In this document: one piece after another, positions 1 through 64,000 of the stretch
How the letters are laid out: each line of letters starts with the position of its first letter
How positions within the stretch are numbered: position 1 is the stretch's first letter
Assembly (NCBI GenBank): GCA_958295745.1
Contig: OY282370.1
Span: forward strand, 1,031,990 to 1,095,989
Source: an uncultured Acidimicrobiia bacterium
GTDB lineage: Bacteria; Actinomycetota; Acidimicrobiia; Spongiisociales; Spongiisociaceae
Reading direction: 5' to 3'
DNA: 64,000 nucleotides
The notes under the pieces: generated by a model
What the model saw: only the letters and a program-made list of their open reading frames with translations
Databases searched by the model: none
What the model was told of the DNA's origin: nothing
Translations under genes and position numbers: made by a program

Positions 1-498
1 GTCCAGGATCAGAATCCGGGCGTCCCGGTACAGGGCTTTCAGGATCTCCACCCTTTGCAGCACCCCCACCGGCTGCGTTTCCACCAGCGCCTCCGGGTCC
101 ACCGCCAGCTCGTATCTCTCGGCCAGCTCGGCCACCGACCGGAGGGCGGCCGCCCGGTCCATCAGCACCCCCCGGGTGGGTTCCGCCCGGTACACCACGT
201 TGTCGGCCACGCTCAGGGTCGGAAACAGCCGGAAGGCCTGATGCACCATCCCCATGCCGGCCCGTATGGCGTCCAGGGCCGAGCCGAAGCGGACCCGCTC
301 CCCCCCGACCAGGATCTCTCCCTCGTCGGGCGGGAACAGCCCGTACAGGATGGACATGAGGGTGGTCTTGCCCGCCCCGTTCTCACCCACCACCGCATGG
401 ATGTCGCCGGCTCGAACGGTCAGGTCCACCGCATCGTTGGCGACCACGCCGGGGAACCGCTTGGTTATGCCGCGCAGCTCCAGAGCGGGGGCGGCCAC
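1..498 (-). CDS. ABC transporter ATP-binding protein, N-terminal portion (partial, continues past window start)
   Basis: Minus-strand translation from GTG ~498 reads VAAPALELRGITKRFPGVVANDAVDLTVRAGDIHAVVGENGAGKTTLMSILYGLFPPDEGEILVGG (Walker A GENGAGKT). An in-frame TAG lies immediately upstream. It is directly downstream of the BMP-family binding-protein gene. It is absent from the ORF track because it hits the window edge. Confidence 0.6.
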   Translation of the reverse strand, partial: MAAPALELRGITKRFPGVVANDAVDLTVRAGDIHAVVGENGAGKTTLMSILYGLFPPDEGEILVGGERVRFGSALDAIRAGMGMVHQAFRLFPTLSVADNVVYRAEPTRGVLMDRAAALRSVAELAERYELAVDPEALVETQPVGVLQRVEILKALYRDARILILD

Positions 499-541
499 GG
501 CGGCCCTCGTCTGTTTCGCCTACCGGGCGGCCCCGGCAAAC

Positions 542-1558
542 CTATCCGAACAGGGGATCCGGCACCACTATGGAACCGTCGATGATGCCCTCGGCGGCGG
601 CTTCCACTTCGGCGATGATGTCCGGGTGGTCGGCGATCACGCACTCGCTGGAGGCCAGGTCCGGGTGGAGCGCCATCACCCCGGTGCCGCCCTCCGCCAA
701 GCCGAACGACTCCACCGGCCCGGCTTCGCCGTTGATCACCTTCTCCACCAGCTGGTCGACCAGGGCGTCCACCAGTTTCAGGTTGTTGTCCACGACGCGG
801 CCCGGGGCCGTGGGGCATTCGTTGATGTCCACCCCGTAGGCCAGGAAATCGGCCTCGCCGGCGGCCTCGAACACCCCGCCGTTGGAACCGGCGCCCACCG
901 CGAAGATGTGGTCCGGGCCTTGAGCGGACAGCGACAGCGCCAGCTCCTTGGCGCGGGCCGGGTCGGCGAAGGCGTTCTCGCCGCCTATGAACACCACCGA
1001 GTTCTCCACCGACGCATTGACCGATGCGGCGCCCAGCTCGAAGCTCTGCCACCAGCGCTTGAAGAAGGGGATGTCGAGCGCCACCACCGAGCCGATCTGC
1101 CCGGTCTCGGAGAGGCGGCCCGCCATGATGCCCAGCAGATAGGCGCCCTCATGCTCTCGGAACACGCCGCAGTGCAGGTTGGGGGCCGGATCGTCCGGGC
1201 AGGCGTCGATCAGGATGAACTTCTGATCCGGATTGGCCTTGGAGAATTCGTCTGCCATCTCCAGCAGGGTGAAGGTGGTGAGCACGATTACGTCCGGGGC
1301 TTCATCGATGGCGGCCTCGATGTTGGAGCGCTGCGAGGCAGTGTCGAGGTTGGACTCGAAGGTCTTCGAGGTGCCGCCCAACCGCTCGGCCGCCCGCTCG
1401 GTGCCGACCTCGCCCAGCGCCAGGAACGGGTTGATCCCGATCGGGCCGGGGGTCACGTAGATCAGGTCGATGCCCTCGTCTTCCTCGCCGTCCGCGCAGG
1501 CCGAGGCGATCATGGCCATCGCCAGCACCGCGGCGCCTATCTTCCAGAACCTTTTCAT
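542..1558 (-). CDS. BMP-family (PnrA/Med-like, nucleoside-type) ABC transporter substrate-binding lipoprotein
   Basis: 338-aa ORF. N-terminal signal with lipobox-like AMAMIASAC. Overall BMP-family periplasmic binding protein architecture (IYVTPGPIGINPF..., DVIVLTTF..., CPDDPAPNLHCGVF...). Followed by an ABC ATPase. Confidence 0.75.
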   Translation of the reverse strand: MKRFWKIGAAVLAMAMIASACADGEEDEGIDLIYVTPGPIGINPFLALGEVGTERAAERLGGTSKTFESNLDTASQRSNIEAAIDEAPDVIVLTTFTLLEMADEFSKANPDQKFILIDACPDDPAPNLHCGVFREHEGAYLLGIMAGRLSETGQIGSVVALDIPFFKRWWQSFELGAASVNASVENSVVFIGGENAFADPARAKELALSLSAQGPDHIFAVGAGSNGGVFEAAGEADFLAYGVDINECPTAPGRVVDNNLKLVDALVDQLVEKVINGEAGPVESFGLAEGGTGVMALHPDLASSECVIADHPDIIAEVEAAAEGIIDGSIVVPDPLFG

Positions 1559-1703
1559 CAGCTTGCCTCCTCGTCATCTGCCGGACCGCCGGGAACCTCC
1601 GGGACCCGCCTCCGGCCGCATCCTCCAATCTACCACCCCCGACCCCCGCGGTTGGTCAAAACCGAGGACGGTTTTCGCACCCGCCTGCGGCGGCCCCGGC
1701 GGG

Positions 1704-2771
1704 TCAGGAGGGCGTGCGGAGCGGGCCGAGGGGGGTGTCCGGGAGGGTTTCTCCCCGGTCCAGGCGGATGATCCGGCGGTCGGTGACGATGGCGGTGATC
1801 AGCTCGGCGGGGGTTACATCGAAGGCCGGATTGGCGGCGGCGGTGTTTTCGGGGGCGGTGGGCACCCCCCGCACCGAGCCTATCTCCGCCGCGCCCCGGT
1901 CCTCGATGGGAATATCGGCGCCCGCCGCGGTGTCCATGTCGATGGTCGATTCGGGGGCCACCACCACGAACGGCACCCCCGCATATCGCGCCCCCAAGGC
2001 CAGCGAAAAAGTGCCGATCTTGTTGGCGGTGTCGCCGTTGGCGACGATCCGGTCCGCCCCCGTCAGCACCACATCCGCCTGGCCGCGGGCCAGGGTGAAA
2101 GGCCCGGCCGAATCCACCAGCAGGCGGTGGGGCGCCCCCATACGGGCCAGCTCCCAGGTGGTCAGGCGGGCGCCCTGCAGCAGCGGCCGGGTTTCCAGAG
2201 CCAGCGCCTCCGCCAGCAGACCCCGTTCGAATACGCTCTGGATGACCGCCAGGGCCGTGCCCCGCTCCACCGTTGCCAGCCCGCCGGTGTTGCAGATGGT
2301 CATGGCCCGCACCTGCGGCCGTTCCACCAGCTCCACCACCAGATCCGCCCCGTATTCCCCCATCGAGACCGAAGCGGCCACCTCCTCGCCCCGGACGGCC
2401 ATGGCCTCGGCCAGCACCGCATCGAAGCCTTCCCCGGCCCTGGCCGCCGCCCGGTCCACCATCCGGGCCAGGTTGACCGCGGTGGGGCGGGCCGCCCGCA
2501 GCGACTCCACCGCCTCCGCCAGCTCCAGCCCGTCCGCACCGTGCTCCCGAACCGCCAGAGCCACCCCGAAGGCCCCGGCCACTCCTATGGCGGGCGCCCC
2601 CCGCACCGAAAGCCGCCGGATGGCCGCCACCATCTCCGGCACGCCGTCGATCCGCAGCAGGCGGTAGCGGTCGGGGAGCAGAGTCTGGTCGACCATCACC
2701 ACCGCGCCGTCGATCCAGTCCAGGGACCGCCCGCCCAGCAGCTCCGCCGCCGGCCGTCCGGATACGGTCAT
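1704..2771 (-). CDS. mtnA: S-methyl-5-thioribose-1-phosphate isomerase (eIF-2B alpha/beta/delta-like family)
   Basis: ORF 1704..2846. Likely start is the internal Met (MTVSGRPAAELLGGRSLDWIDGAVVMVDQTLLP) at 2771. The conserved MtnA signature TICNTGGLAT is present, as is the C-terminal TAIVTD segment. Confidence 0.75.
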   Translation of the reverse strand: MTVSGRPAAELLGGRSLDWIDGAVVMVDQTLLPDRYRLLRIDGVPEMVAAIRRLSVRGAPAIGVAGAFGVALAVREHGADGLELAEAVESLRAARPTAVNLARMVDRAAARAGEGFDAVLAEAMAVRGEEVAASVSMGEYGADLVVELVERPQVRAMTICNTGGLATVERGTALAVIQSVFERGLLAEALALETRPLLQGARLTTWELARMGAPHRLLVDSAGPFTLARGQADVVLTGADRIVANGDTANKIGTFSLALGARYAGVPFVVVAPESTIDMDTAAGADIPIEDRGAAEIGSVRGVPTAPENTAAANPAFDVTPAELITAIVTDRRIIRLDRGETLPDTPLGPLRTPS

Positions 2772-3120
2772 CTCCACCCGTCCATTCAAACCCGGTCGTT
2801 CATAGCCGGGGCGCTGGGGCGGGGGGCAGGCGCCGCGCAACCTCATGAACCGGGATTATCGGTCGTGACGACATGTCTGTTCCTCGGTCGGAAGCCCCGC
2901 CCGCGGGGTGAAGGAACAGCATACAACCCCGGTGGGACACACAGAGATGCGGGCGGGCCGTCCTTCGGGTGCGGCAATGGTATTTCGCACCCCGCAACCG
3001 GCGCCCCGCCCACCCCCGACCGGCGCCGCTCCATCCCGGCCGCCCCGATTCCATCCCGCCGCGAGCGCGTCCGGGCGGGCCGTTATGATTCTCCGACCCC
3101 TACCGAAGATCGGAGCCCCG

Positions 3121-3612
3121 ATGGAAACCGATGGAACGGTATATCACCCGAGGCCGGAGCGGATGACCGCCGACCAGGTGATCGATCTGCTGGGGCTGGA
3201 ACCGCTGCCCGTCGAAGGGGGGATGTGGGCGCAGACCTGGCGGGACGGCCACGGCTCGGCCATCTATTTCCTGCTGCGTCCGGAGGATTTCTCGGCCATG
3301 CATCGCCTGGACGGGCCCGAGCTGTGGCACCACTATGCGGGGGCGGCGGTGGAAATGCTCCTGCTGTTCCCCGACGGGTCGGTGACCCGCCCGGTGTTGG
3401 GCGGCGACCTGGCGGCGGGGCAGCGGCCGATGGCGGCGGTCCCGGCCGGGGTGTGGATGGGGGCCGCCACCGCAGGCGAATGGTCGCTGGTGGGCGCCAC
3501 CATGGCCCCGCCCTACCATGAGGACGGCTTCGAGCCGGGAGTGTTGTCGGACCTGGCGGGCCGCTACCCGGCGGCGGCCGCCGATATCGCCGCCCTGGTG
3601 AGAGAGGAGTGA
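3121..3612 (+). CDS. DUF985 (cupin_5) family cupin-fold protein
   Basis: ORF 2908..3612. The N-terminal 71 aa are Pro/Arg-rich junk. The likely start is METDGTVYHPRPERMTADQVIDLLGLEPLPVEGG at 3121. The ELWHHYAGAAVEMLLLFPDG segment is cupin-like. It is translationally coupled (ATGA overlap at 3609-3612) to the next SDR. Confidence 0.5.
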   Translation: METDGTVYHPRPERMTADQVIDLLGLEPLPVEGGMWAQTWRDGHGSAIYFLLRPEDFSAMHRLDGPELWHHYAGAAVEMLLLFPDGSVTRPVLGGDLAAGQRPMAAVPAGVWMGAATAGEWSLVGATMAPPYHEDGFEPGVLSDLAGRYPAAAADIAALVREE

Positions 3613-4382
3613 AGATGGCTGCAGCCCCCGCCCCGGCGGAGATGCTCGATCTGGCGGGCCGGGCGGTGGCGGTGACCGGAGCGGGGGGCGGCATCGGACA
3701 CGGGATCGCTTCCCGGATGCTGGCCGCCGGCGCTTCGGTGGCGGCCCACACCCGCTCCTCTTCCCTGGACAGGCTGCCGGAGGACGGGCGGGTCGTCCGC
3801 GTAACCGCCGATCTGACCGACCCGGACGCACCGGCCCGGGTTGCGTCCGCCGCCCTGGACGCCTTCGGACGGCTCGACGGGCTGGTCAACAACGCCGCCC
3901 TCCAACCGATCAAGCACTTCGCCGAGCTCACCGACCGCGAATGGTCCGAGATGATCGACACCAACCTGACCGCGGTGCACCGCCTCACCCAGGCCTGCGC
4001 GGCGGCCATGAAGGCGGCGGGCAACGGCGGGTCGATCGTCCACATCGCTTCTATCGAAGGGCATCACGCCCCGGTGATGCACGGCCATTACGGGGTGTCC
4101 AAAGCAGGGCTGATAATGCACGCCCGCTCGGCCGCCCTCGCCTACGGGCCGGACGGGATCAGGGTGAACACCGTCTCTCCCGGCCTCATCCACCGCCCCG
4201 GTCTGGAGGACGACTGGCCGGACGGGGTGTCCCGCTGGGGGCGGGCCTGCCCCCTGGGGAGGATGGGCAGCCCGGAGGATGTAGGGGACGCCTGCGTTTT
4301 TCTCTGCTCTGACCTGGCCCGTTGGATCACCGGAGCGGAGCTGGTGGTGGACGGCGGGGTGTCGGTCAGGCCGACCTGGTAA
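3609..4382 (+). CDS. SDR-family short-chain dehydrogenase/reductase
   Basis: 257 aa. Rossmann motif VAVTGAGGGIGHGIA, NNAA, catalytic YGVSKAG. C-terminal DGGVSV. Confidence 0.8.
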   Translation: MKMAAAPAPAEMLDLAGRAVAVTGAGGGIGHGIASRMLAAGASVAAHTRSSSLDRLPEDGRVVRVTADLTDPDAPARVASAALDAFGRLDGLVNNAALQPIKHFAELTDREWSEMIDTNLTAVHRLTQACAAAMKAAGNGGSIVHIASIEGHHAPVMHGHYGVSKAGLIMHARSAALAYGPDGIRVNTVSPGLIHRPGLEDDWPDGVSRWGRACPLGRMGSPEDVGDACVFLCSDLARWITGAELVVDGGVSVRPTW

Positions 4383-4387
4383 CAGCG

Positions 4388-5161
4388 ATGAAGTTGGCCG
4401 AACGCGTCTATCTGGTCACCGGCGGGGCGGGCGGCATCGGCGCCGGCGTGATTCGGGCCGTCCTCGACGAGGGCGGCCGGGCGGCGGCGGTGGATCTGGA
4501 TCCGGCGGATGCGGAGGCTGCAGCCCGGCGGCTCGACCCGTCCGGAGAGTCGGTGCTGGGGTTGGGGTGCGATGTCACCGACGCCGCCGGGGTGGAGCGG
4601 GCGGTTGCGGACACCCTGGCCCGTTTCGGGCGGCTGGACGGAGCGGTGAACGCGGCCGGGGCGGTGTTCCTGGACGAAGCGTGGGACGCCTCCGCCGAGG
4701 ACTGGAACCGCACCTTCGACATCAACGTGACCGGTTCGTTCCTGGCGGCCCGGGCGGTGGGCCGTCATCTGAAGCAGGCGGGCGGCGGGGCCGTCGTCAA
4801 TGTTTCTTCCAACTGCGGCAAGGCCGGGTACCCGAACATGGCTTCCTACAACGCGTCCAAGTCGGCGGTGATCGGGATGACCAGATCCCTGGCGATGGAG
4901 TGGGCCGCGGACGATATCAACGTGAATGCGGTGTGCCCGGGCGGGGTGGACACCTCCATGCTGGCGGGGGTGGCGGAGTGGCTGTCCCCCCGGGTGGGGG
5001 TCCCCGCCGAGGAGCTGCTGGCCGGGATGGGGCCCGCCCAGCTGCGCCGCAAGGTGACTCCGCTGGAAGTGGGGCGGGTGGTTGCGTTCCTGCTCTCGGA
5101 CGACGCCAAGATCATCCGCGGGCAGTCGATCAGCGTGGACGGCGGCGACACCCCCTACTGA
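4388..5161 (+). CDS. SDR-family short-chain dehydrogenase/reductase
   Basis: ORF 4322..5161. Probable start is ATG 4388 (MKLAERVYLVTGGAGGIGAGV). Catalytic YNASKSAV. C-terminal SVDGG. Confidence 0.8.
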   Translation: MKLAERVYLVTGGAGGIGAGVIRAVLDEGGRAAAVDLDPADAEAAARRLDPSGESVLGLGCDVTDAAGVERAVADTLARFGRLDGAVNAAGAVFLDEAWDASAEDWNRTFDINVTGSFLAARAVGRHLKQAGGGAVVNVSSNCGKAGYPNMASYNASKSAVIGMTRSLAMEWAADDINVNAVCPGGVDTSMLAGVAEWLSPRVGVPAEELLAGMGPAQLRRKVTPLEVGRVVAFLLSDDAKIIRGQSISVDGGDTPY

Positions 5162-5183
5162 GGGGGCGGGCGAGGAGACGGCG

Positions 5184-7154
5184 GTGGTGGAAGACCGGTG
5201 GCGGGATGAGGAGGCGTCCGGGTTCGAGGGGCGGCTGGGGGAATGCGTGTACGGGTCGCGGCTGCTGGGGGCTGACCCCGGACTGGTGCTCCACGGCGGC
5301 GGCAACACCTCGGTCAAAACGGATTTCATCGACATCACCGGCCGGCGGATCGAGGCTCTGTACGTGAAAGGGTCCGGATGGGATCTGGCCTCCATAGAAG
5401 CGGAGGGGTTCGCGCCGCTGCCGCTGGAAAGGCTGCGGGAGCTGCTGGCCCTGGATTCGCTGTCGGATGTGGAGATGATGAGGGAGCTGGGGGCGGCCCG
5501 CCTGGACCCCGGAGCCCCGATGCCGTCGGTGGAGGCGCTGCTGCACGCCCTGCTGCCCCATCCGGCGGTCCAGCACAGCCATGCGGACCACATCGTCACC
5601 CTTACCAACACCCCGGACGGGGAACGGCTGGTGAGGGAGGCGCTGGGGGCGGGGGTGGTGATCGTCCCCTATGTGATGCCGGGGTTCGACCTGGCCAAGG
5701 CGGTGGCGGAGATGTGGCCGCAGGCCTCCCCGGACGCCGCCGGGATGGTGCTCATGAACCACGGCCTGTTCACTTTCGGACCCGACACCCGCACCGCCTA
5801 CCGCCGCCATATCGAGCTGATCACGCGGGCCGAAAGGTGGCTGGCGGAGGAGGCGCCTATGTCGTCCGGGGGCGGCCCTCCTCTGCCGAAGGTGGACCGG
5901 ACCGTTCTGGCCGATGTGCGGAGGCGGATCTCGCAGGCCGCAGGCCGGGCGATGGTGGTGAGGCGCCATACCGGCGGGGAGGTCTCCCGGTTCGCGGCCC
6001 GACCCGATCTGGAGCATCTGGCCCGGCGGGGCCCTCTCACCCCCGACCACGTGATCAGGACCAAGCCGCTGCCGATGGTGGGGCGGGATGTGGAAGGGTA
6101 TGCGGACAGCTACCGGGAATATTTCGCGGAGTGGCGGGGCAGGGCCCGCACCGAGCCGGTCATGCTGGACCCCGCCCCCAGGGTGGTGCTGGACCCGGAG
6201 ATGGGGATGCTTACCGCAGGCGAGACCGCTCAGGCAGCAGCCGCAGCGGCCGATATCTATCACCACACGATCCCGGTTCTCGAACGGGCGGAGGATCATC
6301 TGGGGGGGTATCGGGCGCTGCCGCCCGGTGATTTGTTCGAGGTGGAGTACTGGGATCTGGAGCAGGCCAAGTTGCGGAGGGCGGGCAATCCGCCCCGGCT
6401 GGCGGGAACGGTTGCGGTGGTGACCGGGGCCGCTTCCGGCATCGGCCGGGCGTGTGCGGCCGAGCTGCTGGAACGGGGGTGTGCGGTGGCCGGTTTCGAC
6501 CTGGACCCGTCGGTCGAGCAGGCGTTCGCGGGGCCGTCCTGGCTGGGGGCGGCAGTGGACGTCACCGACCACCTAGCCCAGGACGAGGCCCTGAACCGGG
6601 TGGTGGAACGGTTCGGCGGGGTGGACATCGCGGTGGCGGCGGCGGGTGTGTTCGGCGATTCGGCGCCGATCGGCGGCCTCGATATGGAGCAGTGGCGGCG
6701 GGTGATGGAAGTGAACCTGGACGCGGCGGCCGCCTTGTTGGCCGGGGTCCATCCACTGCTGATGCGTTCGCCGGTGGGGGGCCGGGTAGTGGTGATCGGC
6801 TCTAGAAACGCGCCCGCCCCCGGCAAGGGCGCCGCCGCCTATTCGGCTTCCAAGGCCGCCCTCACCCAGCTGGCCCGGGTGGCCGCCTTGGAGTGGGCCA
6901 CCGACGGCATCCGGGTCAACATCGTCCACCCAGATGCGGTGTTCGACACCGGCCTCTGGACAGAGGAGCTGCTGGCCGCCCGGGCCGCCGAATACGGAAT
7001 GACCGTGGACGCCTACAAGACCCGCAACCTGCTGGGCAAGGAAGTCACCTCGGACATGGTGGCCGGAGCAGTGGTCGAACTGTGCTCTGACACCTTCTCC
7101 GCCACCACCGCCGCCCAAATCCCCGTAGACGGCGGCCATCCCGGCGCGGTGTGA
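5184..7154 (+). CDS. bifunctional class II aldolase/adducin-domain protein fused to SDR dehydrogenase (rhamnulose-1-P aldolase/alcohol dehydrogenase-like)
   Basis: ORF 5082..7154. GTG 5184 is preceded by GGAGGAG. The N-terminal half has DRWRDEEA...GSRLLGADPGLVLHGGGNTSVK (class II aldolase). The C-terminal half has VAVVTGAASGIGRA...YSASKAAL...VDGG (SDR). Confidence 0.75.
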   Translation: MVEDRWRDEEASGFEGRLGECVYGSRLLGADPGLVLHGGGNTSVKTDFIDITGRRIEALYVKGSGWDLASIEAEGFAPLPLERLRELLALDSLSDVEMMRELGAARLDPGAPMPSVEALLHALLPHPAVQHSHADHIVTLTNTPDGERLVREALGAGVVIVPYVMPGFDLAKAVAEMWPQASPDAAGMVLMNHGLFTFGPDTRTAYRRHIELITRAERWLAEEAPMSSGGGPPLPKVDRTVLADVRRRISQAAGRAMVVRRHTGGEVSRFAARPDLEHLARRGPLTPDHVIRTKPLPMVGRDVEGYADSYREYFAEWRGRARTEPVMLDPAPRVVLDPEMGMLTAGETAQAAAAAADIYHHTIPVLERAEDHLGGYRALPPGDLFEVEYWDLEQAKLRRAGNPPRLAGTVAVVTGAASGIGRACAAELLERGCAVAGFDLDPSVEQAFAGPSWLGAAVDVTDHLAQDEALNRVVERFGGVDIAVAAAGVFGDSAPIGGLDMEQWRRVMEVNLDAAAALLAGVHPLLMRSPVGGRVVVIGSRNAPAPGKGAAAYSASKAALTQLARVAALEWATDGIRVNIVHPDAVFDTGLWTEELLAARAAEYGMTVDAYKTRNLLGKEVTSDMVAGAVVELCSDTFSATTAAQIPVDGGHPGAV

Positions 7155-7265
7155 CCATCCCAAGAAATCGGTGCTTCCCCTCCTGCGATTGCTCTATCCC
7201 CGAAGGCGGCCTTGATAGCAACCTGGAGTTGCTCCGAGTTTGTAGACGGTTCTCGGCTTTGGGTT

Positions 7266-7456
7266 TTATAGGGGGATGTTCCTGATGGGTTCGAGGATGC
7301 AGCGGTGGTTGAACCAGTCGACCCATTCCAGGGTGGCGTACTCGATCTGGTCTCGGTTGCGCCATGGGCCCCCAGTGGTGGATGAGTTCGGTTTTGTAGA
7401 AGCCGAAGGTCCGACTCGGCGAGGGCGTTGTCGAAGAAGGTGTCGAATATCAACAA
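7266..7456 (-). pseudogene. IS3-family transposase remnant (C-terminal ~60 aa, frameshifted, 5' truncated)
   Basis: Three minus-strand frames together read FDTFFDNALAES / FYKTELIHHWGP / WRNRDQIEYATLEWVDWFNHRCILEPIRNIP. This is the conserved C-terminus of IS3-family OrfB transposases. No intact upstream transposase sequence. It lies in a lower-GC patch. Confidence 0.55.
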
Positions 7457-7556
7457 TTATCCCGGCGTAACACAGGGGTTCTCACGCTCCAACGCATTCA
7501 GCCGATCACGCTGTCCAGTGGTCAACCCACCCCCGCAGGCACTGATCACGCCCCGC

Positions 7557-7778
7557 CTAGCGCACCCAACGCCGCAGCGCCTCCAGGGGATCATCCGGGG
7601 TCAAATACTCTTCCGTAGCCGCCCTGGTAGTTAGGCGATTACTATTACGGGGATGTGTCCCCTCGGTTACATCCTGGTAGATGCTCTTGGTCTGATCTGA
7701 GGCGGAGATGGTGTTCGGCAAAGCCAACACCGTGACGGCAACGCATCCAGCGGCCAGTATTCTACGGAACCGTACCAT
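7557..7778 (-). CDS. hypothetical small secreted protein (73 aa)
   Basis: ORF with plausible signal peptide MVRFRRILAAGCVAVTVLALPNTISA in the low-GC patch next to the IS remnant. No recognisable family. Confidence 0.25.
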   Translation of the reverse strand: MVRFRRILAAGCVAVTVLALPNTISASDQTKSIYQDVTEGTHPRNSNRLTTRAATEEYLTPDDPLEALRRWVR

Positions 7779-7791
7779 CGACTAAGAACAC

Positions 7792-9657
7792 CTAGCCGGT
7801 GGCTGTGATAGGAGGGAGCAGGCAGGTTGCGTATTCGTAGGGTGGTTGCGCCACGCCTGCGACGGCCACGCCGCTGATTGTGATCCTGTAGCAGGGATCG
7901 CCTACTGTTTCCAGGGCGGAGGGCTGGTTGTGGTGGACAGTCCACACGATTGCACTGACAGGGTAGCTATATAGGTGACTCTCGCGGGCTGTTATTTCTA
8001 CTTGGAGGGGTCCGGAATCGTCGGAGACAGCCACCTCCGCGCTGGAGAAGTCGGCATCGGTTAGCGAGAACGACCAGCGTGGCCACACGATTGGGGTAGG
8101 TATGTAGCCGGCGGGCGGCCATGAAACGAACCCGCGCCTCTCACGGACCGCGGACCGGTCGTCATATGAGTCCTGGAAGACATACAGAGCATTCGCGGTA
8201 TTCCCGTGGGAGTTGTCGTCGCCGGTGCCTATCTCTCGGAGGAAGGGGGAGAGTATCCAGCGTCGATGCCCAACTTTAGCGTTGTTGGTGCCGCTGTCCT
8301 CCATATATTGTGTGATGGCCTCTCTTCCTGAAGAACCTAAACCGAGGTTGCTTTTAGCGGCGGCTTCTGCGCCCAAGGGGGTGTAGCAGGCCCAGTCTTC
8401 TCCTGGATGGTGTGATAAGTCACCTTGTGCCGCCATCATCTTTGCTGCTTGTTGCGCGGCTGCTGAATACTCGGTCCGTTCTGTGGTATTGGCTTCCACC
8501 CCGGCAATTCGGCGATACCAGTTCACCCGTTGCACCACGCTGTCTCGAAAGGCTTGGCTGGTGGTTCCCGCAGAGCAACCGTCGGGGTCGCCGGTATAAC
8601 CAGGGTCGGGTCTTACGCTGTTGAATTCGTTCAGGTAGGCGAAGTGAACCGAGGAGCGATCCCAAGTGTCGAACCCCGGGACGGGTACACGAGCGTCCGA
8701 GACCATGGTCCTAGCCAGCGGCGCCGATACGAGGCTGCCCGGGCCCTCATCACTGCGGGCCGCGTCCTGGCGCACCCGCACCATCACTGTGCCTTCATCG
8801 GCTGGCACGATCACAGCCCTATAGGTAGAACCCGAACCCCTGAGCAGATCTACGCTGCCGTTGACAACACGGACGTCATCCGCCGCGAAGCCCGTCACCT
8901 CCTCGCTGAAGGTGATCTCCACCTCGAACGGACCGGTCACCTGCTCCGGCGCGGAAGAGCCGATCCTCACCGACAAGATATACGCGGGTGGTGACGGCTT
9001 GGCCACGAGACCCAAAGCGCGGGCAACGAAACTCGCCATCTGCGCCCTGGTGGTGGCATCACCCGGACAATACGCCGGGCTGAGATCGCATCCTACGGTA
9101 ATACCCGATGCGGCCAGCGCGCTGATATTGCCGCTATGCGTGTTGTCACGGACATCGACGAACACCGATGGAGGCCCGCTGGCCAACCCGAAGGCGCGCC
9201 CCAGGAACGACGCCATCTGCGCCCGGGTAACAGACTCCTCGGGACAGTAACGTTCGTGCGAACAGCCCCTGGTGACACCTAACTCGGCGAGGCGTTCCAC
9301 ATAAGGCAACCACCACTCACCGGCGGCGGCCACATCGACGAATCGCGTGGACTGTACTGCGGGGGGTTCCACACCGTCGATCACCCGCACCAGCCAAACC
9401 GCCATCACCCACCGTTCGATCGGATCGCCGGGACAAAAGGCTTCCGGAGCGCATTGTGTTCCCGACAAGATCCCCTGAGCTGCGAGCGCGTCGATGGCCG
9501 CTTTATGCACTCCCGCCCCGCCTGTATCAGTAAACCCCTCAGACGTGCCAGCGGCGGGGCTGAGCACAACGGACCCCGCCGCCAGAACCGCAGCCACCCA
9601 CACAAAGCCGCCGCGACCAGCAAGCCATCCCCGACCGAGCCGGGACCTGTCAACCAT
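7792..9657 (-). CDS. secreted protein with three N-terminal SLH (S-layer homology) domains and a C-terminal CAP/SCP (PR-1-like) domain
   Basis: ORF 7792..9711. Likely start is Met19 (MVDRSRLGRGWLAG...VLSPAAG signal). Three SLH repeats (...FCPGDPIERWVMAVWLVRVI, ...CSHERYCPEESVTRAQMASFLGRAF, ...LSPAYCPGDATTRAQMASFVARAL). The CAP-like segment is AAAQQAAKMMAAQGDLSHHPG...GHRRWILSP. A 16-bp direct repeat near the 5' end duplicates FWSC in the unlikely N-terminal extension. Confidence 0.7.
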   Translation of the reverse strand: MVDRSRLGRGWLAGRGGFVWVAAVLAAGSVVLSPAAGTSEGFTDTGGAGVHKAAIDALAAQGILSGTQCAPEAFCPGDPIERWVMAVWLVRVIDGVEPPAVQSTRFVDVAAAGEWWLPYVERLAELGVTRGCSHERYCPEESVTRAQMASFLGRAFGLASGPPSVFVDVRDNTHSGNISALAASGITVGCDLSPAYCPGDATTRAQMASFVARALGLVAKPSPPAYILSVRIGSSAPEQVTGPFEVEITFSEEVTGFAADDVRVVNGSVDLLRGSGSTYRAVIVPADEGTVMVRVRQDAARSDEGPGSLVSAPLARTMVSDARVPVPGFDTWDRSSVHFAYLNEFNSVRPDPGYTGDPDGCSAGTTSQAFRDSVVQRVNWYRRIAGVEANTTERTEYSAAAQQAAKMMAAQGDLSHHPGEDWACYTPLGAEAAAKSNLGLGSSGREAITQYMEDSGTNNAKVGHRRWILSPFLREIGTGDDNSHGNTANALYVFQDSYDDRSAVRERRGFVSWPPAGYIPTPIVWPRWSFSLTDADFSSAEVAVSDDSGPLQVEITARESHLYSYPVSAIVWTVHHNQPSALETVGDPCYRITISGVAVAGVAQPPYEYATCLLPPITATG

Positions 9658-10187
9658 ATAGCAACTCCAAAAACCAGCCATACAGCAACTCCAAAAACTC
9701 GCTAGCATCAACTTTAGCCCCGGATTCAGCCCTCAGCCCCCAGGCCAGGTCACCGCGTTGGATCTAACGCCGTTGACAACGACCCACATTCGGTTCCCTC
9801 AAAGATACCCTCAGCGGCCAAAGCATCAACTGACGACTCGGAAACGGCTGACCCTCGATGTGGACACGATTGCATACCTCTCAGTTGGATACAGGTCAAG
9901 GGGACCGTCAAATCGCCGGGCCACCCTAGGCAGGCCACAACCAGACGGTAATTCAAAGACGGACCTTTGTTCGTGAGATGCCTCGACAGAGGACGGGGAA
10001 CCGCCAGGAACGCACCTTGCCAAGCACTTGGAGCGTATCAACTCGGAAGCCAACACTGTGTCGAGGTGCCTGACCCCTGACATATAGCCGAAAGAACCAC
10101 CCGGCGCAGCCGGGCCGACACCGGAAGCTTCGATCCCGGCCGGCGGCCAGCGCGGTCGAAAATCTCCGCAACCGGGCGGGGGGCGGT

Positions 10188-11003
10188 TCAGGCCGTTGCT
10201 CTGGCCAGGGCTTTGCGTAATTCGGCCTCGGGCAGGGGGCCCGCTCTGACTGCTTCGGCGGCCGGGCGCCCCTCGTGGAGCACCTCACGCAGCCACTCGG
10301 CTACCTGTTCCATCAGGTTCTGCGACTCTTCTACGGCGGCGGGGGTGAGAAGCCCGCCGTGGCCGGGGACCACCGTCGGCCTAAGGGTGGGGAGGGCAAC
10401 GGTCAGGGTGGCCGGCCAGTCGAAGGGATAGCTGTCCCCCATCTTCGGCGGCTCTCCCTCCTCCACTAGGTCTCCCATGAAGGTGACCTCGCCGCAGTGG
10501 ATCAGGATGTCGCCGTCGGTGTGCCCCCGCCCGTGGTAGGCGGCTTCCACCTGCCGGCCGCCTACATCGACGGCGGCGAGGGCTTCGAAGGTCCGGGCGG
10601 GCGGGACTATCTCCACCCGGTCGATCTCGCCCCAGCGGTCTTCGGGCATCCATTTGCGGGCGTCTTCTCGGTGCTGGACGGGGTGATCCAGCAACATCCG
10701 CCGACAGGTTCGGTGACCCCAGACGACGGCGTCCGGGAAGGCGGCGTTGCCGAAGACGTGGTCCCAATGCCAGTGGGTGTTGACGACCCACCGCACCGGC
10801 TTGGGGGTGAGGGTGCGGAGCTCACCGGCCAGCTCCTCGGCGGCTTCACGGCTCTCTCGCGAGTCGATGAGCAGCACCCCATCTTCGCCGATCACCACCC
10901 CGATGTTCGACCGGAGAAAGGGGAACCGGCGCCGGAAGACGCCCTCGGACAATTCCTCGAACATGTCCTTGAGCATACGATGCGGGGCGTTTTTCCCGAG
11001 CAT
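10188..11003 (-). CDS. MBL-fold metallo-hydrolase
   Basis: 271 aa. THWHWDH (HxHxDH) motif and downstream His/Asp ligands (GHTDGD, HGG). Confidence 0.8.
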   Translation of the reverse strand: MLGKNAPHRMLKDMFEELSEGVFRRRFPFLRSNIGVVIGEDGVLLIDSRESREAAEELAGELRTLTPKPVRWVVNTHWHWDHVFGNAAFPDAVVWGHRTCRRMLLDHPVQHREDARKWMPEDRWGEIDRVEIVPPARTFEALAAVDVGGRQVEAAYHGRGHTDGDILIHCGEVTFMGDLVEEGEPPKMGDSYPFDWPATLTVALPTLRPTVVPGHGGLLTPAAVEESQNLMEQVAEWLREVLHEGRPAAEAVRAGPLPEAELRKALARATA

Positions 11004-11110
11004 CGCCCTAGCTGCACACCCGGCCGCCGGCCCTCGGATTCGGGCAAGATGAACATACCGAGTGTCCGAGTGTGCCGAACCGCCCGCCGTCAGGCATCAT
11101 AGGGGCTGAC

Positions 11111-12115
11111 ATGCCGACCAACGTATCCCCCGAATACAAGAAGGCAGAGGCCGGATACAAAACCGCCCGGGAACCTCGGGAACGGCTGGTGGCCCTGCGC
11201 GAGATGCTGCGCACCATCCCCAAGCACAAGGGCACCGAGCACCTGCAGGCGGACATCAAGACCAAGATCAAAGAGCTGACCGTGGAGCTGTCGGGGCCCA
11301 GGAAGGGAGGAGCGCGCGGCGGCCCGGTCTACACCATCCGACCCGAAGGCGCCGGCCAGATCGCCCTCCTGGGGCCTCCCAACAGCGGCAAGTCCACCCT
11401 CCACCACGCACTGACCGGGTCGGGGGCGGCCACCGGCCCTTATCCGTTCACCACCCAACACCCTCGGCCGGGGATGATCCCCGTGGAGGACGTAGGCATC
11501 CAGCTGATCGACCTGCCCCCGATAGCCGAACGGCATCCATTGCCCTGGATCGCCAACGCCCTCCAGCCGGCCGACGGGGCCCTGCTGGTGGTCGATCTGT
11601 CACTGCCGGGGTGTGCGGCGGCGGTGGAGGAGCTGGTGCTGCTGCTCGCCGGGCGGAAGGTCCACCTGACCGGGGAATGGCCGAGGGGCGCAGCGCCGCC
11701 TCCGGAACCGGAGGACCTGTTCACCAAGCGGCTCCCGTCCGCGCTGGTGGCCGCCCAAGCGGAGCTGCTGGATTCGGCCGAGGAGGAAGCCGACGTCCTG
11801 CTGGAGCTGGTCGAACTGGATCTGCCGGTCCTGCGGGCGTCGGCGGCGGAGGAGGAGATCGACCACCTAGGAGCCTGGTTGTTCGACGCCCTCGGGGTGG
11901 TGCGGGTATACACGGAGACGGCGGCGAAGAAGCGGGACGACCGCCCCTACACCATACGGCGCGGCCAGACGGTGCAAGACGTGGCCGCTCTGATCCACAA
12001 GGACTTCGCCAGGGATCTCAAGTTCGCCCGGCTGATGCGGCCGGGCCGGCCCGACCGGCGGGTGGGGCGCGCCTTCCCTTTGGAGGACGGCGACCGCATC
12101 GCGATACACGCCTGA
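11111..12115 (+). CDS. OBG-superfamily GTPase of the DRG type with C-terminal TGS domain
   Basis: ORF 11072..12115, start at MPTNVSPEYKK (11111). The N-terminal helix ...KGTEHLQADIKTKIKELTVEL resembles the DRG N-terminus. G1 is GPPNSGKSTL and G3 is DLPP. The C-terminal end GQTVQDVAALIHKDFARDLKFARLM...GDRIAI is TGS-like. Confidence 0.6.
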   Translation: MPTNVSPEYKKAEAGYKTAREPRERLVALREMLRTIPKHKGTEHLQADIKTKIKELTVELSGPRKGGARGGPVYTIRPEGAGQIALLGPPNSGKSTLHHALTGSGAATGPYPFTTQHPRPGMIPVEDVGIQLIDLPPIAERHPLPWIANALQPADGALLVVDLSLPGCAAAVEELVLLLAGRKVHLTGEWPRGAAPPPEPEDLFTKRLPSALVAAQAELLDSAEEEADVLLELVELDLPVLRASAAEEEIDHLGAWLFDALGVVRVYTETAAKKRDDRPYTIRRGQTVQDVAALIHKDFARDLKFARLMRPGRPDRRVGRAFPLEDGDRIAIHA

Positions 12116-12239
12116 GACCCTCCCCTTCAGCAGAACCGCAACGTCCTCGTTTCGTTCGGAAGAGGCGAAAGGGGCCTTTGAACACCGAACCGCTGACCCG
12201 TGAACACCGCCGCGGCCCGCGCCCTCGGAGGCTCTGCTG

Positions 12240-13622
12240 CTACGGCCCTGTCGAGCTCGTGTATCCGTGGGGCAGGTTGTCGAACCGGGTGAAGCGGTCG
12301 GCGAAGGTGGTCTTGACCACTCCGGTGGGGCCGGCCCGCTGTTTGGCGATGATGATGTCGGCCATACCCTTCTCCGTGGTGTTGGGGTTGTAGTACTCGT
12401 CTCGGTAGATCATCAGCACCACGTCGGCGTCCTGTTCGATAGCGCCCGACTCCCTGAGGTCGCCGAGCTGGGGCCGTTTGTCGCTGCGGGTCTCCAATGC
12501 CCGGTTCAGCTGGGAAACGGCGATCACCGGCACGTCCAGCTCCCGGGCCAGGGTCTTGAGGTTGAGGCTGATGTCGGCGATTTCCTGCTGGCGGTTCTCG
12601 CGGTTGCGGGCGTGCATCAGCTGCAGGTAGTCCACTACCACCATCTCCAACCCGGCCTTGCGTTTCAGACGCCGGCATTTGGCGCGTATCTCGGTGACCG
12701 TGCGCGACCCCTCGTCCGCATACAGCGGCACCTCGTAGAGGGCCGAGGAGGTATTGATCAACGTCGTCCACATCCGGTCCGGTATCCCGCCCCCTCCTCC
12801 GGATTGCAGCCGCATAGAGTCGACCCTCGCTTCGGACCCCAACCAGCGGTAGGCGATCTCCATCGGGGACATCTCCATGCTGAAGAAGGCCACCGTACCG
12901 TATTTGACGGCCACATGGCCGGCGATGTTCATGGCCAGGGCGCTCTTGCCCATCCCCGGACGGCCCGCCACCACCGTCAGGGTCGAGGGGCGCAGACCCC
13001 CCAACTTGCGGTCGAGGTCGGTAAGCCCGGTGGTGAGGCCGGCGACTTCCAGGCCTTGCGCCTCCACCTGCTCCAGCCGCTCCAGCACCTTCGACAGCAG
13101 GCTTCCCAATATCTCGAAGCCGTCGCCCGCCCGGCTTTCCGCCACTCTCAGCATCCGCTGCTCGGCCATGTCCAACAAGTCGTCTATGTCCATGTCCAGA
13201 TCCATGGCCAGCTCGGTGATGCGGGTGCTGGCCTCCAGCATCCCCCGGCGCAGGGCGTGGCCCTCCACGACCTCGATGTAGTAGCCCACGTTGGCGGCGG
13301 AGGGCACCGCATCCCAGAACCCCACCACGAAACTCCCCCCGCCGGCCCGGTCCAGCTCGCCGCTCCGATGCAGCCGGTCGACCACGGTTACGGTGTCGAT
13401 CGGCTGGTTATCGTCGTACAGGCGGCGCATCGCCTCGTAGATCGTGCGGTGGGCGGGAACGTAGAAGTCCTCGGCCACCAGCTGGTCGAACACCTCGTCG
13501 GCGGCCGACCTGGAGCGCAGCACCGCGCCCAGTATCGACTCCTCCGCCTCCACGGAATGAGGCGGAACCCTCTGCGCCCTCGCGGCGGGCGGAGGAGCGG
13601 ACGGCCAGTCTGTCAAGGTCAT
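12240..13622 (-). CDS. dnaB: replicative DNA helicase DnaB
   Basis: ORF 12240..13652, likely start Met11 (MTLTDW...). N-terminal DnaB domain (SVEAEESILGAVL). Walker A GRPGMGKSALAMNIA. No intein. Confidence 0.85.
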   Translation of the reverse strand: MTLTDWPSAPPPAARAQRVPPHSVEAEESILGAVLRSRSAADEVFDQLVAEDFYVPAHRTIYEAMRRLYDDNQPIDTVTVVDRLHRSGELDRAGGGSFVVGFWDAVPSAANVGYYIEVVEGHALRRGMLEASTRITELAMDLDMDIDDLLDMAEQRMLRVAESRAGDGFEILGSLLSKVLERLEQVEAQGLEVAGLTTGLTDLDRKLGGLRPSTLTVVAGRPGMGKSALAMNIAGHVAVKYGTVAFFSMEMSPMEIAYRWLGSEARVDSMRLQSGGGGGIPDRMWTTLINTSSALYEVPLYADEGSRTVTEIRAKCRRLKRKAGLEMVVVDYLQLMHARNRENRQQEIADISLNLKTLARELDVPVIAVSQLNRALETRSDKRPQLGDLRESGAIEQDADVVLMIYRDEYYNPNTTEKGMADIIIAKQRAGPTGVVKTTFADRFTRFDNLPHGYTSSTGP

Positions 13623-14016
13623 CGCGAACCCCTCATACCGAGATCCCCGCAACCGGGCTCTGATCGTTCATCGCGGCTCCTGTGTCTTTCCGTTTCTTCT
13701 TCACACATTCATACCGTTCGGGTGTGACATCTTTTGTCCACCCGGGGGTGCCGCCCGTCTCCCGGCGCCTTCCCGCCCCCGGCAGGGCAGGCAGAACCCC
13801 GCTTGAGAGGGGAAGCACCCCACCGGCTCGAGCCGGGCGCGGGCAACCCACCAAGGGAAGCGGGGGAAGTGAAGCGGGGAAAGCGTCCGGCGCGGCGGGT
13901 TCCACCCCGATGCCGTACCGGACTCAGCCTACGCGGCCCGGCAGCCCCGAAGACCTTTGGAGCGGCCCCAACTTTTCGCGTTCTCGACTTTTTCGGGCAA
14001 CCCCGGCCCGGCCGGT

Positions 14017-14463
14017 CTAGGCGGGTATCACATCCAGCACCAAGGGGAAGATCACCTCCGGATCGAGGGTGATATTCACCTCGTGGAACCCTATCGTCTT
14101 TATCGGCTCCGGCAGGGTCACCATCTTCCGATCCAGGGTGACCTGGGACAGGCTGCGCACCGCATCGATGACCTCGGACACCCCGATCGAGCCGAACAGC
14201 CTGCCCTCGTCACCGGTCCGGGCGGCGATGACGATCCGGGTGTCGGCGAGCTGCAGCCGCAGGTTCTCGGCGGCTTCGAGTTCCCGGCGGCGGGCGGCCT
14301 CGACCGCCCTCCGGGCTTCCTGTATCTGGCGGATCATCCCGGTGGTGGCCTTGGCGGCCAGCCCCTTGGGCAACAAGAAGTTGCGCCCGTACCCGTCCGA
14401 CACCTCCACCACGTCGCCCTTGGCGCCGAGGGTGTCGACGTCGGTGTTGAGCACCAGCCTCAT
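14017..14463 (-). CDS. rplI: 50S ribosomal protein L9
   Basis: ORF 14017..14547. True start is [36 protein letters not shown] at 14463, abutting the rpsR stop. Confidence 0.85.
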
Positions 14464-14744
14464 CGCTGGCTCCCCGTGTATGGGAGGAGCGCCATCTCGC
14501 GGGCGTTCTTGACGGCGGAGGCCACCCGGCGCTGATACTGGGCGCAAGCCCCGGTCACCCGGCGTGAGCGTATCTTCCCGCGGTCCGAGACGAACCGCCG
14601 CAAGGTGGCCACGTCCTTGTAGTCGACGTAGGGAACCCGGGTGTTGTCACACTTCATCTGGCGGCAGCCCGGGCAGGCCCGCTTGCGGATCGTCTTGGGC
14701 CCGCGGGAACGCCGCCGCCGCCGGGTAGGGGTTCTTCTTGCCAT
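14460..14744 (-). CDS. rpsR: 30S ribosomal protein S18
   Basis: 94 aa. ...[42 protein letters not shown]... typical S18. Confidence 0.85.
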
Positions 14745-14760
14745 GATGCTCGCTTCCTCC

Positions 14761-15240
14761 TCAGAAGGGGGCCTCGTCGGGCCCGACTTTCTCGCGGGCC
14801 ACCGGACCCGCCGGACGTGAAGACTGCCGGCCGCCGCCGCTCCCCCGGCCGCCGCCGCCCCAGCTGCCGCCGCCGCCGCGGGATTCGGACCGGGTCACCG
14901 AGGCGGTGGCCCAGCGCAGGCTCGGCCCGATCTCGTCGATGGTTATCTCCACCACGGAGCGGCGCTCGCCCTGCTCGGTCTCCCACGAGCGTTGCTGCAG
15001 CCGTCCGTTGACCAGTACCCGAGTCCCCTTCCGCAGCGACTCCGACACGTTCTCGGCCATGTCCCGCCAACAGGTGGCGGTGAAGAAACTGACCTCTTCC
15101 TGAAAATCGTTGATGTTCCGGTCGAACCACCGGCGGTTGACCGCCAACCGCAGCTTGGCCATGGCCACCCCGGAGGGGGTGAACCGCAGCTCCGGGTCCT
15201 CCACCAGATTCCCTACCACTGTCACTGTGTTGTCCGGCAT
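14761..15240 (-). CDS. ssb: single-stranded DNA-binding protein
   Basis: 159 aa. OB fold ([31 protein letters not shown]). Gly-rich tail ending DEAPF. Confidence 0.85.
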
Positions 15241-15319
15241 TGTCCTTCCAATCTGTCGTTCGGATCGATTGCTCGGTCACACCGTACGACGGGGGTGTGA
15301 CAGATTCGGGACGGGGGAC

Positions 15320-15637
15320 CTACTCCGGACGGTTTCCGCGCCGGGCGGGGCGGATGTCCGGCCGGATGATCTTGTGCCGCAATACCGAATCCGAGAGGCT
15401 CAAAGCCCTGTTCAGACGGTCGACGTGGTTGGACTCCCCCTCGAAGGTGAGCACCGTGTAGTAGCCCTCGACGGCCTTGTCGATCTCGTAGGCGAGGCGG
15501 CGCTTGCCCCAGAAATCGATGTCGGAGACCGAAGCCCCCTCCTCGGTCAGGAACCTCTCCAGCACCTTCGATTCCCGCCGCGCCTCGGCTTCGGCCAGCT
15601 CGGGCCGGTGAATGGTCATGAGCTCATAGGTGCGCAT
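15320..15637 (-). CDS. rpsF: 30S ribosomal protein S6
   Basis: 105 aa. MRTYELMTIHRPELAEAEARRESKVLERFL...GKRRLAYEI. Conserved rpsF-ssb-rpsR-rplI order. Confidence 0.85.
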   Translation of the reverse strand: MRTYELMTIHRPELAEAEARRESKVLERFLTEEGASVSDIDFWGKRRLAYEIDKAVEGYYTVLTFEGESNHVDRLNRALSLSDSVLRHKIIRPDIRPARRGNRPE

Positions 15638-15873
15638 GGATGCGCATCACCTCCTTCGGACATCCCGGCCGGGACTCGGCCCGGGAAGGCACCCCTCTGC
15701 GGGTGCAGGATCGGTTCGTTGTGATCACCGCCCGGCGCGCACGGCGGTCGGTGCGCCGCAAGTATAGGTTCGTCTGAGGCCGATACACCAAAGTGCGGGG
15801 CGGCCGTTCCCTCCGGCGGGCGCCGCCTCCTCCCTCGGAACGCTGAAAGCACATGAAGGATCGAGGCCGGGGA

Positions 15874-16797
15874 TCACGGACGGGCCTCGATCCTCACCTC
15901 GAAGATGTTGGGCCAGCGCTTGCCGGCCAGGTAGAAGACCCCGCGGTCCGGGTCGTAGGCGATCCCGTTCAGGACGTTGCCGGGGTCGTCCGCCAGAACG
16001 CCCGGGGGCAGCTCGTCGAGGAGGGCGGAGGCATCTACGACCGCCTCCACCAGGCCCGAAACGGCGTCGATCGCCAATATCTCCTCCGTCAGCCAGACGT
16101 TGGCGTAGACCAGACCGCCTACGCACTCGAGCTCGTTGAGCCTCTCCACCGGCTCACCGTCCGCCAGACGCACCGGTATCTCCCCGCCTATGACCTCGAA
16201 GGTCTCCAGGTCCCGGACGGTCAGGCTCGACGAGCCGTCGCTCATCACGAACCGGTCTTCGAAGGCGCACAGCCCCCAGCCTTCCCCCTCGTAGGTGTAG
16301 CGGCCGAGCGGGGCCAGCGTCTCGGCGTCCCACACGAAGGCGGTTCCCTCCCGCCAGGTCAGCTGGACGACGCGGTTCCCCACCACTTCCAGGCCTTCCC
16401 CGAAGTAACCGTCCTCCAAGGCCCGGGAGGAGAGGACCTCCCCGGTGTCCGGCGCGATGATCCGCACCGTGGATTCACCGTAGAGGCCGGTGCTCTCGTA
16501 GAACAGCCCGTCGTGGAGCGCCAAGCCCTGGGTGAAGGCCTCCGGGTCGTGGGGAAGGGCGCGCAGTATCGAGATCACCGGCCGCCCGGACAGGACCGAA
16601 GCCGCGGTGTCGGCGGGCCGGACGGGGACCGTGGTCGGAGCGGCGGCGGTTACCGGGACGGCGACGGTTGCCGGAGCGGTCATTGTTGATGCGGGGCTTG
16701 GCCGAGAGGGCTCCGTACAAGCCGCCAGGAGGGTGCAGACGAGGAGCGCGGCGCAAAAACCCGCCCCGCCCGGCCGCCGCCCCCGAAGGGCCCTCAT
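15874..16797 (-). CDS. glutaminyl-peptide cyclotransferase-like (glutamine cyclotransferase beta-propeller) lipoprotein
   Basis: 307 aa. Lipoprotein signal LLVCTLLAAC and Thr/Ala/Pro linker. Then HDPEAFTQGL...FYESTGLYGES...QLTW...YEGEGWGL...ANVW motifs of the bacterial/plant glutamine cyclotransferase family. Confidence 0.6.
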   Translation of the reverse strand: MRALRGRRPGGAGFCAALLVCTLLAACTEPSRPSPASTMTAPATVAVPVTAAAPTTVPVRPADTAASVLSGRPVISILRALPHDPEAFTQGLALHDGLFYESTGLYGESTVRIIAPDTGEVLSSRALEDGYFGEGLEVVGNRVVQLTWREGTAFVWDAETLAPLGRYTYEGEGWGLCAFEDRFVMSDGSSSLTVRDLETFEVIGGEIPVRLADGEPVERLNELECVGGLVYANVWLTEEILAIDAVSGLVEAVVDASALLDELPPGVLADDPGNVLNGIAYDPDRGVFYLAGKRWPNIFEVRIEARP

Positions 16798-17009
16798 CCG
16801 GCGGCGGGGTTTATCAGTCTGCCGTCATCGTCAAATCGGTATCCATCGGGCATGTTGGCCAGCAGAGCATCCATCCTCTCGGCCCGTAAATCGTCGAACT
16901 CCCCATCAGCAAAGCGGCCGGCTAGCTGTTCGAGTTCCTCGATGCCCTCGTAGATGTCGTCTGCCTCATGGGGCCGGCTGCGCTCGCTTTGACGTATAAC
17001 TGAAGTCAT
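16794..17009 (-). CDS. hypothetical small acidic protein (71 aa)
   Basis: ORF only. Its ATGA overlap with the downstream cyclotransferase gene start suggests translational coupling. Confidence 0.3.
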   Translation of the reverse strand: MTSVIRQSERSRPHEADDIYEGIEELEQLAGRFADGEFDDLRAERMDALLANMPDGYRFDDDGRLINPAAG

Positions 17010-17068
17010 GTGCTCATCACCCTAGCCTCTTTATCCGCTTTCGCAACTCTGATTATGCTCTCTATCGG

Positions 17069-17341
17069 TCATGGCTGCTTATTCCCTTTTTGTTTGTCAT
17101 TATTGATAAGGTTTTCCATCTCTTGAACAAACTTACCCGTAGCAATAGCAGCATCTAGGCTGATTATATACTCGTCGTTTATAATTTTTTCCCAGTCTCT
17201 TTGGAGCGCGTGCCTATCTGCCTCCGTACTCGAATCAAAACGCCTGCGCCTATTCAGCTTGGTTCCCAAATCTACAAGCCTCGCCATCCCATCCAGAAGA
17301 GGTGCCTTAGGTCGTCGCGGCATGCGAGCTAGTCCACTCAT
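17069..17341 (-). CDS. hypothetical small basic protein (90 aa) in a low-GC islet
   Basis: ORF only. Local GC is markedly lower than the surroundings (17040-17400). No family recognised. Confidence 0.3.
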   Translation of the reverse strand: MSGLARMPRRPKAPLLDGMARLVDLGTKLNRRRRFDSSTEADRHALQRDWEKIINDEYIISLDAAIATGKFVQEMENLINNDKQKGNKQP

Positions 17342-17453
17342 ACAAGTACTCCTTCCAATAGGCAGATATCCGGGGCGCCGAGTTGTGGATAGAGATGGAG
17401 ACTATACCCCTCTCTCGACTATCCTGCGGGGCCTTCTGGCATATAGAGGTGCG

Positions 17454-18221
17454 ATGACCTCGGACCGTTTCGATCTGTCGGGTGAGCGGGCCCTGATCAC
17501 CGGGGCGGGCGGCGGCCTCGGTCTGGCCATGGCCCGGGCGTTCGCCGAGCACGGGGCCCGGGTGGCGATCCTCGACAAGAACCCGGCCGCGGCGGCCGAC
17601 GCCGCCGCCCGGATCGAAGCGTCGGGGGGCTCGGCCCTCTCCTTGGGGACCGACGTTACCGACCGGGGCGCCGCCGAGGAGTCGGTGGGAACGGTGATAG
17701 ATGCCTGGGGCGGGCTGGACATCCTCGTCAACAACGCCGGGGTGGGCCGGCTGGGCCCCGCAGAGGAGGTCCCGATGGAACGGTTCCGCCTGACCTACGA
17801 GGTAGACGTCTTCGCTCCTTTCGCTTTCTCCCGGGCCGCCTTCCGCCCCATGTCCTCCCAAGGCCGGGGATGCATCATCAACACGGCCAGCATCGCCGGC
17901 CTCAAGGCGCTCCACCCCGACCGGGACATCGCCTACCACTCGGCCAAGGCGGCTCTGATCATGTTCACCCGCGCCCTGGCCGTCGAGTGGGCCGAGCACG
18001 GGATACGGGTGAACGCCATCGCTCCGGGATTCATGCGCACCCGCCCGGCGGTCGAATCGACCCACCCCGTGGCCTGGGACCACCACCTGTCCAGGATCCC
18101 CCTGGGGCGGCCCGGCCTCCCCGAAGACATCCAAGGCGCCGCCGTATACCTGGCCTCCCCCGCCGCCGCCTACGTGACCGGAACCGTGCTGGTGGTGGAC
18201 GGCGGCAACATGGGCATGTAA
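17454..18221 (+). CDS. SDR-family short-chain dehydrogenase/reductase
   Basis: ORF 17259..18221, start at ATG 17454 (MTSDRFDLSGERALITGAGGGLGLAMA). NNAG, catalytic YHSAKAAL, C-terminal VDGGN. Confidence 0.8.
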   Translation: MTSDRFDLSGERALITGAGGGLGLAMARAFAEHGARVAILDKNPAAAADAAARIEASGGSALSLGTDVTDRGAAEESVGTVIDAWGGLDILVNNAGVGRLGPAEEVPMERFRLTYEVDVFAPFAFSRAAFRPMSSQGRGCIINTASIAGLKALHPDRDIAYHSAKAALIMFTRALAVEWAEHGIRVNAIAPGFMRTRPAVESTHPVAWDHHLSRIPLGRPGLPEDIQGAAVYLASPAAAYVTGTVLVVDGGNMGM

Positions 18222-18242
18222 CGGCGGGAAGAGGGGCGCCGT

Positions 18243-19055
18243 TTACGAGCCTCTACGGGCGTTCCCATCGGAAGCCGGGGCGGACCCGCCCGGAATGGCC
18301 TCTATCAGATCCCTCGTGTACTGATGGGAGGGATTGCGGAAGACCTTCCCGGTGGCCCCGGCCTCGACCACCGCGCCGTTGCGCATCACGTACATCCGGT
18401 CGGCGAAGTCGCGCACCAGCCGCAGGTCGTGGGTGATGAACAGTATCCCCAAACCCCTCTCCTCCCTGATCCGGGTAAGCAGGGCCAGCATCTGGGCTTG
18501 GGCGGACTGGTCGATCGAGGAGGTCGGCTCGTCGGCGATCAAGATGTGCGGTTCCACCGCCAAGGCCCTGGCGACGCTGACCCTCTGCCGCTGGCCGCCG
18601 GACAGGCTGCGCGGGCGGAGAAAGGCCTGCTCCTGGGTTATACCGACCTCGGCCAGCATGTCCAGAGCCGCCGAACGGGCCTCCTGCCTCGAACGGGAAT
18701 GCCAGACCCTGAAGACCTCGGCCACCGCCTGGACCGCCCGCTGTCTGGGGTTGAGGCTGGAGTACGGATCCTGGAATATCATCTGTATCCGCGAGCGCAC
18801 CTCCCTCGGAAGACCCCTCACGGAGGTCACCAGGGGCCGGCCGTCGTACCGGACCTCCCCGGAGGTGGGGCGATGGAGGACCGCCAGCACCTTCCCGACC
18901 GTGGTCTTGCCGCTCCCGCTCTCCCCCACCAGACCCACCACCTCCCCCCGCTCGACCCGGATGTCCACTTGATCGACCGCCCGGAAGGCGGACCCCCCGC
19001 GACCGAAAACAACGATGAGGCCGCTGCCGACGAGGCCGCCGTTCGGGGTGCTCAT
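18243..19055 (-). CDS. peptide/nickel-type ABC transporter ATP-binding protein (DppF/OppF-like)
   Basis: ORF track gives a 571-aa frame. The real start is MSTPNGG... at 19055 (ATGA overlap with the upstream ATPase stop). Walker A GESGSGKTT, signature LSGGQRQRV, Walker B ILIADEPTS. Confidence 0.8.
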   Translation of the reverse strand: MSTPNGGLVGSGLIVVFGRGGSAFRAVDQVDIRVERGEVVGLVGESGSGKTTVGKVLAVLHRPTSGEVRYDGRPLVTSVRGLPREVRSRIQMIFQDPYSSLNPRQRAVQAVAEVFRVWHSRSRQEARSAALDMLAEVGITQEQAFLRPRSLSGGQRQRVSVARALAVEPHILIADEPTSSIDQSAQAQMLALLTRIREERGLGILFITHDLRLVRDFADRMYVMRNGAVVEAGATGKVFRNPSHQYTRDLIEAIPGGSAPASDGNARRGS

Positions 19056-20098
19056 CCGGGCGCTCCGGCTTCCCCGGAACGGTTCCCTCCGCCCTCGGAC
19101 ATGGCCGAGGCAAAGGTGCAGGCCGTGAGCCGGCCCTCCACCTCGACCGGCAGGGGTTGGGATCCCGTGGAGCACCGGCCGTGCACATCCCCCTCGCCGA
19201 CCCGCAGGGTGAGGCTGCACCGCGGCCAGAAACGGCACCCGGTCGGCCAGGCCCCCACGCTGGGCGCCTCCCCCGGTATCGGTTCGAACCCGCCGGCGAT
19301 GTCCATGCTGGCCGCGGCCACCAGCCCCGCCGTATAGGGATGGCGGGATCGGCGCCGTATGGCCTCCTGCGATCCGGCCTCCATGACGGCGCCGGCGTAC
19401 AGCACCACGATCGAGTCGCACACTTCCTGCACCACCGCCAGATCGTGGGAGACCAGCAACAGGGACATGCCGAGCTGGTCCCGCAGCCTGCGCAGCAGGT
19501 CCAGGATCCTCGCCTGGACCCGCACATCCAGGGCGGTGGTGGGCTCGTCGGCGATGAGCAGAGACGGAGAGCGGGCGAGCGCCCCGGCTATGACCACCCT
19601 CTGGCGCATGCCGCCCGACAGCTGATGGGGCCGCTCGTTCATGACCGAATCCACCCGGGGGATCTCGACCATCTCCAACAGATCCCGGGCTCTCGATCGG
19701 GCCGAGCCTCCGCCGGTGATCTCGGACTTGGCGATCTCGGACTTGGCCGACCGGATCAACCCGGTCAGCTGCTTGCCCACGGTCAGCACCGGGTTGAGGC
19801 CCGCCAGCGAGCTCTGGGGGACGTAGGCGATCTTCCGCCCCCGCACCCGGCGCCACACGGATTCGGGCGCTCCGACCAGCTCCTCCCCTTCGAACCGGAT
19901 CGAACCTCCGGTCACCGCGGCGCTGTGCCGGTGCAGTGTGCCGACCAGGGCCCGGCACAGCATCGACTTGCCGGACCCGGACTCCCCCACCAAGCCGACC
20001 GCCTCGCCCATCTCCACGCCGAGGGTCACCGTGTCGACCACGGGGATGCCCTCTTTGTGGACAGTCAGCCCGATGGACAGATCCTCGACCGCCAGCAC
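19052..20098 (-). CDS. peptide/nickel-type ABC transporter ATP-binding protein (DppD/OppD-like)
   Basis: 348 aa. GESGSGKS, LSGGMRQRV, LLIADEPTTALD. C-terminal oligopeptide-ABC extension with Cys cluster. Contains a 15-bp in-frame tandem duplication (AKSEI x2, ~19727-19756). Confidence 0.8.
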   Translation of the reverse strand: MLAVEDLSIGLTVHKEGIPVVDTVTLGVEMGEAVGLVGESGSGKSMLCRALVGTLHRHSAAVTGGSIRFEGEELVGAPESVWRRVRGRKIAYVPQSSLAGLNPVLTVGKQLTGLIRSAKSEIAKSEITGGGSARSRARDLLEMVEIPRVDSVMNERPHQLSGGMRQRVVIAGALARSPSLLIADEPTTALDVRVQARILDLLRRLRDQLGMSLLLVSHDLAVVQEVCDSIVVLYAGAVMEAGSQEAIRRRSRHPYTAGLVAAASMDIAGGFEPIPGEAPSVGAWPTGCRFWPRCSLTLRVGEGDVHGRCSTGSQPLPVEVEGRLTACTFASAMSEGGGNRSGEAGAPG

Positions 20099-20153
20099 GC
20101 CGCTCAGGCCTCCGCCGCAGGAAGGGTGCGGGCCGAGACGGACACCTTCACCT

Positions 20154-20978
20154 TCACGCCACCAGGGTCTTGGAGGTGCGCTGGCCGATCCCCGCCGCGA
20201 TGAGCGCCACCCCCAGGGCGGTCACCGACAGGAGCACCCCCGGGAACAGGGCCGGCCACCATGCATTGATGATGAACAGCCGGCTGTCGTTCAGCATGCT
20301 GCCCCACTCCGGGGTGGGCGGTTGGACCCCGGCGCCCAGGAACGAGAGCCCGGCGATGGCCAGGAACACCACCACAAAGTCGCTCACCGCGTAGGCGATG
20401 GTTATCGGCATCACGTTCGGGGTCACGTGGAAGCCCAGTATCCGGAACCGCCCGTAGCCGAGGCAGCGGCCGGCCTCCAGGTAGTCCATCTCCCGGATGG
20501 CCAGGGCCCGCCCGCGGGCGACCTTGGCGTAGCGGGCCCAGGCGGTCAGGAACAACCCCAGGAGAATCCCCCTCATCCCCCTGCCGAAAGCGGCCACCAG
20601 CGCTATGACGATGATGAGGGTGGGGAAGGCGTTGATCACCTCGATGGCCAGGTCGCCGACGTACTGGACGATCCGGCTTCTGGTCACCCCGATGATCGAG
20701 CCGACCGCGGTGCCTACGAGCAGGGGGACCGCCACGGCCACTGCGGCGAGGGCGATGTCTATGCGGGCGGCGGTCCAGGTCCGCACGAACACGTCCCGCC
20801 CCAGGTGGTCGGTGCCGAACCAGTATTCGGCGGAGGGCGGGACGTTGGTGTCCGGGCCGCCCCGCAGCGGATCGTGCGGGCTCAACATCGGTATGACGAT
20901 CGAAAGGAGGACGATGGCGGCGACCAGCCCGGCGCCGAAACGCAGGCCGAAGGGCAGCGCCCGCCACCGGGCCCCCAT
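20154..20978 (-). CDS. ABC transporter permease (DppC/OppC-like)
   Basis: ORF track frame is over-extended to 576 aa. The plausible start is MGARWRALPFG at 20978 (16-nt overlap with the upstream permease). Multi-TM, binding-protein-dependent permease signature region. Confidence 0.7.
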   Translation of the reverse strand: MGARWRALPFGLRFGAGLVAAIVLLSIVIPMLSPHDPLRGGPDTNVPPSAEYWFGTDHLGRDVFVRTWTAARIDIALAAVAVAVPLLVGTAVGSIIGVTRSRIVQYVGDLAIEVINAFPTLIIVIALVAAFGRGMRGILLGLFLTAWARYAKVARGRALAIREMDYLEAGRCLGYGRFRILGFHVTPNVMPITIAYAVSDFVVVFLAIAGLSFLGAGVQPPTPEWGSMLNDSRLFIINAWWPALFPGVLLSVTALGVALIAAGIGQRTSKTLVA

Positions 20979-20992
20979 CCGCCGCGCCGCGG

Positions 20993-21988
20993 TCACGACA
21001 TCACCCGCGCCCGGGGGTCGATCACCGCCGCCAGGGTGTCGGCGAGGAAGTGGACGGCCACCACTATGAACCCGAAGATGAACAGGGTGCCCTGAACGAC
21101 CGGATAGTCGCGGGCCAGGACGCCCCTCACCAGGTAGGTGCCGATCCCCGGCAGCACGAACACCGTCTCCACGATGACGGCCGCCGCCAGGTAGGCGCCC
21201 ACGATGTATCCCATCAGCCCAATGACGGGCGCTATGGAAGGGCGCACCAGATACCTCCACATGAAGGCGGTCTTGTCGATCCCCCACACCAGGCCCGTCT
21301 CCACGAACTCCTCGGTGTAGGTCTCCCTGATCGACTCCTGGAGGACCCTCCCGAAGATCATCCCGATCGGGATGCCCGTGACGACGGCGGGCAGGATCAG
21401 GTACTTGATGTTCTGCGGGAAGGCGTACTCGTACCCCGCCACCGGCACCCAGCGCAGCCAGACCGCGAACGGCAGGAGCAGCAGCACCCCCGAGACGAAG
21501 ACCGGGGTGGCGATCAGGGCCGACGACAGCAGGTTGAAGCTCAGCCGGTACAGATTGGAGCGGGTCAGGCCCCCTACGACACCCAGCGGGAGGGCGATGA
21601 TAACGGCCACCAGCATGCCGAACCCGGTGAGCCACAGGGTGACCGGAAGCGTGTCGCCGATCCCGGTCAGCACCGGCCTCGTGGTCATGATCGAACGGCC
21701 GAAATCGAGCTTCAGCAGGTCGCTCATGTACCCGAGGTACTGGTTGACGAACGAACCGGTCAGGTGGAGCTCCTCCCGGAGCCGCTGTATCCTTTCCTCG
21801 CTGGCCAGGTCGCCCAGCAGCACCGCCACGGGGTCCCCCGGGACTATGCGGACCAGGGCGAAGGCCACGAGCGACACGCCCCACGCCACCAGGACCGCCC
21901 TGAGCAGGCGTCTGGCCACGGCGGCGGCTACCCGCTCTTTCCTCTGCTCCAGCTCCTCCGCCGGGGCGTTCACCGTCTCAGTCGTCAT
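20993..21988 (-). CDS. ABC transporter permease (DppB/OppB-like)
   Basis: 331 aa. N-terminal IVPGDP motif. Six predicted TM segments typical of DppB/OppB. Confidence 0.75.
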   Translation of the reverse strand: MTTETVNAPAEELEQRKERVAAAVARRLLRAVLVAWGVSLVAFALVRIVPGDPVAVLLGDLASEERIQRLREELHLTGSFVNQYLGYMSDLLKLDFGRSIMTTRPVLTGIGDTLPVTLWLTGFGMLVAVIIALPLGVVGGLTRSNLYRLSFNLLSSALIATPVFVSGVLLLLPFAVWLRWVPVAGYEYAFPQNIKYLILPAVVTGIPIGMIFGRVLQESIRETYTEEFVETGLVWGIDKTAFMWRYLVRPSIAPVIGLMGYIVGAYLAAAVIVETVFVLPGIGTYLVRGVLARDYPVVQGTLFIFGFIVVAVHFLADTLAAVIDPRARVMS

Positions 21989-22149
21989 GAGCCTCTCGAC
22001 CGGTCTTTCTCAGTGATCTCAGGGATGGATTCGGACGGGCGGCGGGCGGCGGGCGGTGTCCGGCCCCCCGTGTCGGGGGCGGCCCAGGAAGGCGTCGATG
22101 CCGACACCGCTCCGGGGCCGCCGCCGGGTCCGGGTCCGGGGTTGTCCGA

Positions 22150-24051
22150 TCAGCTCGCCGTGACGATCCAGAGGTTCTGGGAAGCCGGTATGACCTGCAG
22201 GGTGTCCAATGGAAGGCGGCTGCCGACCAGGACGGCCCGCTCGCCGACCGGGCAGTAGTTCGCCCCGGCCTCCCAGGCCGCCCGCTGGATATCGGTCTGC
22301 AGACGCTGGGACTCCGCCGCGTCGCCGGTCGACATGGCCACCCCCAGCTCCTCGATCATCCGGGTCACGTCCGGATCGCCGAAGGCCACCGAGTTCGACC
22401 AGAAGTTGTCCGGGTAGTAGATGGTGGTGAGGATGGTGAGGTTGTCGCCTCCGCCGCCCACCCACTGCACGTCGTAGTCCCGGTTGATGAGGGACTGGAT
22501 CGCCACCGCGTCCTCCACGGGCTGGACCTCGGCGGTCACGCCGATGTCGGTCCACTGCTCGGCCACGATGGTCGCCGCGTCCGTCCAGCCGGGCCGGGCG
22601 CCCCAGGTCTGGAGCGGTACGGAGAACCCGTCCGGGTAGCCCGCTTCGGCCAGCAGCCGGCGGGCCTCGTCCAGATTCCGCTCCAGGGGTATCACATCCT
22701 CGTACTCCCACTCGGTCCTGGAACGGGACAGCACGCCCCCCACCGGCTCCGCCGTGCCCAGGAAGGCCCGCTCGCTGATCTCATTGCGGTCGATCGCATG
22801 GCACAGCGCCTTGCGGACCCGCACGTCGGCCAGCGCGCCGGGCGAGTCGCTGCGGATGGCTATCCAGAAGACGCCGCCGATCGGATGGATGATCTGGTTC
22901 ACATCGTCGGGCAGGTCGGCCCGGACCGCCACCGGGATGTCGAAACCGACCTGGGCCGCTCCGGTGCTCACCTGAAGGAGCCGGGAGATCGGGTCCGTCG
23001 CCGACGACAGCACCAGTTTCCGGATGGCCGGCGGGCCGGCGTGGTAGTTCGGGTTGGCCTCGAGGGTCATGGTCGGGGATCCCGGGAACCACTCGGTGAC
23101 CATGTACTGGCTGGCGCTCACCGGCTTCTCGAAGTACTCGACGGGGTCGGCCAGCACCTGCTCGTGCGGGTGCAGGGGCAGCACCTCGCTGCAGACGACC
23201 TTCTGGGAGAAGCAGTTGAACGGCTGGGCAAGGTTGTAGACGATGGTCCGGTCGTCGGGGGCCTCGGCGGATTCCAACGCCACCAGCTGCCCGCCGAAGG
23301 GTCCCTCCGCCTTGGCCCGTTCGAGCGTCACCACGGCGTCCTGGGCGACTACGGGAGTGCCGTCGGAGTAGACGAGGTCCGGCTTCAGCCTGATGGTCAT
23401 CGTCAGCCCGTCGTCGGAATAGGTCGGGAAATCCTCGGCGAGGTCCGGTACGTAGGTGCCGTCTCCCAGATACCTGTACATGTAGCCGCCGAACGCCAGC
23501 AGACCGGCCATGTGGGCCGGGGCCACGTACGGGGCCCGGGCATAGTCGGCCTGGGCCACGAGGCTGGGGGTGCTCACGACCACTTCGTCGAGCATCATGG
23601 CCATGGCGTCCGGCTGGGTGGTGGTCGTGGTGGCGGCTGCCTGCGCGGCGGCCTCACGGGCTTCCTCGGCGGCCTGCTCGGCCGCTGCCTGGGCCTCTTC
23701 GGCCGCTTCCAGATCAGCCTGCGCCTGAGCCAGCGCCGCCGCGGCCGCGTCGGCTTCCGCCTGAGCCGCTTCGTCGCCTTCCATGGCTGCTTCGGCCGCT
23801 GCCTGGGCCGCTTCCATATCGGCCTGGGCCTGGGCCAACGCCGCCGCGGCTTCGGCGGCTTCTTCTTGCGCCGCCGACGCTTCTTGCCGCGCCGTTGCCG
23901 CTTCCGCCGCTGCTGCTTCCGCCGCGAGGCGGGATGCGTCATCCGCCTCCGACGTGTCGTCCCCTCCCCCGCCGCACGCCGCGGCGACCAAGGCAAAAAC
24001 GAGCAACAACCCTACGAGTGTGCGGATACGAACCGGATGCGCCGCCATCAT
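22150..24051 (-). CDS. ABC transporter substrate-binding lipoprotein, SBP family 5 (Dpp/Opp-like) with long Ala/Glu-rich N-terminal linker
   Basis: ORF 22150..24390. Start is at MMAAHPVRIRTLVGLLLVFALVAAACGG (24051), preceded by GGAGAGGAGGA. About 110 aa of AEAQ-rich low complexity is followed by the family-5 SBP fold. Confidence 0.75.
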   Translation of the reverse strand: MMAAHPVRIRTLVGLLLVFALVAAACGGGGDDTSEADDASRLAAEAAAAEAATARQEASAAQEEAAEAAAALAQAQADMEAAQAAAEAAMEGDEAAQAEADAAAAALAQAQADLEAAEEAQAAAEQAAEEAREAAAQAAATTTTTQPDAMAMMLDEVVVSTPSLVAQADYARAPYVAPAHMAGLLAFGGYMYRYLGDGTYVPDLAEDFPTYSDDGLTMTIRLKPDLVYSDGTPVVAQDAVVTLERAKAEGPFGGQLVALESAEAPDDRTIVYNLAQPFNCFSQKVVCSEVLPLHPHEQVLADPVEYFEKPVSASQYMVTEWFPGSPTMTLEANPNYHAGPPAIRKLVLSSATDPISRLLQVSTGAAQVGFDIPVAVRADLPDDVNQIIHPIGGVFWIAIRSDSPGALADVRVRKALCHAIDRNEISERAFLGTAEPVGGVLSRSRTEWEYEDVIPLERNLDEARRLLAEAGYPDGFSVPLQTWGARPGWTDAATIVAEQWTDIGVTAEVQPVEDAVAIQSLINRDYDVQWVGGGGDNLTILTTIYYPDNFWSNSVAFGDPDVTRMIEELGVAMSTGDAAESQRLQTDIQRAAWEAGANYCPVGERAVLVGSRLPLDTLQVIPASQNLWIVTAS

Positions 24052-24349
24052 GTCCTCCTCTCCCGCCTCCCCGAATGCCCGAGGCGGCTGCATGACAATG
24101 CTTGCGACCTTGTGAATATAGCCGCTCGATCTCCGCACCGTCCGGAGGAGGGCAGATTTTTGTCGTCCGGGGATGCGGTCGCGGCAGAGGGGGGCAGGGG
24201 CCGCCAGCGTATAGCCGCAGCAGGCCGGAGGTGAGGGCAACGACGGCGGCCCGGAGTTGGATGGCTGATCTCTTCGGGTTTGGAGGGAACGGGGCGATTT
24301 GGGTGGAGGGGTTCGAGTCGTTGCTGGGATCCCCCGGGAAGTCATCAAG

Positions 24350-24360
24350 CCCCCCCCCCC
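24350..24360. repeat. homopolymeric C11/G11 tract
   Basis: Eleven consecutive C. Lies ~295 nt upstream of the family-5 SBP start, in the tcmP-SBP intergenic region. Confidence 0.9.
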
Positions 24361-24466
24361 GGCTTGCCGGTGTGGGCCCCTGCCCCGCACGGTAACAATA
24401 ACGTGTGTAACCTGCCGTCCGAAGCCTGGCCGGAGAAGGATAACAAGACCCCTCCCCTTCAGTCAT

Positions 24467-25510
24467 TTAAAGAGGCATAGCCAGCTGTGATCCGGGTTGT
24501 AGTTCGGTGATATCGGTAGACTCTCTCTCACATAAACTAGGACGAGATGGTGGCTCGTGTTCATAGAAATATTCATCAGACCGTACCGGGGCATATAGTT
24601 CTTCATCATCCAGATCAAGGAGAGGATTCTGCCCTCTGCTTTCGTATTCTATCTGCCTGCGTAGTCTTCGCGCCTCTGCTCTCATCTTCGGGAACTCCCT
24701 AGCGGCTTTAGCATAAATATCTCTCATAATGCGGTTGCCGGCCTCGTGATCGGTGGCGAAGATCATGTAATATATTATGGAGCCTGGTTCATTTAAGACT
24801 TCAATAGAGTGTGTCCATCGATATCCGAGGTTCTTCTCAAGTCTCCATCGCATTAGGTTTAGATATTCATCTCGCGCTTGAGACGGACTAATCTCTTTTC
24901 TGAGGCGCGCATGATAGATACAAAGCCAGTCTTCCGTACCGTACATTCGATCGATCTTTATAGCATTAACATCGCTAACTCTTGAACCATCATCAACTGG
25001 TAACGTTCTGATAAACATCGGTGCAGCAAATAATAAGAATAATTCGGCCTTCCATTTTCGTCCCTTTTTAAACTGTGCTAAAGCCTTAAGAGTCCGCCAT
25101 TCTGCTTGCATACCGCTGGGATCAACAAAGGCAAAGGTCGGAGCCCGGTTCCACTCCCTTAATATATTTAGCTCCGACGGAATTCGTTCATTACAGTCCC
25201 CACCGATTACCTTCAAATCTCTACCAGGATACTTTGCTAGAAGGGCCTTCTTAAGTCTTGGAGCTTTGTCCTCTTTTTCAAAGAATCTGAGCCGAGTAAA
25301 GGGGGGATCATCAATTGACAGAGCGATAGCCGCTGATCCCTTTAGTGACTCGCCTGTCAGTCTATCTATATTCTCTGGCTCACCTGCAAAAGCATCAATA
25401 TATATCCTCTCGAATGCCTTGTTCTTAGTCGCAGTTGTAAACGCGTCTAGGTAACGCTGCAGGATATCCAGTTTTCCTCTTGTCCAGTAACCCCAAGCAC
25501 GACCCGGCAT
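24467..25510 (-). CDS. tcmP: three-Cys-motif partner protein TcmP-like, with amino-methyltransferase-like DPPF motif
   Basis: ORF 24467..25642. Start placed at ATG 25510, 8 nt after the stop of the upstream DUF5131 gene. Markedly lower GC than the flanks. Contains ERIYIDAFAGEPEN and AIALSIDDPPF, which resembles motif IV of beta-class N6A/N4C DNA methyltransferases. The family name is recalled from memory and needs a profile search. Confidence 0.55.
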   Translation of the reverse strand: MPGRAWGYWTRGKLDILQRYLDAFTTATKNKAFERIYIDAFAGEPENIDRLTGESLKGSAAIALSIDDPPFTRLRFFEKEDKAPRLKKALLAKYPGRDLKVIGGDCNERIPSELNILREWNRAPTFAFVDPSGMQAEWRTLKALAQFKKGRKWKAELFLLFAAPMFIRTLPVDDGSRVSDVNAIKIDRMYGTEDWLCIYHARLRKEISPSQARDEYLNLMRWRLEKNLGYRWTHSIEVLNEPGSIIYYMIFATDHEAGNRIMRDIYAKAAREFPKMRAEARRLRRQIEYESRGQNPLLDLDDEELYAPVRSDEYFYEHEPPSRPSLCERESTDITELQPGSQLAMPL

Positions 25511-25518
25511 AACTATCT

Positions 25519-26268
25519 CTAAACCCCCTCCCTGAGTGCCGGCATCTCGTCGTGGAAGGCGCCGTCGAGTTCTCTTCCGCCAGCTTTGGGGGTGCGGCCG
25601 CCCCACTGCTTGAAGAAGAAGGCCACGCCCTCCGCCCGGCATCGGTCCCGGAGGCCGCGGACCCAGGCTTCGTTCATCGGTCTGGCGTTGTGGCCGCTCT
25701 CACCGCCTGCGATCAGCCATTGGATCGACGAGAGGTCCAAGCTCGGAAGCGGACCGAGCAGGGGTTCGGCGCTGACGAACCGCACCGCCGCTTTGACCTC
25801 GCGCAGGTGATCCACCCTGAAGGTGTAGCGGTCGTTCTCTACGCTCACGCCCATCCAGACGTTGGGAGGCCAGTCCAGGCAGGGCGCAAGCGAGGCGAGC
25901 CGCTTGGAGCGCTTGGTGAGTATCTGGTAGGTATGCCGGGGCGTATCGGCCATGACATCGAAGACACGCCGGATGAAGTCCAACGGCACCCCCGGATGGA
26001 ACAGATCGCTCATCGAGTCCACGAACACGAGCCGCCGCGACCTCCAACCGTAGGGCGCGGCCAACGTCTCCTCGTGCAGGGTCAGAGCGAAGCCCGGTCC
26101 GCTGGTCCTGGGATCCCCGTCGTTCTGGTACTTGGCCAGCCCCATCGCCTTGAGGCGCTTGGCGAGCGTGAGCGCGTAACAGTTGTCGCACCCGGCCGAG
26201 ACCCGATCACAGCCCGTGGTGGGATTCCACGTAGCGTCGGTCCACTCGATCCTCGACCCGTTGCTCAT
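25519..26268 (-). CDS. phage Gp37/Gp68-family (DUF5131) three-Cys-motif protein
   Basis: ORF 25519..26298, likely start MSNGSRIEWTDATWNPTTGCDRVSAGCDNCYA (Cx6CxxC) at 26268. Tightly coupled to the downstream tcmP-like gene. Confidence 0.6.
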   Translation of the reverse strand: MSNGSRIEWTDATWNPTTGCDRVSAGCDNCYALTLAKRLKAMGLAKYQNDGDPRTSGPGFALTLHEETLAAPYGWRSRRLVFVDSMSDLFHPGVPLDFIRRVFDVMADTPRHTYQILTKRSKRLASLAPCLDWPPNVWMGVSVENDRYTFRVDHLREVKAAVRFVSAEPLLGPLPSLDLSSIQWLIAGGESGHNARPMNEAWVRGLRDRCRAEGVAFFFKQWGGRTPKAGGRELDGAFHDEMPALREGV

Positions 26269-26435
26269 GGCCTCCTTCCCTTCGCCGCCAAGCCACATTC
26301 AATATAAAGGCCGGGTATGACATTTCAAGAACCGATCCTGTCTGCGGCGTCCTTCGAGGACGGCCCCCTCTACCTTCCAAGATTTTCGGGCCGGGAGGAG
26401 TGGGAAAAAAATCTCGCCGGGGCGGTACGACCCCC

Positions 26436-26465
26436 TTGACCTATGACACACCCTTCCTATATACT
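26436..26465 (+). promoter_or_regulatory. near-consensus sigma-A-type promoter inside repeat leader (TTGACC - 16/18 nt - TATATA/TATACT)
   Basis: Sequence is cccccTTGACCtatgacacacccttccTATATACTaactatcat. In this copy nothing coding follows. Confidence 0.5.
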
Positions 26466-26696
26466 AACTATCATAGAGCACTCGACAGGGGAAGCCGTAC
26501 AACAAGGGAGCGCAAGCCGACATGTCACAGCCCCTCGATACGGTTACAGACACAGACAACAAACATCACCGCAAAGTCCGCGGAACGCGGTGATCGAACA
26601 GCGAGTCCGGCCCGCAACCCCGCCGGGGGAACCGGGGACGGGCGAGCAACAAGCCAAAACCGAAAACCCAGACCGGGAACCGGGACAGGCCGCCGC

Positions 26697-26740
26697 GCCC
26701 GCCCCGCCCTGAGACCTTGGTGGTGGAGGCGGGGGCGGGC
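26697..26740 (+). other. GC-rich hairpin (gcccgcccc ... ggggcgggc, ~9-10 bp stem) within repeat
   Basis: Inverted repeat seen in both repeat copies (also ~31547-31590). Confidence 0.4.
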
Positions 26741-27057
26741 CCTGGGCGAAGCCCGAAACGCGCCCGAAAAGTCGCGAAAAACGGCGGGTAGCGGCGGCTG
26801 GCGGGGCGGGCGGGATATACAACCATGGGGCGGTCAGGGTTCACAACCGGCCTCTCACCGAGATGGTGGTCGCGAAGAACGGCGGGGCGGATCGAGGGTG
26901 GGTTCCTGGCCGGGGAGCGGGAAACCAAAACCAGAATCAGGCAACAAGAGGCAGACGCACCGTCACCCGTACCACCGCATCACCGGACTTGAGCACTTGA
27001 GCGACAGCCCTATACACGACCTCTAATCCACGGCGTCGCCTGCCGGAGATGGGCTGC

Positions 27058-29736
27058 TCAGGGGGTTGTGATGGTGTTGAGCGCTCGGACGAATAAGGAA
27101 GCCATCTGTGCTCTGGTTACCGGCTGGTCGGGGCAGTACCGGAGGGGGGCGGTGTCGCAGCCCAGGGTCACGCCCGCCCGGTGGAGGCCTTCTATTGCTC
27201 TGGCGGTGGATTCTTCCAAGCCGGCAACGTCGGAGAACAAACCCGTCGGCTGTTCGCCCGCCGCCAGGTTCGGGAAAGCCGCTACCAGCATCCGGGCCAT
27301 ATCGGCGCGGGTTACCACTCCGTCGGGGTTGAACACGCCGTCCACCGGCGGCATGATCCGGTTGGACGCCGCCCACCGGGCGTAGGCTTCGTACCAGGCC
27401 CCTGTCGGGACATCGGTCAGGGGCGCCGGATCGGTCGGAGCAGCAGGAACGGAACCGCCCTGCCGGTGGGTGATCGCCCGGTACAGGAACGCGGCCATCT
27501 GCCGTCTCGCGATCTGATCCTCGGGACAGAACCGGCGGGCTTCGCAACCGACGGTGACACCCCATTCGGCGATCCTCTCGATGTTCGGCTGATGAACGCT
27601 GCCGTCCTCGTCGCAGAACCTGCCCTGACACTCCGGAGCAGCGGACAGAGGGGGAGCAGCCGGCGGAGAAGCAGGATCAGCGGGCGGAGGAACAACAGGC
27701 GGCGGAGAAGGATCAGCGGGCGGCGGCGGAGAAGCAGCCGCGGGAGAGGCAGCCGGCGGAGAAGGATCACCGGACGGCGGCGGAGAAGCAGACGGCGGCG
27801 GAACAACAGGCGGCGGAGGATCCGACGGTGTGCGGTCGTTGTCGGTGATCGTCAACTCAGCGGGAGAAACGATAAACCCTTCAGCCGCGCCGGAGACCCT
27901 TACCGTCTCGGAACCCTCCGCGAAGCTGTCATCGACCACCGCCAAGTCGAAGGTATCCGTACCGCTCGATTGCCCCGCCGTGATCGTCACATCGAAATCG
28001 GCCACCTCGGTGAAATCCTCCACCACTGCGGTGACACCCGCGGCAACACCCGCCACCGACACTGTCACCGTCACGTCCTCCGCCGATGTCCCCGAACCGC
28101 CCCGGAACGCGGCGGTAACCGTCACCGCCCTTACCGGGTCCCCTTCGGCCACAACATCCGGGGACACACTCAAATCGATAAACGACGGGCGGCTGCACGC
28201 TTCGATCCGGCCGTGGTCGGCGACTTCCAGACGGGTGTCCAACTGAGACAACGAGCGGAGCTGGACGGGCAAAGCTCCGGAGAGATAGTTCTCACAGAAA
28301 TAGAACCAGTCCAACTTGCCTTTCCCTTGAGGCGGCGGGGCCAGCCTACCTAACTCAACAGGAATAGAACCCGTAAGACCATTACCATCGAGGAACAACC
28401 GCTTGAGGTTGGTCAAACCACCCAACTCAGCGGGAATAGAACCCGTAAGACCATTACCGTCGAGGACCAACCACTCAAGGTCGGTCAGGTTGCCCAACTC
28501 GGCAGGAATCGAACCCGTAAGATCATTATCATCAAGACGTAAACGTGTGAGGTCGGTCAGGTTGCCCAACTCGGCAGGGATAGACCCCGTAAGACCATTA
28601 CCCTTGAGATTCAACTCCCTGAGGTTGGTCAGGTTGCCCAACTCGGTAGGGATAGACCCCATAAGACCATTATCATTGAGATTCAACTTCAAGAGTCTGG
28701 TCAGGTTGCCCAGATCAGCGGGGATAGAACCCGTAAGACCATTACCATCGAGACCCAAATACTTGAGTTTGGTCAGCTTACCTAGCTCGGCGGGGATAGA
28801 ACTCGTAAGGCCATTACCATCGAGACCCAAATGTGTGAGGTTGGTCAAATCACCCAACTCGGCGGGGATAGAACCCGTAAGACCATTATTGAAAAGAGAC
28901 AAGTACCGGAGATCAGTCTTACCCAACTCAGCAGGAATCGAACCCGTAAGACCATTACTGGAAAGGCCCAAATCCCGGAGGCTGGTCAAATCACCCAGAT
29001 CAGCAGGAATAGAACCCGTAAGACCATTACTGGAAAGGTTCAAATCCCGGAGGTTGGTCAAATCACCCAACTCGGCAGGAATAGAACCCGTAAGACTATT
29101 ATACTTGAGATTCAAATCCACGAGGCTGGTCAAATCACCCAGATCAGCAGGAATAGAACCCGTAAGACTATTATTGGAAAGATACAAACCCCAGAGGTTG
29201 GTCAAATCACCCAACTCGGCAGGAATCGAACCCGTGAGACTATTCCTGGCGAGATCCAACCTCCCGAGGTTGGTCAAATCACCCAGATCAGCAGGAATAG
29301 AACCCGTAAGGCCATTATCGTCAAGAAGCAACTCATTGAGGTTGGTCAAATCACCCAACTCGGCAGGAATAGAGCCCTTGAGATCACTATCGGAAATATC
29401 AACATGGGTCACCCGTTTGGGAGTGGAGCCGACCGTGATACCGTCCCAAGTGGTGATGTCCCCACTCCAGGTGCGTAGTGGATGGTTGGAGCGCAAGCCT
29501 GCATTGAGGGCGTCGTTCGTCCAGTGGTTTCGTATAGCTACCAGGGTTTGGCAGTCAGAGACTAGGCCGGTGTTGGCGGCGGGATCGGCCACGTAGGTCC
29601 CGTCCGAACAGGAAGCCGGATCGAGGGGGGTGATCCCGGGGTCGGTCTGAGCCGCAACAGGCGCGCCCAGAGCGAGGCCCAAACCGCCAACCAGCAAAAC
29701 CACCTTGACCCTGAAAATCCACGACTTCTTGAACAT
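27058..29736 (-). CDS. secreted surface protein: ~16 plant-type leucine-rich repeats + Calx-beta-like domain + Pro-rich linker + two C-terminal SLH domains
   Basis: ORF 27058..29760 with duplicated start MFDKSRGA/MFKKS. Signal LLVGGLGLALGAPVAAQ. 24-aa LRRs of the form LxxLxxLxLxxNxLTGSIPAELGDLTNL. Calx-beta-like block is VVAEGDPVRAVTVTAAF...TFDLAVVDDSFAEGSETVRV. The PPPPVVPPPSASPPPS linker follows. SLH repeats end ...RQMAAFLYRAI and ...VTRAQMASLFVRAL. Confidence 0.75.
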   Translation of the reverse strand: MFKKSWIFRVKVVLLVGGLGLALGAPVAAQTDPGITPLDPASCSDGTYVADPAANTGLVSDCQTLVAIRNHWTNDALNAGLRSNHPLRTWSGDITTWDGITVGSTPKRVTHVDISDSDLKGSIPAELGDLTNLNELLLDDNGLTGSIPADLGDLTNLGRLDLARNSLTGSIPAELGDLTNLWGLYLSNNSLTGSIPADLGDLTSLVDLNLKYNSLTGSIPAELGDLTNLRDLNLSSNGLTGSIPADLGDLTSLRDLGLSSNGLTGSIPAELGKTDLRYLSLFNNGLTGSIPAELGDLTNLTHLGLDGNGLTSSIPAELGKLTKLKYLGLDGNGLTGSIPADLGNLTRLLKLNLNDNGLMGSIPTELGNLTNLRELNLKGNGLTGSIPAELGNLTDLTRLRLDDNDLTGSIPAELGNLTDLEWLVLDGNGLTGSIPAELGGLTNLKRLFLDGNGLTGSIPVELGRLAPPPQGKGKLDWFYFCENYLSGALPVQLRSLSQLDTRLEVADHGRIEACSRPSFIDLSVSPDVVAEGDPVRAVTVTAAFRGGSGTSAEDVTVTVSVAGVAAGVTAVVEDFTEVADFDVTITAGQSSGTDTFDLAVVDDSFAEGSETVRVSGAAEGFIVSPAELTITDNDRTPSDPPPPVVPPPSASPPPSGDPSPPAASPAAASPPPPADPSPPPVVPPPADPASPPAAPPLSAAPECQGRFCDEDGSVHQPNIERIAEWGVTVGCEARRFCPEDQIARRQMAAFLYRAITHRQGGSVPAAPTDPAPLTDVPTGAWYEAYARWAASNRIMPPVDGVFNPDGVVTRADMARMLVAAFPNLAAGEQPTGLFSDVAGLEESTARAIEGLHRAGVTLGCDTAPLRYCPDQPVTRAQMASLFVRALNTITTP

Positions 29737-29774
29737 GGCTCCCCGCGACTTGTCGAACATGGCTCCAAATACTA

Positions 29775-29785
29775 CCCCCCCCCCC
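29775..29785. repeat. homopolymeric C11/G11 tract
   Basis: Eleven consecutive C. Lies 15 nt upstream of the first ATG (29760) and 39 nt upstream of the second ATG (29736) of the LRR/SLH gene, i.e. in its RBS/5'UTR region on the coding strand (as G11). Confidence 0.9.
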
Positions 29786-30022
29786 GGGATTCCAAATCAA
29801 ATCCACCTGCGGGAAGGGCAGGCCGAAGGGTGGACCAAGTGGAGAAGCACCCCCTGACCTGGGATTGATCTGAGGTCCACCCAGGCCGGACATCCCGCCC
29901 TGGTTGAGACAGCAGCGCCTCGTCCGTCCAAGCGGGCGATGCGGTGATCGGCCTCGCAGTCACCGACCGCCGGGCCGGCCGACAGAGTGGGAAAAAAATC
30001 TCGCCGGGGCGGTACGACCCTC

Positions 30023-30052
30023 TTGGCCTATGTCGCACCTTTCCTATATACT
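30023..30052 (+). promoter_or_regulatory. sigma-A-type promoter (TTGGCC - N16/18 - TATATA/TATACT), -10 ending 7 nt before the ATG: predicted leaderless transcript
   Basis: Sequence is tcTTGGCCtatgtcgcacctttccTATATACTaactatcATGgag. No room for an RBS. Confidence 0.5.
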
Positions 30053-30059
30053 AACTATC

Positions 30060-31328
30060 ATGGAGCAACGGAAATATGACTCTAGCCCGATCGGGGCGCT
30101 GCGGGAGGCCTGCCGGCGCGCCGAAGCCGCGGTGGCCTCCCTCAACACCGCGGGGGTGGGTGAGGACCTGTCCGTGGAGGAGTTGGAAGAGCTGGCGGTG
30201 GCGGTGAGGCGGGTCAAGGCCGGGATTGCGGTGTTCGAGTGTTCCTTGACGGGGCGGCTGACCCGGCTGCGGGGTCGGGCGGGCGCGGCCGGGGTGCTGC
30301 GCGACCGGCTGGGTATGACCGGCTACCAGGCCGACCGGATGACCAGGCTGTCCGAGGCGTTGGAGGAGATGCCCAACACCCGGGCCCGGCTCGCCGACGG
30401 GAGCATCACCCTGGCGCATCTCAACACCTTGGCCCGCACCGCCCGGGAATGCGGCGCCCGGGAGGTCGATCAGGACCGGGATCTGCTGGACCGTGCGGCC
30501 CGGACGCCGCCCGACCGGTTCAGCCGCCAGGCCCGGATGTGGGCCGACCGGCGCGCCGCCGACCGGGGCGAGAAGCTGCTGGAGACGCAGCGTTCCCGCC
30601 GTAGAGCGTTCGCCTTCTGGAGCCGGCGCAAACAGATGGGCGTCCTCCACGCCGAACTCGACCCGATACGGTTCGGGCAGATCCGCCAAGCGCTCGATCT
30701 TCACAACGACGCTCTGCGCCGCGCCGACTCGGGACGGGGCGTCCCGCCCGACGAGGTTCGCAACAACGACCAGCGCCGCGCCGACGCCCTGTTCGAGCTG
30801 ATGACCGGCCGTGACGCCGGCGCACTCCACCCCAAACCCGGCATGGCCGGCAAACCGTCCACCAAGCTGATCATCACCGCCGAAGTCGGCCTCATCGACG
30901 GAACCGACCCCGACGGCGCCTGTGAAATCGTCGACACCGGACCCGTGCCCCCGTCGGTTCTCGAACAGCTCTCCCCCGACACCGAGATCAGCGGCGCCCT
31001 GTTCGACCGGAAAGGCAACCCGCTGTGGCTGGGCCGAAGCCGGCGCCTCGCCGCCGCATCCCAGCGCCTCGCCGCCGCCGTCCGCGACCGGGGATGCGTC
31101 TTGTGCGACGCCCCCACCCACCTGACCCAGCTCCACCACATCCGGGACTGGGGCCGCGGCGGGCGCACCGACATCGACAACCTCGCCTCGGTCTGCGGAC
31201 CGGACCACCGCCGCCTCCAGAACCACGGCCTTCGACTCGTCAATACCCCAGGCGGATGGACCACCCGGCCCGGAGACGGACCGCCCGCACCCGCCCTGAC
31301 CGGCCGCCCGGCGAGCAGGCCGCCGTAA
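30060..31328 (+). CDS. DUF222-domain HNH endonuclease (REP13E12-family-like protein)
   Basis: ORF 29904..31328, start at ATG 30060 (MEQRKYDSSPIGALREACRRAEA). The C-terminal end has the HNH motif CVLCDAPTHLTQLHHIRDWGRGGRTDIDNLASVCGPDHRRLQNHG. Confidence 0.75.
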   Translation: MEQRKYDSSPIGALREACRRAEAAVASLNTAGVGEDLSVEELEELAVAVRRVKAGIAVFECSLTGRLTRLRGRAGAAGVLRDRLGMTGYQADRMTRLSEALEEMPNTRARLADGSITLAHLNTLARTARECGAREVDQDRDLLDRAARTPPDRFSRQARMWADRRAADRGEKLLETQRSRRRAFAFWSRRKQMGVLHAELDPIRFGQIRQALDLHNDALRRADSGRGVPPDEVRNNDQRRADALFELMTGRDAGALHPKPGMAGKPSTKLIITAEVGLIDGTDPDGACEIVDTGPVPPSVLEQLSPDTEISGALFDRKGNPLWLGRSRRLAAASQRLAAAVRDRGCVLCDAPTHLTQLHHIRDWGRGGRTDIDNLASVCGPDHRRLQNHGLRLVNTPGGWTTRPGDGPPAPALTGRPASRPP

Positions 31329-31917
31329 ACAACCGGCCGGGAAGCCGTACAACAAGGGAGCGCAAGCCGACATGTCACAGCCCCTCGATACGGTTACAGA
31401 CACAGACAACAAACATCACCGCAAAGTCCGCGGAACGCGGTGATCGAACAGCGAGTCCGGCCCGCAACCCCGCCGGGGGAACCGGGGCCGGGCGAGCAAC
31501 AAGCCAAAACCGAAAACCCAGACCGGGAACCGGGACAGGCCGCCGCGCCCGCCCCGCCCTGAGACCTTGGTGGTGGAGGCGGGGGCGGGCCCTGGGCGAA
31601 GCCCGAAACGCGCCCGAAAAGTCGCGAAAAACGGCGGGATAGCGGCGGCTGGCGGGGGTCGGGATATACAACCATGGGGCAGTCGGGATAACGAGGGTGA
31701 GCGGGAAACACAACCGAGGGGCGAGCGGGATAACAAGGAGCGAGCGGGAAACACAACCATGGGGCGGGCGGGAAACACAACTGACTCTCTCGCCTAGACC
31801 GAGATGGGGATCGGTTGAGTCCAGGGTCGTGGTGTAACGGGGGCGTGGTGAACTGTACCGGGTTCGGTGCAGGTTGGGGTTGCTCGGGTGGGTTGGGAAG
31901 GGTTGGGGGACGTGCTG

Positions 31918-34900
31918 TTACAGGGTTAGCTTGGCTCTTATGGTGGTGTCGTCCAGGGTGGTGTTTAGGGCGTCCTGCCAGGCCCAGACTGTGGTTCCTC
32001 GCCTGTAGGCGGTGGATGATCTTAGGTCGCCGTTTGTGTCGGTTACGGGATCGCTGCTGTCGATCATGCAGGCTTGGGTGCCGGGGCCTGTCTTGCTGAC
32101 CCGGCCTGAGGCGCAGGTTCCGTCGTCGGCGAAGGCGGCGTCTTGGTCGGCGGCGGTGAACAGGTCTACACGGGCGGACCTCACTGGGGCGAAGCCTTCG
32201 GCCCGCACCGATACGACCACGTCTACTTGGCCGCCTTGGAGGGAGGAGGGGTCGGCCTGGATGCTCACCCCGATGGGGCGGGCGATGGTGTGGGAGAGCA
32301 TGCGGGCTATGAACTGGGCCATCTGGGCCCGGGTGACCTTGGCCGCCGGTTTGAAAGCAACCGCTGAGGAACCCCTGGTTACGCCCATCTCGAATATCCG
32401 CCTTATCGCCAGCTGCTCCCGCTCCGAGAGGTCGCCGACATCTTCGAACAGGGTCGGGTCGGGTTCCACGCTGTCCCTGGCGACGCCTCCCTCGCCTACC
32501 GTCACCAGCCCCAGGAAAGCGTCGAGCATGAGGGCCATGTCGGCCCGCGAGATCTCGCCGTGCGGATCGAACTTGTCGCCCCGGCCCGGCATGATTCCCA
32601 GCTGCGCCACCATGTTCATCGCTTCGCGGTCCCGCTCCGACCGGTTGGCTATGTCTACGAATCCCTGATCCTGGGGGGCGGGCAGGGTGATACCCGCCGG
32701 AATCGCCGCCCGGTACAGGAACAGGGCCATCTGCCAGCGGGGGACGATCTCTTCGGGGGCGTATCTGGTGGGGGTCCGCCCCAGGGTGATGCCGTAATAC
32801 CCGATGCAGTTGATGTCCTGCTCGGAGAACCAGCCTGCCACGTCCTGGAAGCCGTACCGCCTCAAAGCCTGACCCACGCAAGCCGTCATCGCAGGCAGGT
32901 CGTCGGCGAACCCGGGCCCGGTACCCCTGCCCACGGCTACCTGATAGGTGCGGGTGGTTATCTTGTCCTCGGCGGTGACCAGCAACGATATGGTCGCCTC
33001 GCCGGTCCCGACCGAGACGTTGTGGCTGCCCGTCGCGATCTTCCCGCCGATCCTGACCGTCGCCTTCGGATGGTTGGGCACCGCCCTCACCTGCACCGTC
33101 CAGACCCTGTTGGAGACCGTGGTCGCGTAGGAAAGCGTGTCCGACGCGAAGACCGGGCTCAACACGCCAGGGGCGATCGCCAGACTCCGCAGGCTCGCAT
33201 CCGTAGATGCTTCCTCCTGTGGCTTTTTGGGATCTTCAGGAGGCGGAGGCCCAGGCGGCTCAGGCGGAGGCGGAGGACCAGGAGGATCAGGCGGAGACGG
33301 AGGATCAGGAGGATCAGGCGGCGACGGCGGATCTTCCGTAGGCGGCGGAGGAGGCTCTTGCGTGGTGACGTCTTTGATCGTCACGCTGGCGTCGCGAACT
33401 TCGAACTTGCCGCCCACGTCGGTGCCGGCGATGCGGATCGACTCGTCGCGCTCGGTCTCCGAGTCCTGGCTGGCTGTCAACTTGAAGGTCCCGGCGGCTT
33501 GCTGGCTCTCCTTGTTGATGGTCACCGTGAAGGTCGACTTGTCCACCTGATAATCGCTCGACATGGCGGTGCCGTCGGCCACCTGTATCTGCACCATCGT
33601 GTTGGCCGCCCACTTGGGACCGTTGCCGAAGGAGGCGGTAACGGTAACCGTCTGGGCGCTGTCCCCCTCGTTCACGGAGCTGCGGTCCGCGCTCAGCAGA
33701 ATTGCGTTCGGGTCGGGGTCGGTGTCTTTGATGTTGACCAGCAACGGGTCGTTGAAAGTGAACTCGGCGGCGGTTCCGGTTACCTTGACCTTGTCGTTCT
33801 CCCCGGCGATGTCGTCGTCCTTGGCGGTCAGAGTGAACGACTCCTGCTTGGAGTTCTCGCCCGCCGGGATGACGATGGTGAAATTGGTCGGGTTGGCCGT
33901 GTAGTCGGTGGCCTGGGTGGACCCTTCGGCGGTGACCTCAACCAATACCGTCACCGGTTCCGTCAGCACCTTGTTATCGGGGAAGGCGGCCGTGATCGTG
34001 ATCGTTTCGATCGTCCCTTCGGAGACCTCGGAATCGTCCGAGCTCAGGTTGATCTTCGTGGGGCGCGCGTCCCCGTCGGTGATCGTCAACGATGTGGGAT
34101 TCACCGTGACCTCCGCCGCCGCCGTGATCGAACCCGTGATCTGCAACGCTTCCGTCTCATCTGCAACGTTGTCGTCCGTCGTGGACAGCATGAACGTCCC
34201 CGACCCCGACGATCCACCCTCCGCGATCACCACATCGAACGTCTCACCACCGACCGGAATCGAATAATCCTCGGCCTGCGCCGTACCCGCACCCACCGAC
34301 ACCGACACCGACGTTTCCGCCTCGACGACACCGCCCATCGGCGCCGTCGCGGTAACCGTCACCGTCCGGTTCGACACCCCCTCATCGATCGAGGTCTGAT
34401 CCCCCGACGTTCCGCTGTCGGCGTCCACGGACAGGTCGATGGTTCCACCGCCGATGATGGTCAACGAAGCCTCGTTGACCGTGAACCCGGTGGCCGTACC
34501 CGTGATCTGCAACGCGTCCGCCTCGGCCACCATATTGTCGGTATAGGTCGTCAGTGTGAAGGTCGCCGAATTCGACCCATCACCCGCTGCGATCACCACA
34601 TCGAAAGTCTCCTGGCCCGACGGAATCGAATAATCCGACCCCTCCGCCGTACCCGCACCCACCGACACCCGAACCGTCGTATTCGACTCCACCGTTCCAC
34701 CCCCGGACACCTTCGCCGTAACCGTCACCGTCCGTCCCGACACCCCTTCGCCGAGCGAGGTCTGATCCTCGTCCGTGCTGCTGTCGGCATCAACCGACAG
34801 ATCGATGGTGGAGTCGGAATCGGTGATCTCGAGCGATGCTGGGCTGACAGTGAGTCCATCCGCGGTGGTGGTACCGCTGATCGACAACACATCCGTCTCG

Positions 34901-37900
34901 CCCGCCACGGTGTCATCCACCGTGTTCAAAGTGAACGTACCCGACTTCGACCCCGCATCCGCCGCGATCGTCACATCGAACGACTCATCACCGGCCGGGA
35001 TCGAATAATCCGACGACTCCGCCGAACCCGCACCCACACTGACCGATATGGTCGTGTCCGACTCCACCGTCCCACCGCCGGATACCGAGGCCGTAACCCT
35101 CACTGTGTTGTTCTCCCCCTCGCCGATCGTGTTCTCCACCTCGGCCGTGGTGCTGTCGGCGTCTACCGACAGCGTGATCGTTCCGGTGTCGGTGATCGTC
35201 AATGACGCCTCGTTGACCGTGAACCCGGTGGCTGTACCTGTGATCTCCAACGCGTCCGCCTCAGCCACCACCGTGTCGGTGATGGTGGTGATCGGGAACG
35301 TACCCGACTTCGACCTCGTACCCGCCGCGATCACCACATCGAAGGTCTCCTGGCCCGACGGGATCGAATAATCCCCCACCTCCGCCGTACCCGCCCCCAC
35401 CGACACCGCCACCGTCGTCTCCGCCTCCACGGTCAAGGACCCGGCCACGGTCGCGGTGACCTTAACCGTCTGGTTGGTCTCCCCCTCGTCGATCGAGGTC
35501 TCCACCTCGGCCGTGGTGCTGTCGGCGTCCGCCGATAGGTCGATAGCCGCCGTATCGGAGTCGTCGATCGTGAGCGAGGCCGAGTTGATCGTCAACCCCG
35601 GCGCGGTGGTGGTACCGCTGATCGACAGGGCGTCCGTCTCCGCCACCACGTCGTCGTTGAGCGTATTCAGAGTGAACGTCCCCGACTCCGACGACGACTC
35701 CCCTGCCGCGATGACCACATCGAACGTTTCCTCACCGTCCGGGATCGAATAATCGGACGACTCCGCCGTATCCGCCCCCACGCTGACCGATATGGTCGTG
35801 TCCGCCTCCACCGTCGCGGGGCCGGGCACCGTTGCCTTCACCGTTACCGTCCGGCCCGATATCCCCTCTCCGATCGAGGTCTGATCCCCCGAGGTTCCGC
35901 CGTCGGCGTCCACCGACAGATCCACCGTCCCCGAATCCGTGATCATCAATGACGCCTCGGTGACATCGAACCCCATAGCATTACCCGTGATCGACAACAC
36001 GTCCGTCTCGGCCACCACGCTGTCCGTGTTGGTGGTCAACTCGAACGTCCCCGTCCCCGACGACTCCCCCGCCGCGATGACCACATCGAACGTCTCATCA
36101 CCGGCCGGGATCGAATAATCCGACGCCTCCGCCGTACCCGCCCCCACCGACACCGACACCGTCGTCTCCGACTCCACCGTCCCCCCGCCGGGCACTGCCG
36201 CGGTAACCGTCACCGTCCGGCCCGATATCCCCTCGCCTATCGAGTCCTGCGCCCCGTCCGTGGTGCTGTCGGCGTCCACCGACAGGTCGACCGTGTTCGA
36301 ATCGACGATGGTCAACGACTTCCCATTGACTGTGAAACCCGAAGCCGTACCGCTGATGTTCAGGGCGTCGTTCTCCGATATCACACTGTCGGTGTTGGTG
36401 GTCAACGTGAACGTCCCCGACTTCGACCCCGTGCCCGCCGCGATCACCAGATCAAACGTTTCCTCACCCGCCGGGATCGAATAATCATCCGCCTCCGCCG
36501 TGCCCGCCCCCACCGACACCGACACCGTGGTGCCCGCCTCCACGGTCAAGGACCCGGCCACGGTTGCGGTGACCGTCACCGTCCGGTTCGATATACCCTC
36601 GGCCATCCTGTCCTGATCACCCGGGGCGCCGCTGTCTACATCCACCGACAGGTCGATGGTCGCGGCATCTGAGTCGCTCAACGTCAGCGAGGCCTGCCCG
36701 ACCGTGATCCCCGCCGCCGTGGTAGTACCGCTGATCGACAGGGCGTCCGTCTCCGCCACCACGTCGTCGTCGAGCGTATTCAGAGTGAACGTCCCGGCCT
36801 TCGTCGATCCGCCTGCCGCTATCACCAGATCGAAGGACTCCTCGCCCACCGGGATCGAGTAATCGGACGCTTCTGCGGTACCCCGCCCCACCGACACCGT
36901 AACCGTCGTCTCCGTCTCCGCCGTCCCCCCGCCGGCCACCGTCGCCGTAACCGTCACCGACCGGTTCGACACACCCTCCCCGATCGTGGTCTGGACGCCG
37001 GAAGCACTGTCGGCGTCCACCGACAGATCTACCGTCCCCGAATCGCTGATCGTCAGCGACGCCCCGTTGACCGTGAATCCCGCTACCGCACCCGTGATCG
37101 ACAGAGCATCGACCTCGGATATCACGGTGTCCGTGTTGGTGGTCAAAGTGAAGGTGGCCGAACCACTGGGCGCGCCCGCCGCGATCGTCACATCGAACGA
37201 CTCCTCACCGGCCGGGATCGAATAATCGGACGACTCCGCCGTACCCGCCCCCACCGTGACGCTCACCGTGGTCTCCGCTTCCGCCGTCCCCCCGCCGGGT
37301 ACGGAGGCGGTAACCGTCACCGACCGGTTCGACACCCCCTCCCCGATCGAAGTCTGATCCCCCGTCTCGCCGCTGTCCACCGACAGACCGATCGTCTTGT
37401 CCGAATCGTCGATCCCCAGCGACACCGAGCCGATCGTGAGCCCCGACAAGGAACTCGAACCGCTGATCGACAAAGCATCCGTCTCGGCCAACACCTTGTC
37501 GTCCGTCGTGGACAGCGGGAAAGTACCCGACCCCGACGTCCCGCCCGCCGCGATCGTCACATCGAACGACTCCTGACCCGAAGGAATGGAATAATCCTCG
37601 GACTCCGCCGTCCCCGCGCCCACCGACACCGTAATCGTCGTGTTCGCCTCCACCGTGTCCCCGCCGGTCACCGTCGCGGTAACCGTCACCGACCGGTTCG
37701 TCACTCCCTCATCGACCGAAGTCTGATCCCCGGGCTTGCTGCCGTCCGCGTCCACCGACAGATCCACCGTCCCCGAATCGTCGATCGTCAAAGAAGCCGA
37801 ATTGATCGTGAAACCGGATGCGGTGGTAGTACCCGTGATGGACAGCGCGTCCACCTCCGCCGTCACACTGTCGGTGTAGGTAGTGATCGTGAACGTCCCC

Positions 37901-40900
37901 GAACCGCTGGACGAACCCGCCGCGATCGTTACATCGAAGGTCTCCTCACCGGCCGGGATCGAATAATCGGACGCCTCCGCCGTACCCGCCCCAACGGACA
38001 CCGCAATAACCGTATCCGCATCGAGGGTGCCGCCGCCGTTGACCGCCGCGGTAACCGTCACTTCCCGGTTTGTTATACCCTCGGCCAGCGAGGTCTGCCG
38101 GCCCGCCGCAGGATCCGCATCCACGACCAAATCGACCGTAACCGGCGACCCCCGCGACACAGTATTTGTCGACGTATCCGTGATCGACACCGCCGCCGAA
38201 TTGATCGTATAACCCGCCAACACCCCGCCGGCCACCACGACCGCCTCGTTCTCACCGTTCACGCTGTCGGACTCCGCAACCAGCGTGAACGAACTCGTAC
38301 CGCTTTCCTGACCGGCGGCTATCGCCACGTTGAAACTCGAAGGCGTCGCCGAATAATCCGCAGACCCGTCCGTGGAACCGTCCTGGATCACCACCGGCAC
38401 CGACAACGCCGTGCTCTCCAGCACCAGCGGACCCCCCAGCGTGGCCGTAACCGTAACCGTCTCGCTCCGACCCTCCACCACGCTGCCCTTGTCCACACTC
38501 AAATCAACCGTGTCCGCCGTATCCTCGTCATCGATGGTCAACGAGGCCCCGTTCACCGTCAACGAACCCGACACACCGCCGATCGCCAACACATCCGACT
38601 CACCCGCCACACTGTCATCCACCGTAGACAAAGTGAACGAACCCGACTTGCTGTTGGTACCCGCCGCGATCGCCAGATCGAACGAATCCTGACCTGGCTG
38701 AATCGAGTAGTCGTCGGCCTCTGCCGTGCCCGCCTCCACCGTGACGGCCACCGTGATGGCGGCCTCGACCGTCAACGAATCCGCCACCGTCGCCGTCACC
38801 TCCACCGACCGGCCCAACACACCCTCACCGATTGAAGTCTGAGGACCTGGCGTTCCGCTGTCGGCGTCTACCGACAAATCGATCACCGCCGTGTCGTCAT
38901 CGGAGATCGTAAGAGTCGCAGAGCCGACCGACACCCCCGTCGTAGTAGTGGTACCCGTGATCTCCAAGGCGTCCGCCTCGTTCACCACATCGTCATCCTG
39001 CGTATTCAACGTGAACGTCGCCGACCCCGACGACGCCCCAGCCGCGATCGTCACATCGAAGGATTCCTGGCCGGACGGAATCGAATAATCCTCAGCCTCC
39101 GCCGTGCCCGCCCCCACCGACACCGACACCGTGGTCTCCGTCTCTGCCGTGCCCCCGCCGGCCACCGCCGCGGTTACCGTCACCGTCCGGTTCGACACAC
39201 CCTCACCGATCGAGGTCTGGGCACCGGAAGCACTGTCCGCGTCCACCGACAAACCGATAGTTCCGGTGTCGGCGATCGTCAACGACGCCCCGTTCACCGT
39301 GAACCCCGCAACCGAACCGCTGATGGCCAGAGCATCGACCTCGGATATCACGCTGTCCGAGTTGGTGGTGAGCGTGAACGTGTCCGACCCCGACGACGAC
39401 CCATCACCCGCCGCGATCGTCACATCGAAGGTCTCCTGACCGGACGGAATCGAATAATCCCCCGTCTCCGCCGTGCCCGCCCCCACCGTGACGGCCACCG
39501 TGGTGTCGGCCTCTACCGTCAACGAACCCGCCACCGTCGCCGTCACCGACACCGACCGACCCGACACATCCTCACCCAACGAAGTCGGAGACACCGACAA
39601 ACCGATCACCGCCGCGTCGTCATCGGAGATCGTCAACGACGCCCCGTTGACCGTGAACCCGGTAGCTGTACCACTGACCGCCAAGGCGTCCACCTCGGCA
39701 ACCACGGTGTCGTCCACCGTATTCAGAGTGAACGTCCCCGACTTGGAATCCGTACCCGCCGCAATCGTCACATCAAAGGTCTCCTGACCGGACGGAATCG
39801 AATAATCCCCCGTCTCCGCCGTGCCCGCCCCCACCGTGACGGCCACCGTGACGGCGTTCTCCACCATCAACGAACCCGCCACCGTGGCCGTCACCGACAC
39901 CGACCGACCCGACACACCCTCACCCAACGAAGTCTGAACCCCGGAAGCACTGTCGGCATCCACCGACAAACCGATCACCGCCGCGTCGTCATCGGAGATC
40001 GTCAACGACGCCCCGTTCACCGTCAACGAACCCGACACACCGCTGATCGCCAACACATCCGCCTCGTTCACCACACTGTCATCCAACGTGTTCAGAGTGA
40101 ACGTGCCTGACCCCGACGAAGCCCCCGCCGCAATCGTCACATCGAAGGTCTCCTGACCGGACGGAATCGAATAATCCTCCGACTCCGCCGTGCCCGCCCC
40201 CACTGACACCCTCACCGTCGTCTCCGTCTCTGCCGTGCCCCCGCCGGCCACTGTCGCCGTCACCGTCACCGTCCGGTTCGACACATCCTCACCGATCGTG
40301 GTCTGGGTGCCGGAAGCACTGTCCGCATCCACCGACAAACCGATGGTTCCGGTGTCGGCGATCGTCAACGAAGCCCCGTTCACCGTGAACCCGGTGGCTG
40401 TACCACTGATGGCCAGAGCATCGACCTCGGAAATCACACTGTCGGTATTGGTAGTCAGCGTGAACGTGTTCGACCCCGACGACGACCCAGCCGAAATCAC
40501 CACATCGAAGGTCTCCTGGCTGGACGGAATCGAATAATCGCCTGACTCTGCGGTGCCCGCCCCCACCGTAACGGCCACCGTGGTATCGGTCTCCATAGTC
40601 GTCGAGCCCGCCAACGTCGCAGTAACCGTCACCGACCGGTTCGCCTCCCCCTCATCAACCGAAGTCGGAGACACCGACAAACCGATCGCCGGAGCGCTGT
40701 CCCCATCGGTAATCGTCAACGAAGCCCCGTTCACCGTCAACGAACCCGACACACCACTGATCGCCAACACATCCGACTCGCCCGCCACACTGTCAGAATT
40801 GGTAGTCAACGAGAACGTCCCAGCTTTGGAGCCCGTACCCGCCGCGATCGTCACATCGAACGACTCCTGGCCCGACGGAATCGAATAATCACCTGACTCC

Positions 40901-43900
40901 GCCGTACCCGCCCCCACCGTGACGCTCACCGTCGTCTCCGTCTCTACCGTCCCCCCGCCGGCCGCCGCCGCCGTCACCGACACCGACTGGTCCGACACAC
41001 CCTCACCCAACGAAGTCGGAGACACCGACAAACCGATGGTGCCGGTGCCGGTGATCGTCAGCGACGCCCCGCCGACCGTGAACCCTGAGGCAGTGCCGCT
41101 GACCGTCAGAGCGTCGACCTCTGATATCACAGTGTCAGAGTTGGTGGTCAGCGTGAACGTACCCGACCCCGACGACGCCCCCGCCGCGATCGTCACATCG
41201 AAGGTCTCCTGGCCGGACGGAATCGAATAATCCCCCGACTCCGCCGTACCCGCCCCCACCGTAACGCTCACCGTGATCTCCGCCTCGGCAGCGCCGCCGG
41301 CCACCGTCGCCGTCACCGTCACCGTCCGGTTCGACACACCCTCACCCAGCGAAGCCTGATCCCCGACCGTGCCGCTGTCGGTGTCCACCGACAAAGCGAT
41401 GTTTACGGTTTCACCGATCTGAAGCGACGCCCCGTTGACCGTGAACCCCGAAGCCGTACCCGTGATGGACAAGGCATCCGCCTCACCCGCCAGGCTGTCT
41501 ACGTTGGTGGTCAAAGAGAACGTTCCCGACTTGCCGCCCGTGCCCGCCGCGATCGTCACATCGAACGACTCGTCGCCTGCCGGAATCGAGTAATCGTCGG
41601 CCTCTGCCGTACCCGCTCCCACCGACACCGACACCGTGGTGGCCGCCTCCACCGTCAACGAACCCGACACCGTCGCCGTAACCCCCACCGACCGGCCCAA
41701 CACACCCTCACCGATCGAAGTCTGATCACCCGGCGTTCCGCTGTCGGCGTCCACCGACAGATCGATCACCGCCGCGTCGTCATCGGAGATCGTCAACGAC
41801 GCCCCGTTCACCGTCAACGAACCCGACACACCGCCGATCGCCAACACATCCGACTCGTTCACCACATCGTCATCCTCCGTAGACAACGTGAACGTGTTCG
41901 AACCCGACGACGACCCCGCCGCGATAACCACATCAAAGGTTTCCTCACCGGCTGTGATCGAATAATCATCGGCCTCCGCCGTACCCGCCCCCACCGTGAC
42001 GGCCACGGTCGTCTCCGTCTCCGCAGTGCCCCCGCCGGCCACCGTCGCCGTCACCGTCACCGACCGACCCGACACACCCTCACCGATCGTGGTCTGGACG
42101 CCGGAAGCACTGTCCGCGTCCACCGACAAACCGACCGTTCCGGTGTCGATGATCGCCAACGACGCCCCGTTCACCGTGAACCCCGAAACCGAACCGCTGA
42201 TGGCCAGAGCATCGACCTCGGATATCACGCTGTCAGACTTGGTGGTGAGCGTGAACGTGTCCGACCCCGACGACGACCCAGCCGCGATCGTCACATCGAA
42301 GGTCTCCTCACCGGCCGTGATCGAGTAGTCCGAAGCCTCCGCCGTACCCGCACCCACCGACACCGCCACCGTGGTATCGGTCTCCATAGTCGTCGAACCC
42401 GCCAACGTCGCAGTAACCGTCACCGACCGATTCGACACACCCTCACCCAACGAAGCCGGAGACACCGACAAACCGATCGCCGGAGCGCTGTCCCCATCGT
42501 TAATCGTCAACGACGCCCCGTTCACCGTCAACGAACCCGACACACCGCTGATCGCCAACACATCCGACTCACCCGCCACACTGTCATCCACCGTAGACAA
42601 AGTGAACGAACCCGACCCAGCACTCGCCGCAATCGTCACATCGAACGAATCCTGACCGGACGGAATCGAATAATCCGAAGCCTCCGCAGTGCCCGCACCC
42701 ACCGTAACGGCCACCGTGATGGAGTCCTCCACCGTCAACGAACCCGCCAACGTCGCCGTAACCGACACCGCCCGGTTCGCCTCGCCCTCATCAACCGAAG
42801 TCGGAGACACCGACAGATCGATCACCGCCGTGTCGTCATCGGAGATCGTCAACGACGTCTTGTTCACCGTCAACGAACCCGACACACCGGTGATCTCCAA
42901 CGCGTCCGCCTCGTTCACCACACTGTCATCCGCCGTGTTCAGAGTGAACGTCGCCGACCCCGACGAAGCCCCCGCCGCAATCGTCACATCGAACGTTTCC
43001 TCACCGGCTGTGATCGAATAATCCGACGACTCCGCCGTGCCCGCACCCACCGTGACGGCCACCGTGGTCTCCGTCTCCGCAGTGCCCCCGCCGGCCACCG
43101 TCGCCGTCACCGTCACCGACCGGTTCGACACACCCTCACCGATCGTGGTCTGGACGCCGGAAGCACTGGAAGCGTCCACCGACAAACCGATGGTCCCCGA
43201 ATCGGTGATCGCCAACGACGCCGGGTTGACCGTGAACCCGGTGGCTGTACCACTGACGGCCAGAGCATCGACCTCGGATATCACGCTGTCAGAATTGGTG
43301 GTCAGCGTGAAGGTGTCCGACCCCGACGACGACCTATCACCCGCCGCGATCGTCACATCGAACGACTCCTGGCCCGACGGAATCGAATAATCCCCCGACT
43401 CCGCCGTACCCGCACCCACCGTAACGGCCACCGTGGTATCGGTCTCCATAGTCGTCGAACCCGCCAACGTCGCCGTCACCGACACCGACCGATTCGACAC
43501 ACCCTCACCCAACGAAGTCGGAGACACCGACAAGCCGATCGCCGGAGCGCTGTCCCCATCGGTGATCGTCAACGACGTCTTGGTCACCGACACCCCCGCC
43601 GTAGTAGTGGAACCCGTGATCTCCAACGCGTCCGCCTCGCCCGCCACGCTGTCATCCACCGTGTTCAAAGTGAACGTCCCCGATTTGGAGCCCGTACCCG
43701 CCGCGATAACCACATTGAACGACTCCTGGCCGGACGGAATCGAATAATCCGAAGCCTCCGCAGTGCCCGCACCCACACTGACCGACACCGTGGTTTCCGC
43801 CTCCACCGTCCCCCCGCCCGACACCGCCGCCGTCACCGACACCGACCGATTCGCCACACCCTCACCCAACGAAGTCGGAGACACCGACAAACCGATAGTC

Positions 43901-46900
43901 CCGGTATCGGTGATCGTCAACGACGCCCCGCCTACCGTGAACCCCGCCGCCGAACCTGAAACCGCCAAGGCGTCGACCTCGGAAATCACACTGTCAGAGT
44001 TGGTGGTCAGCGTGAACGTACCCGACCCCGACGACGCCCCCGCCGCGATCGTCACATCGAAGGTCTCCTCACCGTCCGGGATCGAGTAATCCCCCGACTC
44101 CGCCGTACCCGCCCCCACCGTGACGCTCACCGTCGTCTCCGTCTCCATCGCCACGCCCCCGGCCGTGGCCGCCGTCACCGTCACCGTCCGGTTCGACACA
44201 CCCTCACCCAGCGAAGCCTGATCCCCGACCGTGCCGCTGTCGGCGTCCACCGACAAACCGATATTTACGGTTTCACCGATCTGAAGCGACGCCCCGTTGA
44301 CCGTGAACCCCGAAGCCGTACCCGTGATGGACAGGGCATCCGCCTCACCCGCCTGGCTGTCCGAGTTGGTGGTCAAAGCGAACGTCCCCGACTTGACGCC
44401 CGTGCCCGCCGCGATCTCCACCGTAAAGGCCTCCTGGCCCGACGGAATCGAATAATCCCCCGACTCCGCCGTACCCGCCCCCACCGACACCGACACCGTG
44501 GTGGCCGCCTCCACCGTCAACGAACCCGCCACCGTCGCCTTCACCGTCACCGACCGGCCCGACACCCCCTCCTCGATCGAGGTCTGATCCCCCGTCTCGC
44601 CGCTGTCGGCGTCCACCGACAGATCGATCACCGCCGCGTCGTCATCGGAGATCGTCAGAGACGCCGAGCCGACCGACACCCCCGCCGTAGTAGTGGAACC
44701 CGTGATCGTCAGAGCGTCCGCCTCGCCCACCACATCGTCATCCACCGTATTCAGCGTGAACGTCCCCGATTTGGAACCCGTACCCGCCGCGATCACCACA
44801 TTGAACGTTTCCTCACCGGCCGTGATCGAGTAGTCCGAAGCCTCCGCCGTACCCGCCCCCACCGACACCGACACCGACGTCTCCGCCTCTACCGTCCCCC
44901 CGCCGGACACCGCGGCCGTTACGGTCACGGTACGGCCAGACACATCCTCACCAACCGAAGTCTGAGCGCCGCTCGTGCCGCCGTCAGCGTCCACCGACAA
45001 ACCGATGGTCCCGGTGTCGGCGATCGCCAACGACGCCCCGTTCACCGTGAACCCAGAAACCGAACCGCTGATGGCCAGAGCATCGACCTCGGATATCACG
45101 CTGTCCGATTTGGTGGTGAGCGTGAACGTGTTCGACCCCGACGGCGACCCAGCCGAGATCGTCACATCGAAGGTCTCCTGACCGGCCGGGATCGAGTAGT
45201 CCGAAGCCTCCGCCGTACCCGCACCCACCGTAACGGCCACCGTGGTATCGGTCTCCATAGTCGTCGAACCCGCCAACGTCGCAGTAACCGACACCGACCG
45301 ATTCGCCACCCCCTCACCCAACGAAGCCGGAGACACCGACAAACCGATCGCCGGAGCGCTGTCCCCATCGGTAATCGTCAACGACGCCCCGTTCACCGTC
45401 AACGAACCCGACACACCGCCGATCGCCAACACATCCGACTCACCCGCCACACTGTCATCCACCGTAGACAAAGTGAACGAACCCGACTTGGAGCCCGTAC
45501 TCGCCGCAATCGTCACATCGAAGGACTCCTGACCGGACGGAATCGAATAGTCCGAAGCCTCCGCCGTACCCGCCCCCACCGTAACGGCCACCGTGATGGC
45601 GTCCTCCACCTTCAACGAACCCGCCACCGTCGCCGTAACCGACACCGACCGGCCCGACACACCCTCATCCAACGAAGCCGGAGACACCGACAAATCGATC
45701 ACCGCCGTGTCGTCATCGGAGATCGTCAACGACGTCTTGTTGACCGTGATCCCCGTCGTAGTAGTGGTACCCGTGATCTCCAGAGCGTCCGCCTCGTTCA
45801 CCACATCGTCATCCACCGTGTTCAGCGTGAACGTTGCCGAACCCGACGACGCCCCCGCCGCGATCGTCACATCGAAGGTGTCCTCACCGGACGGAATCGA
45901 ATAATCACCGGCCTCCGCCGTGCCCGCACCCACCGTAACGGCCACGGTCGTCTCCGTCTCCGCCGTCCCCCCGCCGGCCACGGACGCGGTAACCGTCACC
46001 GTCCGGGCCGACACACCCTCACCCAACGAAGTCTGAACCCCGGAATCACTGGAAGCGTCCACCGACAAACCGATGGTTCCGGTTTCGGTGATCGTCAACG
46101 ACGCCGGGTTGACCGTGAACCCCGCAACCGAACCGCTGACGGCCAGGGCATCGACCTCGGATATCACGCTGTCAGAGTTGGCGGTCAGCGTGAACGTATT
46201 CGACCCCGACGACCCACCCGCCGCAATCACCACATCGAAGGTCTCCTGACCGGACGGAATCGAATAATCCGACCCCTCCGCCGTACCCGCCCCCACCGAC
46301 ACCGCCACCGTCGTCTCCGCCTCCACCGTCAACCCCGCCAACGTCGCCTTCACCGTCACCGTCTGGTTCGACAGCCCCTCCGCCAACGAAGTCGGAGACA
46401 CCGACAAACCGACAGTCCCGGTGTCGGAGTCATCGATGGTCAACGACGCCGAGCTGACCGTGACCCCCGCCGCCGTGGTGGTGCCGGTAACCGACAACAC
46501 ATCCGTCTCGGCCACCACGGTGTCATCCCTCGTATTCAGAGTGAACGTATTCGACCCCGACGATCCGCCCGCCGCGATCACCACATCGAAGGTGTCCTGA
46601 CCGGACGGAATCGAATAATCCGACCCCTCCGCGGTGCCCGCCCCCACCGTAACCGCCACCGTGGTCTCGGCCTCCACCGTCACACCCGTCGCCGCGGCCG
46701 CCGTAACCGTCACCGTACGGCCCGACACCCCCTCACCCAACGAAGTCTGATCCCCCGAGGTTCCGCCGTCCGCGTCCACCGACAAACCGATGGTCCCGGT
46801 GCCGGTGATCGCCAACGACGCCCCGCTGACCGTAAACCCGGCGGCTGTACCGCTGACCGCCAGAGCATCCACCTCGGATATCACACTGTCGGTCTCGGTG

Positions 46901-49900
46901 GTCAAAGAGAAGGTTGCCGACCCCGACGACGCCCCCGCCGAGATCGTCACCATGAAGGACTCCTGGCCGGACGGAATCGAATAATCCGACCCCTCCGCCG
47001 TACCCGCCCCCACCGACACCGACACCGACGTCTCCGCCTCCATCGTGCCGCCCCCGGCCACCGCCGCCGTAACCGTCACCGTCCGGCCCGACACCCCCTC
47101 CGCCAACGAAGTCTGAGAGCCCGGCGTGTTGCCGTCGGTATCCACCGACAAATCGATGGTCACGGTTTCGCCGATCTGAAGCGACGCCGAGCTGACCGTG
47201 AGCCCCGCCGCCGTGGTGGAACCCGTGATGGACAACACATCCGACTCGCCTGCCACGCTGTCCGTGTTGGTGGTCAGAGCGAACGTATTCGACCCCGACG
47301 ACCCGCCCGCCGAGATCACCACACCGAAGGTGTCCTGACCGGACGGAATCGAATAATCCGACCCCTCCGCCGTACCCGCCCCCACCGTAACCGCCACCGT
47401 GGTCTCGGCCTCCACCGTCAACGAACCCCCCACCTTCGCCTTCACCGTCACCGACCGGCCCGACACCCCCTCATCGATCGAGGTCTGATCCCCCGGCGTA
47501 CCACTGTCGGCGTCCACCGACAAGGTGACCGTCCCGGTGTCGGAGTCATCGATGGTCAGCGAGGCCGAGCTGACCGTGATCCCCGCCGCCGTGGTGGTGC
47601 CCGTGATCGCCAGAACATCCGTCTCGGCCACCACACTGTCATCATCCGTATTCAACGTGAACGTCGCCGACCCCGACGAAGCCCCCGCCGCAATCGTCAC
47701 ATCGAAGGTGTCCTCACCGGACGGAATGGAGTAATCCGTAGCCTCCGCCGTACCCGCCCCCACCGTAACGGCCACCGTCGTCTCCGCCTCCACCGTCCCG
47801 CCCCCGGCCACCGTCGCCGTAACCGTCACCGTCCGGCCCGATATCCCCTCCGCCAACGAAGTCTGATCCCCCGAGGTTCCGCCGTCGGCGTCCACCGACA
47901 AACCGATGGTCCCGGTTTCGGTGATCGTCAACGACGCCCCGTTGACCGTGAACCCGGCGGTTGCACCGCTGACCGCCAACACATCGGCCTCGCCCACCAC
48001 CGTATCGGTCTTGGTGGTCAGAGCGAACGTCTCCGAATCCGACCCCGTACCCGCCGCGATCACCACATCGAACGACTCCTGACCGGACGGGATCGAATAA
48101 TCCGACGACTCCGCAGTGCCCGCCCCCACCGTGACGGCCACCGTGGTGGCGGCCTCGACGGTCAACGAACCCGACACCGTGGCCGTAACCGACACCGACC
48201 GGCCCGACACCCCCTCCTCGAGCGAGGTCTGATCCCCCGTCTCGCCGCTGTCGGTGTCCACCGACAGACCGACCGTCGCCGCGTCGTCATCGTTGATCGT
48301 GAGCGGCGTCGAGCCGCTGAAGGTCACCCCCGCCAGAGTGGCCGTTCCGCCCACCGACAACGCATCCGTCTCACCCGTCACGCTGTCATCCACCGTGTTC
48401 AGAGTGAAGGTCTCGGTGTTGGATGTGGACTGACCGGCGGAGATGGTGAGGTTGAAAGAGCCGCCGGTGACCGAGTAGTCGGTGGTTTCGGCGGTACCCC
48501 TCCCGACCGTGACCGGTATCGTCAGATCGCGAGCCAAGACGTTGGAACCTGACAGCGAAGCGGTCACCTCCACCGACCGGCCCGACACCCCTTCGCCGAC
48601 GCTGGTCTGCACCCCGGGGGTGGAGGTGTCGGCGTCCACGGTGAACGCCAGGGAGGGAACGGTCGTCCCGTCGGTGATGGACATCGTCGTGTTGGTGACG
48701 GTGTACCCGGTGGCGGTCCCGGACACGCTCAAAGTCTCCGATCCTTCCAGGGCTATGTTGTCGGCCGCGGTGGTCAGGTCGAACGTCGCCGAGGCCGAAA
48801 TGTCCCCGGCGGGGATGGTGATGGTGAAATCGGACACCGCGGTGTAGTCGTCCGGGGCGGAAGCCGGGTTGGTGCTCCCGTCCGCCGCCGACACCGTTAC
48901 CACCGTGGCGCCGGTCAGGACCGACGAGGCGGCGTCGAAGGAGGCGGTAACGGTCACCGTCTGGTCGGTCACCCCCTCGTCCACCGAGGTCTGCGCCCCG
49001 GTCGTTGCCCCGTCGGTGTCCAAGCTGAGGGAGATGGTTTCGTTGTCGGCGATGGTGATCATGGCCGGGTTGACCGTGAATCCGGCCAGCGTCCCGCCCA
49101 CGTCCAGAATTTCGGGATCTTCCACGATGTCATCGTCCACCAGGGTGAGGGTGAACTCGGTCGAACCCGAGGTGGCCAGGGCGGGGATGATCACGTTGAA
49201 GGAGGGGACCGCCAGATGATCGCGGGAGGTGGCGGTGTTGTCCATCAACGACACCGCCACCGCGGTGGGGGTGGGCAGCACCGCCGAGCCGACCGGGAAG
49301 GAGGCGGTGATCTTGACGGTGGTGGAGGAATCCCCTTCCATGAGCTTGGTTTCGCTGGTGGCGGTGGTGGAAGTGTCCGTGTCCACCGCCAGGTTGATGA
49401 CGGTGGGGGCGATGTCGTTGTCCTTCAGGGTAACGGATATAGAGTTGCTGACCCCTTGGATGCTGTGGCCCGTGAAGGTGATGGTCTCGTCGCCTTCGGC
49501 GATGTTGTCGTCATAGACGAAGATGCTCTGGGTCGGCGACAGCTCTTCCCCCCCCTCGTTATAACGCGTATGCCCCCTCCCGATCCGAAATACGTTGTTG
49601 GGTAAGGCCTCCCGACTGAAAACCGTTGATGGACCGTGCCTCCATTGCAAGTCGTAGTCGCGGGAAGTGTCGGTCAATATACCCTCGACCGCCGTCCCCG
49701 ATGTTCTTATCGTTATGTCGAGATACTGCTGCCCGACCGCAGTGCCCAGGGTCAGGTATATGTTGAAAGGAAGCGTGGGCGGGGCGACCCCTCCCCAGAG
49801 GGGAAGAGTGGTGTCTTCATGAACGCCTTCTTTCAGATGTTCGGCGTCGTCGAATGGACTGTCGGCGGGTCTGCGGTTGCCGTCGCCGTCGCTGAAGAAC

Positions 49901-52900
49901 AAACTGATATCGGTAGTCTCGTTGTCGGTGATGGTCATCTCGGGGGCGGCGTTGAAGGTGAACCCGGTGGAGGTTCCGGCAACCTTGAAGGTCTCCGGTC
50001 CTTCGCTTTGGGTGTCGTCGACCACGGTCAGGGTGAAATCACCGGTCTGGCTGGTCTGCCCGGCGGGGATGGTGATCGTGAAAGTATCGTTGGTCTTGTT
50101 GGTGGAGTAGTCGAATCCGGTGGTGTGCATCACCTTGCCCTTGGCCTGCCCTAAGACCAAAGTGGTTTCATCCGCCTCCCCCGATCGAGCCGGCTCGCCT
50201 ACCAACTTCACCGTAACGTCGGTGGCGGAGGCCAGGCTGGGGGAATTGGCCGGGAAAGCGACTTTGACCGACACGGTGGTGGAACCGCTGGCCTCGGTCA
50301 CGCTGGTCTGGTCGCCGGTGGTATCGCCGTCGGCATCCACCGTGAGAACGATGCTGGATGGTTTGACATCGTTGTCGGCGATGGACAGGACGGCGTTGGT
50401 GAAGGTGAACCCGGCCGCCGTCCCGGACACGTTGATCGTCTCGTTCCCCTCCCCCGCCACCGTGTCTTCCGTGGGCGTGAACGTGAAGGTCCCCATACCG
50501 CTGGTCTCCCCGGCCGCGATGGAAACCGTGAAGGAGGTCACCGCCGCATAGTCGGTTCCGGATGTTGCGGTGCCGCCCGACACCGACACCGACACCGAGG
50601 TGGCGGTCTCGAAAGTGGGCGAACCGGCCGGGAAGGCGGCCGTAACGTCCACCGTCGTCGCCCCGCCGCCCTCGCTCACGCTGGTCGGGTTGATGGTCAG
50701 GGTGATGGTGGTGGGGGTAACGTCGTTGTCGACGATATTCACCGAGGCGCTGTTGACCGTGCTGAAACCGGACGCGGTGGTGACCCCGGACACGGTCAGG
50801 CTCTCGTTGCCCTCGGCGAGGTCGTCATCGGTCAAAGTCAGGGTGAAAGTCCCGGCGCCGCTCGACTGGCCGGCCGAGATGGTCACGTCGAAGGAGGTGA
50901 CCGCGGTGAAATCGGCCGCCTCCGCTTTGCCGGTCGTGCCCTCCCCGGCAACCGACACGGTCACCACCGTATCCGAGGTCAATACCGAGGACCCGGCCAA
51001 CGTTGCCTTGACCGTCACCGTCGTCGCCGAACCCCCTTCCATGACATTGGTCTGATCCCCGACGGTTCCCGAATCGGTGTCCACGCTCAGGTCGATGGTG
51101 GTGGGGGCGGGGTCGTTGTCGTCGATGGTTGCCGTAACCCCGCTGACGGTGAACCCGGTTGCGGTTCCGCCGATGGTGAGGGTTTCCGCCGGCTCCACCG
51201 TATTGTCATCGACCGCGGTCAGCAGGAACCCGGAGGAGTCGGAGACGGAGGCCTGGCTGGAGGGGATGTTCAAAATCAAAGAGGGGTTGGCGAGGCTGGT
51301 GGCGGCAAAGGTGAAATCACCGGCCGAGGCAGTGACCCCGGTGGCCGACAGGGTGACGGCGATGACCTTCTCGTACACATTGGATCCGTCGGGGTAGGCG
51401 GCTGTAACCGTTATCGGGTGGGCGTCCGCCGCCTCGGTTACCGCCGTCTGTATTCCCGTGTCGGTGGAAGTGTCCACCCCCAGACTGATGGTGGTGGGGC
51501 CGGTGTCGTTGTCGGAGTCGATGGTGATGGTGTCGCCGGTAACCGCGAGGCCGGAGCGGTCGGTGGTTCCGGACACGGTGATGGTCTCCGAGACCAAATC
51601 CACCACGTTGTCGTCGGCAATGGTGAGGGTGAAAGTCGCCGACCCGGTTGTTGCGCCGGCCGCGAGGGACACCGTAAAGGAGTCGTTGGTCTTGTCGGTG
51701 GAGAAATCGGAGGATTCGGCCTTGCCGGCGGTCCCCTCCCCGGACACCGTCACCGTAATCGCGGTGGCCGACTCGAAGGTCTTGGAATCGGCCGGCAGGT
51801 CGGCGGTGACCGTGACCGCGGCCGCCGCGTCCCCCTCCCCGATCGTGTCCTGATCCCCCGTGGTGTCGCTGTCCAGATCCACGCTCAAAGCCACCGTGGT
51901 GGGAGCGGTGTCGTTGTCGGTTATCTCCACGGTGGCGCCGGTGATGGTTATCCCGGTGCGGTCGGCCGTTCCCGACACGGTGATGTCCTCATCCCCCTCC
52001 GCGTAGTCGTCCTCGATCGGATCCAAAGTGAAAGTGGCCGATCCGCTGCTCTGCCCGGCCGGAATGGTGATCGTTAGATCGGACACCGCCGTGAAGTCGG
52101 CCGCCTCCGCCTGTCCGGTCCCGCCGTCCCCCGACACCGACACCGTGATCACAGTGGCCGACTCGAAGGTCTTGGAATCATCCGGCAGGGACGCCGTCAC
52201 CTGCGCCGTCTTGGCCGCCGAGGCTTCCCCCAAACTGGTCTGCGCGCCGGTGGCCGAAGTATCGGCGTCCACGCTCAACGTGAACCCGGTGGGAGCGGCG
52301 TCATTGTCGTCGATGGTCACCGACCCGCTGTTGACCGTATAGCCGGAGGCAACCCCCGACACCGTGATCGTCTCCGCCCCCTCCGCATAATCGTCCTCGG
52401 CGGTGGCCAAGCCGAAGGTGGCCGAACCGCTGGACTGCCCGGCCGGGATCTCCACATCGAAGCTGTTGACCGCCGTGAAGTCGGCCGTCTCCGCCTGTCC
52501 GGTCCCACCCTCCCCCGCCACCGACACCCGCACCGTGGTCTTGGTGGGCAGCACCGCCGAACCGTTCGGGAACGAGGCGGTCACGCGGGCGGTGGAGGCC
52601 GCCGCCCCCTCGGTCACCGACGACTGATCTCCCGTGGCTGCGTCATCGGCGTCCACGCTCAGAACGATGACCGTGGGGGCTTGGTCCCCGTCGGTGATGG
52701 AAATCTCGGCGCCGTTGACGGTCACGCCTGCATAGGAGGTAGCACCGGTGACGGAGATCTTCTCCGTGCCTTCGTCGGCCACATTGTCATCGGTGCCGCT
52801 CAGGTCGAAAGTGGCCGACCCGGTGCGGGAGGTTTTGGAGACGGTAAGCGTGAAGTCGGTCACCGCGTCGAAATCGTCCGGCCCCGCCTGCCCGCTTCCC

Positions 52901-55900
52901 CCGGCCCCCGCCACCGACACCGTCAGCTCCAGATCCTCCTCCAGCGCCGCCGTGCCGGTGAGGGCGGCAGAAACCGTCACCGTGGCGTCAGTACCCTCGG
53001 CCGCGGTGTTCTGGTTGGAGGGGGTGGTGCTGTCCGTGTCCACGCTCAGGTTGACGGTGGTGGTGTCGTTGTCCTCTTCTATGACGATGAAGTCGTTGCG
53101 CACCGTGTATCCGGACGAACTACCGGACACGGTCAGCACCTCCGGCAGCACATCCACCACGGTGTCGTCTGTGACGAACAGGGTGAAGTTCCTGGACACC
53201 ATGTCATCGCCTCTGGCGATGGTCATATCGAACGACGAGACGGCAGAGAAATCGGAGGCCTCCGCCTGCCCCGATCCGCCGCCTCCGACCACTGAAACCG
53301 TAACCGTCTGGTTCGCCGACAGGCCCGGGGCGCCGTTGGGAAGGGAGGTGGTCACAAGCACCCTAGTTTGCGATGGCTCCGACACCGCTTTCTGGACCCC
53401 GGGCTGGGTGGAGCTCGTATCCACCCGCAGATAGATGGTGGAGGGATTGTCGCTGTCGTCGATGGTGACCACGGCGGGGGTGATCGCGCCCACCCCGTTG
53501 TCTACGTACCAGGGCGAAAACCCGGCAATCTGGAAGGTCTCGGCCCCTTCCCCCGAGGTGTTGTCGTCAACCGTGGACACCTTGAAATACTTCGAAGCCT
53601 GGTCCGCCCCGGCGGGAATAGTTATATTGGTCCGATTCCCCCCGTATGGTATATCTCCCCAATGGGTGAAACTGTAGTCCGCCGGTGAAGCAGCGGTTAC
53701 AGGGACGTGCGACACGGTGACCACCGTATCGGATTCTCTCTCCGCCGAACCCTCCGCCACCGAGGCGGTTACCTTCACCTTCCGGCTGGTTATCCCCTCG
53801 GGTATGTAGTCCTGGTCGCCGAAAACTTCGAGGTCGGTGTCGATAGTCATGCTGATGGCAGGCCGGGCCTCGTTGTCGATGATAGTGATCTCTGACCTAA
53901 ATACCCTGACGCCAGGGGTATCGGTTGTTCCCGTCAACCTGATCTCCTCGTCCCTCTCGTACAGGGCGTCATCGGTGATCGTCAACTTGAAGGTTCCCTC
54001 TGCGCGATAGCTGCCCGCAGGAAAGGTTATATCAAAGGAATTGTCGGTCTTGTCGGTGGAGAAGTCATCGGCCTCCGCCGTGGCCAGCCCGGCGTCGGTG
54101 ACCTGCACCGTAAAGGTGGCCTCCGACTCGAACACCTTCTGTAGCCCAGTATATGGGATAGCGAGCCTCACCCGCACCCCCTCATAGGGGCCGCCTCCTT
54201 CCCTCACTTCGTCTTCAAAGGTCTCGGTGGAGGAAGGCTCTACATCCTGAGATATAACGACCAAGGTATTGTCGTCGGCGTCGGGGATGGTGAACGAGGC
54301 CGAGGCGGGAGTGGTGAAACCGGGGGCGGTGGTGGTTCCGGACAAGATCACCGTCTCGATGCCTTCGCCGACCAAGTTGTCGTCTACCGTGGTCAAGGTG
54401 AAGGTGGCCGACCCGGAGCGGGCGCCCGCGGGAATGGTTATATCGAACGTGTCGTTGGTCTTGTCGGTGGAGAAGTCGTTCGCCTCCACAGTGCCTGCCG
54501 TGCTGACCAGCACCGACACCACGGTGGCGGTCTCCAGTGTCTTGGCGCCGGCCGGGAAGGCGGCCGTAACCTTCACCGTCTTGACCGCGCCCTCGTTCAC
54601 GCTGGACTGCACCCCTGCGGCGGCGTTGTCCGTATCCACGCTCAGGGCGATCGTGGGATGGCCGGTGTCGTTGTCGGAGTCGATGGTGATGGAGTCGGCG
54701 GTAACCGTCATGCCGGAGAAGTCGGCGGCGCCGGACAGGGTGATGGTTTCCGGGGTTATGTCGAGCACCTCGTCATCGGTGATGGTCAGGGTGAAGGTCT
54801 CCGACGACGACCGTCCGCCGGCCGGGATGGTCATGTCGAAGGTGTTGTTGGTCTTGTCGGTGGAGAAATCGGACGATTCGGCCTTGCCCGTCGTTCCCTC
54901 GCCCGACACCGTCACCGAAATGGTGACGTCCGACTCGAAGGTCTTGGAACCGGCCGGCAGCGCGGCCGTGACCGTGGCCGTGACCGCCGCGTCCCCCTCC
55001 CCGATCGTGTCCTGATCCCCCGGCGTACCGCTGTCCAGATCCACGCTCAGCGCCGCGGCCGGCGGGTCGTCGTTGTCGGTGATCTCTATCGAGGTGCTGA
55101 TCACCCTCACCCCGACCGCAGCGGAGGTACCGGAAACGGTGATGTCCTCCGCCCCTTCCACGGATACGTCCTCGGTCGGATCCAGACTGAAAGTGGCCGA
55201 ACCGCTGCTCTGCCCGGCCGGAATCGTGACCGTGAAATCGGCCACCGCCGCGAAGTCGGCCGCCTCCGCCTCCCCCGTACCGCCGGCGCCGTCCACCGAC
55301 ACCGTGACCGCCACCGCCGATTCGAAGGTCGTGCCGCCCGGCACCGAAGCCGTCACCCGGGCCGTCTTGGCGGCCGAGGCCTCCCCCACGCTCGACTGCA
55401 CCCCGCTGGCGGCGTCGTCCGCATCCACGCTCAAGACTATGGCGGGAGGGGCGTCATCGTCGTCGATGGTCACCATCGCCCCGTTGACGGTAAAACCGGA
55501 GGCAGTTCCGGAAACGGCCAGATCCTCGGCGCCCTCCACCCGCTCGTCGTCGGCGGTGGTCAGGCTGAAGGTGGCAGAACCGCTGGCGGCGTTGGCGGGG
55601 ATGGTCACGGTGAAGTCGGACACCGCGGTGAAATCGTTGGCTTCGGCGCCGCGGGTTCCCCCGGCGCCGGCCACCGAAACGGTTATAGCGGTGCTCGAAG
55701 TACGGGAAACGTTGTCCGCATAGGAGGCTGTAACCGTAACCGTCTGGTCGTCCACCCCCTCCCCGATGCTGGGCTGGTACCCGGCCAGCACGCTGTTGGT
55801 GTCCACCTTGAGGTCGATGCGGTTGGGAGACAGGTCGTTGTCGGCGAGCAGGACGGCGACGGAACGAACCGTGTAACCGTCGGCCCCCCGCCCCTCGATC

Positions 55901-58900
55901 ACTATCGTCTCGACCCCCTCGTCCATCGAGCTGTCGTCCACCGCCGTGATGTCGACCCGGGCGGGGGTGACCCGTCTGGGGTTGCCTGTGTGGATGGTTA
56001 GCTGATCCCTGCCGGAGACGAAAGCGGTGGTGAAATCGGTCCCGGAAGTGGCGGTGCCGCCGGTGAAGGTGAAATCCCGCACCGTTACATTGCCGGTCGG
56101 GTGCTTCCCGGCGGGGAGGGTGCCGGACACCTCGAAGCAAACCTTCCCATCCCCCTCACTGATGTGGTCCGAGGCGGGTTGGGAGTCGGTTGGTTGGCAT
56201 TTGACGGCCCGGGCCGCCAGGTTGACGATCGCCGGGTCGTCGTCCTCGATCGTGAACAGCCCCTCGTTGATCGTATAGGGGGAGGTTTCCCCGAATCGCA
56301 GTCGTACCTTTGCGGTCTCCGGCCCTTCGATAAAAGGGTCGTTGAAGGGGATGACACCGATAGTGCCCGAACCCCGCACCTGGTTTTTAGGGATGGTCAC
56401 AGTCACATACGGCCCACCGGAGAAACTGAGGTCCCCCGGGTTGAATCCGATTGGGGTAGTGGCTGTAACCCCTACCACCCACAGACGGAGGGTGGTGTCG
56501 GAGTCCACCGCCCCGGAGGCGAACTCGGCGGTCACGGTCACGGTGGTGGTGCCTGCGTCCTCGGCGATGGAGGTCTGCTGCCCGGGGTCGGAGCTGGTGT
56601 CCACTTTCAGGTCGATGGTGGTGGGGGCGGGGTCGTTGTCGGTGATGGTGACCCGGGTGCTGACCGCCTGCCCGAACACCGAAGCCATGAACTGGACCTG
56701 TTCGGCGGACACCTCGTGTATGGAGTCGTCGGTGGGGGTGAGGGTGACCGTCTTGGAACCCTGTGTGGCCCCGGCCGCCACCGGCACCGTGAAGTCAGTG
56801 ATGTTCGCGAAGTCGGTTCCCGCCGTAGCCCCGACCCCGGTTACGGCGACGGCCACCCCGGTTTCCGAGGTCAGCTCGGAGGTGGCGGCGTGGGGGAATC
56901 GAACGGTGAGGGTGATGGAGGTCGGGCCGGCGTTCTCGTCCACCGAAGTCTTGTCGATCCTCAACTGGAACTGCGAATCCTGGTCCCGGATGGTGATCGA
57001 GGCCGGGTTGACGACGTATCCGCTCAGCGAAGAGGTCAGGGACACCGTCTCCAGCCCTTCCAGCGCCGTGTCGGAGGCGGCGGCGAAACTGATGGTGGCC
57101 GTACCGCTCCGCGAGTTGGCCGGGATGGTCACGTCCACCGTGGCCGGAGCGGTGAAATCGCCGGCTTCGGCGGTGTCGGCCGCGAGGGAAACCGTGAAGG
57201 TAGTCGACGATGTCAAGGCGGCCGCCCCGTTGGGAACGGAGGCTTTGACCGCCACCGTCCGGGTGTTGCCCTCCACCACGTAGTTCTGCTCCCCGGTGTC
57301 GGTCTGCGTATCCACGCTCAGGTTTACGGTGGGGACGGTGTCTGCGTCGTCGTCGATGATCACAAACGCCCCGTTGACGGTGTGCCCGGCCGCCGTGCCG
57401 GTAACAGCTATATCCTCGGGCCCTTCCACCAGATCGTCGGAGGCGGTGGTCAGGCTGAAGGTGGCGGACCCGCTGGCGGCGTTGGCGGGGATGGTCACGG
57501 TGAAGTCGTTGACCGCGGTGAAATCGTTGGCTTCCGCCCCGTAGGCGCCGGCGGACGCCGCCACCGACACGGTAACTGTGGTGGCTGACGATTTGGACGC
57601 CCTCTCCGCATAGGCGGCGGTTACCGTCACCGTCTGGTTGGCGGCCCCTTCCGCAACGCTGGGCTGGACGCCGACGAGGGGGTGCGCCGCGTCCACCATC
57701 AGGTTGATGCGGTTGGCCGAATAGTCGTGGTCGTGGAGCCGGATCGCGACGGGGCGCACCTTGAACCCGGCGTCGGCCTGCCCTTCGATAACGATCGTCT
57801 CGACCCCTTCGTTGACCGCCGTATCATCGAGCGCCGCGATGCTGACTAAGGCCGTCATATGTTGGGTTTCGGCCAATCTCTGGAATGTTATCTGATTCCG
57901 GGGTCCTGTCGATTGCTCAACGAACGCCCAGTTGTAATCGGTTCCCGAAGCGGCGGTCCCCCTGATAGTCAGGTTGCTGACCGTTACCGGCCCGGCGGTG
58001 CGGGTGCCATACGGCAAGGACCCGAGTATGCCGAAGCAGACGGAGCCAAAGCCCTCACCCTCATAGATGTCGTCATTGCCGTTGGCGTGAGTAATACACC
58101 TGATCGGACGCAGGTTGATTATCGCCTCTTCGTCGTCTTCGATGGTGAACTCCGCCGAGTTGACCGTGTAGGTGGAGGTCCCCCGGAGGGACACCGTGAC
58201 GGTCTTGGGCGCTTCGCCCGCTACGGCGTTGTTGTCGGGGGTGACGGTGACGGTGGCGGTTCCCCGCACCTGGCCCTGTGGGATGGTCAAAGAGAAGTTG
58301 GAGGTCGCCGCCCCTGACAGCTGCAGGTTCACGGCGGTGGCGGACTCCACCGCGGTCCCGGAGGCGAACTCGGCGGTCACGGTCACGGCGGTGGCGCCTG
58401 CGTCCTCGGCGATGGTGGTCTGCTGTCCGGAGTCGGAGCTGGTGTCAACGGACAGGTCGATGACGGTGGGGGCGGCGTCGTCGTCGGTGATGGTCACCGC
58501 CGCAGAAGCGGTGCGTCCGAACAGCGACCCGGTGAACTCGACCTGTTCGGTGGAGGTTTCAACGAGGACGTCGTCGGTGGGGGTAAGGGTTATCGACTTG
58601 GACCCGCTGACCGCCGCCGCCGCCACCGGCACCGTGAAATCGGCGATGTTCTCGAAGTCGGTTCCGGCGGTCGCCCCGACCCCGGTCACGGTTACCGACA
58701 CCTGGGTCTCCGCCGCCAGCTCCGAGGTGGCGGCGTTGGGGAACGACACGGTCAGGTCGACGGTTGTGGCGCCCGCGTCCTCGTTCACCGAAGACACGCT
58801 CGCCGCCAGCGTGAACCCGGCGTCCTCGTCCGCGATGGTGAGGGAGGCCGGGTTGACCGTGTAACCGGCCAAGGTGGAGGACAGGGACACCGTCTCCGGC

Positions 58901-60465
58901 CCCTCCAGTATCGTGTCGGAGGCGGCCGTGAAGCTGAAGGTGGCCGTACCGCTGGTCTGGCCTGAGGCGATGGTCACATCCACCGAAGCGGGGGCCGTGA
59001 AATCGGTGCTCTCGGCCGTGTCGGCCGCGATGGTGACCGTGAACACAGCCGCGGTGCTCAACGCCGCCTCCCCGTCCGGCAGCGCCGCTTTTACGGTGAC
59101 CGTCCTGGTGTCGCCCTCGTCCACGTGACTCTGCTCGCCCGAGTCGGTCTGGGAATCCACGCTCAGGTTTACGGTGACGGAGGCTTCCTGTTGGCCGGAG
59201 ACGATCCGGTCGCCGGGCGGCTCGGGCGGCGCGGTCACGGTCGGCTCTTCTATGGTCGGTTCGTTGTCGGTGATGGTTATCTCGGCGCCGGTGATGTCCC
59301 CGATGCCGGATGCGGCGGTGGTCCCGGAAATGTCCACCGTCTCGCCGCCTTCGGACACCTGGTCGTCGATGGCCTCCAGAGTGAACTCGGCCTGCCCGCT
59401 GGTCTGACCGGCGGGGATGGTCACCGCAAAGTCATCAACGGGGTTGAAGTCCTCCGCCCCGGCCTGCCCGATTCCCCCTTGGCCGACGACCGACACCGTG
59501 ACCTCCGTATCCGTCTCCAGAGCCTGCGACCCGTCCGGGAAAGCGGCGGTCACGACCACCCCCGCCGCCCGGCCTTCGGAGACCTCGGTCTGGGCGCCCT
59601 CGGCCTCGGAGTCGGTGTCCACACTCAAAGCGATGGAAATCGGGCCGGTCTCTTCCTCGTCCTCGGTTTCCTCGTCGCCTTCCTCGTCTCCTACACCTTC
59701 GTCGCCGTCACCGCCCCCTGAACCGTCACCCTCATCATCACCCTCACCCTGCCCATCATCGCCCTGCTCACCGCCCTCACCCTCATCGCCCTCACCCTCA
59801 TCACCATCACCCTGCCCATCATCGCCCTGCCCACCGCCATCACCCTCACCACCGTCGCCATCGCCCTGCCCATCATCACCCTGCTCATCACCATCACCCT
59901 CATCACCATCACCCTCATCGCCGACCGGCGGCCGGTTCTCGCCCTCAGGGACGGTTCCTTCGTTCGCGGGGACGGTGGTGGAGGTCGTCGTAGGAGGAAC
60001 GGGGACGGTGGTAGAGGTCGTCGTAGGAGGAACGGGGACGGTGGTAGAGGTCGTCGTAGGAGAAGCGGCGAGAGTGGTAGAGGTGGTCGTAGGAGAAGCG
60101 GGGACGGTGGTGGTAGTCGTCGCAGGAGAAGCGGCGAGAGTGGTAGAGGTGGTCGTAGGAGAAGCGGCGAGAGTGGTGGAGGTGGTCGTAGGAGAAGCGG
60201 GGACGGTGGTGGTAGTCGTCGCAGGAGGATCGGCGAGAGTGGTGGTAGTCGTCGCAGCGCTGGTCGTAGATGTCGACTCGGGCGAGGCCGGAGCAGAAGT
60301 GGCAGAAGACGACGAAGAGGGGACGGTGATCAGGACCTCGGACTGCGCCCCCACGGCAGCGACCATCAGAAAAGCGGTAACCCCCGCCGTCCCGGCCAAG
60401 AACCGCATACGACGGCCGAACCCGCTCATCACTCGGCCCCAACCCCAGAAAAAGCGACTAGGCAA
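31918..60465 (-). CDS. giant (9515 aa) secreted SLH-anchored surface protein with ~80 tandem Calx-beta-like domains, cadherin-like domain and three C-terminal SLH domains
   Basis: Single uninterrupted 28.5 kb ORF. N-terminal signal (alternative start MSGFGRRMRFLAGTAGVTAFLMVAAVGAQS at 60429). An 11-aa Thr/Pro tandem linker and a GDE-rich acidic low-complexity region follow. ~110-aa units LSVDxDS..DQTSxxEGVSxRxVTVTA...VTVGAGTAExxDYSxPSG.ETFDVxIAAG..S.S.TFTLxTxxDxVxxExDxLxxxG are repeated dozens of times. Near the C-terminus: PPPP linker, cadherin-like beta-sandwich (LRSLAIAPGVLSPVFASDTLSYATTVSN...), then three SLH repeats (...RWQMALFLYRAA, ...RADMALMLDAFL, ...TRAQMAQFIARML). Confidence 0.8.
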   Translation of the reverse strand: MPSRFFWGWGRVMSGFGRRMRFLAGTAGVTAFLMVAAVGAQSEVLITVPSSSSSATSAPASPESTSTTSAATTTTTLADPPATTTTTVPASPTTTSTTLAASPTTTSTTLAASPATTTTTVPASPTTTSTTLAASPTTTSTTVPVPPTTTSTTVPVPPTTTSTTVPANEGTVPEGENRPPVGDEGDGDEGDGDEQGDDGQGDGDGGEGDGGGQGDDGQGDGDEGEGDEGEGGEQGDDGQGEGDDEGDGSGGGDGDEGVGDEEGDEETEDEEETGPISIALSVDTDSEAEGAQTEVSEGRAAGVVVTAAFPDGSQALETDTEVTVSVVGQGGIGQAGAEDFNPVDDFAVTIPAGQTSGQAEFTLEAIDDQVSEGGETVDISGTTAASGIGDITGAEITITDNEPTIEEPTVTAPPEPPGDRIVSGQQEASVTVNLSVDSQTDSGEQSHVDEGDTRTVTVKAALPDGEAALSTAAVFTVTIAADTAESTDFTAPASVDVTIASGQTSGTATFSFTAASDTILEGPETVSLSSTLAGYTVNPASLTIADEDAGFTLAASVSSVNEDAGATTVDLTVSFPNAATSELAAETQVSVTVTGVGATAGTDFENIADFTVPVAAAAVSGSKSITLTPTDDVLVETSTEQVEFTGSLFGRTASAAVTITDDDAAPTVIDLSVDTSSDSGQQTTIAEDAGATAVTVTAEFASGTAVESATAVNLQLSGAATSNFSLTIPQGQVRGTATVTVTPDNNAVAGEAPKTVTVSLRGTSTYTVNSAEFTIEDDEEAIINLRPIRCITHANGNDDIYEGEGFGSVCFGILGSLPYGTRTAGPVTVSNLTIRGTAASGTDYNWAFVEQSTGPRNQITFQRLAETQHMTALVSIAALDDTAVNEGVETIVIEGQADAGFKVRPVAIRLHDHDYSANRINLMVDAAHPLVGVQPSVAEGAANQTVTVTAAYAERASKSSATTVTVSVAASAGAYGAEANDFTAVNDFTVTIPANAASGSATFSLTTASDDLVEGPEDIAVTGTAAGHTVNGAFVIIDDDADTVPTVNLSVDTQTDTGEQNYVVEGNTRTVAVKASVPNGAAALTSSTTFTVSLAADTAEAGDFTAPATVDVTIPANSRSGTATISFAAASDTALEGLETVSLTSSLSGYVVNPASITIRDQDSQFQLRIDKTSVDENAGPTSITLTVRFPHAATSELTSETGVAVAVTGVGATAGTDFANITDFTVPVAAGATQGSKTVTLTPTDDSIHEVSAEQVQFMASVFGQAVSTRVTITDNDPAPTTIDLKVDTSSDPGQQTSIAEDAGTTTVTVTAEFASGAVDSDTTLRLWVVGVTATTPIGFNPGDLSFSGGPYVTVTIPKNQVRGSGTIGVIPFNDPFIEGPETAKVRLRFGETSPYTINEGLFTIEDDDPAIVNLAARAVKCQPTDSQPASDHISEGDGKVCFEVSGTLPAGKHPTGNVTVRDFTFTGGTATSGTDFTTAFVSGRDQLTIHTGNPRRVTPARVDITAVDDSSMDEGVETIVIEGRGADGYTVRSVAVLLADNDLSPNRIDLKVDTNSVLAGYQPSIGEGVDDQTVTVTASYADNVSRTSSTAITVSVAGAGGTRGAEANDFTAVSDFTVTIPANAASGSATFSLTTADDERVEGAEDLAVSGTASGFTVNGAMVTIDDDDAPPAIVLSVDADDAASGVQSSVGEASAAKTARVTASVPGGTTFESAVAVTVSVDGAGGTGEAEAADFAAVADFTVTIPAGQSSGSATFSLDPTEDVSVEGAEDITVSGTSAAVGVRVISTSIEITDNDDPPAAALSVDLDSGTPGDQDTIGEGDAAVTATVTAALPAGSKTFESDVTISVTVSGEGTTGKAESSDFSTDKTNNTFDMTIPAGGRSSSETFTLTITDDEVLDITPETITLSGAADFSGMTVTADSITIDSDNDTGHPTIALSVDTDNAAAGVQSSVNEGAVKTVKVTAAFPAGAKTLETATVVSVLVSTAGTVEANDFSTDKTNDTFDITIPAGARSGSATFTLTTVDDNLVGEGIETVILSGTTTAPGFTTPASASFTIPDADDNTLVVISQDVEPSSTETFEDEVREGGGPYEGVRVRLAIPYTGLQKVFESEATFTVQVTDAGLATAEADDFSTDKTDNSFDITFPAGSYRAEGTFKLTITDDALYERDEEIRLTGTTDTPGVRVFRSEITIIDNEARPAISMTIDTDLEVFGDQDYIPEGITSRKVKVTASVAEGSAERESDTVVTVSHVPVTAASPADYSFTHWGDIPYGGNRTNITIPAGADQASKYFKVSTVDDNTSGEGAETFQIAGFSPWYVDNGVGAITPAVVTIDDSDNPSTIYLRVDTSSTQPGVQKAVSEPSQTRVLVTTSLPNGAPGLSANQTVTVSVVGGGGSGQAEASDFSAVSSFDMTIARGDDMVSRNFTLFVTDDTVVDVLPEVLTVSGSSSGYTVRNDFIVIEEDNDTTTVNLSVDTDSTTPSNQNTAAEGTDATVTVSAALTGTAALEEDLELTVSVAGAGGSGQAGPDDFDAVTDFTLTVSKTSRTGSATFDLSGTDDNVADEGTEKISVTGATSYAGVTVNGAEISITDGDQAPTVIVLSVDADDAATGDQSSVTEGAAASTARVTASFPNGSAVLPTKTTVRVSVAGEGGTGQAETADFTAVNSFDVEIPAGQSSGSATFGLATAEDDYAEGAETITVSGVASGYTVNSGSVTIDDNDAAPTGFTLSVDADTSATGAQTSLGEASAAKTAQVTASLPDDSKTFESATVITVSVSGDGGTGQAEAADFTAVSDLTITIPAGQSSGSATFTLDPIEDDYAEGDEDITVSGTADRTGITITGATVEITDNDTAPTTVALSVDLDSDTTGDQDTIGEGDAAAAVTVTADLPADSKTFESATAITVTVSGEGTAGKAESSDFSTDKTNDSFTVSLAAGATTGSATFTLTIADDNVVDLVSETITVSGTTDRSGLAVTGDTITIDSDNDTGPTTISLGVDTSTDTGIQTAVTEAADAHPITVTAAYPDGSNVYEKVIAVTLSATGVTASAGDFTFAATSLANPSLILNIPSSQASVSDSSGFLLTAVDDNTVEPAETLTIGGTATGFTVSGVTATIDDNDPAPTTIDLSVDTDSGTVGDQTNVMEGGSATTVTVKATLAGSSVLTSDTVVTVSVAGEGTTGKAEAADFTAVTSFDVTISAGQSSGAGTFTLTLTDDDLAEGNESLTVSGVTTASGFSTVNSASVNIVDNDVTPTTITLTINPTSVSEGGGATTVDVTAAFPAGSPTFETATSVSVSVSGGTATSGTDYAAVTSFTVSIAAGETSGMGTFTFTPTEDTVAGEGNETINVSGTAAGFTFTNAVLSIADNDVKPSSIVLTVDADGDTTGDQTSVTEASGSTTVSVKVAFPANSPSLASATDVTVKLVGEPARSGEADETTLVLGQAKGKVMHTTGFDYSTNKTNDTFTITIPAGQTSQTGDFTLTVVDDTQSEGPETFKVAGTSTGFTFNAAPEMTITDNETTDISLFFSDGDGNRRPADSPFDDAEHLKEGVHEDTTLPLWGGVAPPTLPFNIYLTLGTAVGQQYLDITIRTSGTAVEGILTDTSRDYDLQWRHGPSTVFSREALPNNVFRIGRGHTRYNEGGEELSPTQSIFVYDDNIAEGDETITFTGHSIQGVSNSISVTLKDNDIAPTVINLAVDTDTSTTATSETKLMEGDSSTTVKITASFPVGSAVLPTPTAVAVSLMDNTATSRDHLAVPSFNVIIPALATSGSTEFTLTLVDDDIVEDPEILDVGGTLAGFTVNPAMITIADNETISLSLDTDGATTGAQTSVDEGVTDQTVTVTASFDAASSVLTGATVVTVSAADGSTNPASAPDDYTAVSDFTITIPAGDISASATFDLTTAADNIALEGSETLSVSGTATGYTVTNTTMSITDGTTVPSLAFTVDADTSTPGVQTSVGEGVSGRSVEVTASLSGSNVLARDLTIPVTVGRGTAETTDYSVTGGSFNLTISAGQSTSNTETFTLNTVDDSVTGETDALSVGGTATLAGVTFSGSTPLTINDDDAATVGLSVDTDSGETGDQTSLEEGVSGRSVSVTATVSGSLTVEAATTVAVTVGAGTAESSDYSIPSGQESFDVVIAAGTGSDSETFALTTKTDTVVGEADVLAVSGATAGFTVNGASLTITETGTIGLSVDADGGTSGDQTSLAEGISGRTVTVTATVAGGGTVEAETTVAVTVGAGTAEATDYSIPSGEDTFDVTIAAGASSGSATFTLNTDDDSVVAETDVLAITGTTTAAGITVSSASLTIDDSDTGTVTLSVDADSGTPGDQTSIDEGVSGRSVTVKAKVGGSLTVEAETTVAVTVGAGTAEGSDYSIPSGQDTFGVVISAGGSSGSNTFALTTNTDSVAGESDVLSITGSTTAAGLTVSSASLQIGETVTIDLSVDTDGNTPGSQTSLAEGVSGRTVTVTAAVAGGGTMEAETSVSVSVGAGTAEGSDYSIPSGQESFMVTISAGASSGSATFSLTTETDSVISEVDALAVSGTAAGFTVSGASLAITGTGTIGLSVDADGGTSGDQTSLGEGVSGRTVTVTAAAATGVTVEAETTVAVTVGAGTAEGSDYSIPSGQDTFDVVIAAGGSSGSNTFTLNTRDDTVVAETDVLSVTGTTTAAGVTVSSASLTIDDSDTGTVGLSVSPTSLAEGLSNQTVTVKATLAGLTVEAETTVAVSVGAGTAEGSDYSIPSGQETFDVVIAAGGSSGSNTFTLTANSDSVISEVDALAVSGSVAGFTVNPASLTITETGTIGLSVDASSDSGVQTSLGEGVSARTVTVTASVAGGGTAETETTVAVTVGAGTAEAGDYSIPSGEDTFDVTIAAGASSGSATFTLNTVDDDVVNEADALEITGTTTTTGITVNKTSLTISDDDTAVIDLSVSPASLDEGVSGRSVSVTATVAGSLKVEDAITVAVTVGAGTAEASDYSIPSGQESFDVTIAASTGSKSGSFTLSTVDDSVAGESDVLAIGGVSGSLTVNGASLTITDGDSAPAIGLSVSPASLGEGVANRSVSVTATLAGSTTMETDTTVAVTVGAGTAEASDYSIPAGQETFDVTISAGSPSGSNTFTLTTKSDSVISEVDALAISGSVSGFTVNGASLAIADTGTIGLSVDADGGTSGAQTSVGEDVSGRTVTVTAAVSGGGTVEAETSVSVSVGAGTAEASDYSITAGEETFNVVIAAGTGSKSGTFTLNTVDDDVVGEADALTITGSTTTAGVSVGSASLTISDDDAAVIDLSVDADSGETGDQTSIEEGVSGRSVTVKATVAGSLTVEAATTVSVSVGAGTAESGDYSIPSGQEAFTVEIAAGTGVKSGTFALTTNSDSQAGEADALSITGTASGFTVNGASLQIGETVNIGLSVDADSGTVGDQASLGEGVSNRTVTVTAATAGGVAMETETTVSVTVGAGTAESGDYSIPDGEETFDVTIAAGASSGSGTFTLTTNSDSVISEVDALAVSGSAAGFTVGGASLTITDTGTIGLSVSPTSLGEGVANRSVSVTAAVSGGGTVEAETTVSVSVGAGTAEASDYSIPSGQESFNVVIAAGTGSKSGTFTLNTVDDSVAGEADALEITGSTTTAGVSVTKTSLTITDGDSAPAIGLSVSPTSLGEGVSNRSVSVTATLAGSTTMETDTTVAVTVGAGTAESGDYSIPSGQESFDVTIAAGDRSSSGSDTFTLTTNSDSVISEVDALAVSGTATGFTVNPASLAITDSGTIGLSVDASSASGVQTTIGEGVSNRSVTVTATVAGGGTAETETTVAVTVGAGTAESSDYSITAGEETFDVTIAAGASSGSATFTLNTADDSVVNEADALEITGVSGSLTVNKTSLTISDDDTAVIDLSVSPTSVDEGEANRAVSVTATLAGSLTVEDSITVAVTVGAGTAEASDYSIPSGQDSFDVTIAASAGSGSFTLSTVDDSVAGESDVLAISGVSGSLTVNGASLTINDGDSAPAIGLSVSPASLGEGVSNRSVTVTATLAGSTTMETDTTVAVSVGAGTAEASDYSITAGEETFDVTIAAGSSSGSDTFTLTTKSDSVISEVDALAISGSVSGFTVNGASLAIIDTGTVGLSVDADSASGVQTTIGEGVSGRSVTVTATVAGGGTAETETTVAVTVGAGTAEADDYSITAGEETFDVVIAAGSSSGSNTFTLSTEDDDVVNESDVLAIGGVSGSLTVNGASLTISDDDAAVIDLSVDADSGTPGDQTSIGEGVLGRSVGVTATVSGSLTVEAATTVSVSVGAGTAEADDYSIPAGDESFDVTIAAGTGGKSGTFSLTTNVDSLAGEADALSITGTASGFTVNGASLQIGETVNIALSVDTDSGTVGDQASLGEGVSNRTVTVTATVAGGAAEAEITVSVTVGAGTAESGDYSIPSGQETFDVTIAAGASSGSGTFTLTTNSDTVISEVDALTVSGTASGFTVGGASLTITGTGTIGLSVSPTSLGEGVSDQSVSVTAAAAGGGTVETETTVSVTVGAGTAESGDYSIPSGQESFDVTIAAGTGSKAGTFSLTTNSDSVAGESDVLAISGVSGSLTVNGASLTITDGDSAPAIGLSVSPTSVDEGEANRSVTVTATLAGSTTMETDTTVAVTVGAGTAESGDYSIPSSQETFDVVISAGSSSGSNTFTLTTNTDSVISEVDALAISGTATGFTVNGASLTIADTGTIGLSVDADSASGTQTTIGEDVSNRTVTVTATVAGGGTAETETTVRVSVGAGTAESEDYSIPSGQETFDVTIAAGASSGSGTFTLNTLDDSVVNEADVLAISGVSGSLTVNGASLTISDDDAAVIGLSVDADSASGVQTSLGEGVSGRSVSVTATVAGSLMVENAVTVAVTVGAGTAETGDYSIPSGQETFDVTIAAGTDSKSGTFTLNTVDDTVVAEVDALAVSGTATGFTVNGASLTISDDDAAVIGLSVSPTSLGEDVSGRSVSVTATVAGSLTVEADTTVAVTVGAGTAETGDYSIPSGQETFDVTIAAGDGSSSGSDTFTLTTNSDSVISEVDALAISGSVAGFTVNGASLTIADTGTIGLSVDADSASGAQTSIGEGVSNRTVTVTAAVAGGGTAETETTVSVSVGAGTAEAEDYSIPSGQESFDVTIAAGASSGSATFTLNTQDDDVVNEADALEITGTTTTTGVSVGSATLTISDDDTAVIDLSVDADSGTPGPQTSIGEGVLGRSVEVTATVADSLTVEAAITVAVTVEAGTAEADDYSIQPGQDSFDLAIAAGTNSKSGSFTLSTVDDSVAGESDVLAIGGVSGSLTVNGASLTIDDEDTADTVDLSVDKGSVVEGRSETVTVTATLGGPLVLESTALSVPVVIQDGSTDGSADYSATPSSFNVAIAAGQESGTSSFTLVAESDSVNGENEAVVVAGGVLAGYTINSAAVSITDTSTNTVSRGSPVTVDLVVDADPAAGRQTSLAEGITNREVTVTAAVNGGGTLDADTVIAVSVGAGTAEASDYSIPAGEETFDVTIAAGSSSGSGTFTITTYTDSVTAEVDALSITGTTTASGFTINSASLTIDDSGTVDLSVDADGSKPGDQTSVDEGVTNRSVTVTATVTGGDTVEANTTITVSVGAGTAESEDYSIPSGQESFDVTIAAGGTSGSGTFPLSTTDDKVLAETDALSISGSSSLSGLTIGSVSLGIDDSDKTIGLSVDSGETGDQTSIGEGVSNRSVTVTASVPGGGTAEAETTVSVTVGAGTAESSDYSIPAGEESFDVTIAAGAPSGSATFTLTTNTDTVISEVDALSITGAVAGFTVNGASLTISDSGTVDLSVDADSASGVQTTIGEGVSNRSVTVTATVAGGGTAETETTVTVSVGRGTAEASDYSIPVGEESFDLVIAAGGSTKAGTFTLNTLDDDVVAETDALSISGTTTAAGITVGQASLTLSDSDAATIDLSVDVDSGAPGDQDRMAEGISNRTVTVTATVAGSLTVEAGTTVSVSVGAGTAEADDYSIPAGEETFDLVIAAGTGSKSGTFTLTTNTDSVISENDALNISGTASGFTVNGKSLTIVDSNTVDLSVDADSTTDGAQDSIGEGISGRTVTVTAAVPGGGTVESETTVSVSVGAGTAEASDYSIPAGDETFDVVIAAGESSGTGTFELTTNTDSVVAETDVLSITGNAMGFDVTEASLMITDSGTVDLSVDADGGTSGDQTSIGEGISGRTVTVKATVPGPATVEADTTISVSVGADTAESSDYSIPDGEETFDVVIAAGESSSESGTFTLNTLNDDVVAETDALSISGTTTAPGLTINSASLTIDDSDTAAIDLSADADSTTAEVETSIDEGETNQTVKVTATVAGSLTVEAETTVAVSVGAGTAEVGDYSIPSGQETFDVVIAAGTRSKSGTFPITTITDTVVAEADALEITGTATGFTVNEASLTITDTGTITLSVDADSTTAEVENTIGEGENNTVRVTASVSGGGTVESDTTISVSVGAGSAESSDYSIPAGDESFDVTIAADAGSKSGTFTLNTVDDTVAGETDVLSISGTTTADGLTVSPASLEITDSDSTIDLSVDADSSTDEDQTSLGEGVSGRTVTVTAKVSGGGTVESNTTVRVSVGAGTAEGSDYSIPSGQETFDVVIAAGDGSNSATFTLTTYTDNMVAEADALQITGTATGFTVNEASLTIIGGGTIDLSVDADSGTSGDQTSIDEGVSNRTVTVTATAPMGGVVEAETSVSVSVGAGTAQAEDYSIPVGGETFDVVIAEGGSSGSGTFMLSTTDDNVADETEALQITGSITAAAEVTVNPTSLTITDGDARPTKINLSSDDSEVSEGTIETITITAAFPDNKVLTEPVTVLVEVTAEGSTQATDYTANPTNFTIVIPAGENSKQESFTLTAKDDDIAGENDKVKVTGTAAEFTFNDPLLVNIKDTDPDPNAILLSADRSSVNEGDSAQTVTVTASFGNGPKWAANTMVQIQVADGTAMSSDYQVDKSTFTVTINKESQQAAGTFKLTASQDSETERDESIRIAGTDVGGKFEVRDASVTIKDVTTQEPPPPPTEDPPSPPDPPDPPSPPDPPGPPPPPEPPGPPPPEDPKKPQEEASTDASLRSLAIAPGVLSPVFASDTLSYATTVSNRVWTVQVRAVPNHPKATVRIGGKIATGSHNVSVGTGEATISLLVTAEDKITTRTYQVAVGRGTGPGFADDLPAMTACVGQALRRYGFQDVAGWFSEQDINCIGYYGITLGRTPTRYAPEEIVPRWQMALFLYRAAIPAGITLPAPQDQGFVDIANRSERDREAMNMVAQLGIMPGRGDKFDPHGEISRADMALMLDAFLGLVTVGEGGVARDSVEPDPTLFEDVGDLSEREQLAIRRIFEMGVTRGSSAVAFKPAAKVTRAQMAQFIARMLSHTIARPIGVSIQADPSSLQGGQVDVVVSVRAEGFAPVRSARVDLFTAADQDAAFADDGTCASGRVSKTGPGTQACMIDSSDPVTDTNGDLRSSTAYRRGTTVWAWQDALNTTLDDTTIRAKLTL
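32130..32900 (-). other. three SLH domains of the giant protein (approximate coordinates)
   Basis: SLH consensus segments in the C-terminal ~260 aa of the translated product. Confidence 0.55.
34100..48300. repeat. array of ~40 near-identical ~330-360 bp tandem repeats (Calx-beta-like domain units) inside the giant gene
   Basis: Periodic antisense shadow ORFs every ~330-360 bp on the + strand (35048, 35456, 36260, ... 47525) with near-identical translations. Visually recurring blocks include gtcaacgacgccccgttcaccgtcaacgaacccgacacaccg and gaatcgaataatc. Confidence 0.8.
59968..60265. repeat. 33-bp tandem repeat x ~9 (encodes 11-aa Thr/Pro-rich units, e.g. LAASPTTTSTT) near the 5' end of the giant gene
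   Basis: Units ggggacggtggtRgaggtcgtcgtaggagRaRc / ggcgagagtggtagaggtggtcgtaggagaagc alternate. Confidence 0.8.
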
Positions 60466-60601
60466 TCACTGGTATGTGACGACCTAGCCGCATCCGTTCG
60501 GCGACTAACCGATCCGCGACAACACAACTTCCGACATCGGCACCACAGAGACGAGAGCGCCGCCCCTAACGCTCCGGTCCGTCTAACCGGCAAAACTGCA
60601 A

Positions 60602-60612
60602 CCCCCCCCCCC
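60602..60612. repeat. homopolymeric C11/G11 tract
   Basis: Eleven consecutive C, ~140 nt upstream of the giant gene start, in the whiB/giant-gene divergent intergenic region. Confidence 0.9.
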
Positions 60613-61049
60613 AGCCGCTACCGGAACACCGTGCACATACCCGTCCACGCGCCTTCTTCCTCCATTACCGTTCCTTGAGTACCCCGCCAAAATACCCGCT
60701 TTCGCGAAGTACCCCAACAGGGTGATTGTACCGTGCTTCTTTACAAAATGTCAATCAGTGCGGGAGTTCACAGGAATACCCCTCTGAGCAGGGGTTTTCC
60801 GGCGTAGAGGAGGGCTCGTGTCCGGTGCTCGGCGCAGTCGCGGAACCCGAAAACCGATTCGTTCGATCCGTTCGGGTGAGCTTGCCGCGGGCGCCGGCAG
60901 CGCGGCCGCCGGCGCAACGGGCGTGAGCGCCGGTCGACGATCCGGGTGCGCCGCCGCCTCAGGGTGCGTCCGGCGGGAACAAGTCTGCGGCGAGGTCGTC
61001 AGAAAAACTTTGACTGTGGTAATATCTTATCGGGAATATCGCCGACCTA

Positions 61050-61370
61050 GTGGGGGTTGTAACAGATATGAACGAAGCACCGCTCCTGATCTATCCGTCC
61101 GCCGCTCAGCCGGCCGTCTACGGCGCCCTGTCGTGGCGCGACCGGGCGGCCTGCGGAGACACCGACCCCAACCTGTTCTTCCCGGACGACGGGGACGTCA
61201 TCGGGACCGAGCGGGCCAAGGCGGTCTGCGCTTCCTGCCCGGTCGCCCGGCACTGCCTGTCGTTCGCGCTCGAGACCAACCAGGTCGAGGGTGTCTGGGG
61301 GGGCACCACCAAGGGCGACCGCCGCAGGCTGCGGAGGCAGCTGCTCAAGGAGTTCCGCGAAGCGGGCTGA
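61050..61370 (+). CDS. whiB: WhiB-family (Wbl) Fe-S transcriptional regulator
   Basis: 106 aa (alternative start MNEAPLL at 61068). Four Cys (C...C..C.....C) in WRDRAACGDTDPNLFFP...AKAVCASCPVARHCLSFAL. C-terminal GVWGGTTKGDRRRLRR turn. Confidence 0.8.
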   Translation: MGVVTDMNEAPLLIYPSAAQPAVYGALSWRDRAACGDTDPNLFFPDDGDVIGTERAKAVCASCPVARHCLSFALETNQVEGVWGGTTKGDRRRLRRQLLKEFREAG

Positions 61371-61451
61371 TCCCCGCCGTCTCATACCGGCGACCGGCTG
61401 CCCTCCGGCATACCGGTTGTTCTTCCCGCATCCGGTTAGCCTGAATGACAA

Positions 61452-62375
61452 ATGGGTGATTTCCTAACCGACAACGCCGCCGACCTCGGCCTGAGCCTGC
61501 TGATCTTCGTCAGCATCTTCACGCTGCGGTACATGGTGATGCGCACCGTGATGGTGCGTCTGCAGGACTCGGGCGGGATATTCCGGGCTCGGAGGGTATC
61601 CCTCTACATCTCGGTGGCCGTGTTTCTGCTCGCCTTGGGGTGGGTCTGGACGCATCAGCTGACCAACGCCGGTTCCTTCATCGGGATCCTGTCGGCGGGC
61701 GTCGCCATCGCCCTCACGGATGTGCTGAAGAACGTGGCCGGGTGGGTGTTGATCATGACCCGGCGGCCCTTCAAGGCAGGCGACCGGATCGAGATCGGCC
61801 CCCATTCGGGAGACGTGATCGACATCCGGATGTTCCGGTTCAGCCTCTTGGAGATCGGCAACTGGATCGACGCCGACCAGTCGACCGGACGCATGCTCCA
61901 TGTGCCCAACGGCCTGCTGTTCTCCGAGCCGATGGCCAACTACACGGAGGGGTTTCCCTTCATCTGGCACGAGGTCCCGGTAACGGTCACCTTCGAGAGC
62001 GACTGGGAGAGCGCCGTGGAGATGGTGCAGGGGGTGATCGAACTTCATGCCGCCGATCCCGTGGAATCAGGGGCGGCGGCCTACCTGGAGAAGGCGGCGA
62101 GCCAGTACTTCATCCACTACCGGTATCTGACGCCCACCGTGTATGTGAAAGCCATCGACTTCGGGATCCAGGTGACCGGCCGCCTGCTGGTGCCGGCGCG
62201 GAGCCGCCGCGACGCCAATTCCAAGATCTGGCAGGATCTGCTCAGGAGGATCGAAGCGGCGCCGAACATCGATCTGGCCTACCCGACCACCCGTTTCTAC
62301 AGGGCGGACCTGGAAGGCGCCGCACCCCCTACCGCTACCGTATCCCGCGAAACAGGAAAGGCAGGTCGAGGATGA
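61452..62375 (+). CDS. mechanosensitive ion channel family protein (MscS-like)
   Basis: 307 aa. Three N-terminal TM helices then the MscS beta domain (...AGDRIEIGPHSGDVIDIRMFRFSLLEIGNW...LHVPNGLLFSEPMANYT). Confidence 0.7.
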   Translation: MGDFLTDNAADLGLSLLIFVSIFTLRYMVMRTVMVRLQDSGGIFRARRVSLYISVAVFLLALGWVWTHQLTNAGSFIGILSAGVAIALTDVLKNVAGWVLIMTRRPFKAGDRIEIGPHSGDVIDIRMFRFSLLEIGNWIDADQSTGRMLHVPNGLLFSEPMANYTEGFPFIWHEVPVTVTFESDWESAVEMVQGVIELHAADPVESGAAAYLEKAASQYFIHYRYLTPTVYVKAIDFGIQVTGRLLVPARSRRDANSKIWQDLLRRIEAAPNIDLAYPTTRFYRADLEGAAPPTATVSRETGKAGRG

Positions 62376-63097
62376 CCGAACGCATCTACTCCACCGACTC
62401 CTACGCCGCAGAGATGTCCGCCGAGGTGGTGGCCGCCGACCGCGACGACCGACGGGTGCTGCTAGACCGGACGGTTTTCTATCCGGGAGGCGGCGGCCAA
62501 CCGATCGACCAAGGAGCTCTCTGGGTGGGGGACGACCGCTTGGAGGTGGTGAAGGTAACCCAGGACGCAGACGGAGTATGGCACTGGCTAGACGAGGGCG
62601 TACCCGGTGTAGGAACCCAGGTCGAAGGCCGGATCGACTGGGAGCGGCGCTACCTGCTGATGCGCACCCACACCTCGCTGCATGCTCTCTGCGGGGTAGT
62701 CTGGGATTGGTTCCGCAGCCCCGTAACCGGCGGCAACATGGAACCAGGCCGCGGCCGCCTGGACTTCGAGCTACCCAACTGGGACCCCGACAAACGAGGC
62801 CCACTAGAGGAAGCATTGAACGCCGCCATAGCCCGCCACCACCCCATAGAGGTCTCGTTCCTCCCCCGCAAAGAAGCCGACGCCGACCCAAGCCTGATCC
62901 GCACCAAAGTAAACCTGATCCCAAAGTCCATCCAAAAGATCCGAGTAATAGACCTAGTAGGCCTAGACCGCCAAGCAGACGGCGGCACCCACGTAAAGTC
63001 AACCGCCGAAGTAGGCCAAGTAAAGATAACCAAAGTACAATCCAAAGGCCGAGGCTTCAGAAGAATCCGCCTAGCCCTAAACAACCCAAAAACCTAA
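62372..63097 (+). CDS. alanyl-tRNA editing protein AlaX-M-like (tRNA synthetase second additional/editing domain)
   Basis: Start at ATG 62372 (ATGA overlap with the MscS stop; the ORF track merges it into 61640..63097). Editing-domain motifs are present: the Zn-binding-like HTSLHAL and DGGTH (cf. HxxxH / CxxxH of AlaX/ThrRS editing domains). Confidence 0.65.
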   Translation: MTERIYSTDSYAAEMSAEVVAADRDDRRVLLDRTVFYPGGGGQPIDQGALWVGDDRLEVVKVTQDADGVWHWLDEGVPGVGTQVEGRIDWERRYLLMRTHTSLHALCGVVWDWFRSPVTGGNMEPGRGRLDFELPNWDPDKRGPLEEALNAAIARHHPIEVSFLPRKEADADPSLIRTKVNLIPKSIQKIRVIDLVGLDRQADGGTHVKSTAEVGQVKITKVQSKGRGFRRIRLALNNPKT

Positions 63098-63183
63098 GAA
63101 AAACCAAAGACGCCGCCCCGCCAGGGAAATCCAAAACCGAAACCCCTCCGTTCGACTGACGATATGTCTAGCAATCACCGGAA

Positions 63184-63980
63184 CCACCCGCCAGAATCGC
63201 CCGCCATCACCCCATGCCCCCCGCTGAACCCGACGGCTATACCAGATACAACCCCCACCGGCCGAAACCGCCAAACCGCCATCCACCCGATGTCCCATGT
63301 CCCATGCCCCCGCTACCCACCGTCCCCATACCCCCGCTACCCGCCGTCCCCATACCCCCGCTACCCGCCGTCCCCATACCCCCGCTACCCGCCGTTTTTC
63401 GCGTTCTGCCCGCGAAAACCCCGGCTTCGCCGGGACCCTCCCCCGCCACCACCGCCAAAGAAGATTCCCGCTGTGGACGGCGCGTCCGCACCGCCCGCCG
63501 CCGAAGTTCAGCCGCCCGGCTAGTTTCAGCGCCCGCCTCAGTAAGCCGTCGGCCCCTGAAGGGTCCGGCGGCCCGCCGGGACAGAACGCTGCCTATGATC
63601 ACAGATGCCCGGACACCTGCGATATCCATCTCCCATAATATATACCACAAGGCTATGACAACACCAAGACCCTTGTCGAGCATCCCGCCCGATTTTTTTC
63701 GCGAGGAGAAATCATCCCCGCCCGATCCGGTAGCGTTGCCCCAGACGAGGTTGCTTCTCTGCGAAATGCTCACCAGAGAACCCGACGGCTATGCCGTCTG
63801 CAGCCGCCACCAAACCACCCGCCCCCATCACCCCATCCTCACCAACGAACCCGACGACAACGCCAGCAAAAACCACCCCGCCAGAATCGCCCGCCATCGC
63901 CCCATGCCCCCCGCTGAACCCGACGGCTATGCCAGATACAACCCCCACCGGCCGAAACCACCAAACCGCCATCCACCCGA
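63184..63980. repeat. ~107-bp dispersed direct repeat pair (63184-63290 and 63873-63980) plus a third partial copy (~63778-63868)
   Basis: accacccgccagaatcgcccgccatcaccccatgccccccgctgaacccgacggctataccagatacaacccccaccggccgaaaccgccaaaccgccatccacccga recurs with ~5 mismatches. The core gaacccgacggctatgcc occurs three times. Confidence 0.8.
63307..63399. repeat. 24-bp tandem repeat x3.8 (cccccgctacccgccgtccccata)
   Basis: Exact or near-exact consecutive copies at 63307, 63331, 63355, 63379 in noncoding DNA downstream of the alaX-like gene. Confidence 0.85.
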
Positions 63981-64000
63981 CGCCCCTGCTGCCCGCCGTT

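Follow-up and report, generated by a model that had tools for sequence, protein, structure and literature searches.

The window (the whole 64-kb stretch of DNA that was analysed) came from a sponge-associated actinobacterium. Pfam and NCBIfam searches recovered all seven genes that a preliminary description had listed, at or near the positions and in the families it had assigned (Table 1). The genes mtnA, BMP and ATPase follow one another in this order on the - strand, with the ATPase as third gene of the unit; mtnA is therefore upstream of the transporter genes, and the tail-to-tail arrangement described earlier was wrong. The + strand operon, of which the cupin gene is the first, does diverge from mtnA as had been described, across a spacer of 349 bp. 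No riboswitch was found in this intergenic region, and nothing convincing emerged there as an operator or promoter. The reported lack of mtnB, mtnC, mtnD, mtnK and mtnP was confirmed for the whole 64-kb window, which also had no mtnN.

Table 1. Features of the locus and the domains of the fusion protein
Feature	Position	Strand	Supporting match
ABC ATPase, N-terminal 166 aa, two-domain type	1..498	-	Pfam ABC_tran 89 bits
BMP/PnrA-family substrate-binding lipoprotein, 338 aa	542..1558	-	Pfam Bmp 115.3 bits, cutoff 24.1
MtnA-type 5-substituted ribose-1-phosphate isomerase, 355 aa	1704..2771	-	TIGR00512, NF004326
Divergent intergenic region, 349 bp	2772..3120	.	between mtnA and cupin operon
DUF985/Cupin_5 (Cff-family) cupin, 163 aa	3121..3612	+	Pfam Cupin_5 107.7 bits
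SDR1, classical SDR, 255 aa	3615..4382	+	Pfam adh_short_C2 199 bits
SDR2, classical SDR, 257 aa	4388..5161	+	Pfam adh_short_C2 189 bits
Aldolase_II + SDR fusion, 656 aa	5184..7154	+	NF006196; Pfam Aldolase_II + adh_short
Fusion domain: class II aldolase, RhaE type	residues ~1-225		
Fusion domain: middle region	residues ~226-400		
Fusion domain: NAD-type SDR	residues ~405-656		

The ATPase gene starts with GTG at 498 and its remainder lies beyond the window edge; in the contig of a sister strain (L001) the gene is complete (520 aa), and two BPD_transp_2 permease genes come after it. The best NCBIfam matches of the ATPase were sugar/BMP-type double ATPases. The binding protein carries a lipobox (...MIASAC), and its PDB relatives are PnrA/TmpC, BmpA and BmpD. 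Its orthologues adjoin mtnA in L002, L003, L005, L006, L008, L010 and L016, while that of L013 lies elsewhere within the cluster, apart from mtnA. These families agree with the nucleoside-type ABC importer proposed earlier, but the nucleoside ligand is a guess at the level of the family: the canonical BMP stretch 'GDLSFND' aligns to 'GINPFLA' in the window protein, and this missing N-terminal motif counts against the pathway preferred below.

The mtnA product scored above the cutoffs of TIGR00512 (354 bits, cutoff 279) and NF004326 (356 bits, cutoff 271), and aligned over its full length to the MtnA structures of B. subtilis, T. maritima and P. horikoshii. It contains the motif TICNTGGLAT at residues 158-167. 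The concern that it might be an eIF-2B-like paralog without isomerase residues was checked, and both catalytic residues, Cys160 (TICN) and Asp240 (GAD), were kept.

Profile searches of the fusion product for RhaD-type fusions and Ald2/DrdA aldolases placed it in NF006196 (916.8 bits, cutoff 831) and under the cutoff for RhaEW (TIGR02632 RhaD_aldol-ADH, 432 bits, cutoff 567.75), with an aldolase domain of RhaE type. The N-terminal domain matches PDB 3m4r. Residues E117, H131, H133, H193, D439, S540, Y553 and K557 and the motif TGxxxGxG are invariant; the aldolase domain has the Glu and three His of metal-dependent aldolases, and the SDR domain has Ser-Tyr-Lys plus the Asp typical of NAD-type SDRs. 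Matches of the aldolase domain to the MtnB, Ru1P aldolase and RhaD models were distant (E about 0.005). Judged by sequence, its kinship to Ald2, DrdA and FucA is remote, and in the narrow sense it is not a homologue of Ald2/DrdA.

The sole characterised relative of the fusion is RhaEW (YuxG, Caur_2283), a bifunctional L-rhamnulose-1-P aldolase / L-lactaldehyde dehydrogenase with the same three parts (class II aldolase, middle region and SDR) and about 31% identity; it oxidises its aldehyde with NAD+, shows no reductase activity and provides a precedent for an aldolase coupled to an NAD+-dependent aldehyde dehydrogenase (PMC3870299). By analogy, the fusion likely couples cleavage to an NAD+-dependent oxidation of the aldehyde, and the reaction of its SDR domain, which has the NAD-type Asp, is probably this oxidation and not the reduction first proposed. 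Unlike RhaEW (TIGR02632/NF006189), the fusion belongs to the equivalog family NF006196, never occurs in rha loci and is partnered by MtnA, not by rhamnose isomerase and kinase. Its identification as the RhaEW rhamnose enzyme, clustered with mtnA by coincidence, had been the earlier alternative and is very improbable in view of its family, its score under the RhaEW cutoff and the absence of rha genes near family members (none in the window and none in 80 related loci).

The neighbourhood of mtnA and the fusion was compared over 80 species-level genomes or loci with an NF006196 fusion, and its conservation extended to several phyla. An MtnA homologue lay within 10 kb of the fusion in 35 of the 80; in 26 the two were no more than 3 kb apart, and in 17 no more than 300 bp. 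Where at least 5 kb was available on both flanks, 18 of 38 loci were linked. The linked loci come from Acidimicrobiia, Burkholderiales, Zetaproteobacteria, a cyanobacterium and Verrucomicrobiota. Their genes are arranged in six or more different orders, over Acidimicrobiia, Ca. Microthrix, Microbacteriaceae, Burkholderiales, other Betaproteobacteria, Zetaproteobacteria, Limnothrix and Chthoniobacter. On a rough estimate, chance would place one single-copy gene this near to another in far fewer than 1% of genomes. No MtnA was found within 10 kb in 45 of the 80 loci, so the fusion family is not obligatorily tied to MtnA. On pOANT04 of Brucella anthropi, a second fusion family (NF006192) is accompanied by mtnK, mtnA and a sugar ABC transporter.

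This recurrent linkage over many phyla and gene orders makes it very improbable that the + strand operon is a catabolic set for a deoxy-sugar or polyol, rhamnose for instance, with no relation to mtnA and the importer. The RhaEW-like architecture and identity would suit such an operon, as would other fusion subfamilies in sugar/polyol loci (e.g. Shinella, with FGGY kinase and lsrF) and the resemblance of SDR1 and SDR2 to sugar/polyol dehydrogenases, but the fusion scored under the RhaEW cutoff, and homologues of RhaI, RhaK, RhaM and RhaS and a sugar kinase were absent from the window, L001 and the 80 loci. A phmmer search with a validated FucA probe (E<=0.1) detected no FucA/Ald2/DrdA-like aldolase in loci L001-L090 or the window, which leaves the fusion as the sole aldolase candidate. 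From these comparisons, an MtnA-type isomerase appears to feed the aldolase-SDR fusion in a DHAP-shunt-like route; this core of the preliminary description was favoured by comparative genomics, while its single-locus, aldehyde-reduction and narrow-homology elements were not.

Nucleoside genes accompany the fusion in related loci. The order fusion-MtnP-MtnA was found in Proteobacteria (L048, L071 and L077), and fusion-MtnP in L068, whose contig is too short to show mtnA; the MtnP scored 527 bits for NF006492 (cutoff 437). A Udp-like phosphorylase lies directly 3' of the fusion in L004-L006, L008, L010, L013, L016, L020 and L022, and PunA (NF006054, 320 bits, cutoff 218) lies downstream of it in L004 and L006-L009. 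Euzebya (L024) has MtnA-MtnK, NupC adjoins the fusion in Thiodiazotropha, and L086/L087 gave the same nucleoside gene set by independent gene calls and Pfam. In 10 Acidimicrobiia loci, an MtaD/DadD-like amidohydrolase, scoring under every curated cutoff, sits between mtnA and the cupin gene.

The deaminase gene was missing from the window and L001. Window positions 2738-3168 (431 bp) stand in place of the deaminase-bearing L002 7248-8773 (1526 bp), and tblastn detected no deaminase remnant in the window intergenic region. No phosphorylase or kinase was found near the cluster in the window, the sister strain or the close relatives L002 and L003. The window copy is a trimmed version of the cluster, without the deaminase and phosphorylase genes of its relatives, so it is not the complete single-locus pathway that had been suggested, and it relies on genes outside view.

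The cupin has a conserved 'VEGG' Glu, is always found with an SDR1 orthologue and has the PDB relatives Atu3615 and SO0799, both of unknown function. SDR1 (TGAGGGIG...AAHTRSS and YGVSK) is probably of NADP(H) type; it shares 52% identity with the SDR beside a DUF985 cupin on S. cattleya pSCAT. SDR2 (TGGAGGIG...AVDLD and YNASK) is, by its motifs, of NAD(H) type; its orthologues are confined to the most complete clusters (L002, L003, L005, L006, L008, L010, L013 and L016) and are missing from L007, L009, L021, L026 and L086. Cupin and SDR1, in some clusters together with SDR2, are conserved as a unit of their own that accompanies nucleoside deaminases.

The preferred reading, at slightly better than even odds (about 55%), is that the two divergent operons form a nucleoside-scavenging pathway on DHAP-shunt logic, in which the fusion provides the aldolase and the aldehyde step. 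It is based on the genes present and their families, on catalytic residues that are intact and on synteny that is conserved; its substrates, redox direction and importer ligand we infer. The BMP-type ABC importer would bring in a nucleoside, most likely 5'-deoxyadenosine, 5'-methylthioadenosine or their deaminated inosine forms. A nucleoside phosphorylase, encoded outside the window but beside the fusion in related Acidimicrobiia (Udp-like, PunA) and Proteobacteria (MtnP), would free the base and yield 5-deoxy- or 5-methylthio-ribose-1-phosphate, making a kinase unnecessary. MtnA would convert this sugar phosphate to the ketose-1-phosphate, which the N-terminal class II aldolase would cleave to DHAP and a two-carbon aldehyde (acetaldehyde or 2-methylthioacetaldehyde). 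The C-terminal NAD-type SDR would convert the aldehyde on the same polypeptide, probably to the acid as in RhaEW, and this oxidation would also pull the aldol equilibrium. The fusion thus most likely replaces the FucA-like Ald2/DrdA of the described shunt and supplies its aldehyde-handling step. Some points count against this pathway: it gives the cupin and the two extra SDRs no step, the Acidimicrobiia phosphorylases are PunA-/Udp-like rather than MtnP, and the RhaE substrate is 3R,4S while D-ribulose-type substrates are 3R,4R.

In the DHAP shunt of Rhodospirillum rubrum and extraintestinal E. coli, MtnP, or MtnN with MtnK, is followed by MtnA and Ald2. The proposed pathway shares its course from nucleoside through 5-substituted ribose-1-P, MtnA and a class II aldolase to DHAP and aldehyde; the MtnA is bona fide, and several related loci carry MtnP or MtnK alongside. 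It differs in having a RhaE-type domain fused to an SDR instead of the ~215-aa FucA-like Ald2, a built-in aldehyde step and an attached BMP-type ABC importer; relatives add a deaminase and PunA/Udp-type phosphorylases, while the window has neither phosphorylase nor kinase. Routes for MTA and 5'-dAdo that start with a deaminase operate in P. aeruginosa (MTA deaminase and MTI phosphorylase) and M. jannaschii (DadD and MTIP). The amidohydrolase, inosine-type phosphorylase and MtnA of related Acidimicrobiia loci resemble these, but the window has no amidohydrolase and that of the relatives is under every curated cutoff. In the DrdK-DrdI-DrdA salvage of 5-deoxyribose in Bacillus thuringiensis, an MtnA-family isomerase likewise feeds a class II aldolase, and the clusters sometimes include transporters (PMC6079011). 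DrdA (PDB 6BTD), however, is FucA-like, and no such protein occurs in any locus here; unlike that system there is also no kinase, so entry would be by nucleoside phosphorolysis.

General ribonucleoside catabolism is a possible but unlikely alternative, in which imported adenosine, inosine, guanosine or uridine is deaminated and phosphorolysed, the MtnA paralogue isomerises ribose-1-phosphate, and ribulose-1-phosphate is split by the fusion into DHAP and glycolaldehyde, an aldehyde that the fusion then oxidises to glycolate. PunA (inosine/guanosine type) and Udp-like enzymes, the Acidimicrobiia phosphorylases beside the fusion, are not MtnP, and their usual substrates are ordinary nucleosides. 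Upp and PsuG lie 5' of MtnA-fusion in Microthrix-type loci, and BMP importers, like NupC, transport nucleosides in general. Such a route would give bacteria an equivalent of the final step in the haloarchaeal non-carboxylating pentose bisphosphate pathway, which also turns nucleoside ribose into DHAP and a C2 aldehyde with a class II aldolase on a pentulose-1-phosphate; the NCBIfam model of the known haloarchaeal ribulose-1-P aldolase matches marginally (E = 0.005), but the archaeal route runs via ribose-1,5-bisphosphate and RuBP, with an e2b2-type isomerase and a stand-alone FucA-like aldolase (PMC9700705). Against this alternative, MtnA passes the equivalog cutoff of the methylthioribose-1-P isomerase model, Proteobacteria have a genuine MtnP as the partner and pOANT04 and Euzebya have MtnK, bacterial ribose-1-P normally enters the pentose phosphate pathway through phosphopentomutase, and no bacterial route from ribose-1-P to ribulose-1-P was found in the literature searched.

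The class II aldolase superfamily also takes in the dehydratase MtnB and the epimerase AraD. An MtnB-like dehydratase or epimerase acting on the MtnA product, with the SDR domain reducing a diketone and the cupin as a possible ARD-like partner, would make the locus an unconventional methionine-salvage or detoxification branch. The marginal match to the MtnB model (E = 0.0044) and the cupin and reductases of the operon point this way, yet the reading is improbable: the Glu and the three His typical of a metal-dependent aldolase do not vary, the cupin is DUF985 and not of the ARD family, MtnC, MtnD and MtnE are all absent, and RhaEW, the closest relative to have been characterised, is a true aldolase-dehydrogenase (PMC3870299).

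The identity of the DHAP-shunt dehydrogenase is still missing (PMC13474568), and of cyanobacteria that have just mtnP and mtnA and lack Ald2 it is said that they 'must employ another pathway' (PMC8102628); if true, the fusion route would fill both gaps. The pairing of isomerase and fusion across phyla suggests an undescribed recycling of S-adenosylmethionine by-products or other nucleosides into central metabolism.

Genes in the window, whose G+C content is about 65-70%, were chosen by third-position G+C and cross-checked against start codons and the gene calls of L001, a near-identical metagenomic contig from a sister strain, and families were assigned with Pfam and NCBIfam. Our own ORF caller was crude in high-GC loci, and statements on synteny rest on tblastn or phmmer hits or on precomputed gene calls. 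The gene list of the preliminary description was right by these measures. The four genes on the + strand are tightly packed, with gaps of 2, 5 and 22 bp, and a 349-bp spacer separates mtnA from the cupin operon. The placement of mtnA tail-to-tail with the transporter genes was wrong, as it is co-directional with them and lies upstream. A weak terminator-like hairpin (1666-1682, - strand) was seen inside the 145-bp gap from mtnA to the BMP gene, so mtnA and the transporter genes may not be strictly co-transcribed. Searches for riboswitches and other RNA elements in window positions 1-8000 gave nothing above noise, and the divergent spacer, scanned for promoters, terminators and palindromes, gave nothing informative.

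Genes of the mtnA-fusion locus in the window
Feature	Position	Strand	Length
Double ABC ATPase, first 166 codons	1-498	-	
BMP/PnrA-family lipoprotein binding protein	542-1558	-	
mtnA	1704-2771	-	355 aa
DUF985/Cupin_5 protein (cupin)	3121-3612	+	
Classical SDR1	3615-4382	+	
Classical SDR2	4388-5161	+	
Aldolase_II + SDR fusion	5184-7154	+	656 aa

The source organism is a member of the Acidimicrobiia near Candidatus Spongiisociaceae, a family of sponge symbionts, and its fusion shares 85% identity with the one encoded by a MAG of this group. Elsewhere the window carries dnaB, genes for L9 and SSB, an Opp-type ABC system and a gene for a giant surface protein. This last gene is a single ORF of about 9,500 codons (31918-60465, - strand) with strong negative GC skew. 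Pfam recognised no more than Cadherin-like and SLH domains near the C-terminus of its product, and nothing in the other ~9,000 residues; the product is probably anchored to the wall, as a giant surface protein of a type common in sponge symbionts. Between 24001 and 30000 the G+C is lower, at 0.55-0.56. A DUF5131 protein gene (25519-26298) and an HNH endonuclease gene (29874-31328) accompany this stretch, which may be what is left of a mobile element or prophage.

The fusion scored 916.8 bits (cutoff 831) against NCBIfam NF006196 (bifunctional aldolase/short-chain dehydrogenase, PRK08324.2-4), and the fusions of 7 further loci from the genome scan scored 912-1151 bits, every one tested being a member. 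Its architecture is of the RhaEW type, with Pfam Aldolase_II and adh_short domains, an NAD-type site (GFD439LD) after the Gly-rich motif, and Y553 and K557. The N-terminal 401 aa matched RhaE-type fusion families only, with MtnB, the haloarchaeal ribulose-1-P aldolase and RhaD at E ~0.005. A 12-sequence alignment showed E117, H131, H133 and H193 to be invariant in the aldolase domain, a Glu and three His being the set expected of a metal-dependent class II aldolase, and the Gly-rich motif, D439 after strand beta2 (NAD type), S540, Y553 and K557 to be invariant in the SDR domain.

The preliminary description had offered, as its alternative, that the fusion is a rhamnose enzyme. The fusion scored 432 bits against TIGR02632 (RhaD_aldol-ADH, RhaEW), below the cutoff of 567.75, and the member from a true rhamnose locus of Rhizobium leguminosarum (L083) scored 1193 bits. 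In this control the fusion is set among rhaI, rhaS, rhaM and a kinase gene; tblastn with RhaI, RhaK, RhaM and RhaS of L083 found no match in the window, L001 or the 80 loci of the scan, and no rha genes were present in the L001 flanks. The missed TIGR02632 cutoff and the lack of rha homologues in NF006196 loci both argue against that alternative: the window fusion has its architecture in common with RhaEW but differs from it in family score and genomic context. No FucA/Ald2/DrdA-like gene was found in any locus with a FucA probe that picks up DrdA (6BTD) in PDB at 7e-38, so in loci that combine it with MtnP and MtnA, the fusion is the only candidate aldolase. The plasmid collection contained no member of the window's fusion subfamily above 45% identity and served only for contrasts (the rha locus, pOANT04 and Shinella). 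The closest plasmid relative (45% identity, below the NF006196 cutoff), on a plasmid of Shinella sp. (L082, 7053-16991), has an lsrF-like gene on one side and, on the other, a sugar ABC system followed by FGGY kinase and glycerol-3-P dehydrogenase genes, a different context that is possibly AI-2- or polyol-related.

The genome scan, with one genome per species, gave 80 loci with a full-length fusion relative (48-85% identity). Searching these by tblastn with the window proteins placed an MtnA homologue within 10 kb of the fusion in 35 loci, within 3 kb in 26 and within 300 bp in 17, and among the loci with at least 5 kb on both flanks, 18 of 38 were MtnA-linked. The linked loci came from Acidimicrobiia, Ca. 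Microthrix, Microbacteriaceae, Euzebya, Burkholderiales and other Betaproteobacteria, Zetaproteobacteria, the cyanobacterium Limnothrix and Chthoniobacter, in at least six different gene orders. The neighbourhood of mtnA and fusion, for which a conservation check had been proposed, does recur across genomes; the linkage is not inherited synteny and is, by estimate, far above chance for a single-copy gene.

Beyond MtnA, the neighbours that recur beside the fusion are enzymes acting on nucleosides. A bona fide MtnP gene (527 bits, cutoff 437) directly follows the fusion in four proteobacterial loci, three of which continue to MtnA; MtnP was found in L013, L048, L068, L071 and L077 of the compared loci, and MtnK in L024 and L084. 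Euzebya has MtnA-MtnK. In 11 Acidimicrobiia loci, a Udp-like PNP_UDP_1 phosphorylase and/or a PunA purine nucleoside phosphorylase is encoded directly downstream of the fusion, and in 10 a MtaD/DadD-like amidohydrolase gene lies between mtnA and the cupin gene. Microthrix-type loci have the order PsuG-Upp-MtnA-fusion, facing a BMP ABC system, and in Thiodiazotropha NupC adjoins the fusion. Independent gene calls with precomputed Pfam annotation bear this out in a widespread marine Acidimicrobiales contig: one strand has the order PNP_UDP_1, ABC ATPase, permease, permease, MtnA, and the facing strand has cupin, SDR, fusion and amidohydrolase. Plasmid pOANT04 of Brucella anthropi (L084, 2748-12790) carries a fusion of a different family, NF006192, clustered with mtnK, mtnA, a sugar ABC transporter and a transketolase in split form; the locus may serve the use of 5-deoxy- or methylthio-ribose, with transketolase providing a branch. 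NF006196 members are also present in cyanobacteria, one of which, in Limnothrix, adjoins MtnA. In Candidatus Poriferisocius and a related MAG (L015 and L039), MtnA and fusion are divergent neighbours, flanked by PgeF/YfiH-type, queuosine-salvage (Q_salvage), GntR regulator and FAD-linked oxidase genes, a further nucleoside-salvage context.

The mtnA product, for which a degenerate eIF-2B paralogue had been considered, is not one. It scored 354 bits (cutoff 279) against TIGR00512, the methylthioribose-1-P isomerase equivalog, aligned over its full length with solved MtnA structures, and kept Cys160 (TICN) and Asp240 (GAD) in alignment with PDB 2YRF/2YVK. The counterparts of these two residues in B. 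subtilis MtnA are reported to be catalytic (Tamura et al. 2008). The components of a BMP/PnrA ABC importer were found, namely a Bmp-family lipoprotein with a lipobox, a double ABC ATPase and two BPD_transp_2 permeases, which in L001 follow the ATPase and precede an unrelated M24 peptidase gene. The best structural relative of the BMP protein was 7X0R ('Lbp'), and in a check of the binding pocket the canonical N-terminal 'GD-x-SFN' of PDB 4PEV aligned to 'GINPFLA' of the window protein. Vitamin-B6 catabolism was rejected: the 'B6 ABC' and 'pyridoxal 4-dehydrogenase' NCBIfam models gave matches, with scores all far below their cutoffs.

The pathway that we consider most likely, predicted from strong comparative genomics, is one in which a nucleoside would be imported, deaminated (in relatives) and phosphorolysed to a 5-substituted ribose-1-phosphate, which MtnA would convert to the ketose-1-phosphate. 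The aldolase domain of the fusion would cleave the latter to DHAP and a C2 aldehyde, and the SDR domain would convert this aldehyde at once. Reduction of the aldehyde had been proposed previously. RhaEW, the only characterised relative, oxidises lactaldehyde with NAD+, showed no reductase activity and needed NAD+ for net cleavage (PMC3870299); given this and the NAD-type site of the fusion, oxidation to the acid is the more likely outcome by analogy. As physiological substrates we favour 5'-deoxyadenosine and MTA, because MtnP or MtnK is the partner in Proteobacteria, Euzebya and Brucella and because MtnA scores at the level of the methylthioribose-1-P isomerase equivalog. A less likely alternative is that ordinary nucleosides are broken down through ribulose-1-phosphate and glycolaldehyde; it draws on the phosphorylases of PunA and Udp-like type, on Upp and PsuG, and on the general transporters of nucleosides.

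The closest relatives of the window locus by fusion identity were L002 (85%) and L003 (76%). The MtaD/DadD-like deaminase gene is missing from the window and L001 with no detectable remnant, and window positions 2738-3168 occupy the place of the 1.5-kb deaminase segment of L002 (7248-8773). No phosphorylase gene follows the fusion in the window, L001, L002 or L003. An SLH, Big_12 and CAP-domain surface protein gene (7792-9711, - strand; lower G+C, ~0.61) lies directly downstream of the window fusion, in the position of the phosphorylase genes of other Acidimicrobiia; L001 has a gene for a 1038-aa helicase there, and the spot is variable. The 64-kb window contained no mtnP, mtnK, mtnN or mtnB-D, which bears out the absence of mtnB/C/D, mtnK and mtnP noted in the preliminary description. 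Neither MtnP nor MtnN plus MtnK/DrdK was found in the window or L001, and of the classical methionine salvage set (MtnB, MtnC or MtnW/X, MtnD and MtnE with MtnA), none of the partners of MtnA was found in the window. The proposal of a single-locus route therefore fails for this genome, as no phosphorylase or kinase is encoded in the 64 kb, and with no enzyme there to form the sugar-1-phosphate, this step must be encoded elsewhere.

The cupin belongs to the Cff/DUF985 (Cupin_5) family (Pfam PF06172, 107.7 bits, cutoff 25), and the Glu of its 'VEGG' motif aligns with 'PEGG'/'VEGG' of Atu3615 and SO0799 and is the presumed equivalent of E44 in yeast Cff1p. The residues that follow strand beta2 suggest that SDR1 is of the NADP type and SDR2 of the NAD type. 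The cupin and extra SDRs lie outside the pathway core, since proteobacterial clusters do without them. By tblastn, cupin and SDR1 always occurred together in the loci of the scan, and L085 has the pair with MtnA, an amidohydrolase and a PNP but without the fusion. A homologue search with the cupin gave only close Acidimicrobiia orthologues among the matches listed. On megaplasmid pSCAT of the fluorometabolite producer Streptomyces cattleya (L088, 5792-8183), three consecutive genes encode a non-homologous deaminase of the cytidine-deaminase fold, a DUF985 cupin and a reductase resembling SDR1, with no MtnA or fusion nearby; cupin and SDR are 48% and 52% identical to the window proteins. Deaminase, cupin and SDR look like a conserved triad. 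An apparent cupin-SDR fusion ORF in S. cattleya was discarded, being two adjacent genes in different reading frames. On a plasmid of Azospirillum thermophilum (L089, 4440-6360), a DUF985 cupin gene comes directly after gloB (glyoxalase II) and a glutathione S-transferase gene, a context that hints at a link of the family to dicarbonyl chemistry.

Yeast Cff1p, of the same family, is required for 4-hydroxy-5-methyl-3(2H)-furanone, an AI-2 mimic, and its sugar substrate is still to be named (PMC8092285, PMC13267403). A role of the cupin on the pentulose phosphate of MtnA is chemically plausible: it would convert ribulose-1-P, or the 5-deoxy or 5-methylthio analogue of this sugar, to the enol form and expel the phosphate at C1, much as methylglyoxal synthase acts on DHAP. 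The product would be a DPD-type 2,3-diketone, from which the AI-2 family and 4-hydroxy-5-methyl-3(2H)-furanone directly arise and which SDR1 would then reduce. We regard it as quite unlikely that cupin and SDR1 act in this way on the ketose-1-phosphate. The idea is compatible with the data in that the pair is kept with MtnA and a deaminase without the fusion (L085), also occurs with a non-homologous deaminase (S. cattleya), and belongs to a family with a gloB/GST context (Azospirillum). If true, it would identify the substrate that has long been sought for Cff1p, the yeast 'MHF synthase', and give a LuxS-independent, nucleoside-derived route to AI-2-like signals.

The window locus would work like the DHAP shunt and 5-deoxyribose salvage, but without their Ald2/DrdA-type aldolase and without the MtnP or MtnK of either system. 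Literature searches found no description of an MtnA-linked aldolase-SDR fusion and no bacterial route from ribose-1-P to ribulose-1-P. Through this pathway a very large enzyme family that lacks a name would acquire a function; more than 8000 of its database clusters carry no annotation beyond 'bifunctional aldolase/short-chain dehydrogenase' or are mislabelled RhaD. Two gaps would be filled as well: the aldehyde-converting enzyme of the DHAP shunt, whose dehydrogenase a 2026 review states to be still unidentified (PMC13474568), and the third step in organisms with mtnP and mtnA but without Ald2 or MtnB, including cyanobacteria, for which Rapp et al. note that those lacking Ald2 and having mtnP and mtnA alone must rely on a different pathway (PMC8102628). 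For bacterial DUF985/Cff cupins, the locus would be a first pathway context. With an importer coupled to it, the pathway suggests that excreted 5'-deoxy or methylthio nucleosides (or nucleosides in general) are scavenged as a carbon source by the abundant Acidimicrobiia of marine, soil and sponge habitats.

Follow-up and report, generated by a model that had tools for sequence, protein, structure and literature searches.

G/C homopolymer tracts 5' of envelope-protein genes in a sponge-symbiotic member of the Acidimicrobiia: candidate hypermutable sites with proposed site-specific consequences

Homopolymers that fill the spacer of a promoter act as switches in Gram-negative bacteria, as with the poly-C tracts of fim2 and fim3 in Bordetella pertussis and, in Neisseria meningitidis, the poly-G tract of porA and the poly-C tract of opc; in these switches, slippage by a single base changes the length of the spacer and the strength of the promoter. 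In Helicobacter pylori, a variable G-repeat in the 5'UTR of tlpB is reportedly targeted by the small RNA RepG, as Pernitzsch et al. are said to have described in 2014. Phasevarions, in turn, involve phase-variable restriction-modification (R-M) genes, namely Type I and Type III mod and hsd genes carrying simple repeats. Among the actinobacteria, Cutibacterium (Propionibacterium) acnes harbors 54 polymorphic tracts, 96% of which are G/C, belonging to three classes: intragenic frameshift, promoter/UTR, and rearrangement "scar" tracts (Scholz et al. 2016, PMC4746626). One of these, HPT_37, is located between the -35 and -10 elements of a leaderless gene (PMC4746626). Homopolymer frameshift switching has also been described in mycobacteria, for example at the 7C tract of glpK, where indels are left unrepaired by NucS, which cannot repair indels of 1-2 nt (PMC11551767). 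A preliminary description of the DNA studied here had presented slipped-strand switching as little described in Actinomycetota, a statement that does not hold in view of the C. acnes tracts.

The window, i.e., the whole stretch of 64 kb that was analysed, belongs to a Candidatus Spongiisociaceae bacterium (Acidimicrobiia), a sponge symbiont, and has a GC content of 65.3%, not 68% as initially given. On the + strand, it contains C11 runs at 24350-24360, 29775-29785, and 60602-60612 (hereafter sites 1, 2, and 3), exactly at the positions reported in the preliminary description; no other homopolymer in it exceeds 8 nt. Runs of C and G of lengths 1 to 11 numbered 17264, 7845, 1689, 558, 257, 36, 3, 1, 0, 0, and 3, respectively. 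Log-linear extrapolation of this spectrum gives about 0.02 expected runs of at least 11 nt, against the three observed, while naive iid or first-order Markov models give 0.46-0.7. As a background control, we used metagenome loci from a DUF5131 scan, comprising distant relatives only (identity ≤73%); no G/C run of at least 9 nt was found in the 746 kb covered by these 80 unrelated contigs. The three runs are not attributable to chance. All three tracts are non-coding, each G11 is on the strand of its downstream gene, and all lie 5' of genes for envelope proteins, yet the coding fraction of the window is roughly 85-90%. They had been described as "immediately upstream" of surface genes, which does not apply to site 1, located 298 nt away.

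The length of the tracts changes between strains. For comparison, we used strains that are 96-98% identical, represented by independent assemblies with the same tracts. Site 2 was G11 in the window and G12 in strain s77 (contig L084), with two substitutions in about 200 flanking nt. Site 3 was 11 nt long in the window, C11 in L086, and C10 in L087, and the 157 nt extending from the tract through the promoter were identical in the three strains. The L087 contig exhibited many other 1-nt homopolymer indels, which makes its C10 less reliable; the length was 11 in both best assemblies, the variant coming only from L087. Across these strain alignments, 2 of the 4 runs of 11 nt differed purely in length, compared with 6 out of 498, 8 out of 225, 1 out of 24, and 0 out of 6 runs of 4, 5, 6, and 7 nt, respectively. 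Length variability was found at two of the three sites, in each case as a difference of 1 nt among near-identical strains, with one variant from a low-quality contig; 1-nt differences in long G/C runs fall within the range of long-read consensus error. The identical length of 11 nt, emphasized previously, is not special, as orthologous and related tracts measure 10, 11, 12, 13, 14, or 15 nt.

Every sequencing platform is prone to errors in long G/C homopolymers, as the many 1-nt indels of the sister contig L087 recall, and the tracts might be considered artefacts of sequencing or assembly. We give this explanation almost no credit: four independent contigs have tracts at the orthologous positions, related tracts occur in chromosomes assembled from long reads as well as in Illumina metagenome scaffolds, and the window is devoid of 9- or 10-nt runs, i.e., it exhibits no smear of errors.

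Site 2 (29775-29785; G11 on the - strand) is followed after 14 nt by ATG 29760 and after 38 nt by ATG 29736, slightly less than the 15-39 nt first reported. The downstream LRR-SLH gene (27058-29760, - strand) encodes a secreted protein of 900 aa, composed of leucine-rich repeats (LRR), a Calx-like region, a Pro-rich linker, and SLH, with Pfam matches for LRR and SLH; its translation shows a signal peptide, and the GC content of its LRR part is approximately 47-55%. Two overlapping -35-like hexamers can be read from the sequence at 29790-29800 on the - strand, TTGATT (29800-29795) and TTGGAA (29795-29790), together with a -10-like TAGTAT (TAnnnT; 29769-29774, - strand), which ends 8 nt before ATG 29760, in a leaderless-like geometry. 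Because the tract lies between these hexamers, its length (n) sets the spacer to TAGTAT, which is 4+n nt from TTGGAA and 9+n nt from TTGATT; the TTGGAA-TAGTAT spacer is thus 15 nt at G11, 16 nt at the G12 of strain s77, and 17 nt at G13. In this putative promoter, the tract would fill the spacer between TTGGAA and TAGTAT, and it probably provides volume or ON/OFF control of a leaderless-type LRR-SLH transcript. The architecture resembles that of a promoter-spacer switch, but a promoter scan called no promoter at site 2 at either G11 or G12, as the hexamers match the consensus at 8 of 12 positions, one match below the threshold. The neighbouring HNH gene exhibits a geometry like that of site 2 (TATACT, 7 nt, ATG), which indicates that this organism uses -35/-10 promoters with a -10 element 7 nt from the ATG.

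Two other roles for site 2 were considered and rejected. The C11 does not appear to serve the divergent HNH gene on the + strand, which has its own promoter 238 nt away. Neither does the tract appear to be intragenic: an ORF spans it in L084, but the signal peptide would then be buried. In public annotations of sister strains, two genes adjoining tracts were mis-called, i.e., the tracts mislead gene callers.

Site 3 (60602-60612; G11 on the - strand) is located 172 nt upstream of ATG 60429, the likely start of the giant SLH gene, and 136 nt upstream of the outermost TTG; the distance of about 140 nt given previously is close to the second value only. This gene (31918-60429, - strand) encodes a giant secreted repeat protein of about 9,500 aa, with a C-terminal cadherin-like domain and an SLH cell-wall anchor. 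Its orthologue in strain s77 is intact, with a different number of N-terminal repeats. In L086, the gene is annotated as split; we attribute this to a gene-caller error, the signal-peptide frame being intact. A near-consensus sigma-70-type promoter, TTGACA-18-TACAAT (11 out of 12 positions; 0.0 expected in shuffles), is found at 60725-60754 on the - strand. From this match, transcription is predicted to start near 60718, which would place the G11 at about +106-107 of a 5'UTR of about 290 nt. Between the two lies a 15-codon upstream ORF (60618-60665, - strand), MEEEGAWTGMCTVFR followed by a stop codon that ends 5 nt before the G11, and this ORF is kept in both sister strains. The start of whiB, the divergent gene on the + strand, is about 440 nt away, and we rejected it as the gene served by the C11.

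A simple ON/OFF mechanism is not evident at site 3, because the tract would lie in the predicted 5'UTR rather than in a promoter or coding frame. The proposal of a switch at this site is thus retained as to position, in the predicted 5'UTR of the SLH gene, but not as to a simple ON/OFF mode; any effect would act post-initiation, through mRNA structure, a pairing partner, or polarity. When the 5'UTR was folded at tract lengths of 8-14, no clear length-dependent rearrangement was observed for lengths 8-12, and the G-run was predicted to form an accessible hairpin loop. This fold, insensitive to length and located in a predicted 5'UTR, together with the identical length and strand of the three window tracts, is what might be expected if the tracts were a length-independent structural or recognition element, i.e., a constitutive signal rather than a switch. 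Such an element could be a G-quadruplex of two tetrads, for which G11 is just long enough (with an i-motif as its C-strand counterpart), or it could be bound by a protein or by a small RNA rich in C and U, in the manner of the G-repeat in the tlpB 5'UTR of H. pylori. We consider this improbable: no motif common to the flanks of the three tracts and to those of the relatives' tracts was found, an Rfam scan of the window returned no match, orthologous and related tracts range in length from 10 to 15 nt, and site 1 tolerates an interruption. A tRNA scan of the window, a scan of GTDB genomes for the tract-flank pattern, and exact look-ups of the proteins encoded in the window all returned no match.

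Site 1 (24350-24360; G11 on the - strand, C11 on the + strand) is located 298 nt before ATG 24051 of the gene for a family-5 solute-binding lipoprotein (SBP; 22150-24051, - strand; lipobox LVAAAC), the first gene of an ABC peptide-transporter operon, and 107 nt after the tcmP stop codon. The latter gene, with a GC content of about 45%, belongs to a DUF5131 + TcmP pair (24467-26298, - strand), which corresponds to the PADLOC candidate defence system PDC-M41. DUF5131 is itself a mobile defence-candidate gene. Upstream of the SBP gene, the block conserved with the sister species extends to about 24123-24150, which leaves 200 nt between it and the tract. In L085, the orthologue of site 1 is interrupted (CGGGGGGAGGG, i.e., G6AG3) and 2 nt shorter, and in strain s77 (L084) the segment is missing, with other filler genes in its place. 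The proposed role as a switch for the SBP gene is unlikely, since the tract is about 300 nt away from the gene, lies outside the conserved promoter-proximal DNA, and is interrupted in a sister strain. Site 1 would most likely be a by-product, located at the border of a tcmP segment that was swapped in.

The tracts lie in an island that varies between strains and contains genes for surface proteins and defence. A 35-kb block between whiB/mscS and DUF5131 is missing from the sister species (L002), and its place is taken by different cargo in other strains. This exchange, the presence of "rearrangement scar" tracts in C. acnes (PMC4746626), and the location of two related tracts, a C10 in L001 and a G11 in L092, right on synteny breakpoints would fit tracts that are scars or hot spots of cassette exchange, marking or promoting illegitimate recombination; but in the window the breakpoints relative to sister genomes are 200-450 nt away from the tracts, the LRR-SLH segment is flanked by other sequences, namely direct repeats of 83 nt and at least 300 nt, and sites 2 and 3 are kept in otherwise collinear strains. 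We therefore rejected the window tracts as insertion junctions, and consider the recombination explanation as a whole very unlikely.

Tracts of at least 9 nt in the family loci, like those of the window, are all G/C, and are 5' intergenic, as at the three window sites, intragenic in R-M genes, or located at junctions or 3' ends. Among the distinct tract loci of this length in the family sample, 7 out of 10 were upstream of surface-protein genes or in an R-M gene; the associated surface-exposed or R-M genes were those encoding the LRR-SLH protein, the giant cadherin-like/SLH protein, and the SBP lipoprotein and, in relatives, Type ISP. The Type ISP R-M gene of the sister species contains three poly-G tracts (intragenic R-M tracts were found in L001, L091, and L092). 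Two of these align as orthologues, with lengths of 14/15/13 and 15/12/13 in three strains, Illumina assemblies included, and a further G10 is located precisely at a frameshift in one strain. These tracts are followed by about six short alternative C-terminal modules, arrayed one after another and differing in frame. To our knowledge, no equivalent of this combination of several tracts with a C-terminal module array has been described. Elsewhere, the C10 of L001 encodes the last prolines of DnaB, exactly at a synteny break, and the G11 of L092 lies next to a NACHT insertion, in the intergenic DNA between two gene 3' ends, its counterparts being GGGCGGGGG in L001 and G5 in L091. Regulation is implausible for such tracts at gene 3' ends or rearrangement junctions.

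Overall, we favor, with moderate confidence, an interpretation in which the tracts are hypermutable G/C homopolymers with consequences that differ from site to site: a promoter spacer at site 2, a 5'UTR at site 3, and a by-product at site 1. G residues would be gained or lost by slipped-strand mispairing, and the NucS pathway expected from the phylum would leave this slippage uncorrected. The initial interpretation as slipped-strand switches is partly supported, in that the tracts are real, non-random, 5' of envelope genes, and variable in length, but it is not supported for site 1 or for simple ON/OFF control at site 3.

A possible, although less probable, explanation is that the tracts are neutral by-products, which regulate nothing: in the absence of small-indel repair, G-rich non-coding DNA would spawn and expand homopolymers, especially in recently rearranged or acquired DNA, where they are tolerated. 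Tracts do appear to have arisen twice from interrupted G-runs (the GGGCGGGGG of L001 and G5 of L091 versus the G11 of L092, and the interrupted run of L085 versus G11 at site 1), and the C10 at the last prolines of DnaB is located exactly where synteny breaks. Moreover, no tract is found upstream of the LRR-SLH homologues of sponge Acidimicrobiia that are more distantly related, and in C. acnes, where "scar" tracts also occur, change was concluded to accrue slowly along clades and not by active switching (PMC4746626). Several observations speak against neutrality, however: the position of all window tracts 5' of envelope-protein genes despite the high coding fraction; the position of site 2, precisely between promoter-like hexamers and 14 nt from the ATG; and the 7 of the 10 family loci found in upstream regions of surface-protein genes or in an R-M gene. 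Whether or not the origin of the tract was neutral, length change at site 2 should still alter promoter spacing.

Eukaryote-like repeat proteins and large adhesins are believed to help sponge symbionts resist ingestion by host cells and hold their niche. The tracts at sites 2 and 3 are so positioned that tract length could influence the expression of large wall-anchored proteins; these two would represent a known kind of switch in a new lineage. If this is the case, contingency-locus biology would reach beyond pathogens, into a symbiont that is the mutualist of a basal animal and into the class Acidimicrobiia; hypermutable tracts upstream of such genes would also provide a sequence-readable marker of population heterogeneity, in the form of tract-length spectra in metagenome reads. 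More speculatively, the Spongiisociaceae may rely on poly-G contingency tracts throughout the lineage: individual cells in the sponge mesohyl would stochastically vary their display of the eukaryote-like LRR wall protein and of the 9,500-aa adhesin, thereby evading host phagocytes or phage, and Type ISP genes with several tracts would switch among their alternative C-terminal modules. If true, no earlier contingency-locus system would have been described for the Acidimicrobiia or for a marine invertebrate symbiont of the obligate type. No relevant work emerged from a literature search on phase variation in sponge symbionts or in the Spongiisociaceae.

With respect to the systems described above, site 2 resembles fim2/fim3, porA, and opc in the presence of a G/C run between the putative -35 and -10 elements of a surface-protein gene; it differs in that these elements are sub-threshold candidates (8/12), that the transcript looks leaderless, and that the phylum presumably has no MutSL. 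Site 3 would be similar to the tlpB tract of H. pylori, as a G run within the 5'UTR, far from the start codon, whose length could tune post-transcriptional control, although the 5'UTR of site 3 is predicted from a promoter match. As in phasevarions, the Type ISP gene of the sister species carries strain-variable poly-G, with one G10 at a frameshift; here, however, the enzyme is a Type ISP, and the loci are related ones outside the window. The mycobacterial tracts share the actinobacterial setting, in which homopolymer indels of 1-2 nt escape mismatch repair, but these runs are short and intragenic, whereas those of the window are long and non-coding. The C. acnes tracts likewise occur in a high-GC actinobacterium, are nearly all G/C, and are mostly intergenic and 5' of genes, and all three of their classes were seen among the window and family loci. 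By contrast, the Spongiisociaceae tracts are longer (10-15 nt versus mostly 5-13 nt), the host belongs to the Acidimicrobiia and lives as an uncultured symbiont of sponges, and the genes concerned encode an SLH-anchored giant adhesin, eukaryote-like LRR proteins, and a Type ISP enzyme. The arrangement proposed for site 2 is nevertheless exactly that of HPT_37 in C. acnes.

Exactly three homopolymers longer than 8 nt were found in the window, each a C11 run on the + strand, and their coordinates were confirmed as 24350-24360 (site 1), 29775-29785 (site 2) and 60602-60612 (site 3). On the - strand, the coding strand for the next gene downstream of each tract, all three read as G11. C and G runs of 1 to 11 nt numbered 17264, 7845, 1689, 558, 257, 36, 3, 1, 0, 0 and 3, respectively. 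Extrapolation of this spectrum, which decays about 4.4-fold per extra base, gave about 0.02 expected runs of at least 11 nt in the window; naive iid or first-order Markov expectations were 0.46-0.7. No G/C run of at least 9 nt was observed in a 746-kb background of 80 unrelated metagenome contigs, originally fetched for another purpose. Given the run spectrum and the empty background, the tracts are therefore a distinct class of run and not the tail of the length distribution. Their rarity, as claimed in the preliminary description, thus stood, at a measured GC content of 65.3% instead of 68%; their shared length of 11 nt carries no weight, since orthologues and relatives range from 10 to 15 nt.

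In a protein-guided scan of GTDB genomes, the window fell within Candidatus Spongiisociaceae (Acidimicrobiia, Actinomycetota). The comparators included two complete MAG chromosomes of this family, OZ251535.1 (L001) and OZ241842.1 (L002), with about 82% nucleotide identity to the window over the solute-binding lipoprotein (SBP)/ABC operon. Three sister-strain contigs, 95-98.5% identical to the window, were reached via protein-cluster members in one ENA assembly (ERZ19489113), whose ptg… contig names suggest hifiasm: s77 (2.2 Mb; loci L084 and L086), s5321 (40 kb; L085) and s6722 (35 kb; L087). The entire 35-kb block from whiB/mscS to DUF5131 is absent from L002 and, in L001-like strains, is swapped for a Type ISP R-M enzyme and other defence-type genes, so that all three sites lie in an island whose surface and defence genes vary by strain.

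Site 2 is G11 in the window versus G12 in L084, with only two substitutions in about 200 nt of flanking sequence. Site 3 is C11 in the window and L086 and C10 in L087, and the 157 nt from the tract to the promoter beyond are identical in all three. At site 1, L085 has an interrupted CGGGGGGAGGG, 2 nt shorter than the window tract, and the segment is missing entirely from s77, where other filler genes were found. As a control, pure run-length changes were counted in about 54 kb of strain alignments: 6 out of 498 4-nt runs, 8 out of 225 5-nt runs, 1 out of 24 6-nt runs and 0 out of 6 7-nt runs had changed, versus 2 out of 4 11-nt runs, a 1-nt difference in a long G/C run being within long-read consensus error. 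The C10 of L087 is weak evidence, because this contig has several 1-nt homopolymer indels within the giant ORF downstream of site 3.

Site 2 does adjoin the start of the LRR-SLH gene, which encodes a 900-aa secreted LRR/SLH protein, lying 14 nt upstream of ATG 29760 and 38 nt upstream of ATG 29736, as against 15-39 nt. The order on the - strand is TTGATT/TTGGAA, TCCC, G11, TAGTAT, TTGGAGCC and ATG, with the -10-like TAGTAT ending 8 nt ahead of the ATG. The TTGGAA-TAGTAT spacer measures 4+n nt, where n is the poly-G tract length (15 nt at G11, 16 at G12 and 17 at G13). TTGATT, an alternative -35-like hexamer, is in range at n = 7-9 only, and both hexamers are out of range at n = 10-11. Upstream of the neighbouring HNH gene, the scan called a promoter, TTGGCC-18-TATACT, ending 7 nt ahead of the ATG; this geometry suggests that canonical -35/-10 promoters and leaderless starts are in use in this organism. 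Of the 12 consensus positions, only 8 are matched by the site 2 hexamers, which the promoter scan called at neither G11 nor G12. We infer from this layout that tract length would set the promoter spacer, and consider the chances evenly balanced that site 2 is an expression switch, acting on the LRR-SLH gene as a promoter-spacer control of the volume or ON/OFF type.

The LRR part of this gene (28200-29400) has about 47-55% GC, versus 65% for the genome. Its best homologue (L083:10001-12778), with 89% aa identity across 72% of the query, is encoded by a contig of 50% GC in the sponge assembly that also contains the sister strains, which suggests that a eukaryote-like LRR module has moved recently between unrelated symbionts. 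This co-resident contig also carries a C10 run (18531-18540) and a G9 run (3030-3038), each within the 5' portion of a different large Calx-beta protein gene and each a possible intragenic switch of another symbiont. The LRR-SLH gene is bracketed by direct repeats (26398-26847 versus 29985-30067 and 31339-31696): one pair is 83 nt long with 93% identity, the other at least 300 nt with 100% identity. These units adjoin in the first copy and are parted by about 1.27 kb containing the HNH gene body in the second, an arrangement suggesting that the HNH gene was inserted into a duplicated landing pad. Units of 42-43 nt resembling GCGGGAWAYACAACCATGGGGCGG occur in tandem downstream of the HNH gene (31652-31781), with one further copy at the other repeat (26803-26847). 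Strain s77 has an IS110-family (Transposase_20) insertion at 26724/26725 (L084:4298-5597).

Site 3 is indeed upstream of the giant SLH gene, 172 nt and not about 140 nt from ATG 60429. The product is a secreted repeat protein of about 9,500 aa, with a C-terminal cadherin-like domain and an SLH anchor. A near-consensus promoter, TTGACA-18-TACAAT, was found at 60754-60725 on the gene strand (11/12 positions; 0.0 expected in shuffles), which would place the G11 at about +107 of a predicted 5'UTR of about 290 nt. A 15-codon upstream ORF, kept in both sister strains, has its stop 5 nt ahead of the tract. The G-run forms a hairpin loop in the predicted fold, which did not change across tract lengths of 8-12. 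With the tract in a predicted 5'UTR and the fold insensitive to its length, a simple ON/OFF switch is not evident here; we only tentatively propose a modulator of the giant adhesin gene that would act within its 5'UTR.

The giant protein also varies near its N terminus, where a low-complexity region (window 59600-60330; L086:8100-8900; L087) has strain-dependent numbers of TTTTST-type and GDGDE-type repeats; this is variation of a second kind, and it is in-frame. In L086, the public gene calls split this gene wrongly. The longest intragenic homopolymer of the window, C8 (G8 on the coding strand; 49548-49555), also lies within the giant ORF. Between the divergent promoter and whiB, a + strand hairpin, CCCCTC-TGAG-CAGGGG, followed by TTTT (60781-60803), looks like a terminator, with no obvious + strand gene upstream.

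Site 1 is not immediately upstream of the SBP gene, as had been proposed. It lies 107 nt past the tcmP stop and 298 nt ahead of ATG 24051 (family-5 SBP lipoprotein), in window-specific DNA 200 nt beyond the upstream block that the window shares with sister species; this block ends at about 24123-24150 and contains TATATT, a candidate -10, about 60 nt ahead of the start codon. The tcmP gene (GC about 45%) matches TIGR04474 and, paired with DUF5131, constitutes the PADLOC candidate PDC-M41. An expression switch at site 1 is very unlikely; most probably the tract is a by-product at the border of the swapped-in tcmP segment. Each lineage has its own gene content between DUF5131 and the SBP operon: tcmP in the window (24151-25536), IrrE/HTH in L001 (7703-9533), and GMT-wHTH with a 553-aa ORF in s77 (L084:6830-9630). 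In L085, an in-frame G9 (2749-2757) within the Gly linker that follows the SBP lipobox arose by substitution, the window having GGGGGAGGGG at the same place.

Long poly-G tracts are present again in the sister species. Mrr_cat, helicase, coupler and N6_Mtase domains make up its Type ISP enzyme together with a Type_ISP_C match, which breaks off at a poly-G tract, at position 144 of the 342-position profile. Alleles were examined in L001 (594-5500) and in the related Illumina metagenome scaffolds L091 (1-4900) and L092 (1932-6900). Among the three tracts of this gene, two align as orthologues, measuring 14, 15 and 13 nt and 15, 12 and 13 nt in L001, L091 and L092, respectively. The third occupies the corresponding place in each allele, where the Type_ISP_C match ends; its length is 10 nt in L001 and 14 nt in both scaffolds, the L001 flanks being unalignable with the others. 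The Illumina tracts are cross-platform evidence that tracts of this kind are real and variable. A further G10 in L092 (3534-3543) lies exactly at a frameshift splitting the ORF into 565 and 969 aa; L001 has G5 at the orthologous position. Beyond the end of the Type_ISP_C match, about six tandem modules of about 40 aa each ('AIL..PSN..F.AL...DL....Q.R..PR') are spread over all three frames; a G10-G15 tract and a small hairpin (GACGCGG..CCGCGTC) precede each of three modules. This array is common to alleles with main bodies just 49% identical, and we know of no described equivalent.

Tracts of at least 9 nt were not found at LRR-SLH homologues of more distant sponge Acidimicrobiia (57 kb in total). 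A C10 in L001 codes the last prolines of DnaB, exactly at the end of synteny with the window, and a G11 in L092 occupies a 3'/3' intergenic position beside a NACHT-gene insertion, where L001 has GGGCGGGGG and L091 has G5; regulation by either is implausible. The main rival to switching, itself plausible, is that all three window tracts arose neutrally through an indel bias peculiar to this lineage in non-coding DNA.

The slipped-strand homopolymer mechanism is well known, including in Actinomycetota, where it had been held to be little described: in Cutibacterium acnes, polymorphic G/C homopolymeric tracts fall into intragenic frameshift, promoter/UTR and rearrangement 'scar' classes, the second including a tract within the -35/-10 spacer of a leaderless gene (PMC4746626). 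Actinobacterial NucS does not repair 1-2 nt indels, consistent with mycobacterial homopolymer-based phase variation (PMC11551767). Judging from its phylum, the symbiont probably lacks MutSL. Because the C. acnes classes are matched and NucS leaves 1-2 nt indels, we regard sites 1-3 as genuine hypermutable simple repeats. Within the literature library searched, no paper connected phase variation with sponge symbionts or with Spongiisociaceae. What is new is the lineage, an uncultured sponge-associated member of the Acidimicrobiia; the gene class, an SLH-anchored eukaryote-like LRR protein and a giant adhesin; and the evidence drawn from comparing strains that co-occur. Overall, all three tract classes of C. 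acnes (PMC4746626) are reproduced here in a new lineage.

Follow-up and report, generated by a model that had tools for sequence, protein, structure and literature searches.

A REP13E12-type HNH nuclease gene coupled to a dispersed noncoding element, and a neighbouring copy of the unit that has most likely lost the ORF

Genes of the DUF222/HNH ('13E12 repeat') type are abundant in Actinomycetota, including Mycobacterium tuberculosis, and neither a function nor a mechanism of mobility has been assigned to them. M. tuberculosis carries seven REP13E12 copies, and we know of no promoter-bearing noncoding partner or ORF-less twin described for them. In M. tuberculosis these loci are gene-conversion hotspots, their use as a phiRv1-type prophage attachment site is a feature specific to that species, and in the 2026 literature they 'lack defined biological function' (PMC13061034). 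The locus analysed here, in a 64,000-nt stretch of DNA (the window), resembles REP13E12 in its actinobacterial host, in a protein of comparable length (about 420 aa) with a C-terminal HNH motif and full-length homologues of DUF222+HNH architecture (PF02720 + PF01844), and in the apparent gene conversion between associated repeat copies, as in M. tuberculosis (PMC13061034). It differs in that the Pfam DUF222 model does not match the protein, in that only one close HNH gene was seen for the source genome, and in that repetition affects a noncoding element lying downstream rather than the gene itself. Here, a REP13E12-type gene is physically joined to a dispersed noncoding element that is under constraint and has a promoter-like motif, a probable natural ORF-less derivative adjoins the HNH gene copy, and concerted evolution between the two is clear; the host is an uncultured member of the Actinomycetota whose nearest named relatives by DnaB are Acidimicrobiia, and all evidence is comparative.

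The noncoding part invites a second comparison, with promoter- or sRNA-carrying dispersed repeats and MITE-like elements, such as the Correia/NEMIS elements of Neisseria and multi-copy sRNA gene families. Like these it is dispersed, ~300 nt long and noncoding, with hairpins and a promoter-like motif, has strain-variable copies and serves as an insertion-sequence target. Unlike these, it showed neither consistent terminal inverted repeats nor target-site duplications: a repeat finder run over 24000-34000 returned no inverted repeats, no target-site duplication was recognised, and the T-run-CGCG ... CGCG-A-run that brackets the units in two related contigs (L003 and L028) is represented in the window copies by an A-run in direct orientation. 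It also differs in having no transposase partner (the only ORF of copy B, the HNH protein, contains no transposase domain), in the coupling of one subfamily to an HNH gene, and in having no Rfam family, the window giving no Rfam 15 match at gathering thresholds and 26350-27050 only a chance-level hit (E 3.2).

Two copies of the unit, in direct orientation, are separated by 3.1 kb. Copy B (29971-31813, plus strand) is the full composite of leader, HNH ORF, noncoding element and tandem repeats, while copy A (26387-26872, plus strand), delimited by BLAST and a repeat finder against copy B, consists of the leader, an 8-nt ORF remnant, an 8-nt filler and the complete noncoding element. The leaders (26398-26480 and 29985-30067) are 93% identical (77/83) and the flanks (26489-26838 and 31339-31687) 98% identical, with a single base difference in the first 300 nt; divergence is 7% for leaders versus 0.4% for flanks. 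Beyond the flank, similarity drops to 74% in a tail reaching 26872/31813. Copy A has a degenerate G-rich repeat tail (26803-26872, plus strand) and copy B tandem ~21/42-nt G-rich repeats of GAGCGGGAAACACAAC units (31652-31813, plus strand), whose copy number differs among strains. The left end of copy A carries an A-run, GGGAAAAAAATC (26402-26413, plus strand; 29989-30000 in copy B), and similar A-run/CGCG motifs occur at the left end of copy C, a diverged relative described below, and of the L003, L028 and L029 units. The segment specific to copy B (30068-31338, 1271 nt) starts with the ninth ORF base and ends 10 nt beyond the stop codon, and in its place copy A has the 8 nt CTCGACAG (26481-26488). 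The ATG of copy B (30060-30062) is ATA in copy A (26473-26475), so that the remnant and filler (26473-26488, plus strand) begin with ATAGAGCA against ATGGAGCA in copy B and ATGAAGCA in L003/L028; the copy A of a second strain, L001, has the identical junction. These alignments bear out a repeat pair with ORF-precise boundaries, as proposed in the initial annotation, which was also right about the ORF but had given it 423 aa and the filler 9 bp; the product is 422 aa (423 codons including the stop) and the filler 8 nt.

The nuclease gene (30060-31328, plus strand) encodes a DUF222/HNH-family homologue for which public gene calls give an identical 422-aa product (P0122). Residues 346-388 match PF01844 (HNH, a beta-beta-alpha-metal nuclease domain) with an E-value of 2.4e-7, clearing the curated cut-off, and contain the Cys/His motif CxxC...HH...N...CxxDH, seen in the translation as CVLCD...LHHIRDW...DIDNL...CGPDHRRL. 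Of the DUF222+HNH architecture initially assigned, the HNH part is thus present by Pfam, whereas DUF222 (PF02720) was not matched by hmmscan even at E<=10 and is supported through homologues only: since 39 of 41 full-length homologues (44-72% identity) carry PF02720 (E about 1e-145 to 1e-92), this region is probably homologous but diverged. The assignment to the DUF222/REP13E12 protein family holds on the HNH match and these homologues. An AlphaFold2 model was confident for residues 10-165 only, and a Foldseek search of the PDB with it returned nothing at E<0.4, apart from a weak Noc/ParB-like hint that we do not take as evidence; PADLOC gave no match for the protein. As the ORF is under purifying selection (dN/dS 0.28 versus L028), we infer a functional nuclease; the unit may be mobile. 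Mobility in the REP13E12 sense, claimed in the initial annotation, is demonstrated by nothing here: the window has a single HNH ORF, and among the best 120 homologue clusters only the window's own (P0001/P0122) has the source contig (3,007,243 bp) as its longest contig, a single close HNH paralogue for the source genome.

By sequence comparison, the flank shared by copies A and B is a member of a dispersed, apparently previously undescribed family of putative noncoding elements of about 250-300 nt. Its members are ordered as a promoter-like motif, a hairpin (H1) 13-17 nt later, a variable middle, a G-rich box (G-box) and a small GNA-loop hairpin, followed by a CGCGAAAAAC-type end and G-rich tandem repeats of strain-variable number. 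The conserved core spans 26543-26787 in copy A (plus strand; nhmmer E 3e-66, covariance model R1 195.6 bits) and 31393-31637 in copy B (plus strand; nhmmer and R1), and ends at or near the motif GTCGCGAAAAACGGCGGG (26771-26788, plus strand) in L003, L028 and the L001 copy B. Copy C, a diverged solo member on the minus strand (63388-63703), was found by nhmmer at E 4.6e-9; its E-value of 8.7e-35 comes from a profile rebuilt with copy C itself included, and its R1 score of 139 bits from a model whose alignment already included it. Its parts, all on the minus strand, are a promoter motif (63639-63660), H1 (63598-63623), G-box (63436-63453) and end motif (63388-63404), followed by four 24-nt G-rich tandem repeats (63301-63395). 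Solo copies detected by nhmmer and covariance model are copy C in the window (63389-63679, minus) and further ones in related metagenomic contigs, namely L028 (390-599, minus), L031 and L032. The L003/L028 units come from other organisms and a different locus, where NIPSNAP lies upstream and SbcCD, convergent, downstream; aligned with copy B, they match it at about 75% identity over leader, ORF and flank as far as 31632.

Across this family many frameshifting indels exclude coding, so the core is regarded as noncoding, and since it evolves at about half the synonymous rate (Jukes-Cantor distance 0.32 between window and L028, against a dS of 0.63 for the adjacent ORF) it is constrained. The ORFs within copy A (208, 120 and 89 aa) were rejected as real genes: none has a Pfam match, and frameshifting indels separate family members. 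We likewise rejected the flank as a 3' UTR of SLH genes, because the core also turns up behind the HNH gene at an unrelated locus, and between genes of the same orientation. The coupling to the nuclease seems clade-specific, as neither nhmmer nor the covariance model found a core downstream of the HNH homologues in L004 (61% amino-acid identity) and L029. A scan of genome contigs with GAGCAMCAAGCCAAAACCG gave 23 single, chance-like matches in unrelated taxa, none of which extends by BLAST, and conserved core patterns had zero matches in the metagenome contigs and viral contigs scanned.

Two promoter-like sites accompany the composite units. P1, in the leader, reads TTGACC-18-TATACT in copy A (26436-26465, plus strand; 10/12) and TTGGCC-18-TATACT in copy B (30023-30052, plus strand; 9/12), and sites of this type number 3 in the region versus 1.1 expected. 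In copy A it includes the lineage motif TGACACACCC-N6-TATACT (26444-26465). The promoter-like leader was expected from the outset to stop 7 nt before the ATG, and in copy B the -10 hexamer does end there; the gap is kept in the L003 and L028 homologues (76% amino-acid identity), and this conserved spacing favours a leaderless mRNA, making the HNH gene's ATG probably leaderless. A P1-like arrangement also precedes the homologues in L004 and L029, where the motif TGTCAYASCC-N6-TANNNT stands 7-8 nt before the ATGs. P2, an exact match to this motif, lies at the head of the noncoding core in copy A (TGTCACAGCCCCTCGATACGGT, 26523-26544, plus strand), and the motif recurs in copy B (31373-31394, plus strand). 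With 7 sites in the window versus 0.09 expected, 3 of them upstream of dnaB, ssb and a DUF5131 gene, it proved, from its distribution in the sequence, to be the general promoter-like motif of the lineage, and for this reason we down-weighted the similarity of P1 and P2 as a sign of a duplicated module. Solo members of the family show a single promoter motif instead of two and lack P1. Because the flank has its own P2 and the family exists without the HNH gene, the flank is an independent element, and calling the candidate RNA a mobile-element derivative is accordingly too simple. This RNA had been predicted to be such a derivative and to start at the leader in copy A, but with P2 present its start need not be there.

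We propose, with a probability of roughly 0.6, that the locus combines a dispersed noncoding element, a subfamily of it bearing an HNH gene, the origin of copy A by loss of the ORF, and later gene conversion between A and B. Under this model, one subfamily would have a DUF222/HNH (REP13E12-type) gene immediately upstream of the element, as in copy B and the L003/L028 loci, with a promoter-like leader of its own, P1, and an ATG that is probably leaderless. The ancestor of copy A would have been such a composite unit, from which the ORF was removed (1271 nt replaced by 8 nt), leaving P1, ATA as a mutated start, and the element intact; after this loss, gene conversion would have gone on exchanging sequence between the elements of A and B. 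The element may be transcribed from P2, and in copy A also from P1, into a structured plus-strand RNA, or may at least act on the plus strand.

The strand on which the element acts bears on its main competitor, a possible though less probable reading in which the core works as DNA or on the minus strand, as a recombination or protein-binding site or as a terminator or insulator for convergent genes. In copies A, B, C and L003/L028 the element points towards the 3' end of a convergent gene; the repeats are C-rich on the minus strand, and weak terminator-like sites were called on that strand only. An IS110-family element targets, and recognises as DNA, the G-box in three family copies, including an insertion in L001 at the position corresponding to 26724/26725. 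The GC hairpin initially described as conserved is present in copies A (GCCCGCCCCGCC, 26697-26708, pairing with GGCGGGGGCGGGC, 26728-26740) and B (31547-31558/31578-31590), where in copy A it forms, with the G-box and a GGGC-GAA-GCCC hairpin (26744-26754), the block 26697-26754 on the plus strand; family-wide, however, only its 3' arm (the G-box) is kept as sequence while the 5' arm drifts. A thermodynamic signal is absent too, the folding energy of the 401-nt region being no better than that of shuffles (z -0.95 plus, +0.52 minus).

Against the DNA or minus-strand reading stands the pattern of change within stems. Hairpin H1 (ATCACCGC ... GCGGTGAT, 26565-26594, plus strand) is family-wide, with compensatory and wobble changes. 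Across the predicted stems 93.5% of cells pair, compared with 35-53% in slid controls; compensatory double changes occur in 3 pairs, and the observed score was reached by 4 of 500 shuffles, in a comparison that spans about 6 independent lineages, uses a structure derived from the same sequences and includes mostly pairs that never vary. One-sided stem changes are nearly all to G·U, which pairs on the plus strand only, and these 17 cells account for the plus-strand excess (93.5% versus 85.4% on the minus strand). In diverged copies H1 folds at -13.8 and -13.3 kcal/mol on the plus strand but at only -5.3 and -5.1 kcal/mol, respectively, on the minus strand, every well-preserved copy has a lineage-type promoter-like motif 13-17 nt upstream of H1, and the L031 copy lies between two co-oriented, not convergent, genes. 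The G·U-preserving changes, together with the internal promoter motif, suggest an RNA function for the element.

A second competitor, somewhat less likely still, concerns the origin of copy A, which the initial annotation had left as either precise ORF loss or a pre-insertion state. In a homing scenario copy A would be the empty target, and the HNH ORF a free-standing gene that inserts between leader and element and spreads by cleavage and repair. HNH nucleases include homing enzymes, and free-standing HNH homing endonuclease genes of phages and bacteria resemble this locus in the nuclease gene with its own promoter-like leader, in ORF-plus and ORF-minus versions with common flanks and boundaries hugging the ORF (here the ORF-specific segment ends at most 8 nt from the start codon and 10 nt from the stop), and in flank gene conversion. 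This last feature, seen also at the REP13E12 hotspots of M. tuberculosis (PMC13061034), is the repair route that homing would use. At our locus, both window copies read GGGAGCGCAAGCC where both L001 copies read GGGA--ACAAGCC, while leaders remain A-type or B-type across strains; as the flanks are homogenised within each genome, gene conversion between the A and B flanks is indicated.

Homing is nevertheless disfavoured, and ORF loss favoured, by what copy A retains. It holds P1, which is kept with the HNH gene unit in L003, L028, L004 and L029 and is missing from solo family members, as well as P2 and the first 8 ORF nt with ATG changed to ATA. Copy A is therefore most likely a deletion derivative and not a virgin homing site, a polarity argued on parsimony rather than on an orthologous empty site. 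Moreover, copy B and its ORF were found in 4/4 strains examined (window, L001, L002 and L030), with no ORF-less allele at the B locus among the three other strains; copy A was found in the window and L001, and in L030 the whole of copy A is missing, not the ORF alone, in a rearranged neighbourhood. Copy A has not been invaded by the ORF despite coexisting with it 3.1 kb away, with leaders 7% diverged. Unlike typical homing pairs, A and B are paralogous loci rather than alleles, the ORF-less copy still carries part of the ORF start, and a protein-based scan of viral contigs found no relatives.

We regard it as improbable, though worth naming, that the HNH nuclease and the element would form a functional pair, either with the element family serving as a landing platform on which the gene cassette moves from copy to copy via cleavage and gene conversion, or with the element's RNA as a partner of the nuclease. 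If true, such a pair would offer the first mechanistic handle on the enigmatic REP13E12-type genes. The specific version in which the core would act as an OMEGA-like RNA that guides or scaffolds the HNH protein, solo copies providing such RNAs in trans, is very unlikely. As in IscB/TnpB systems, a nuclease ORF lies beside a conserved noncoding region (~250 nt, directly 3' of the ORF), solo noncoding copies occur elsewhere, here with their own promoter-like motif, and among solved structures sequence comparison gave the HNH domain of an IscB as the sole relative that is not a designed protein. The likeness is, however, confined to that domain: there is no RuvC domain, the NCBIfam IscB model matches the HNH segment alone (20.7 bits versus a cut-off of 175), and the structure model is uninformative. 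Nor is the association conserved across the large protein family, no core lying beside the homologues in L004 and L029, which are 61% identical or less, and neither a variable guide-like segment nor IS ends were found here.

Least credible is a plain local segmental duplication with chance deletion and a neutral, functionless flank, for although A and B are close, co-oriented and nearly identical in their flanks, the unit is also found at a different locus in other organisms, diverged copies stand alone in the window and on other contigs, the core changes at half the synonymous rate, and leaders and flanks diverge unequally.

Besides the composite unit and its ORF-less neighbour, the comparison also defines an IS110-family element that targets the noncoding family and a lineage-specific promoter-like motif.

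The two repeat copies share a leader (26398-26480 in copy A and 29985-30067 in copy B; 93% identity) and a 3' flank (26489-26838 and 31339-31687; 98% identity, with 1 mismatch in the first 300 nt), beyond which similarity continues as a weaker tail to 26872 and 31813, respectively. The segment that is present only in copy B (30068-31338; 1271 bases) runs from base 9 of the HNH ORF to 10 nt past its TAA stop, and copy A has 8 bases, CTCGACAG (26481-26488), in its place. This agrees with the initial annotation, which had described a leader-flank repeat with an ORF in copy B only and boundaries that hug the ORF. The stretch around the ORF start reads ATAGAGCA in copy A and ATGGAGCA in copy B. Copy A therefore keeps the first 8 nt of the HNH ORF, a start (ATGRAGCA) that is conserved in L003 (Logan SRR17504028) and L028 (ENA ERZ23496352), two loci whose HNH homologues belong to a single protein cluster.

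Copy A also contains two promoter-like motifs, P1 in the leader and P2 at the head of the noncoding core, compared to one in solo family members that lack the HNH gene. As copy A combines two such motifs with an 8-nt ORF start, it is most simply read as a B-like composite unit that has lost its ORF. Deletion would then be its origin, and the 8-nt filler together with the absence of microhomology would fit end-joining repair. The initial annotation had allowed either precise ORF loss or a pre-insertion state; its observation is confirmed, but its interpretation is only partly supported. If copy A were a pre-insertion site, the ORF would have to borrow its first codons and promoter from the target, and an ORF-less allele of copy B was not seen in four strains.

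A sigma-70-type scan predicted sites in both leaders (TTGACC-18-TATACT at 26436-26465 in copy A; TTGGCC-18-TATACT at 30023-30052 in copy B). The gap between the end of the -10 hexamer and the HNH ATG is 7 nt, as had been proposed from the sequence. We observed a further motif, TGTCAYASCC-N6-TANNNT, seven times in the window, where 0.09 occurrences would be expected. One site each precedes dnaB, ssb and the DUF5131 gene; these three lie on the minus strand, at 13708-13729, 15281-15302 and 26301-26322. The others are in P1 of copy A (26444-26465), in the flank's own P2 of copies A (26523-26544) and B (31373-31394), and, at 63639-63660(-), in copy C, a diverged solo family member. It recurs in L004 (6002-6023, 7291-7312) and L029 (186-207, 1486-1507, 2164-2185), loci with more distant HNH homologues, where it stands 7-8 nt ahead of ATG codons. 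As the motif also lies upstream of these other genes and ATGs, we regard it as a general promoter-like signal of the lineage, and its position 7-8 nt before ATGs implies that leaderless genes are probably widespread and promoter geometry unusual. Only about 11 nt separate its TGTCA box from the -10 hexamer downstream. Transcription from P1 would produce a leaderless HNH mRNA, whereas the product of P2 would be a plus-strand RNA at least about 240 nt long. Starts are predicted near 26473 and 30060 for P1, near 26551 and 31401 for P2, and at about 63632 on the minus strand for copy C.

The units in L003 and L028 have other neighbours than the window copies: NIPSNAP lies upstream, and SbcCD is convergent on the downstream side. 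Their DNA and copy B are about 75% similar over the leader, the ORF and the sequence beyond it as far as 31632 (motif TCGCGAAAAAC). Within this alignment the part after the ORF contains indels of 1, 2, 15 and 18 nt, indicating that it is noncoding, and its Jukes-Cantor distance of 0.32, compared to a dS of 0.63 for the adjoining ORF, argues that the core is constrained. A core profile search recovered solo copies without an HNH gene at window 63389-63679(-) (copy C), at L028 390-599(-), and in L031 and L032; a covariance model confirmed the same copies and found none further in the 164 kb searched. Neither profile nor covariance model detected the core downstream of the distant HNH homologues in L004 (61% amino acid identity) and L029. 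From these sequence comparisons, we consider the flank an element in its own right and define here a dispersed, apparently undescribed noncoding repeat family. Its members contain, in order, the promoter-like motif, a first hairpin (H1), a variable middle, a G-box (GGTGGTGGnGGCGGGGGnGGG), a GNA-loop hairpin (GGGC-GAA-GCCC in the window, CCGGC-GAA-GCCGG in copy C, GCCC-AGA-GGGC in L031), a CGCGAAAAAC-type end and G-rich tandem repeats (units of 21/42 nt in copy B and 24 nt in copy C), whose copy number varies among strains.

Several observations concern the surroundings of family members. Direct repeats of 110 nt (63187-63296 and 63877-63986; 95% identical) flank copy C, and three 69-nt tandem units (63753-63946) precede it, with a fourth on its other side; this satellite-like array may run past the window end. 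About 90 nt ahead of the promoter motif are common to the solo copies of L031 and L032 (IS-less reconstruction). In L032 (5324 region) an aminotransferase gene takes its last ~12 codons and stop from this stretch, and the element may thus have reshaped the end of that gene. In L003, but not in L028, the core is followed by an additional segment of ~105 nt (about 2595-2700), which the inverted motif TCGCGAAAA ... TTTTCGCGA delimits. The ends of elements repeatedly show T4CGCG/CGCGA4 motifs (L028 3812-3830; window 63684-63703 and 63388-63425), which might serve as sites for recombination or for recognition of the ends.

We asked if the core has features of a structured RNA. H1 begins 13-17 nt past the promoter-like motif, and its arms are AUCACCGC/GCGGUGAU in the window copies, AUCGCUGCC/GGCGGUGAU in L031 and AUCGCAG/CUGUGAU in copy C, with one position passing from C-G through U·G to A-U across copies. 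In the RNAalifold consensus 93.5% of cells are paired, compared to 35-53% when partners are slid, and three pairs show double changes; 4 of 500 shuffles match the observed score. The 17 G·U cells favour the plus strand (93.5% versus 85.4% on the minus strand), and H1 stability in diverged copies is much higher on the plus than on the minus strand. Against a structured RNA, overall folding energy was no better than that of shuffles, and an Rfam search returned no match. The GC hairpin that the initial annotation called conserved is present in copies A and B, but only its 3' arm is kept across the family.

The ORF at 30060-31328 encodes 422 amino acids, and an identical product exists in public records (P0122). 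The predicted DUF222+HNH architecture was recovered in part: a Pfam search matched HNH (E 2.4e-7), whereas DUF222 gave no hit even with the threshold relaxed to E<=10. As PF02720 is present in 39 of 41 full-length homologues (44-72% identity), we place the protein as a probable diverged member of the DUF222/HNH family. Relative to the L028 homologue (72% identity full-length by MAFFT; 76% is the local BLASTP value for its cluster representative), dN/dS is 0.28, and the gene is therefore under purifying selection. The gene is frameshifted in L002 (1744-3286; 282 + 250 aa) and L003 (1046-2286; stop after 83 codons from the ATG); either these copies are decaying or the assemblies are in error. 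In an AlphaFold2 model (30060-31325), confidence is limited to residues 10-165, the N-terminal helical region. Foldseek gave one fold hint, a Noc/ParB DNA-binding domain (prob 0.93 and 0.72, E about 0.6-1.5), too weak for use, and neither a solved structure nor an informative match by fold was found.

The REP13E12/DUF222-HNH gene family is still described as without defined function (PMC13061034), and the elements defined here offer testable substrates for this uncharacterised nuclease family. These genes are the nearest known kind; here the gene is single-copy as far as seen and, unlike in that family, the repeated and constrained part is a noncoding partner element. A free-standing homing endonuclease is alike in outline, but here the versions with and without the ORF lie at different loci and are not alleles. 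The likeness to OMEGA systems is superficial only. On sequence grounds, we infer each functional step.

Among named DnaB relatives, the best (54-65% identity) come from MAGs of Acidimicrobiia and other Actinomycetota. Three related strains came from one long-read metagenome (ERZ19489113): L001 contains copies A and B, L002 contains copy B with a frameshifted ORF, and L030 contains copy B without copy A. Synonymous-site divergence of the ORF between strains is about 0.6-1.5%. The same segment reads GGGAGCGCAAGCC in both copies of the window and GGGA--ACAAGCC in both L001 copies, while differences between A- and B-type leaders persist across strains (7% divergence). As flanks match within genomes and leaders stay type-specific across strains, the flanks exchange sequence by gene conversion and evolve in concert; M. 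tuberculosis REP13E12 loci show the same within-genome exchange (PMC13061034).

Rearrangement has affected the region of L030 that corresponds to window 18222-27041, with inversion of the adjacent DUF5131/TcmP pair. This pair (TcmP, three-Cys-motif partner; 24467-26298(-)) matches the PADLOC candidate defence system PDC-M41 A/B and directly adjoins copy A on its left. As it is inverted in L030, where an AT-rich segment (6206-6981; ORF called at 6292-6933) follows the DUF5131 gene, it is a strain-variable cassette. Indel hotspots lie at the junction of HNH stop and element and in the repeat tail (L030 about 11272-11320; L001 about 11576-11632; L002 3360-3540). L030 contains a 44-nt insertion flanked by CCGGCCGGG/CCCGCCGGG, the repeat tail is wholly missing from L001 copy B, and repeat counts vary in every strain.

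A 1.3-kb IS110-family IS (DEDD_Tnp_IS110 + Transposase_20) lies at the same G-box sequence in three family copies: L001 5366-6665 (window 26724/26725; frameshifted), L031 3753-5055 and L032 3752-5121. Its target is GGTG^TGG(A/C)GG(C/T)GGGGGC(G/T)GGGCCC (also GGTG^TGGNGGNGGGGGCNGGGCCC), apparently with a TG duplication. The source genome's contig encodes a 97% identical transposase (P0124) outside the window. Two ORFs converge on the element copies: a 900-aa LRR + SLH protein (27058-29760(-)) with 72-nt tandem repeats and an 18-nt repeat tract, and a 9515-aa ORF (31918-60465(-)) that combines long internal repeats with cadherin-like and SLH domains; giant SLH-anchored surface proteins are notable in an actinobacterial lineage.
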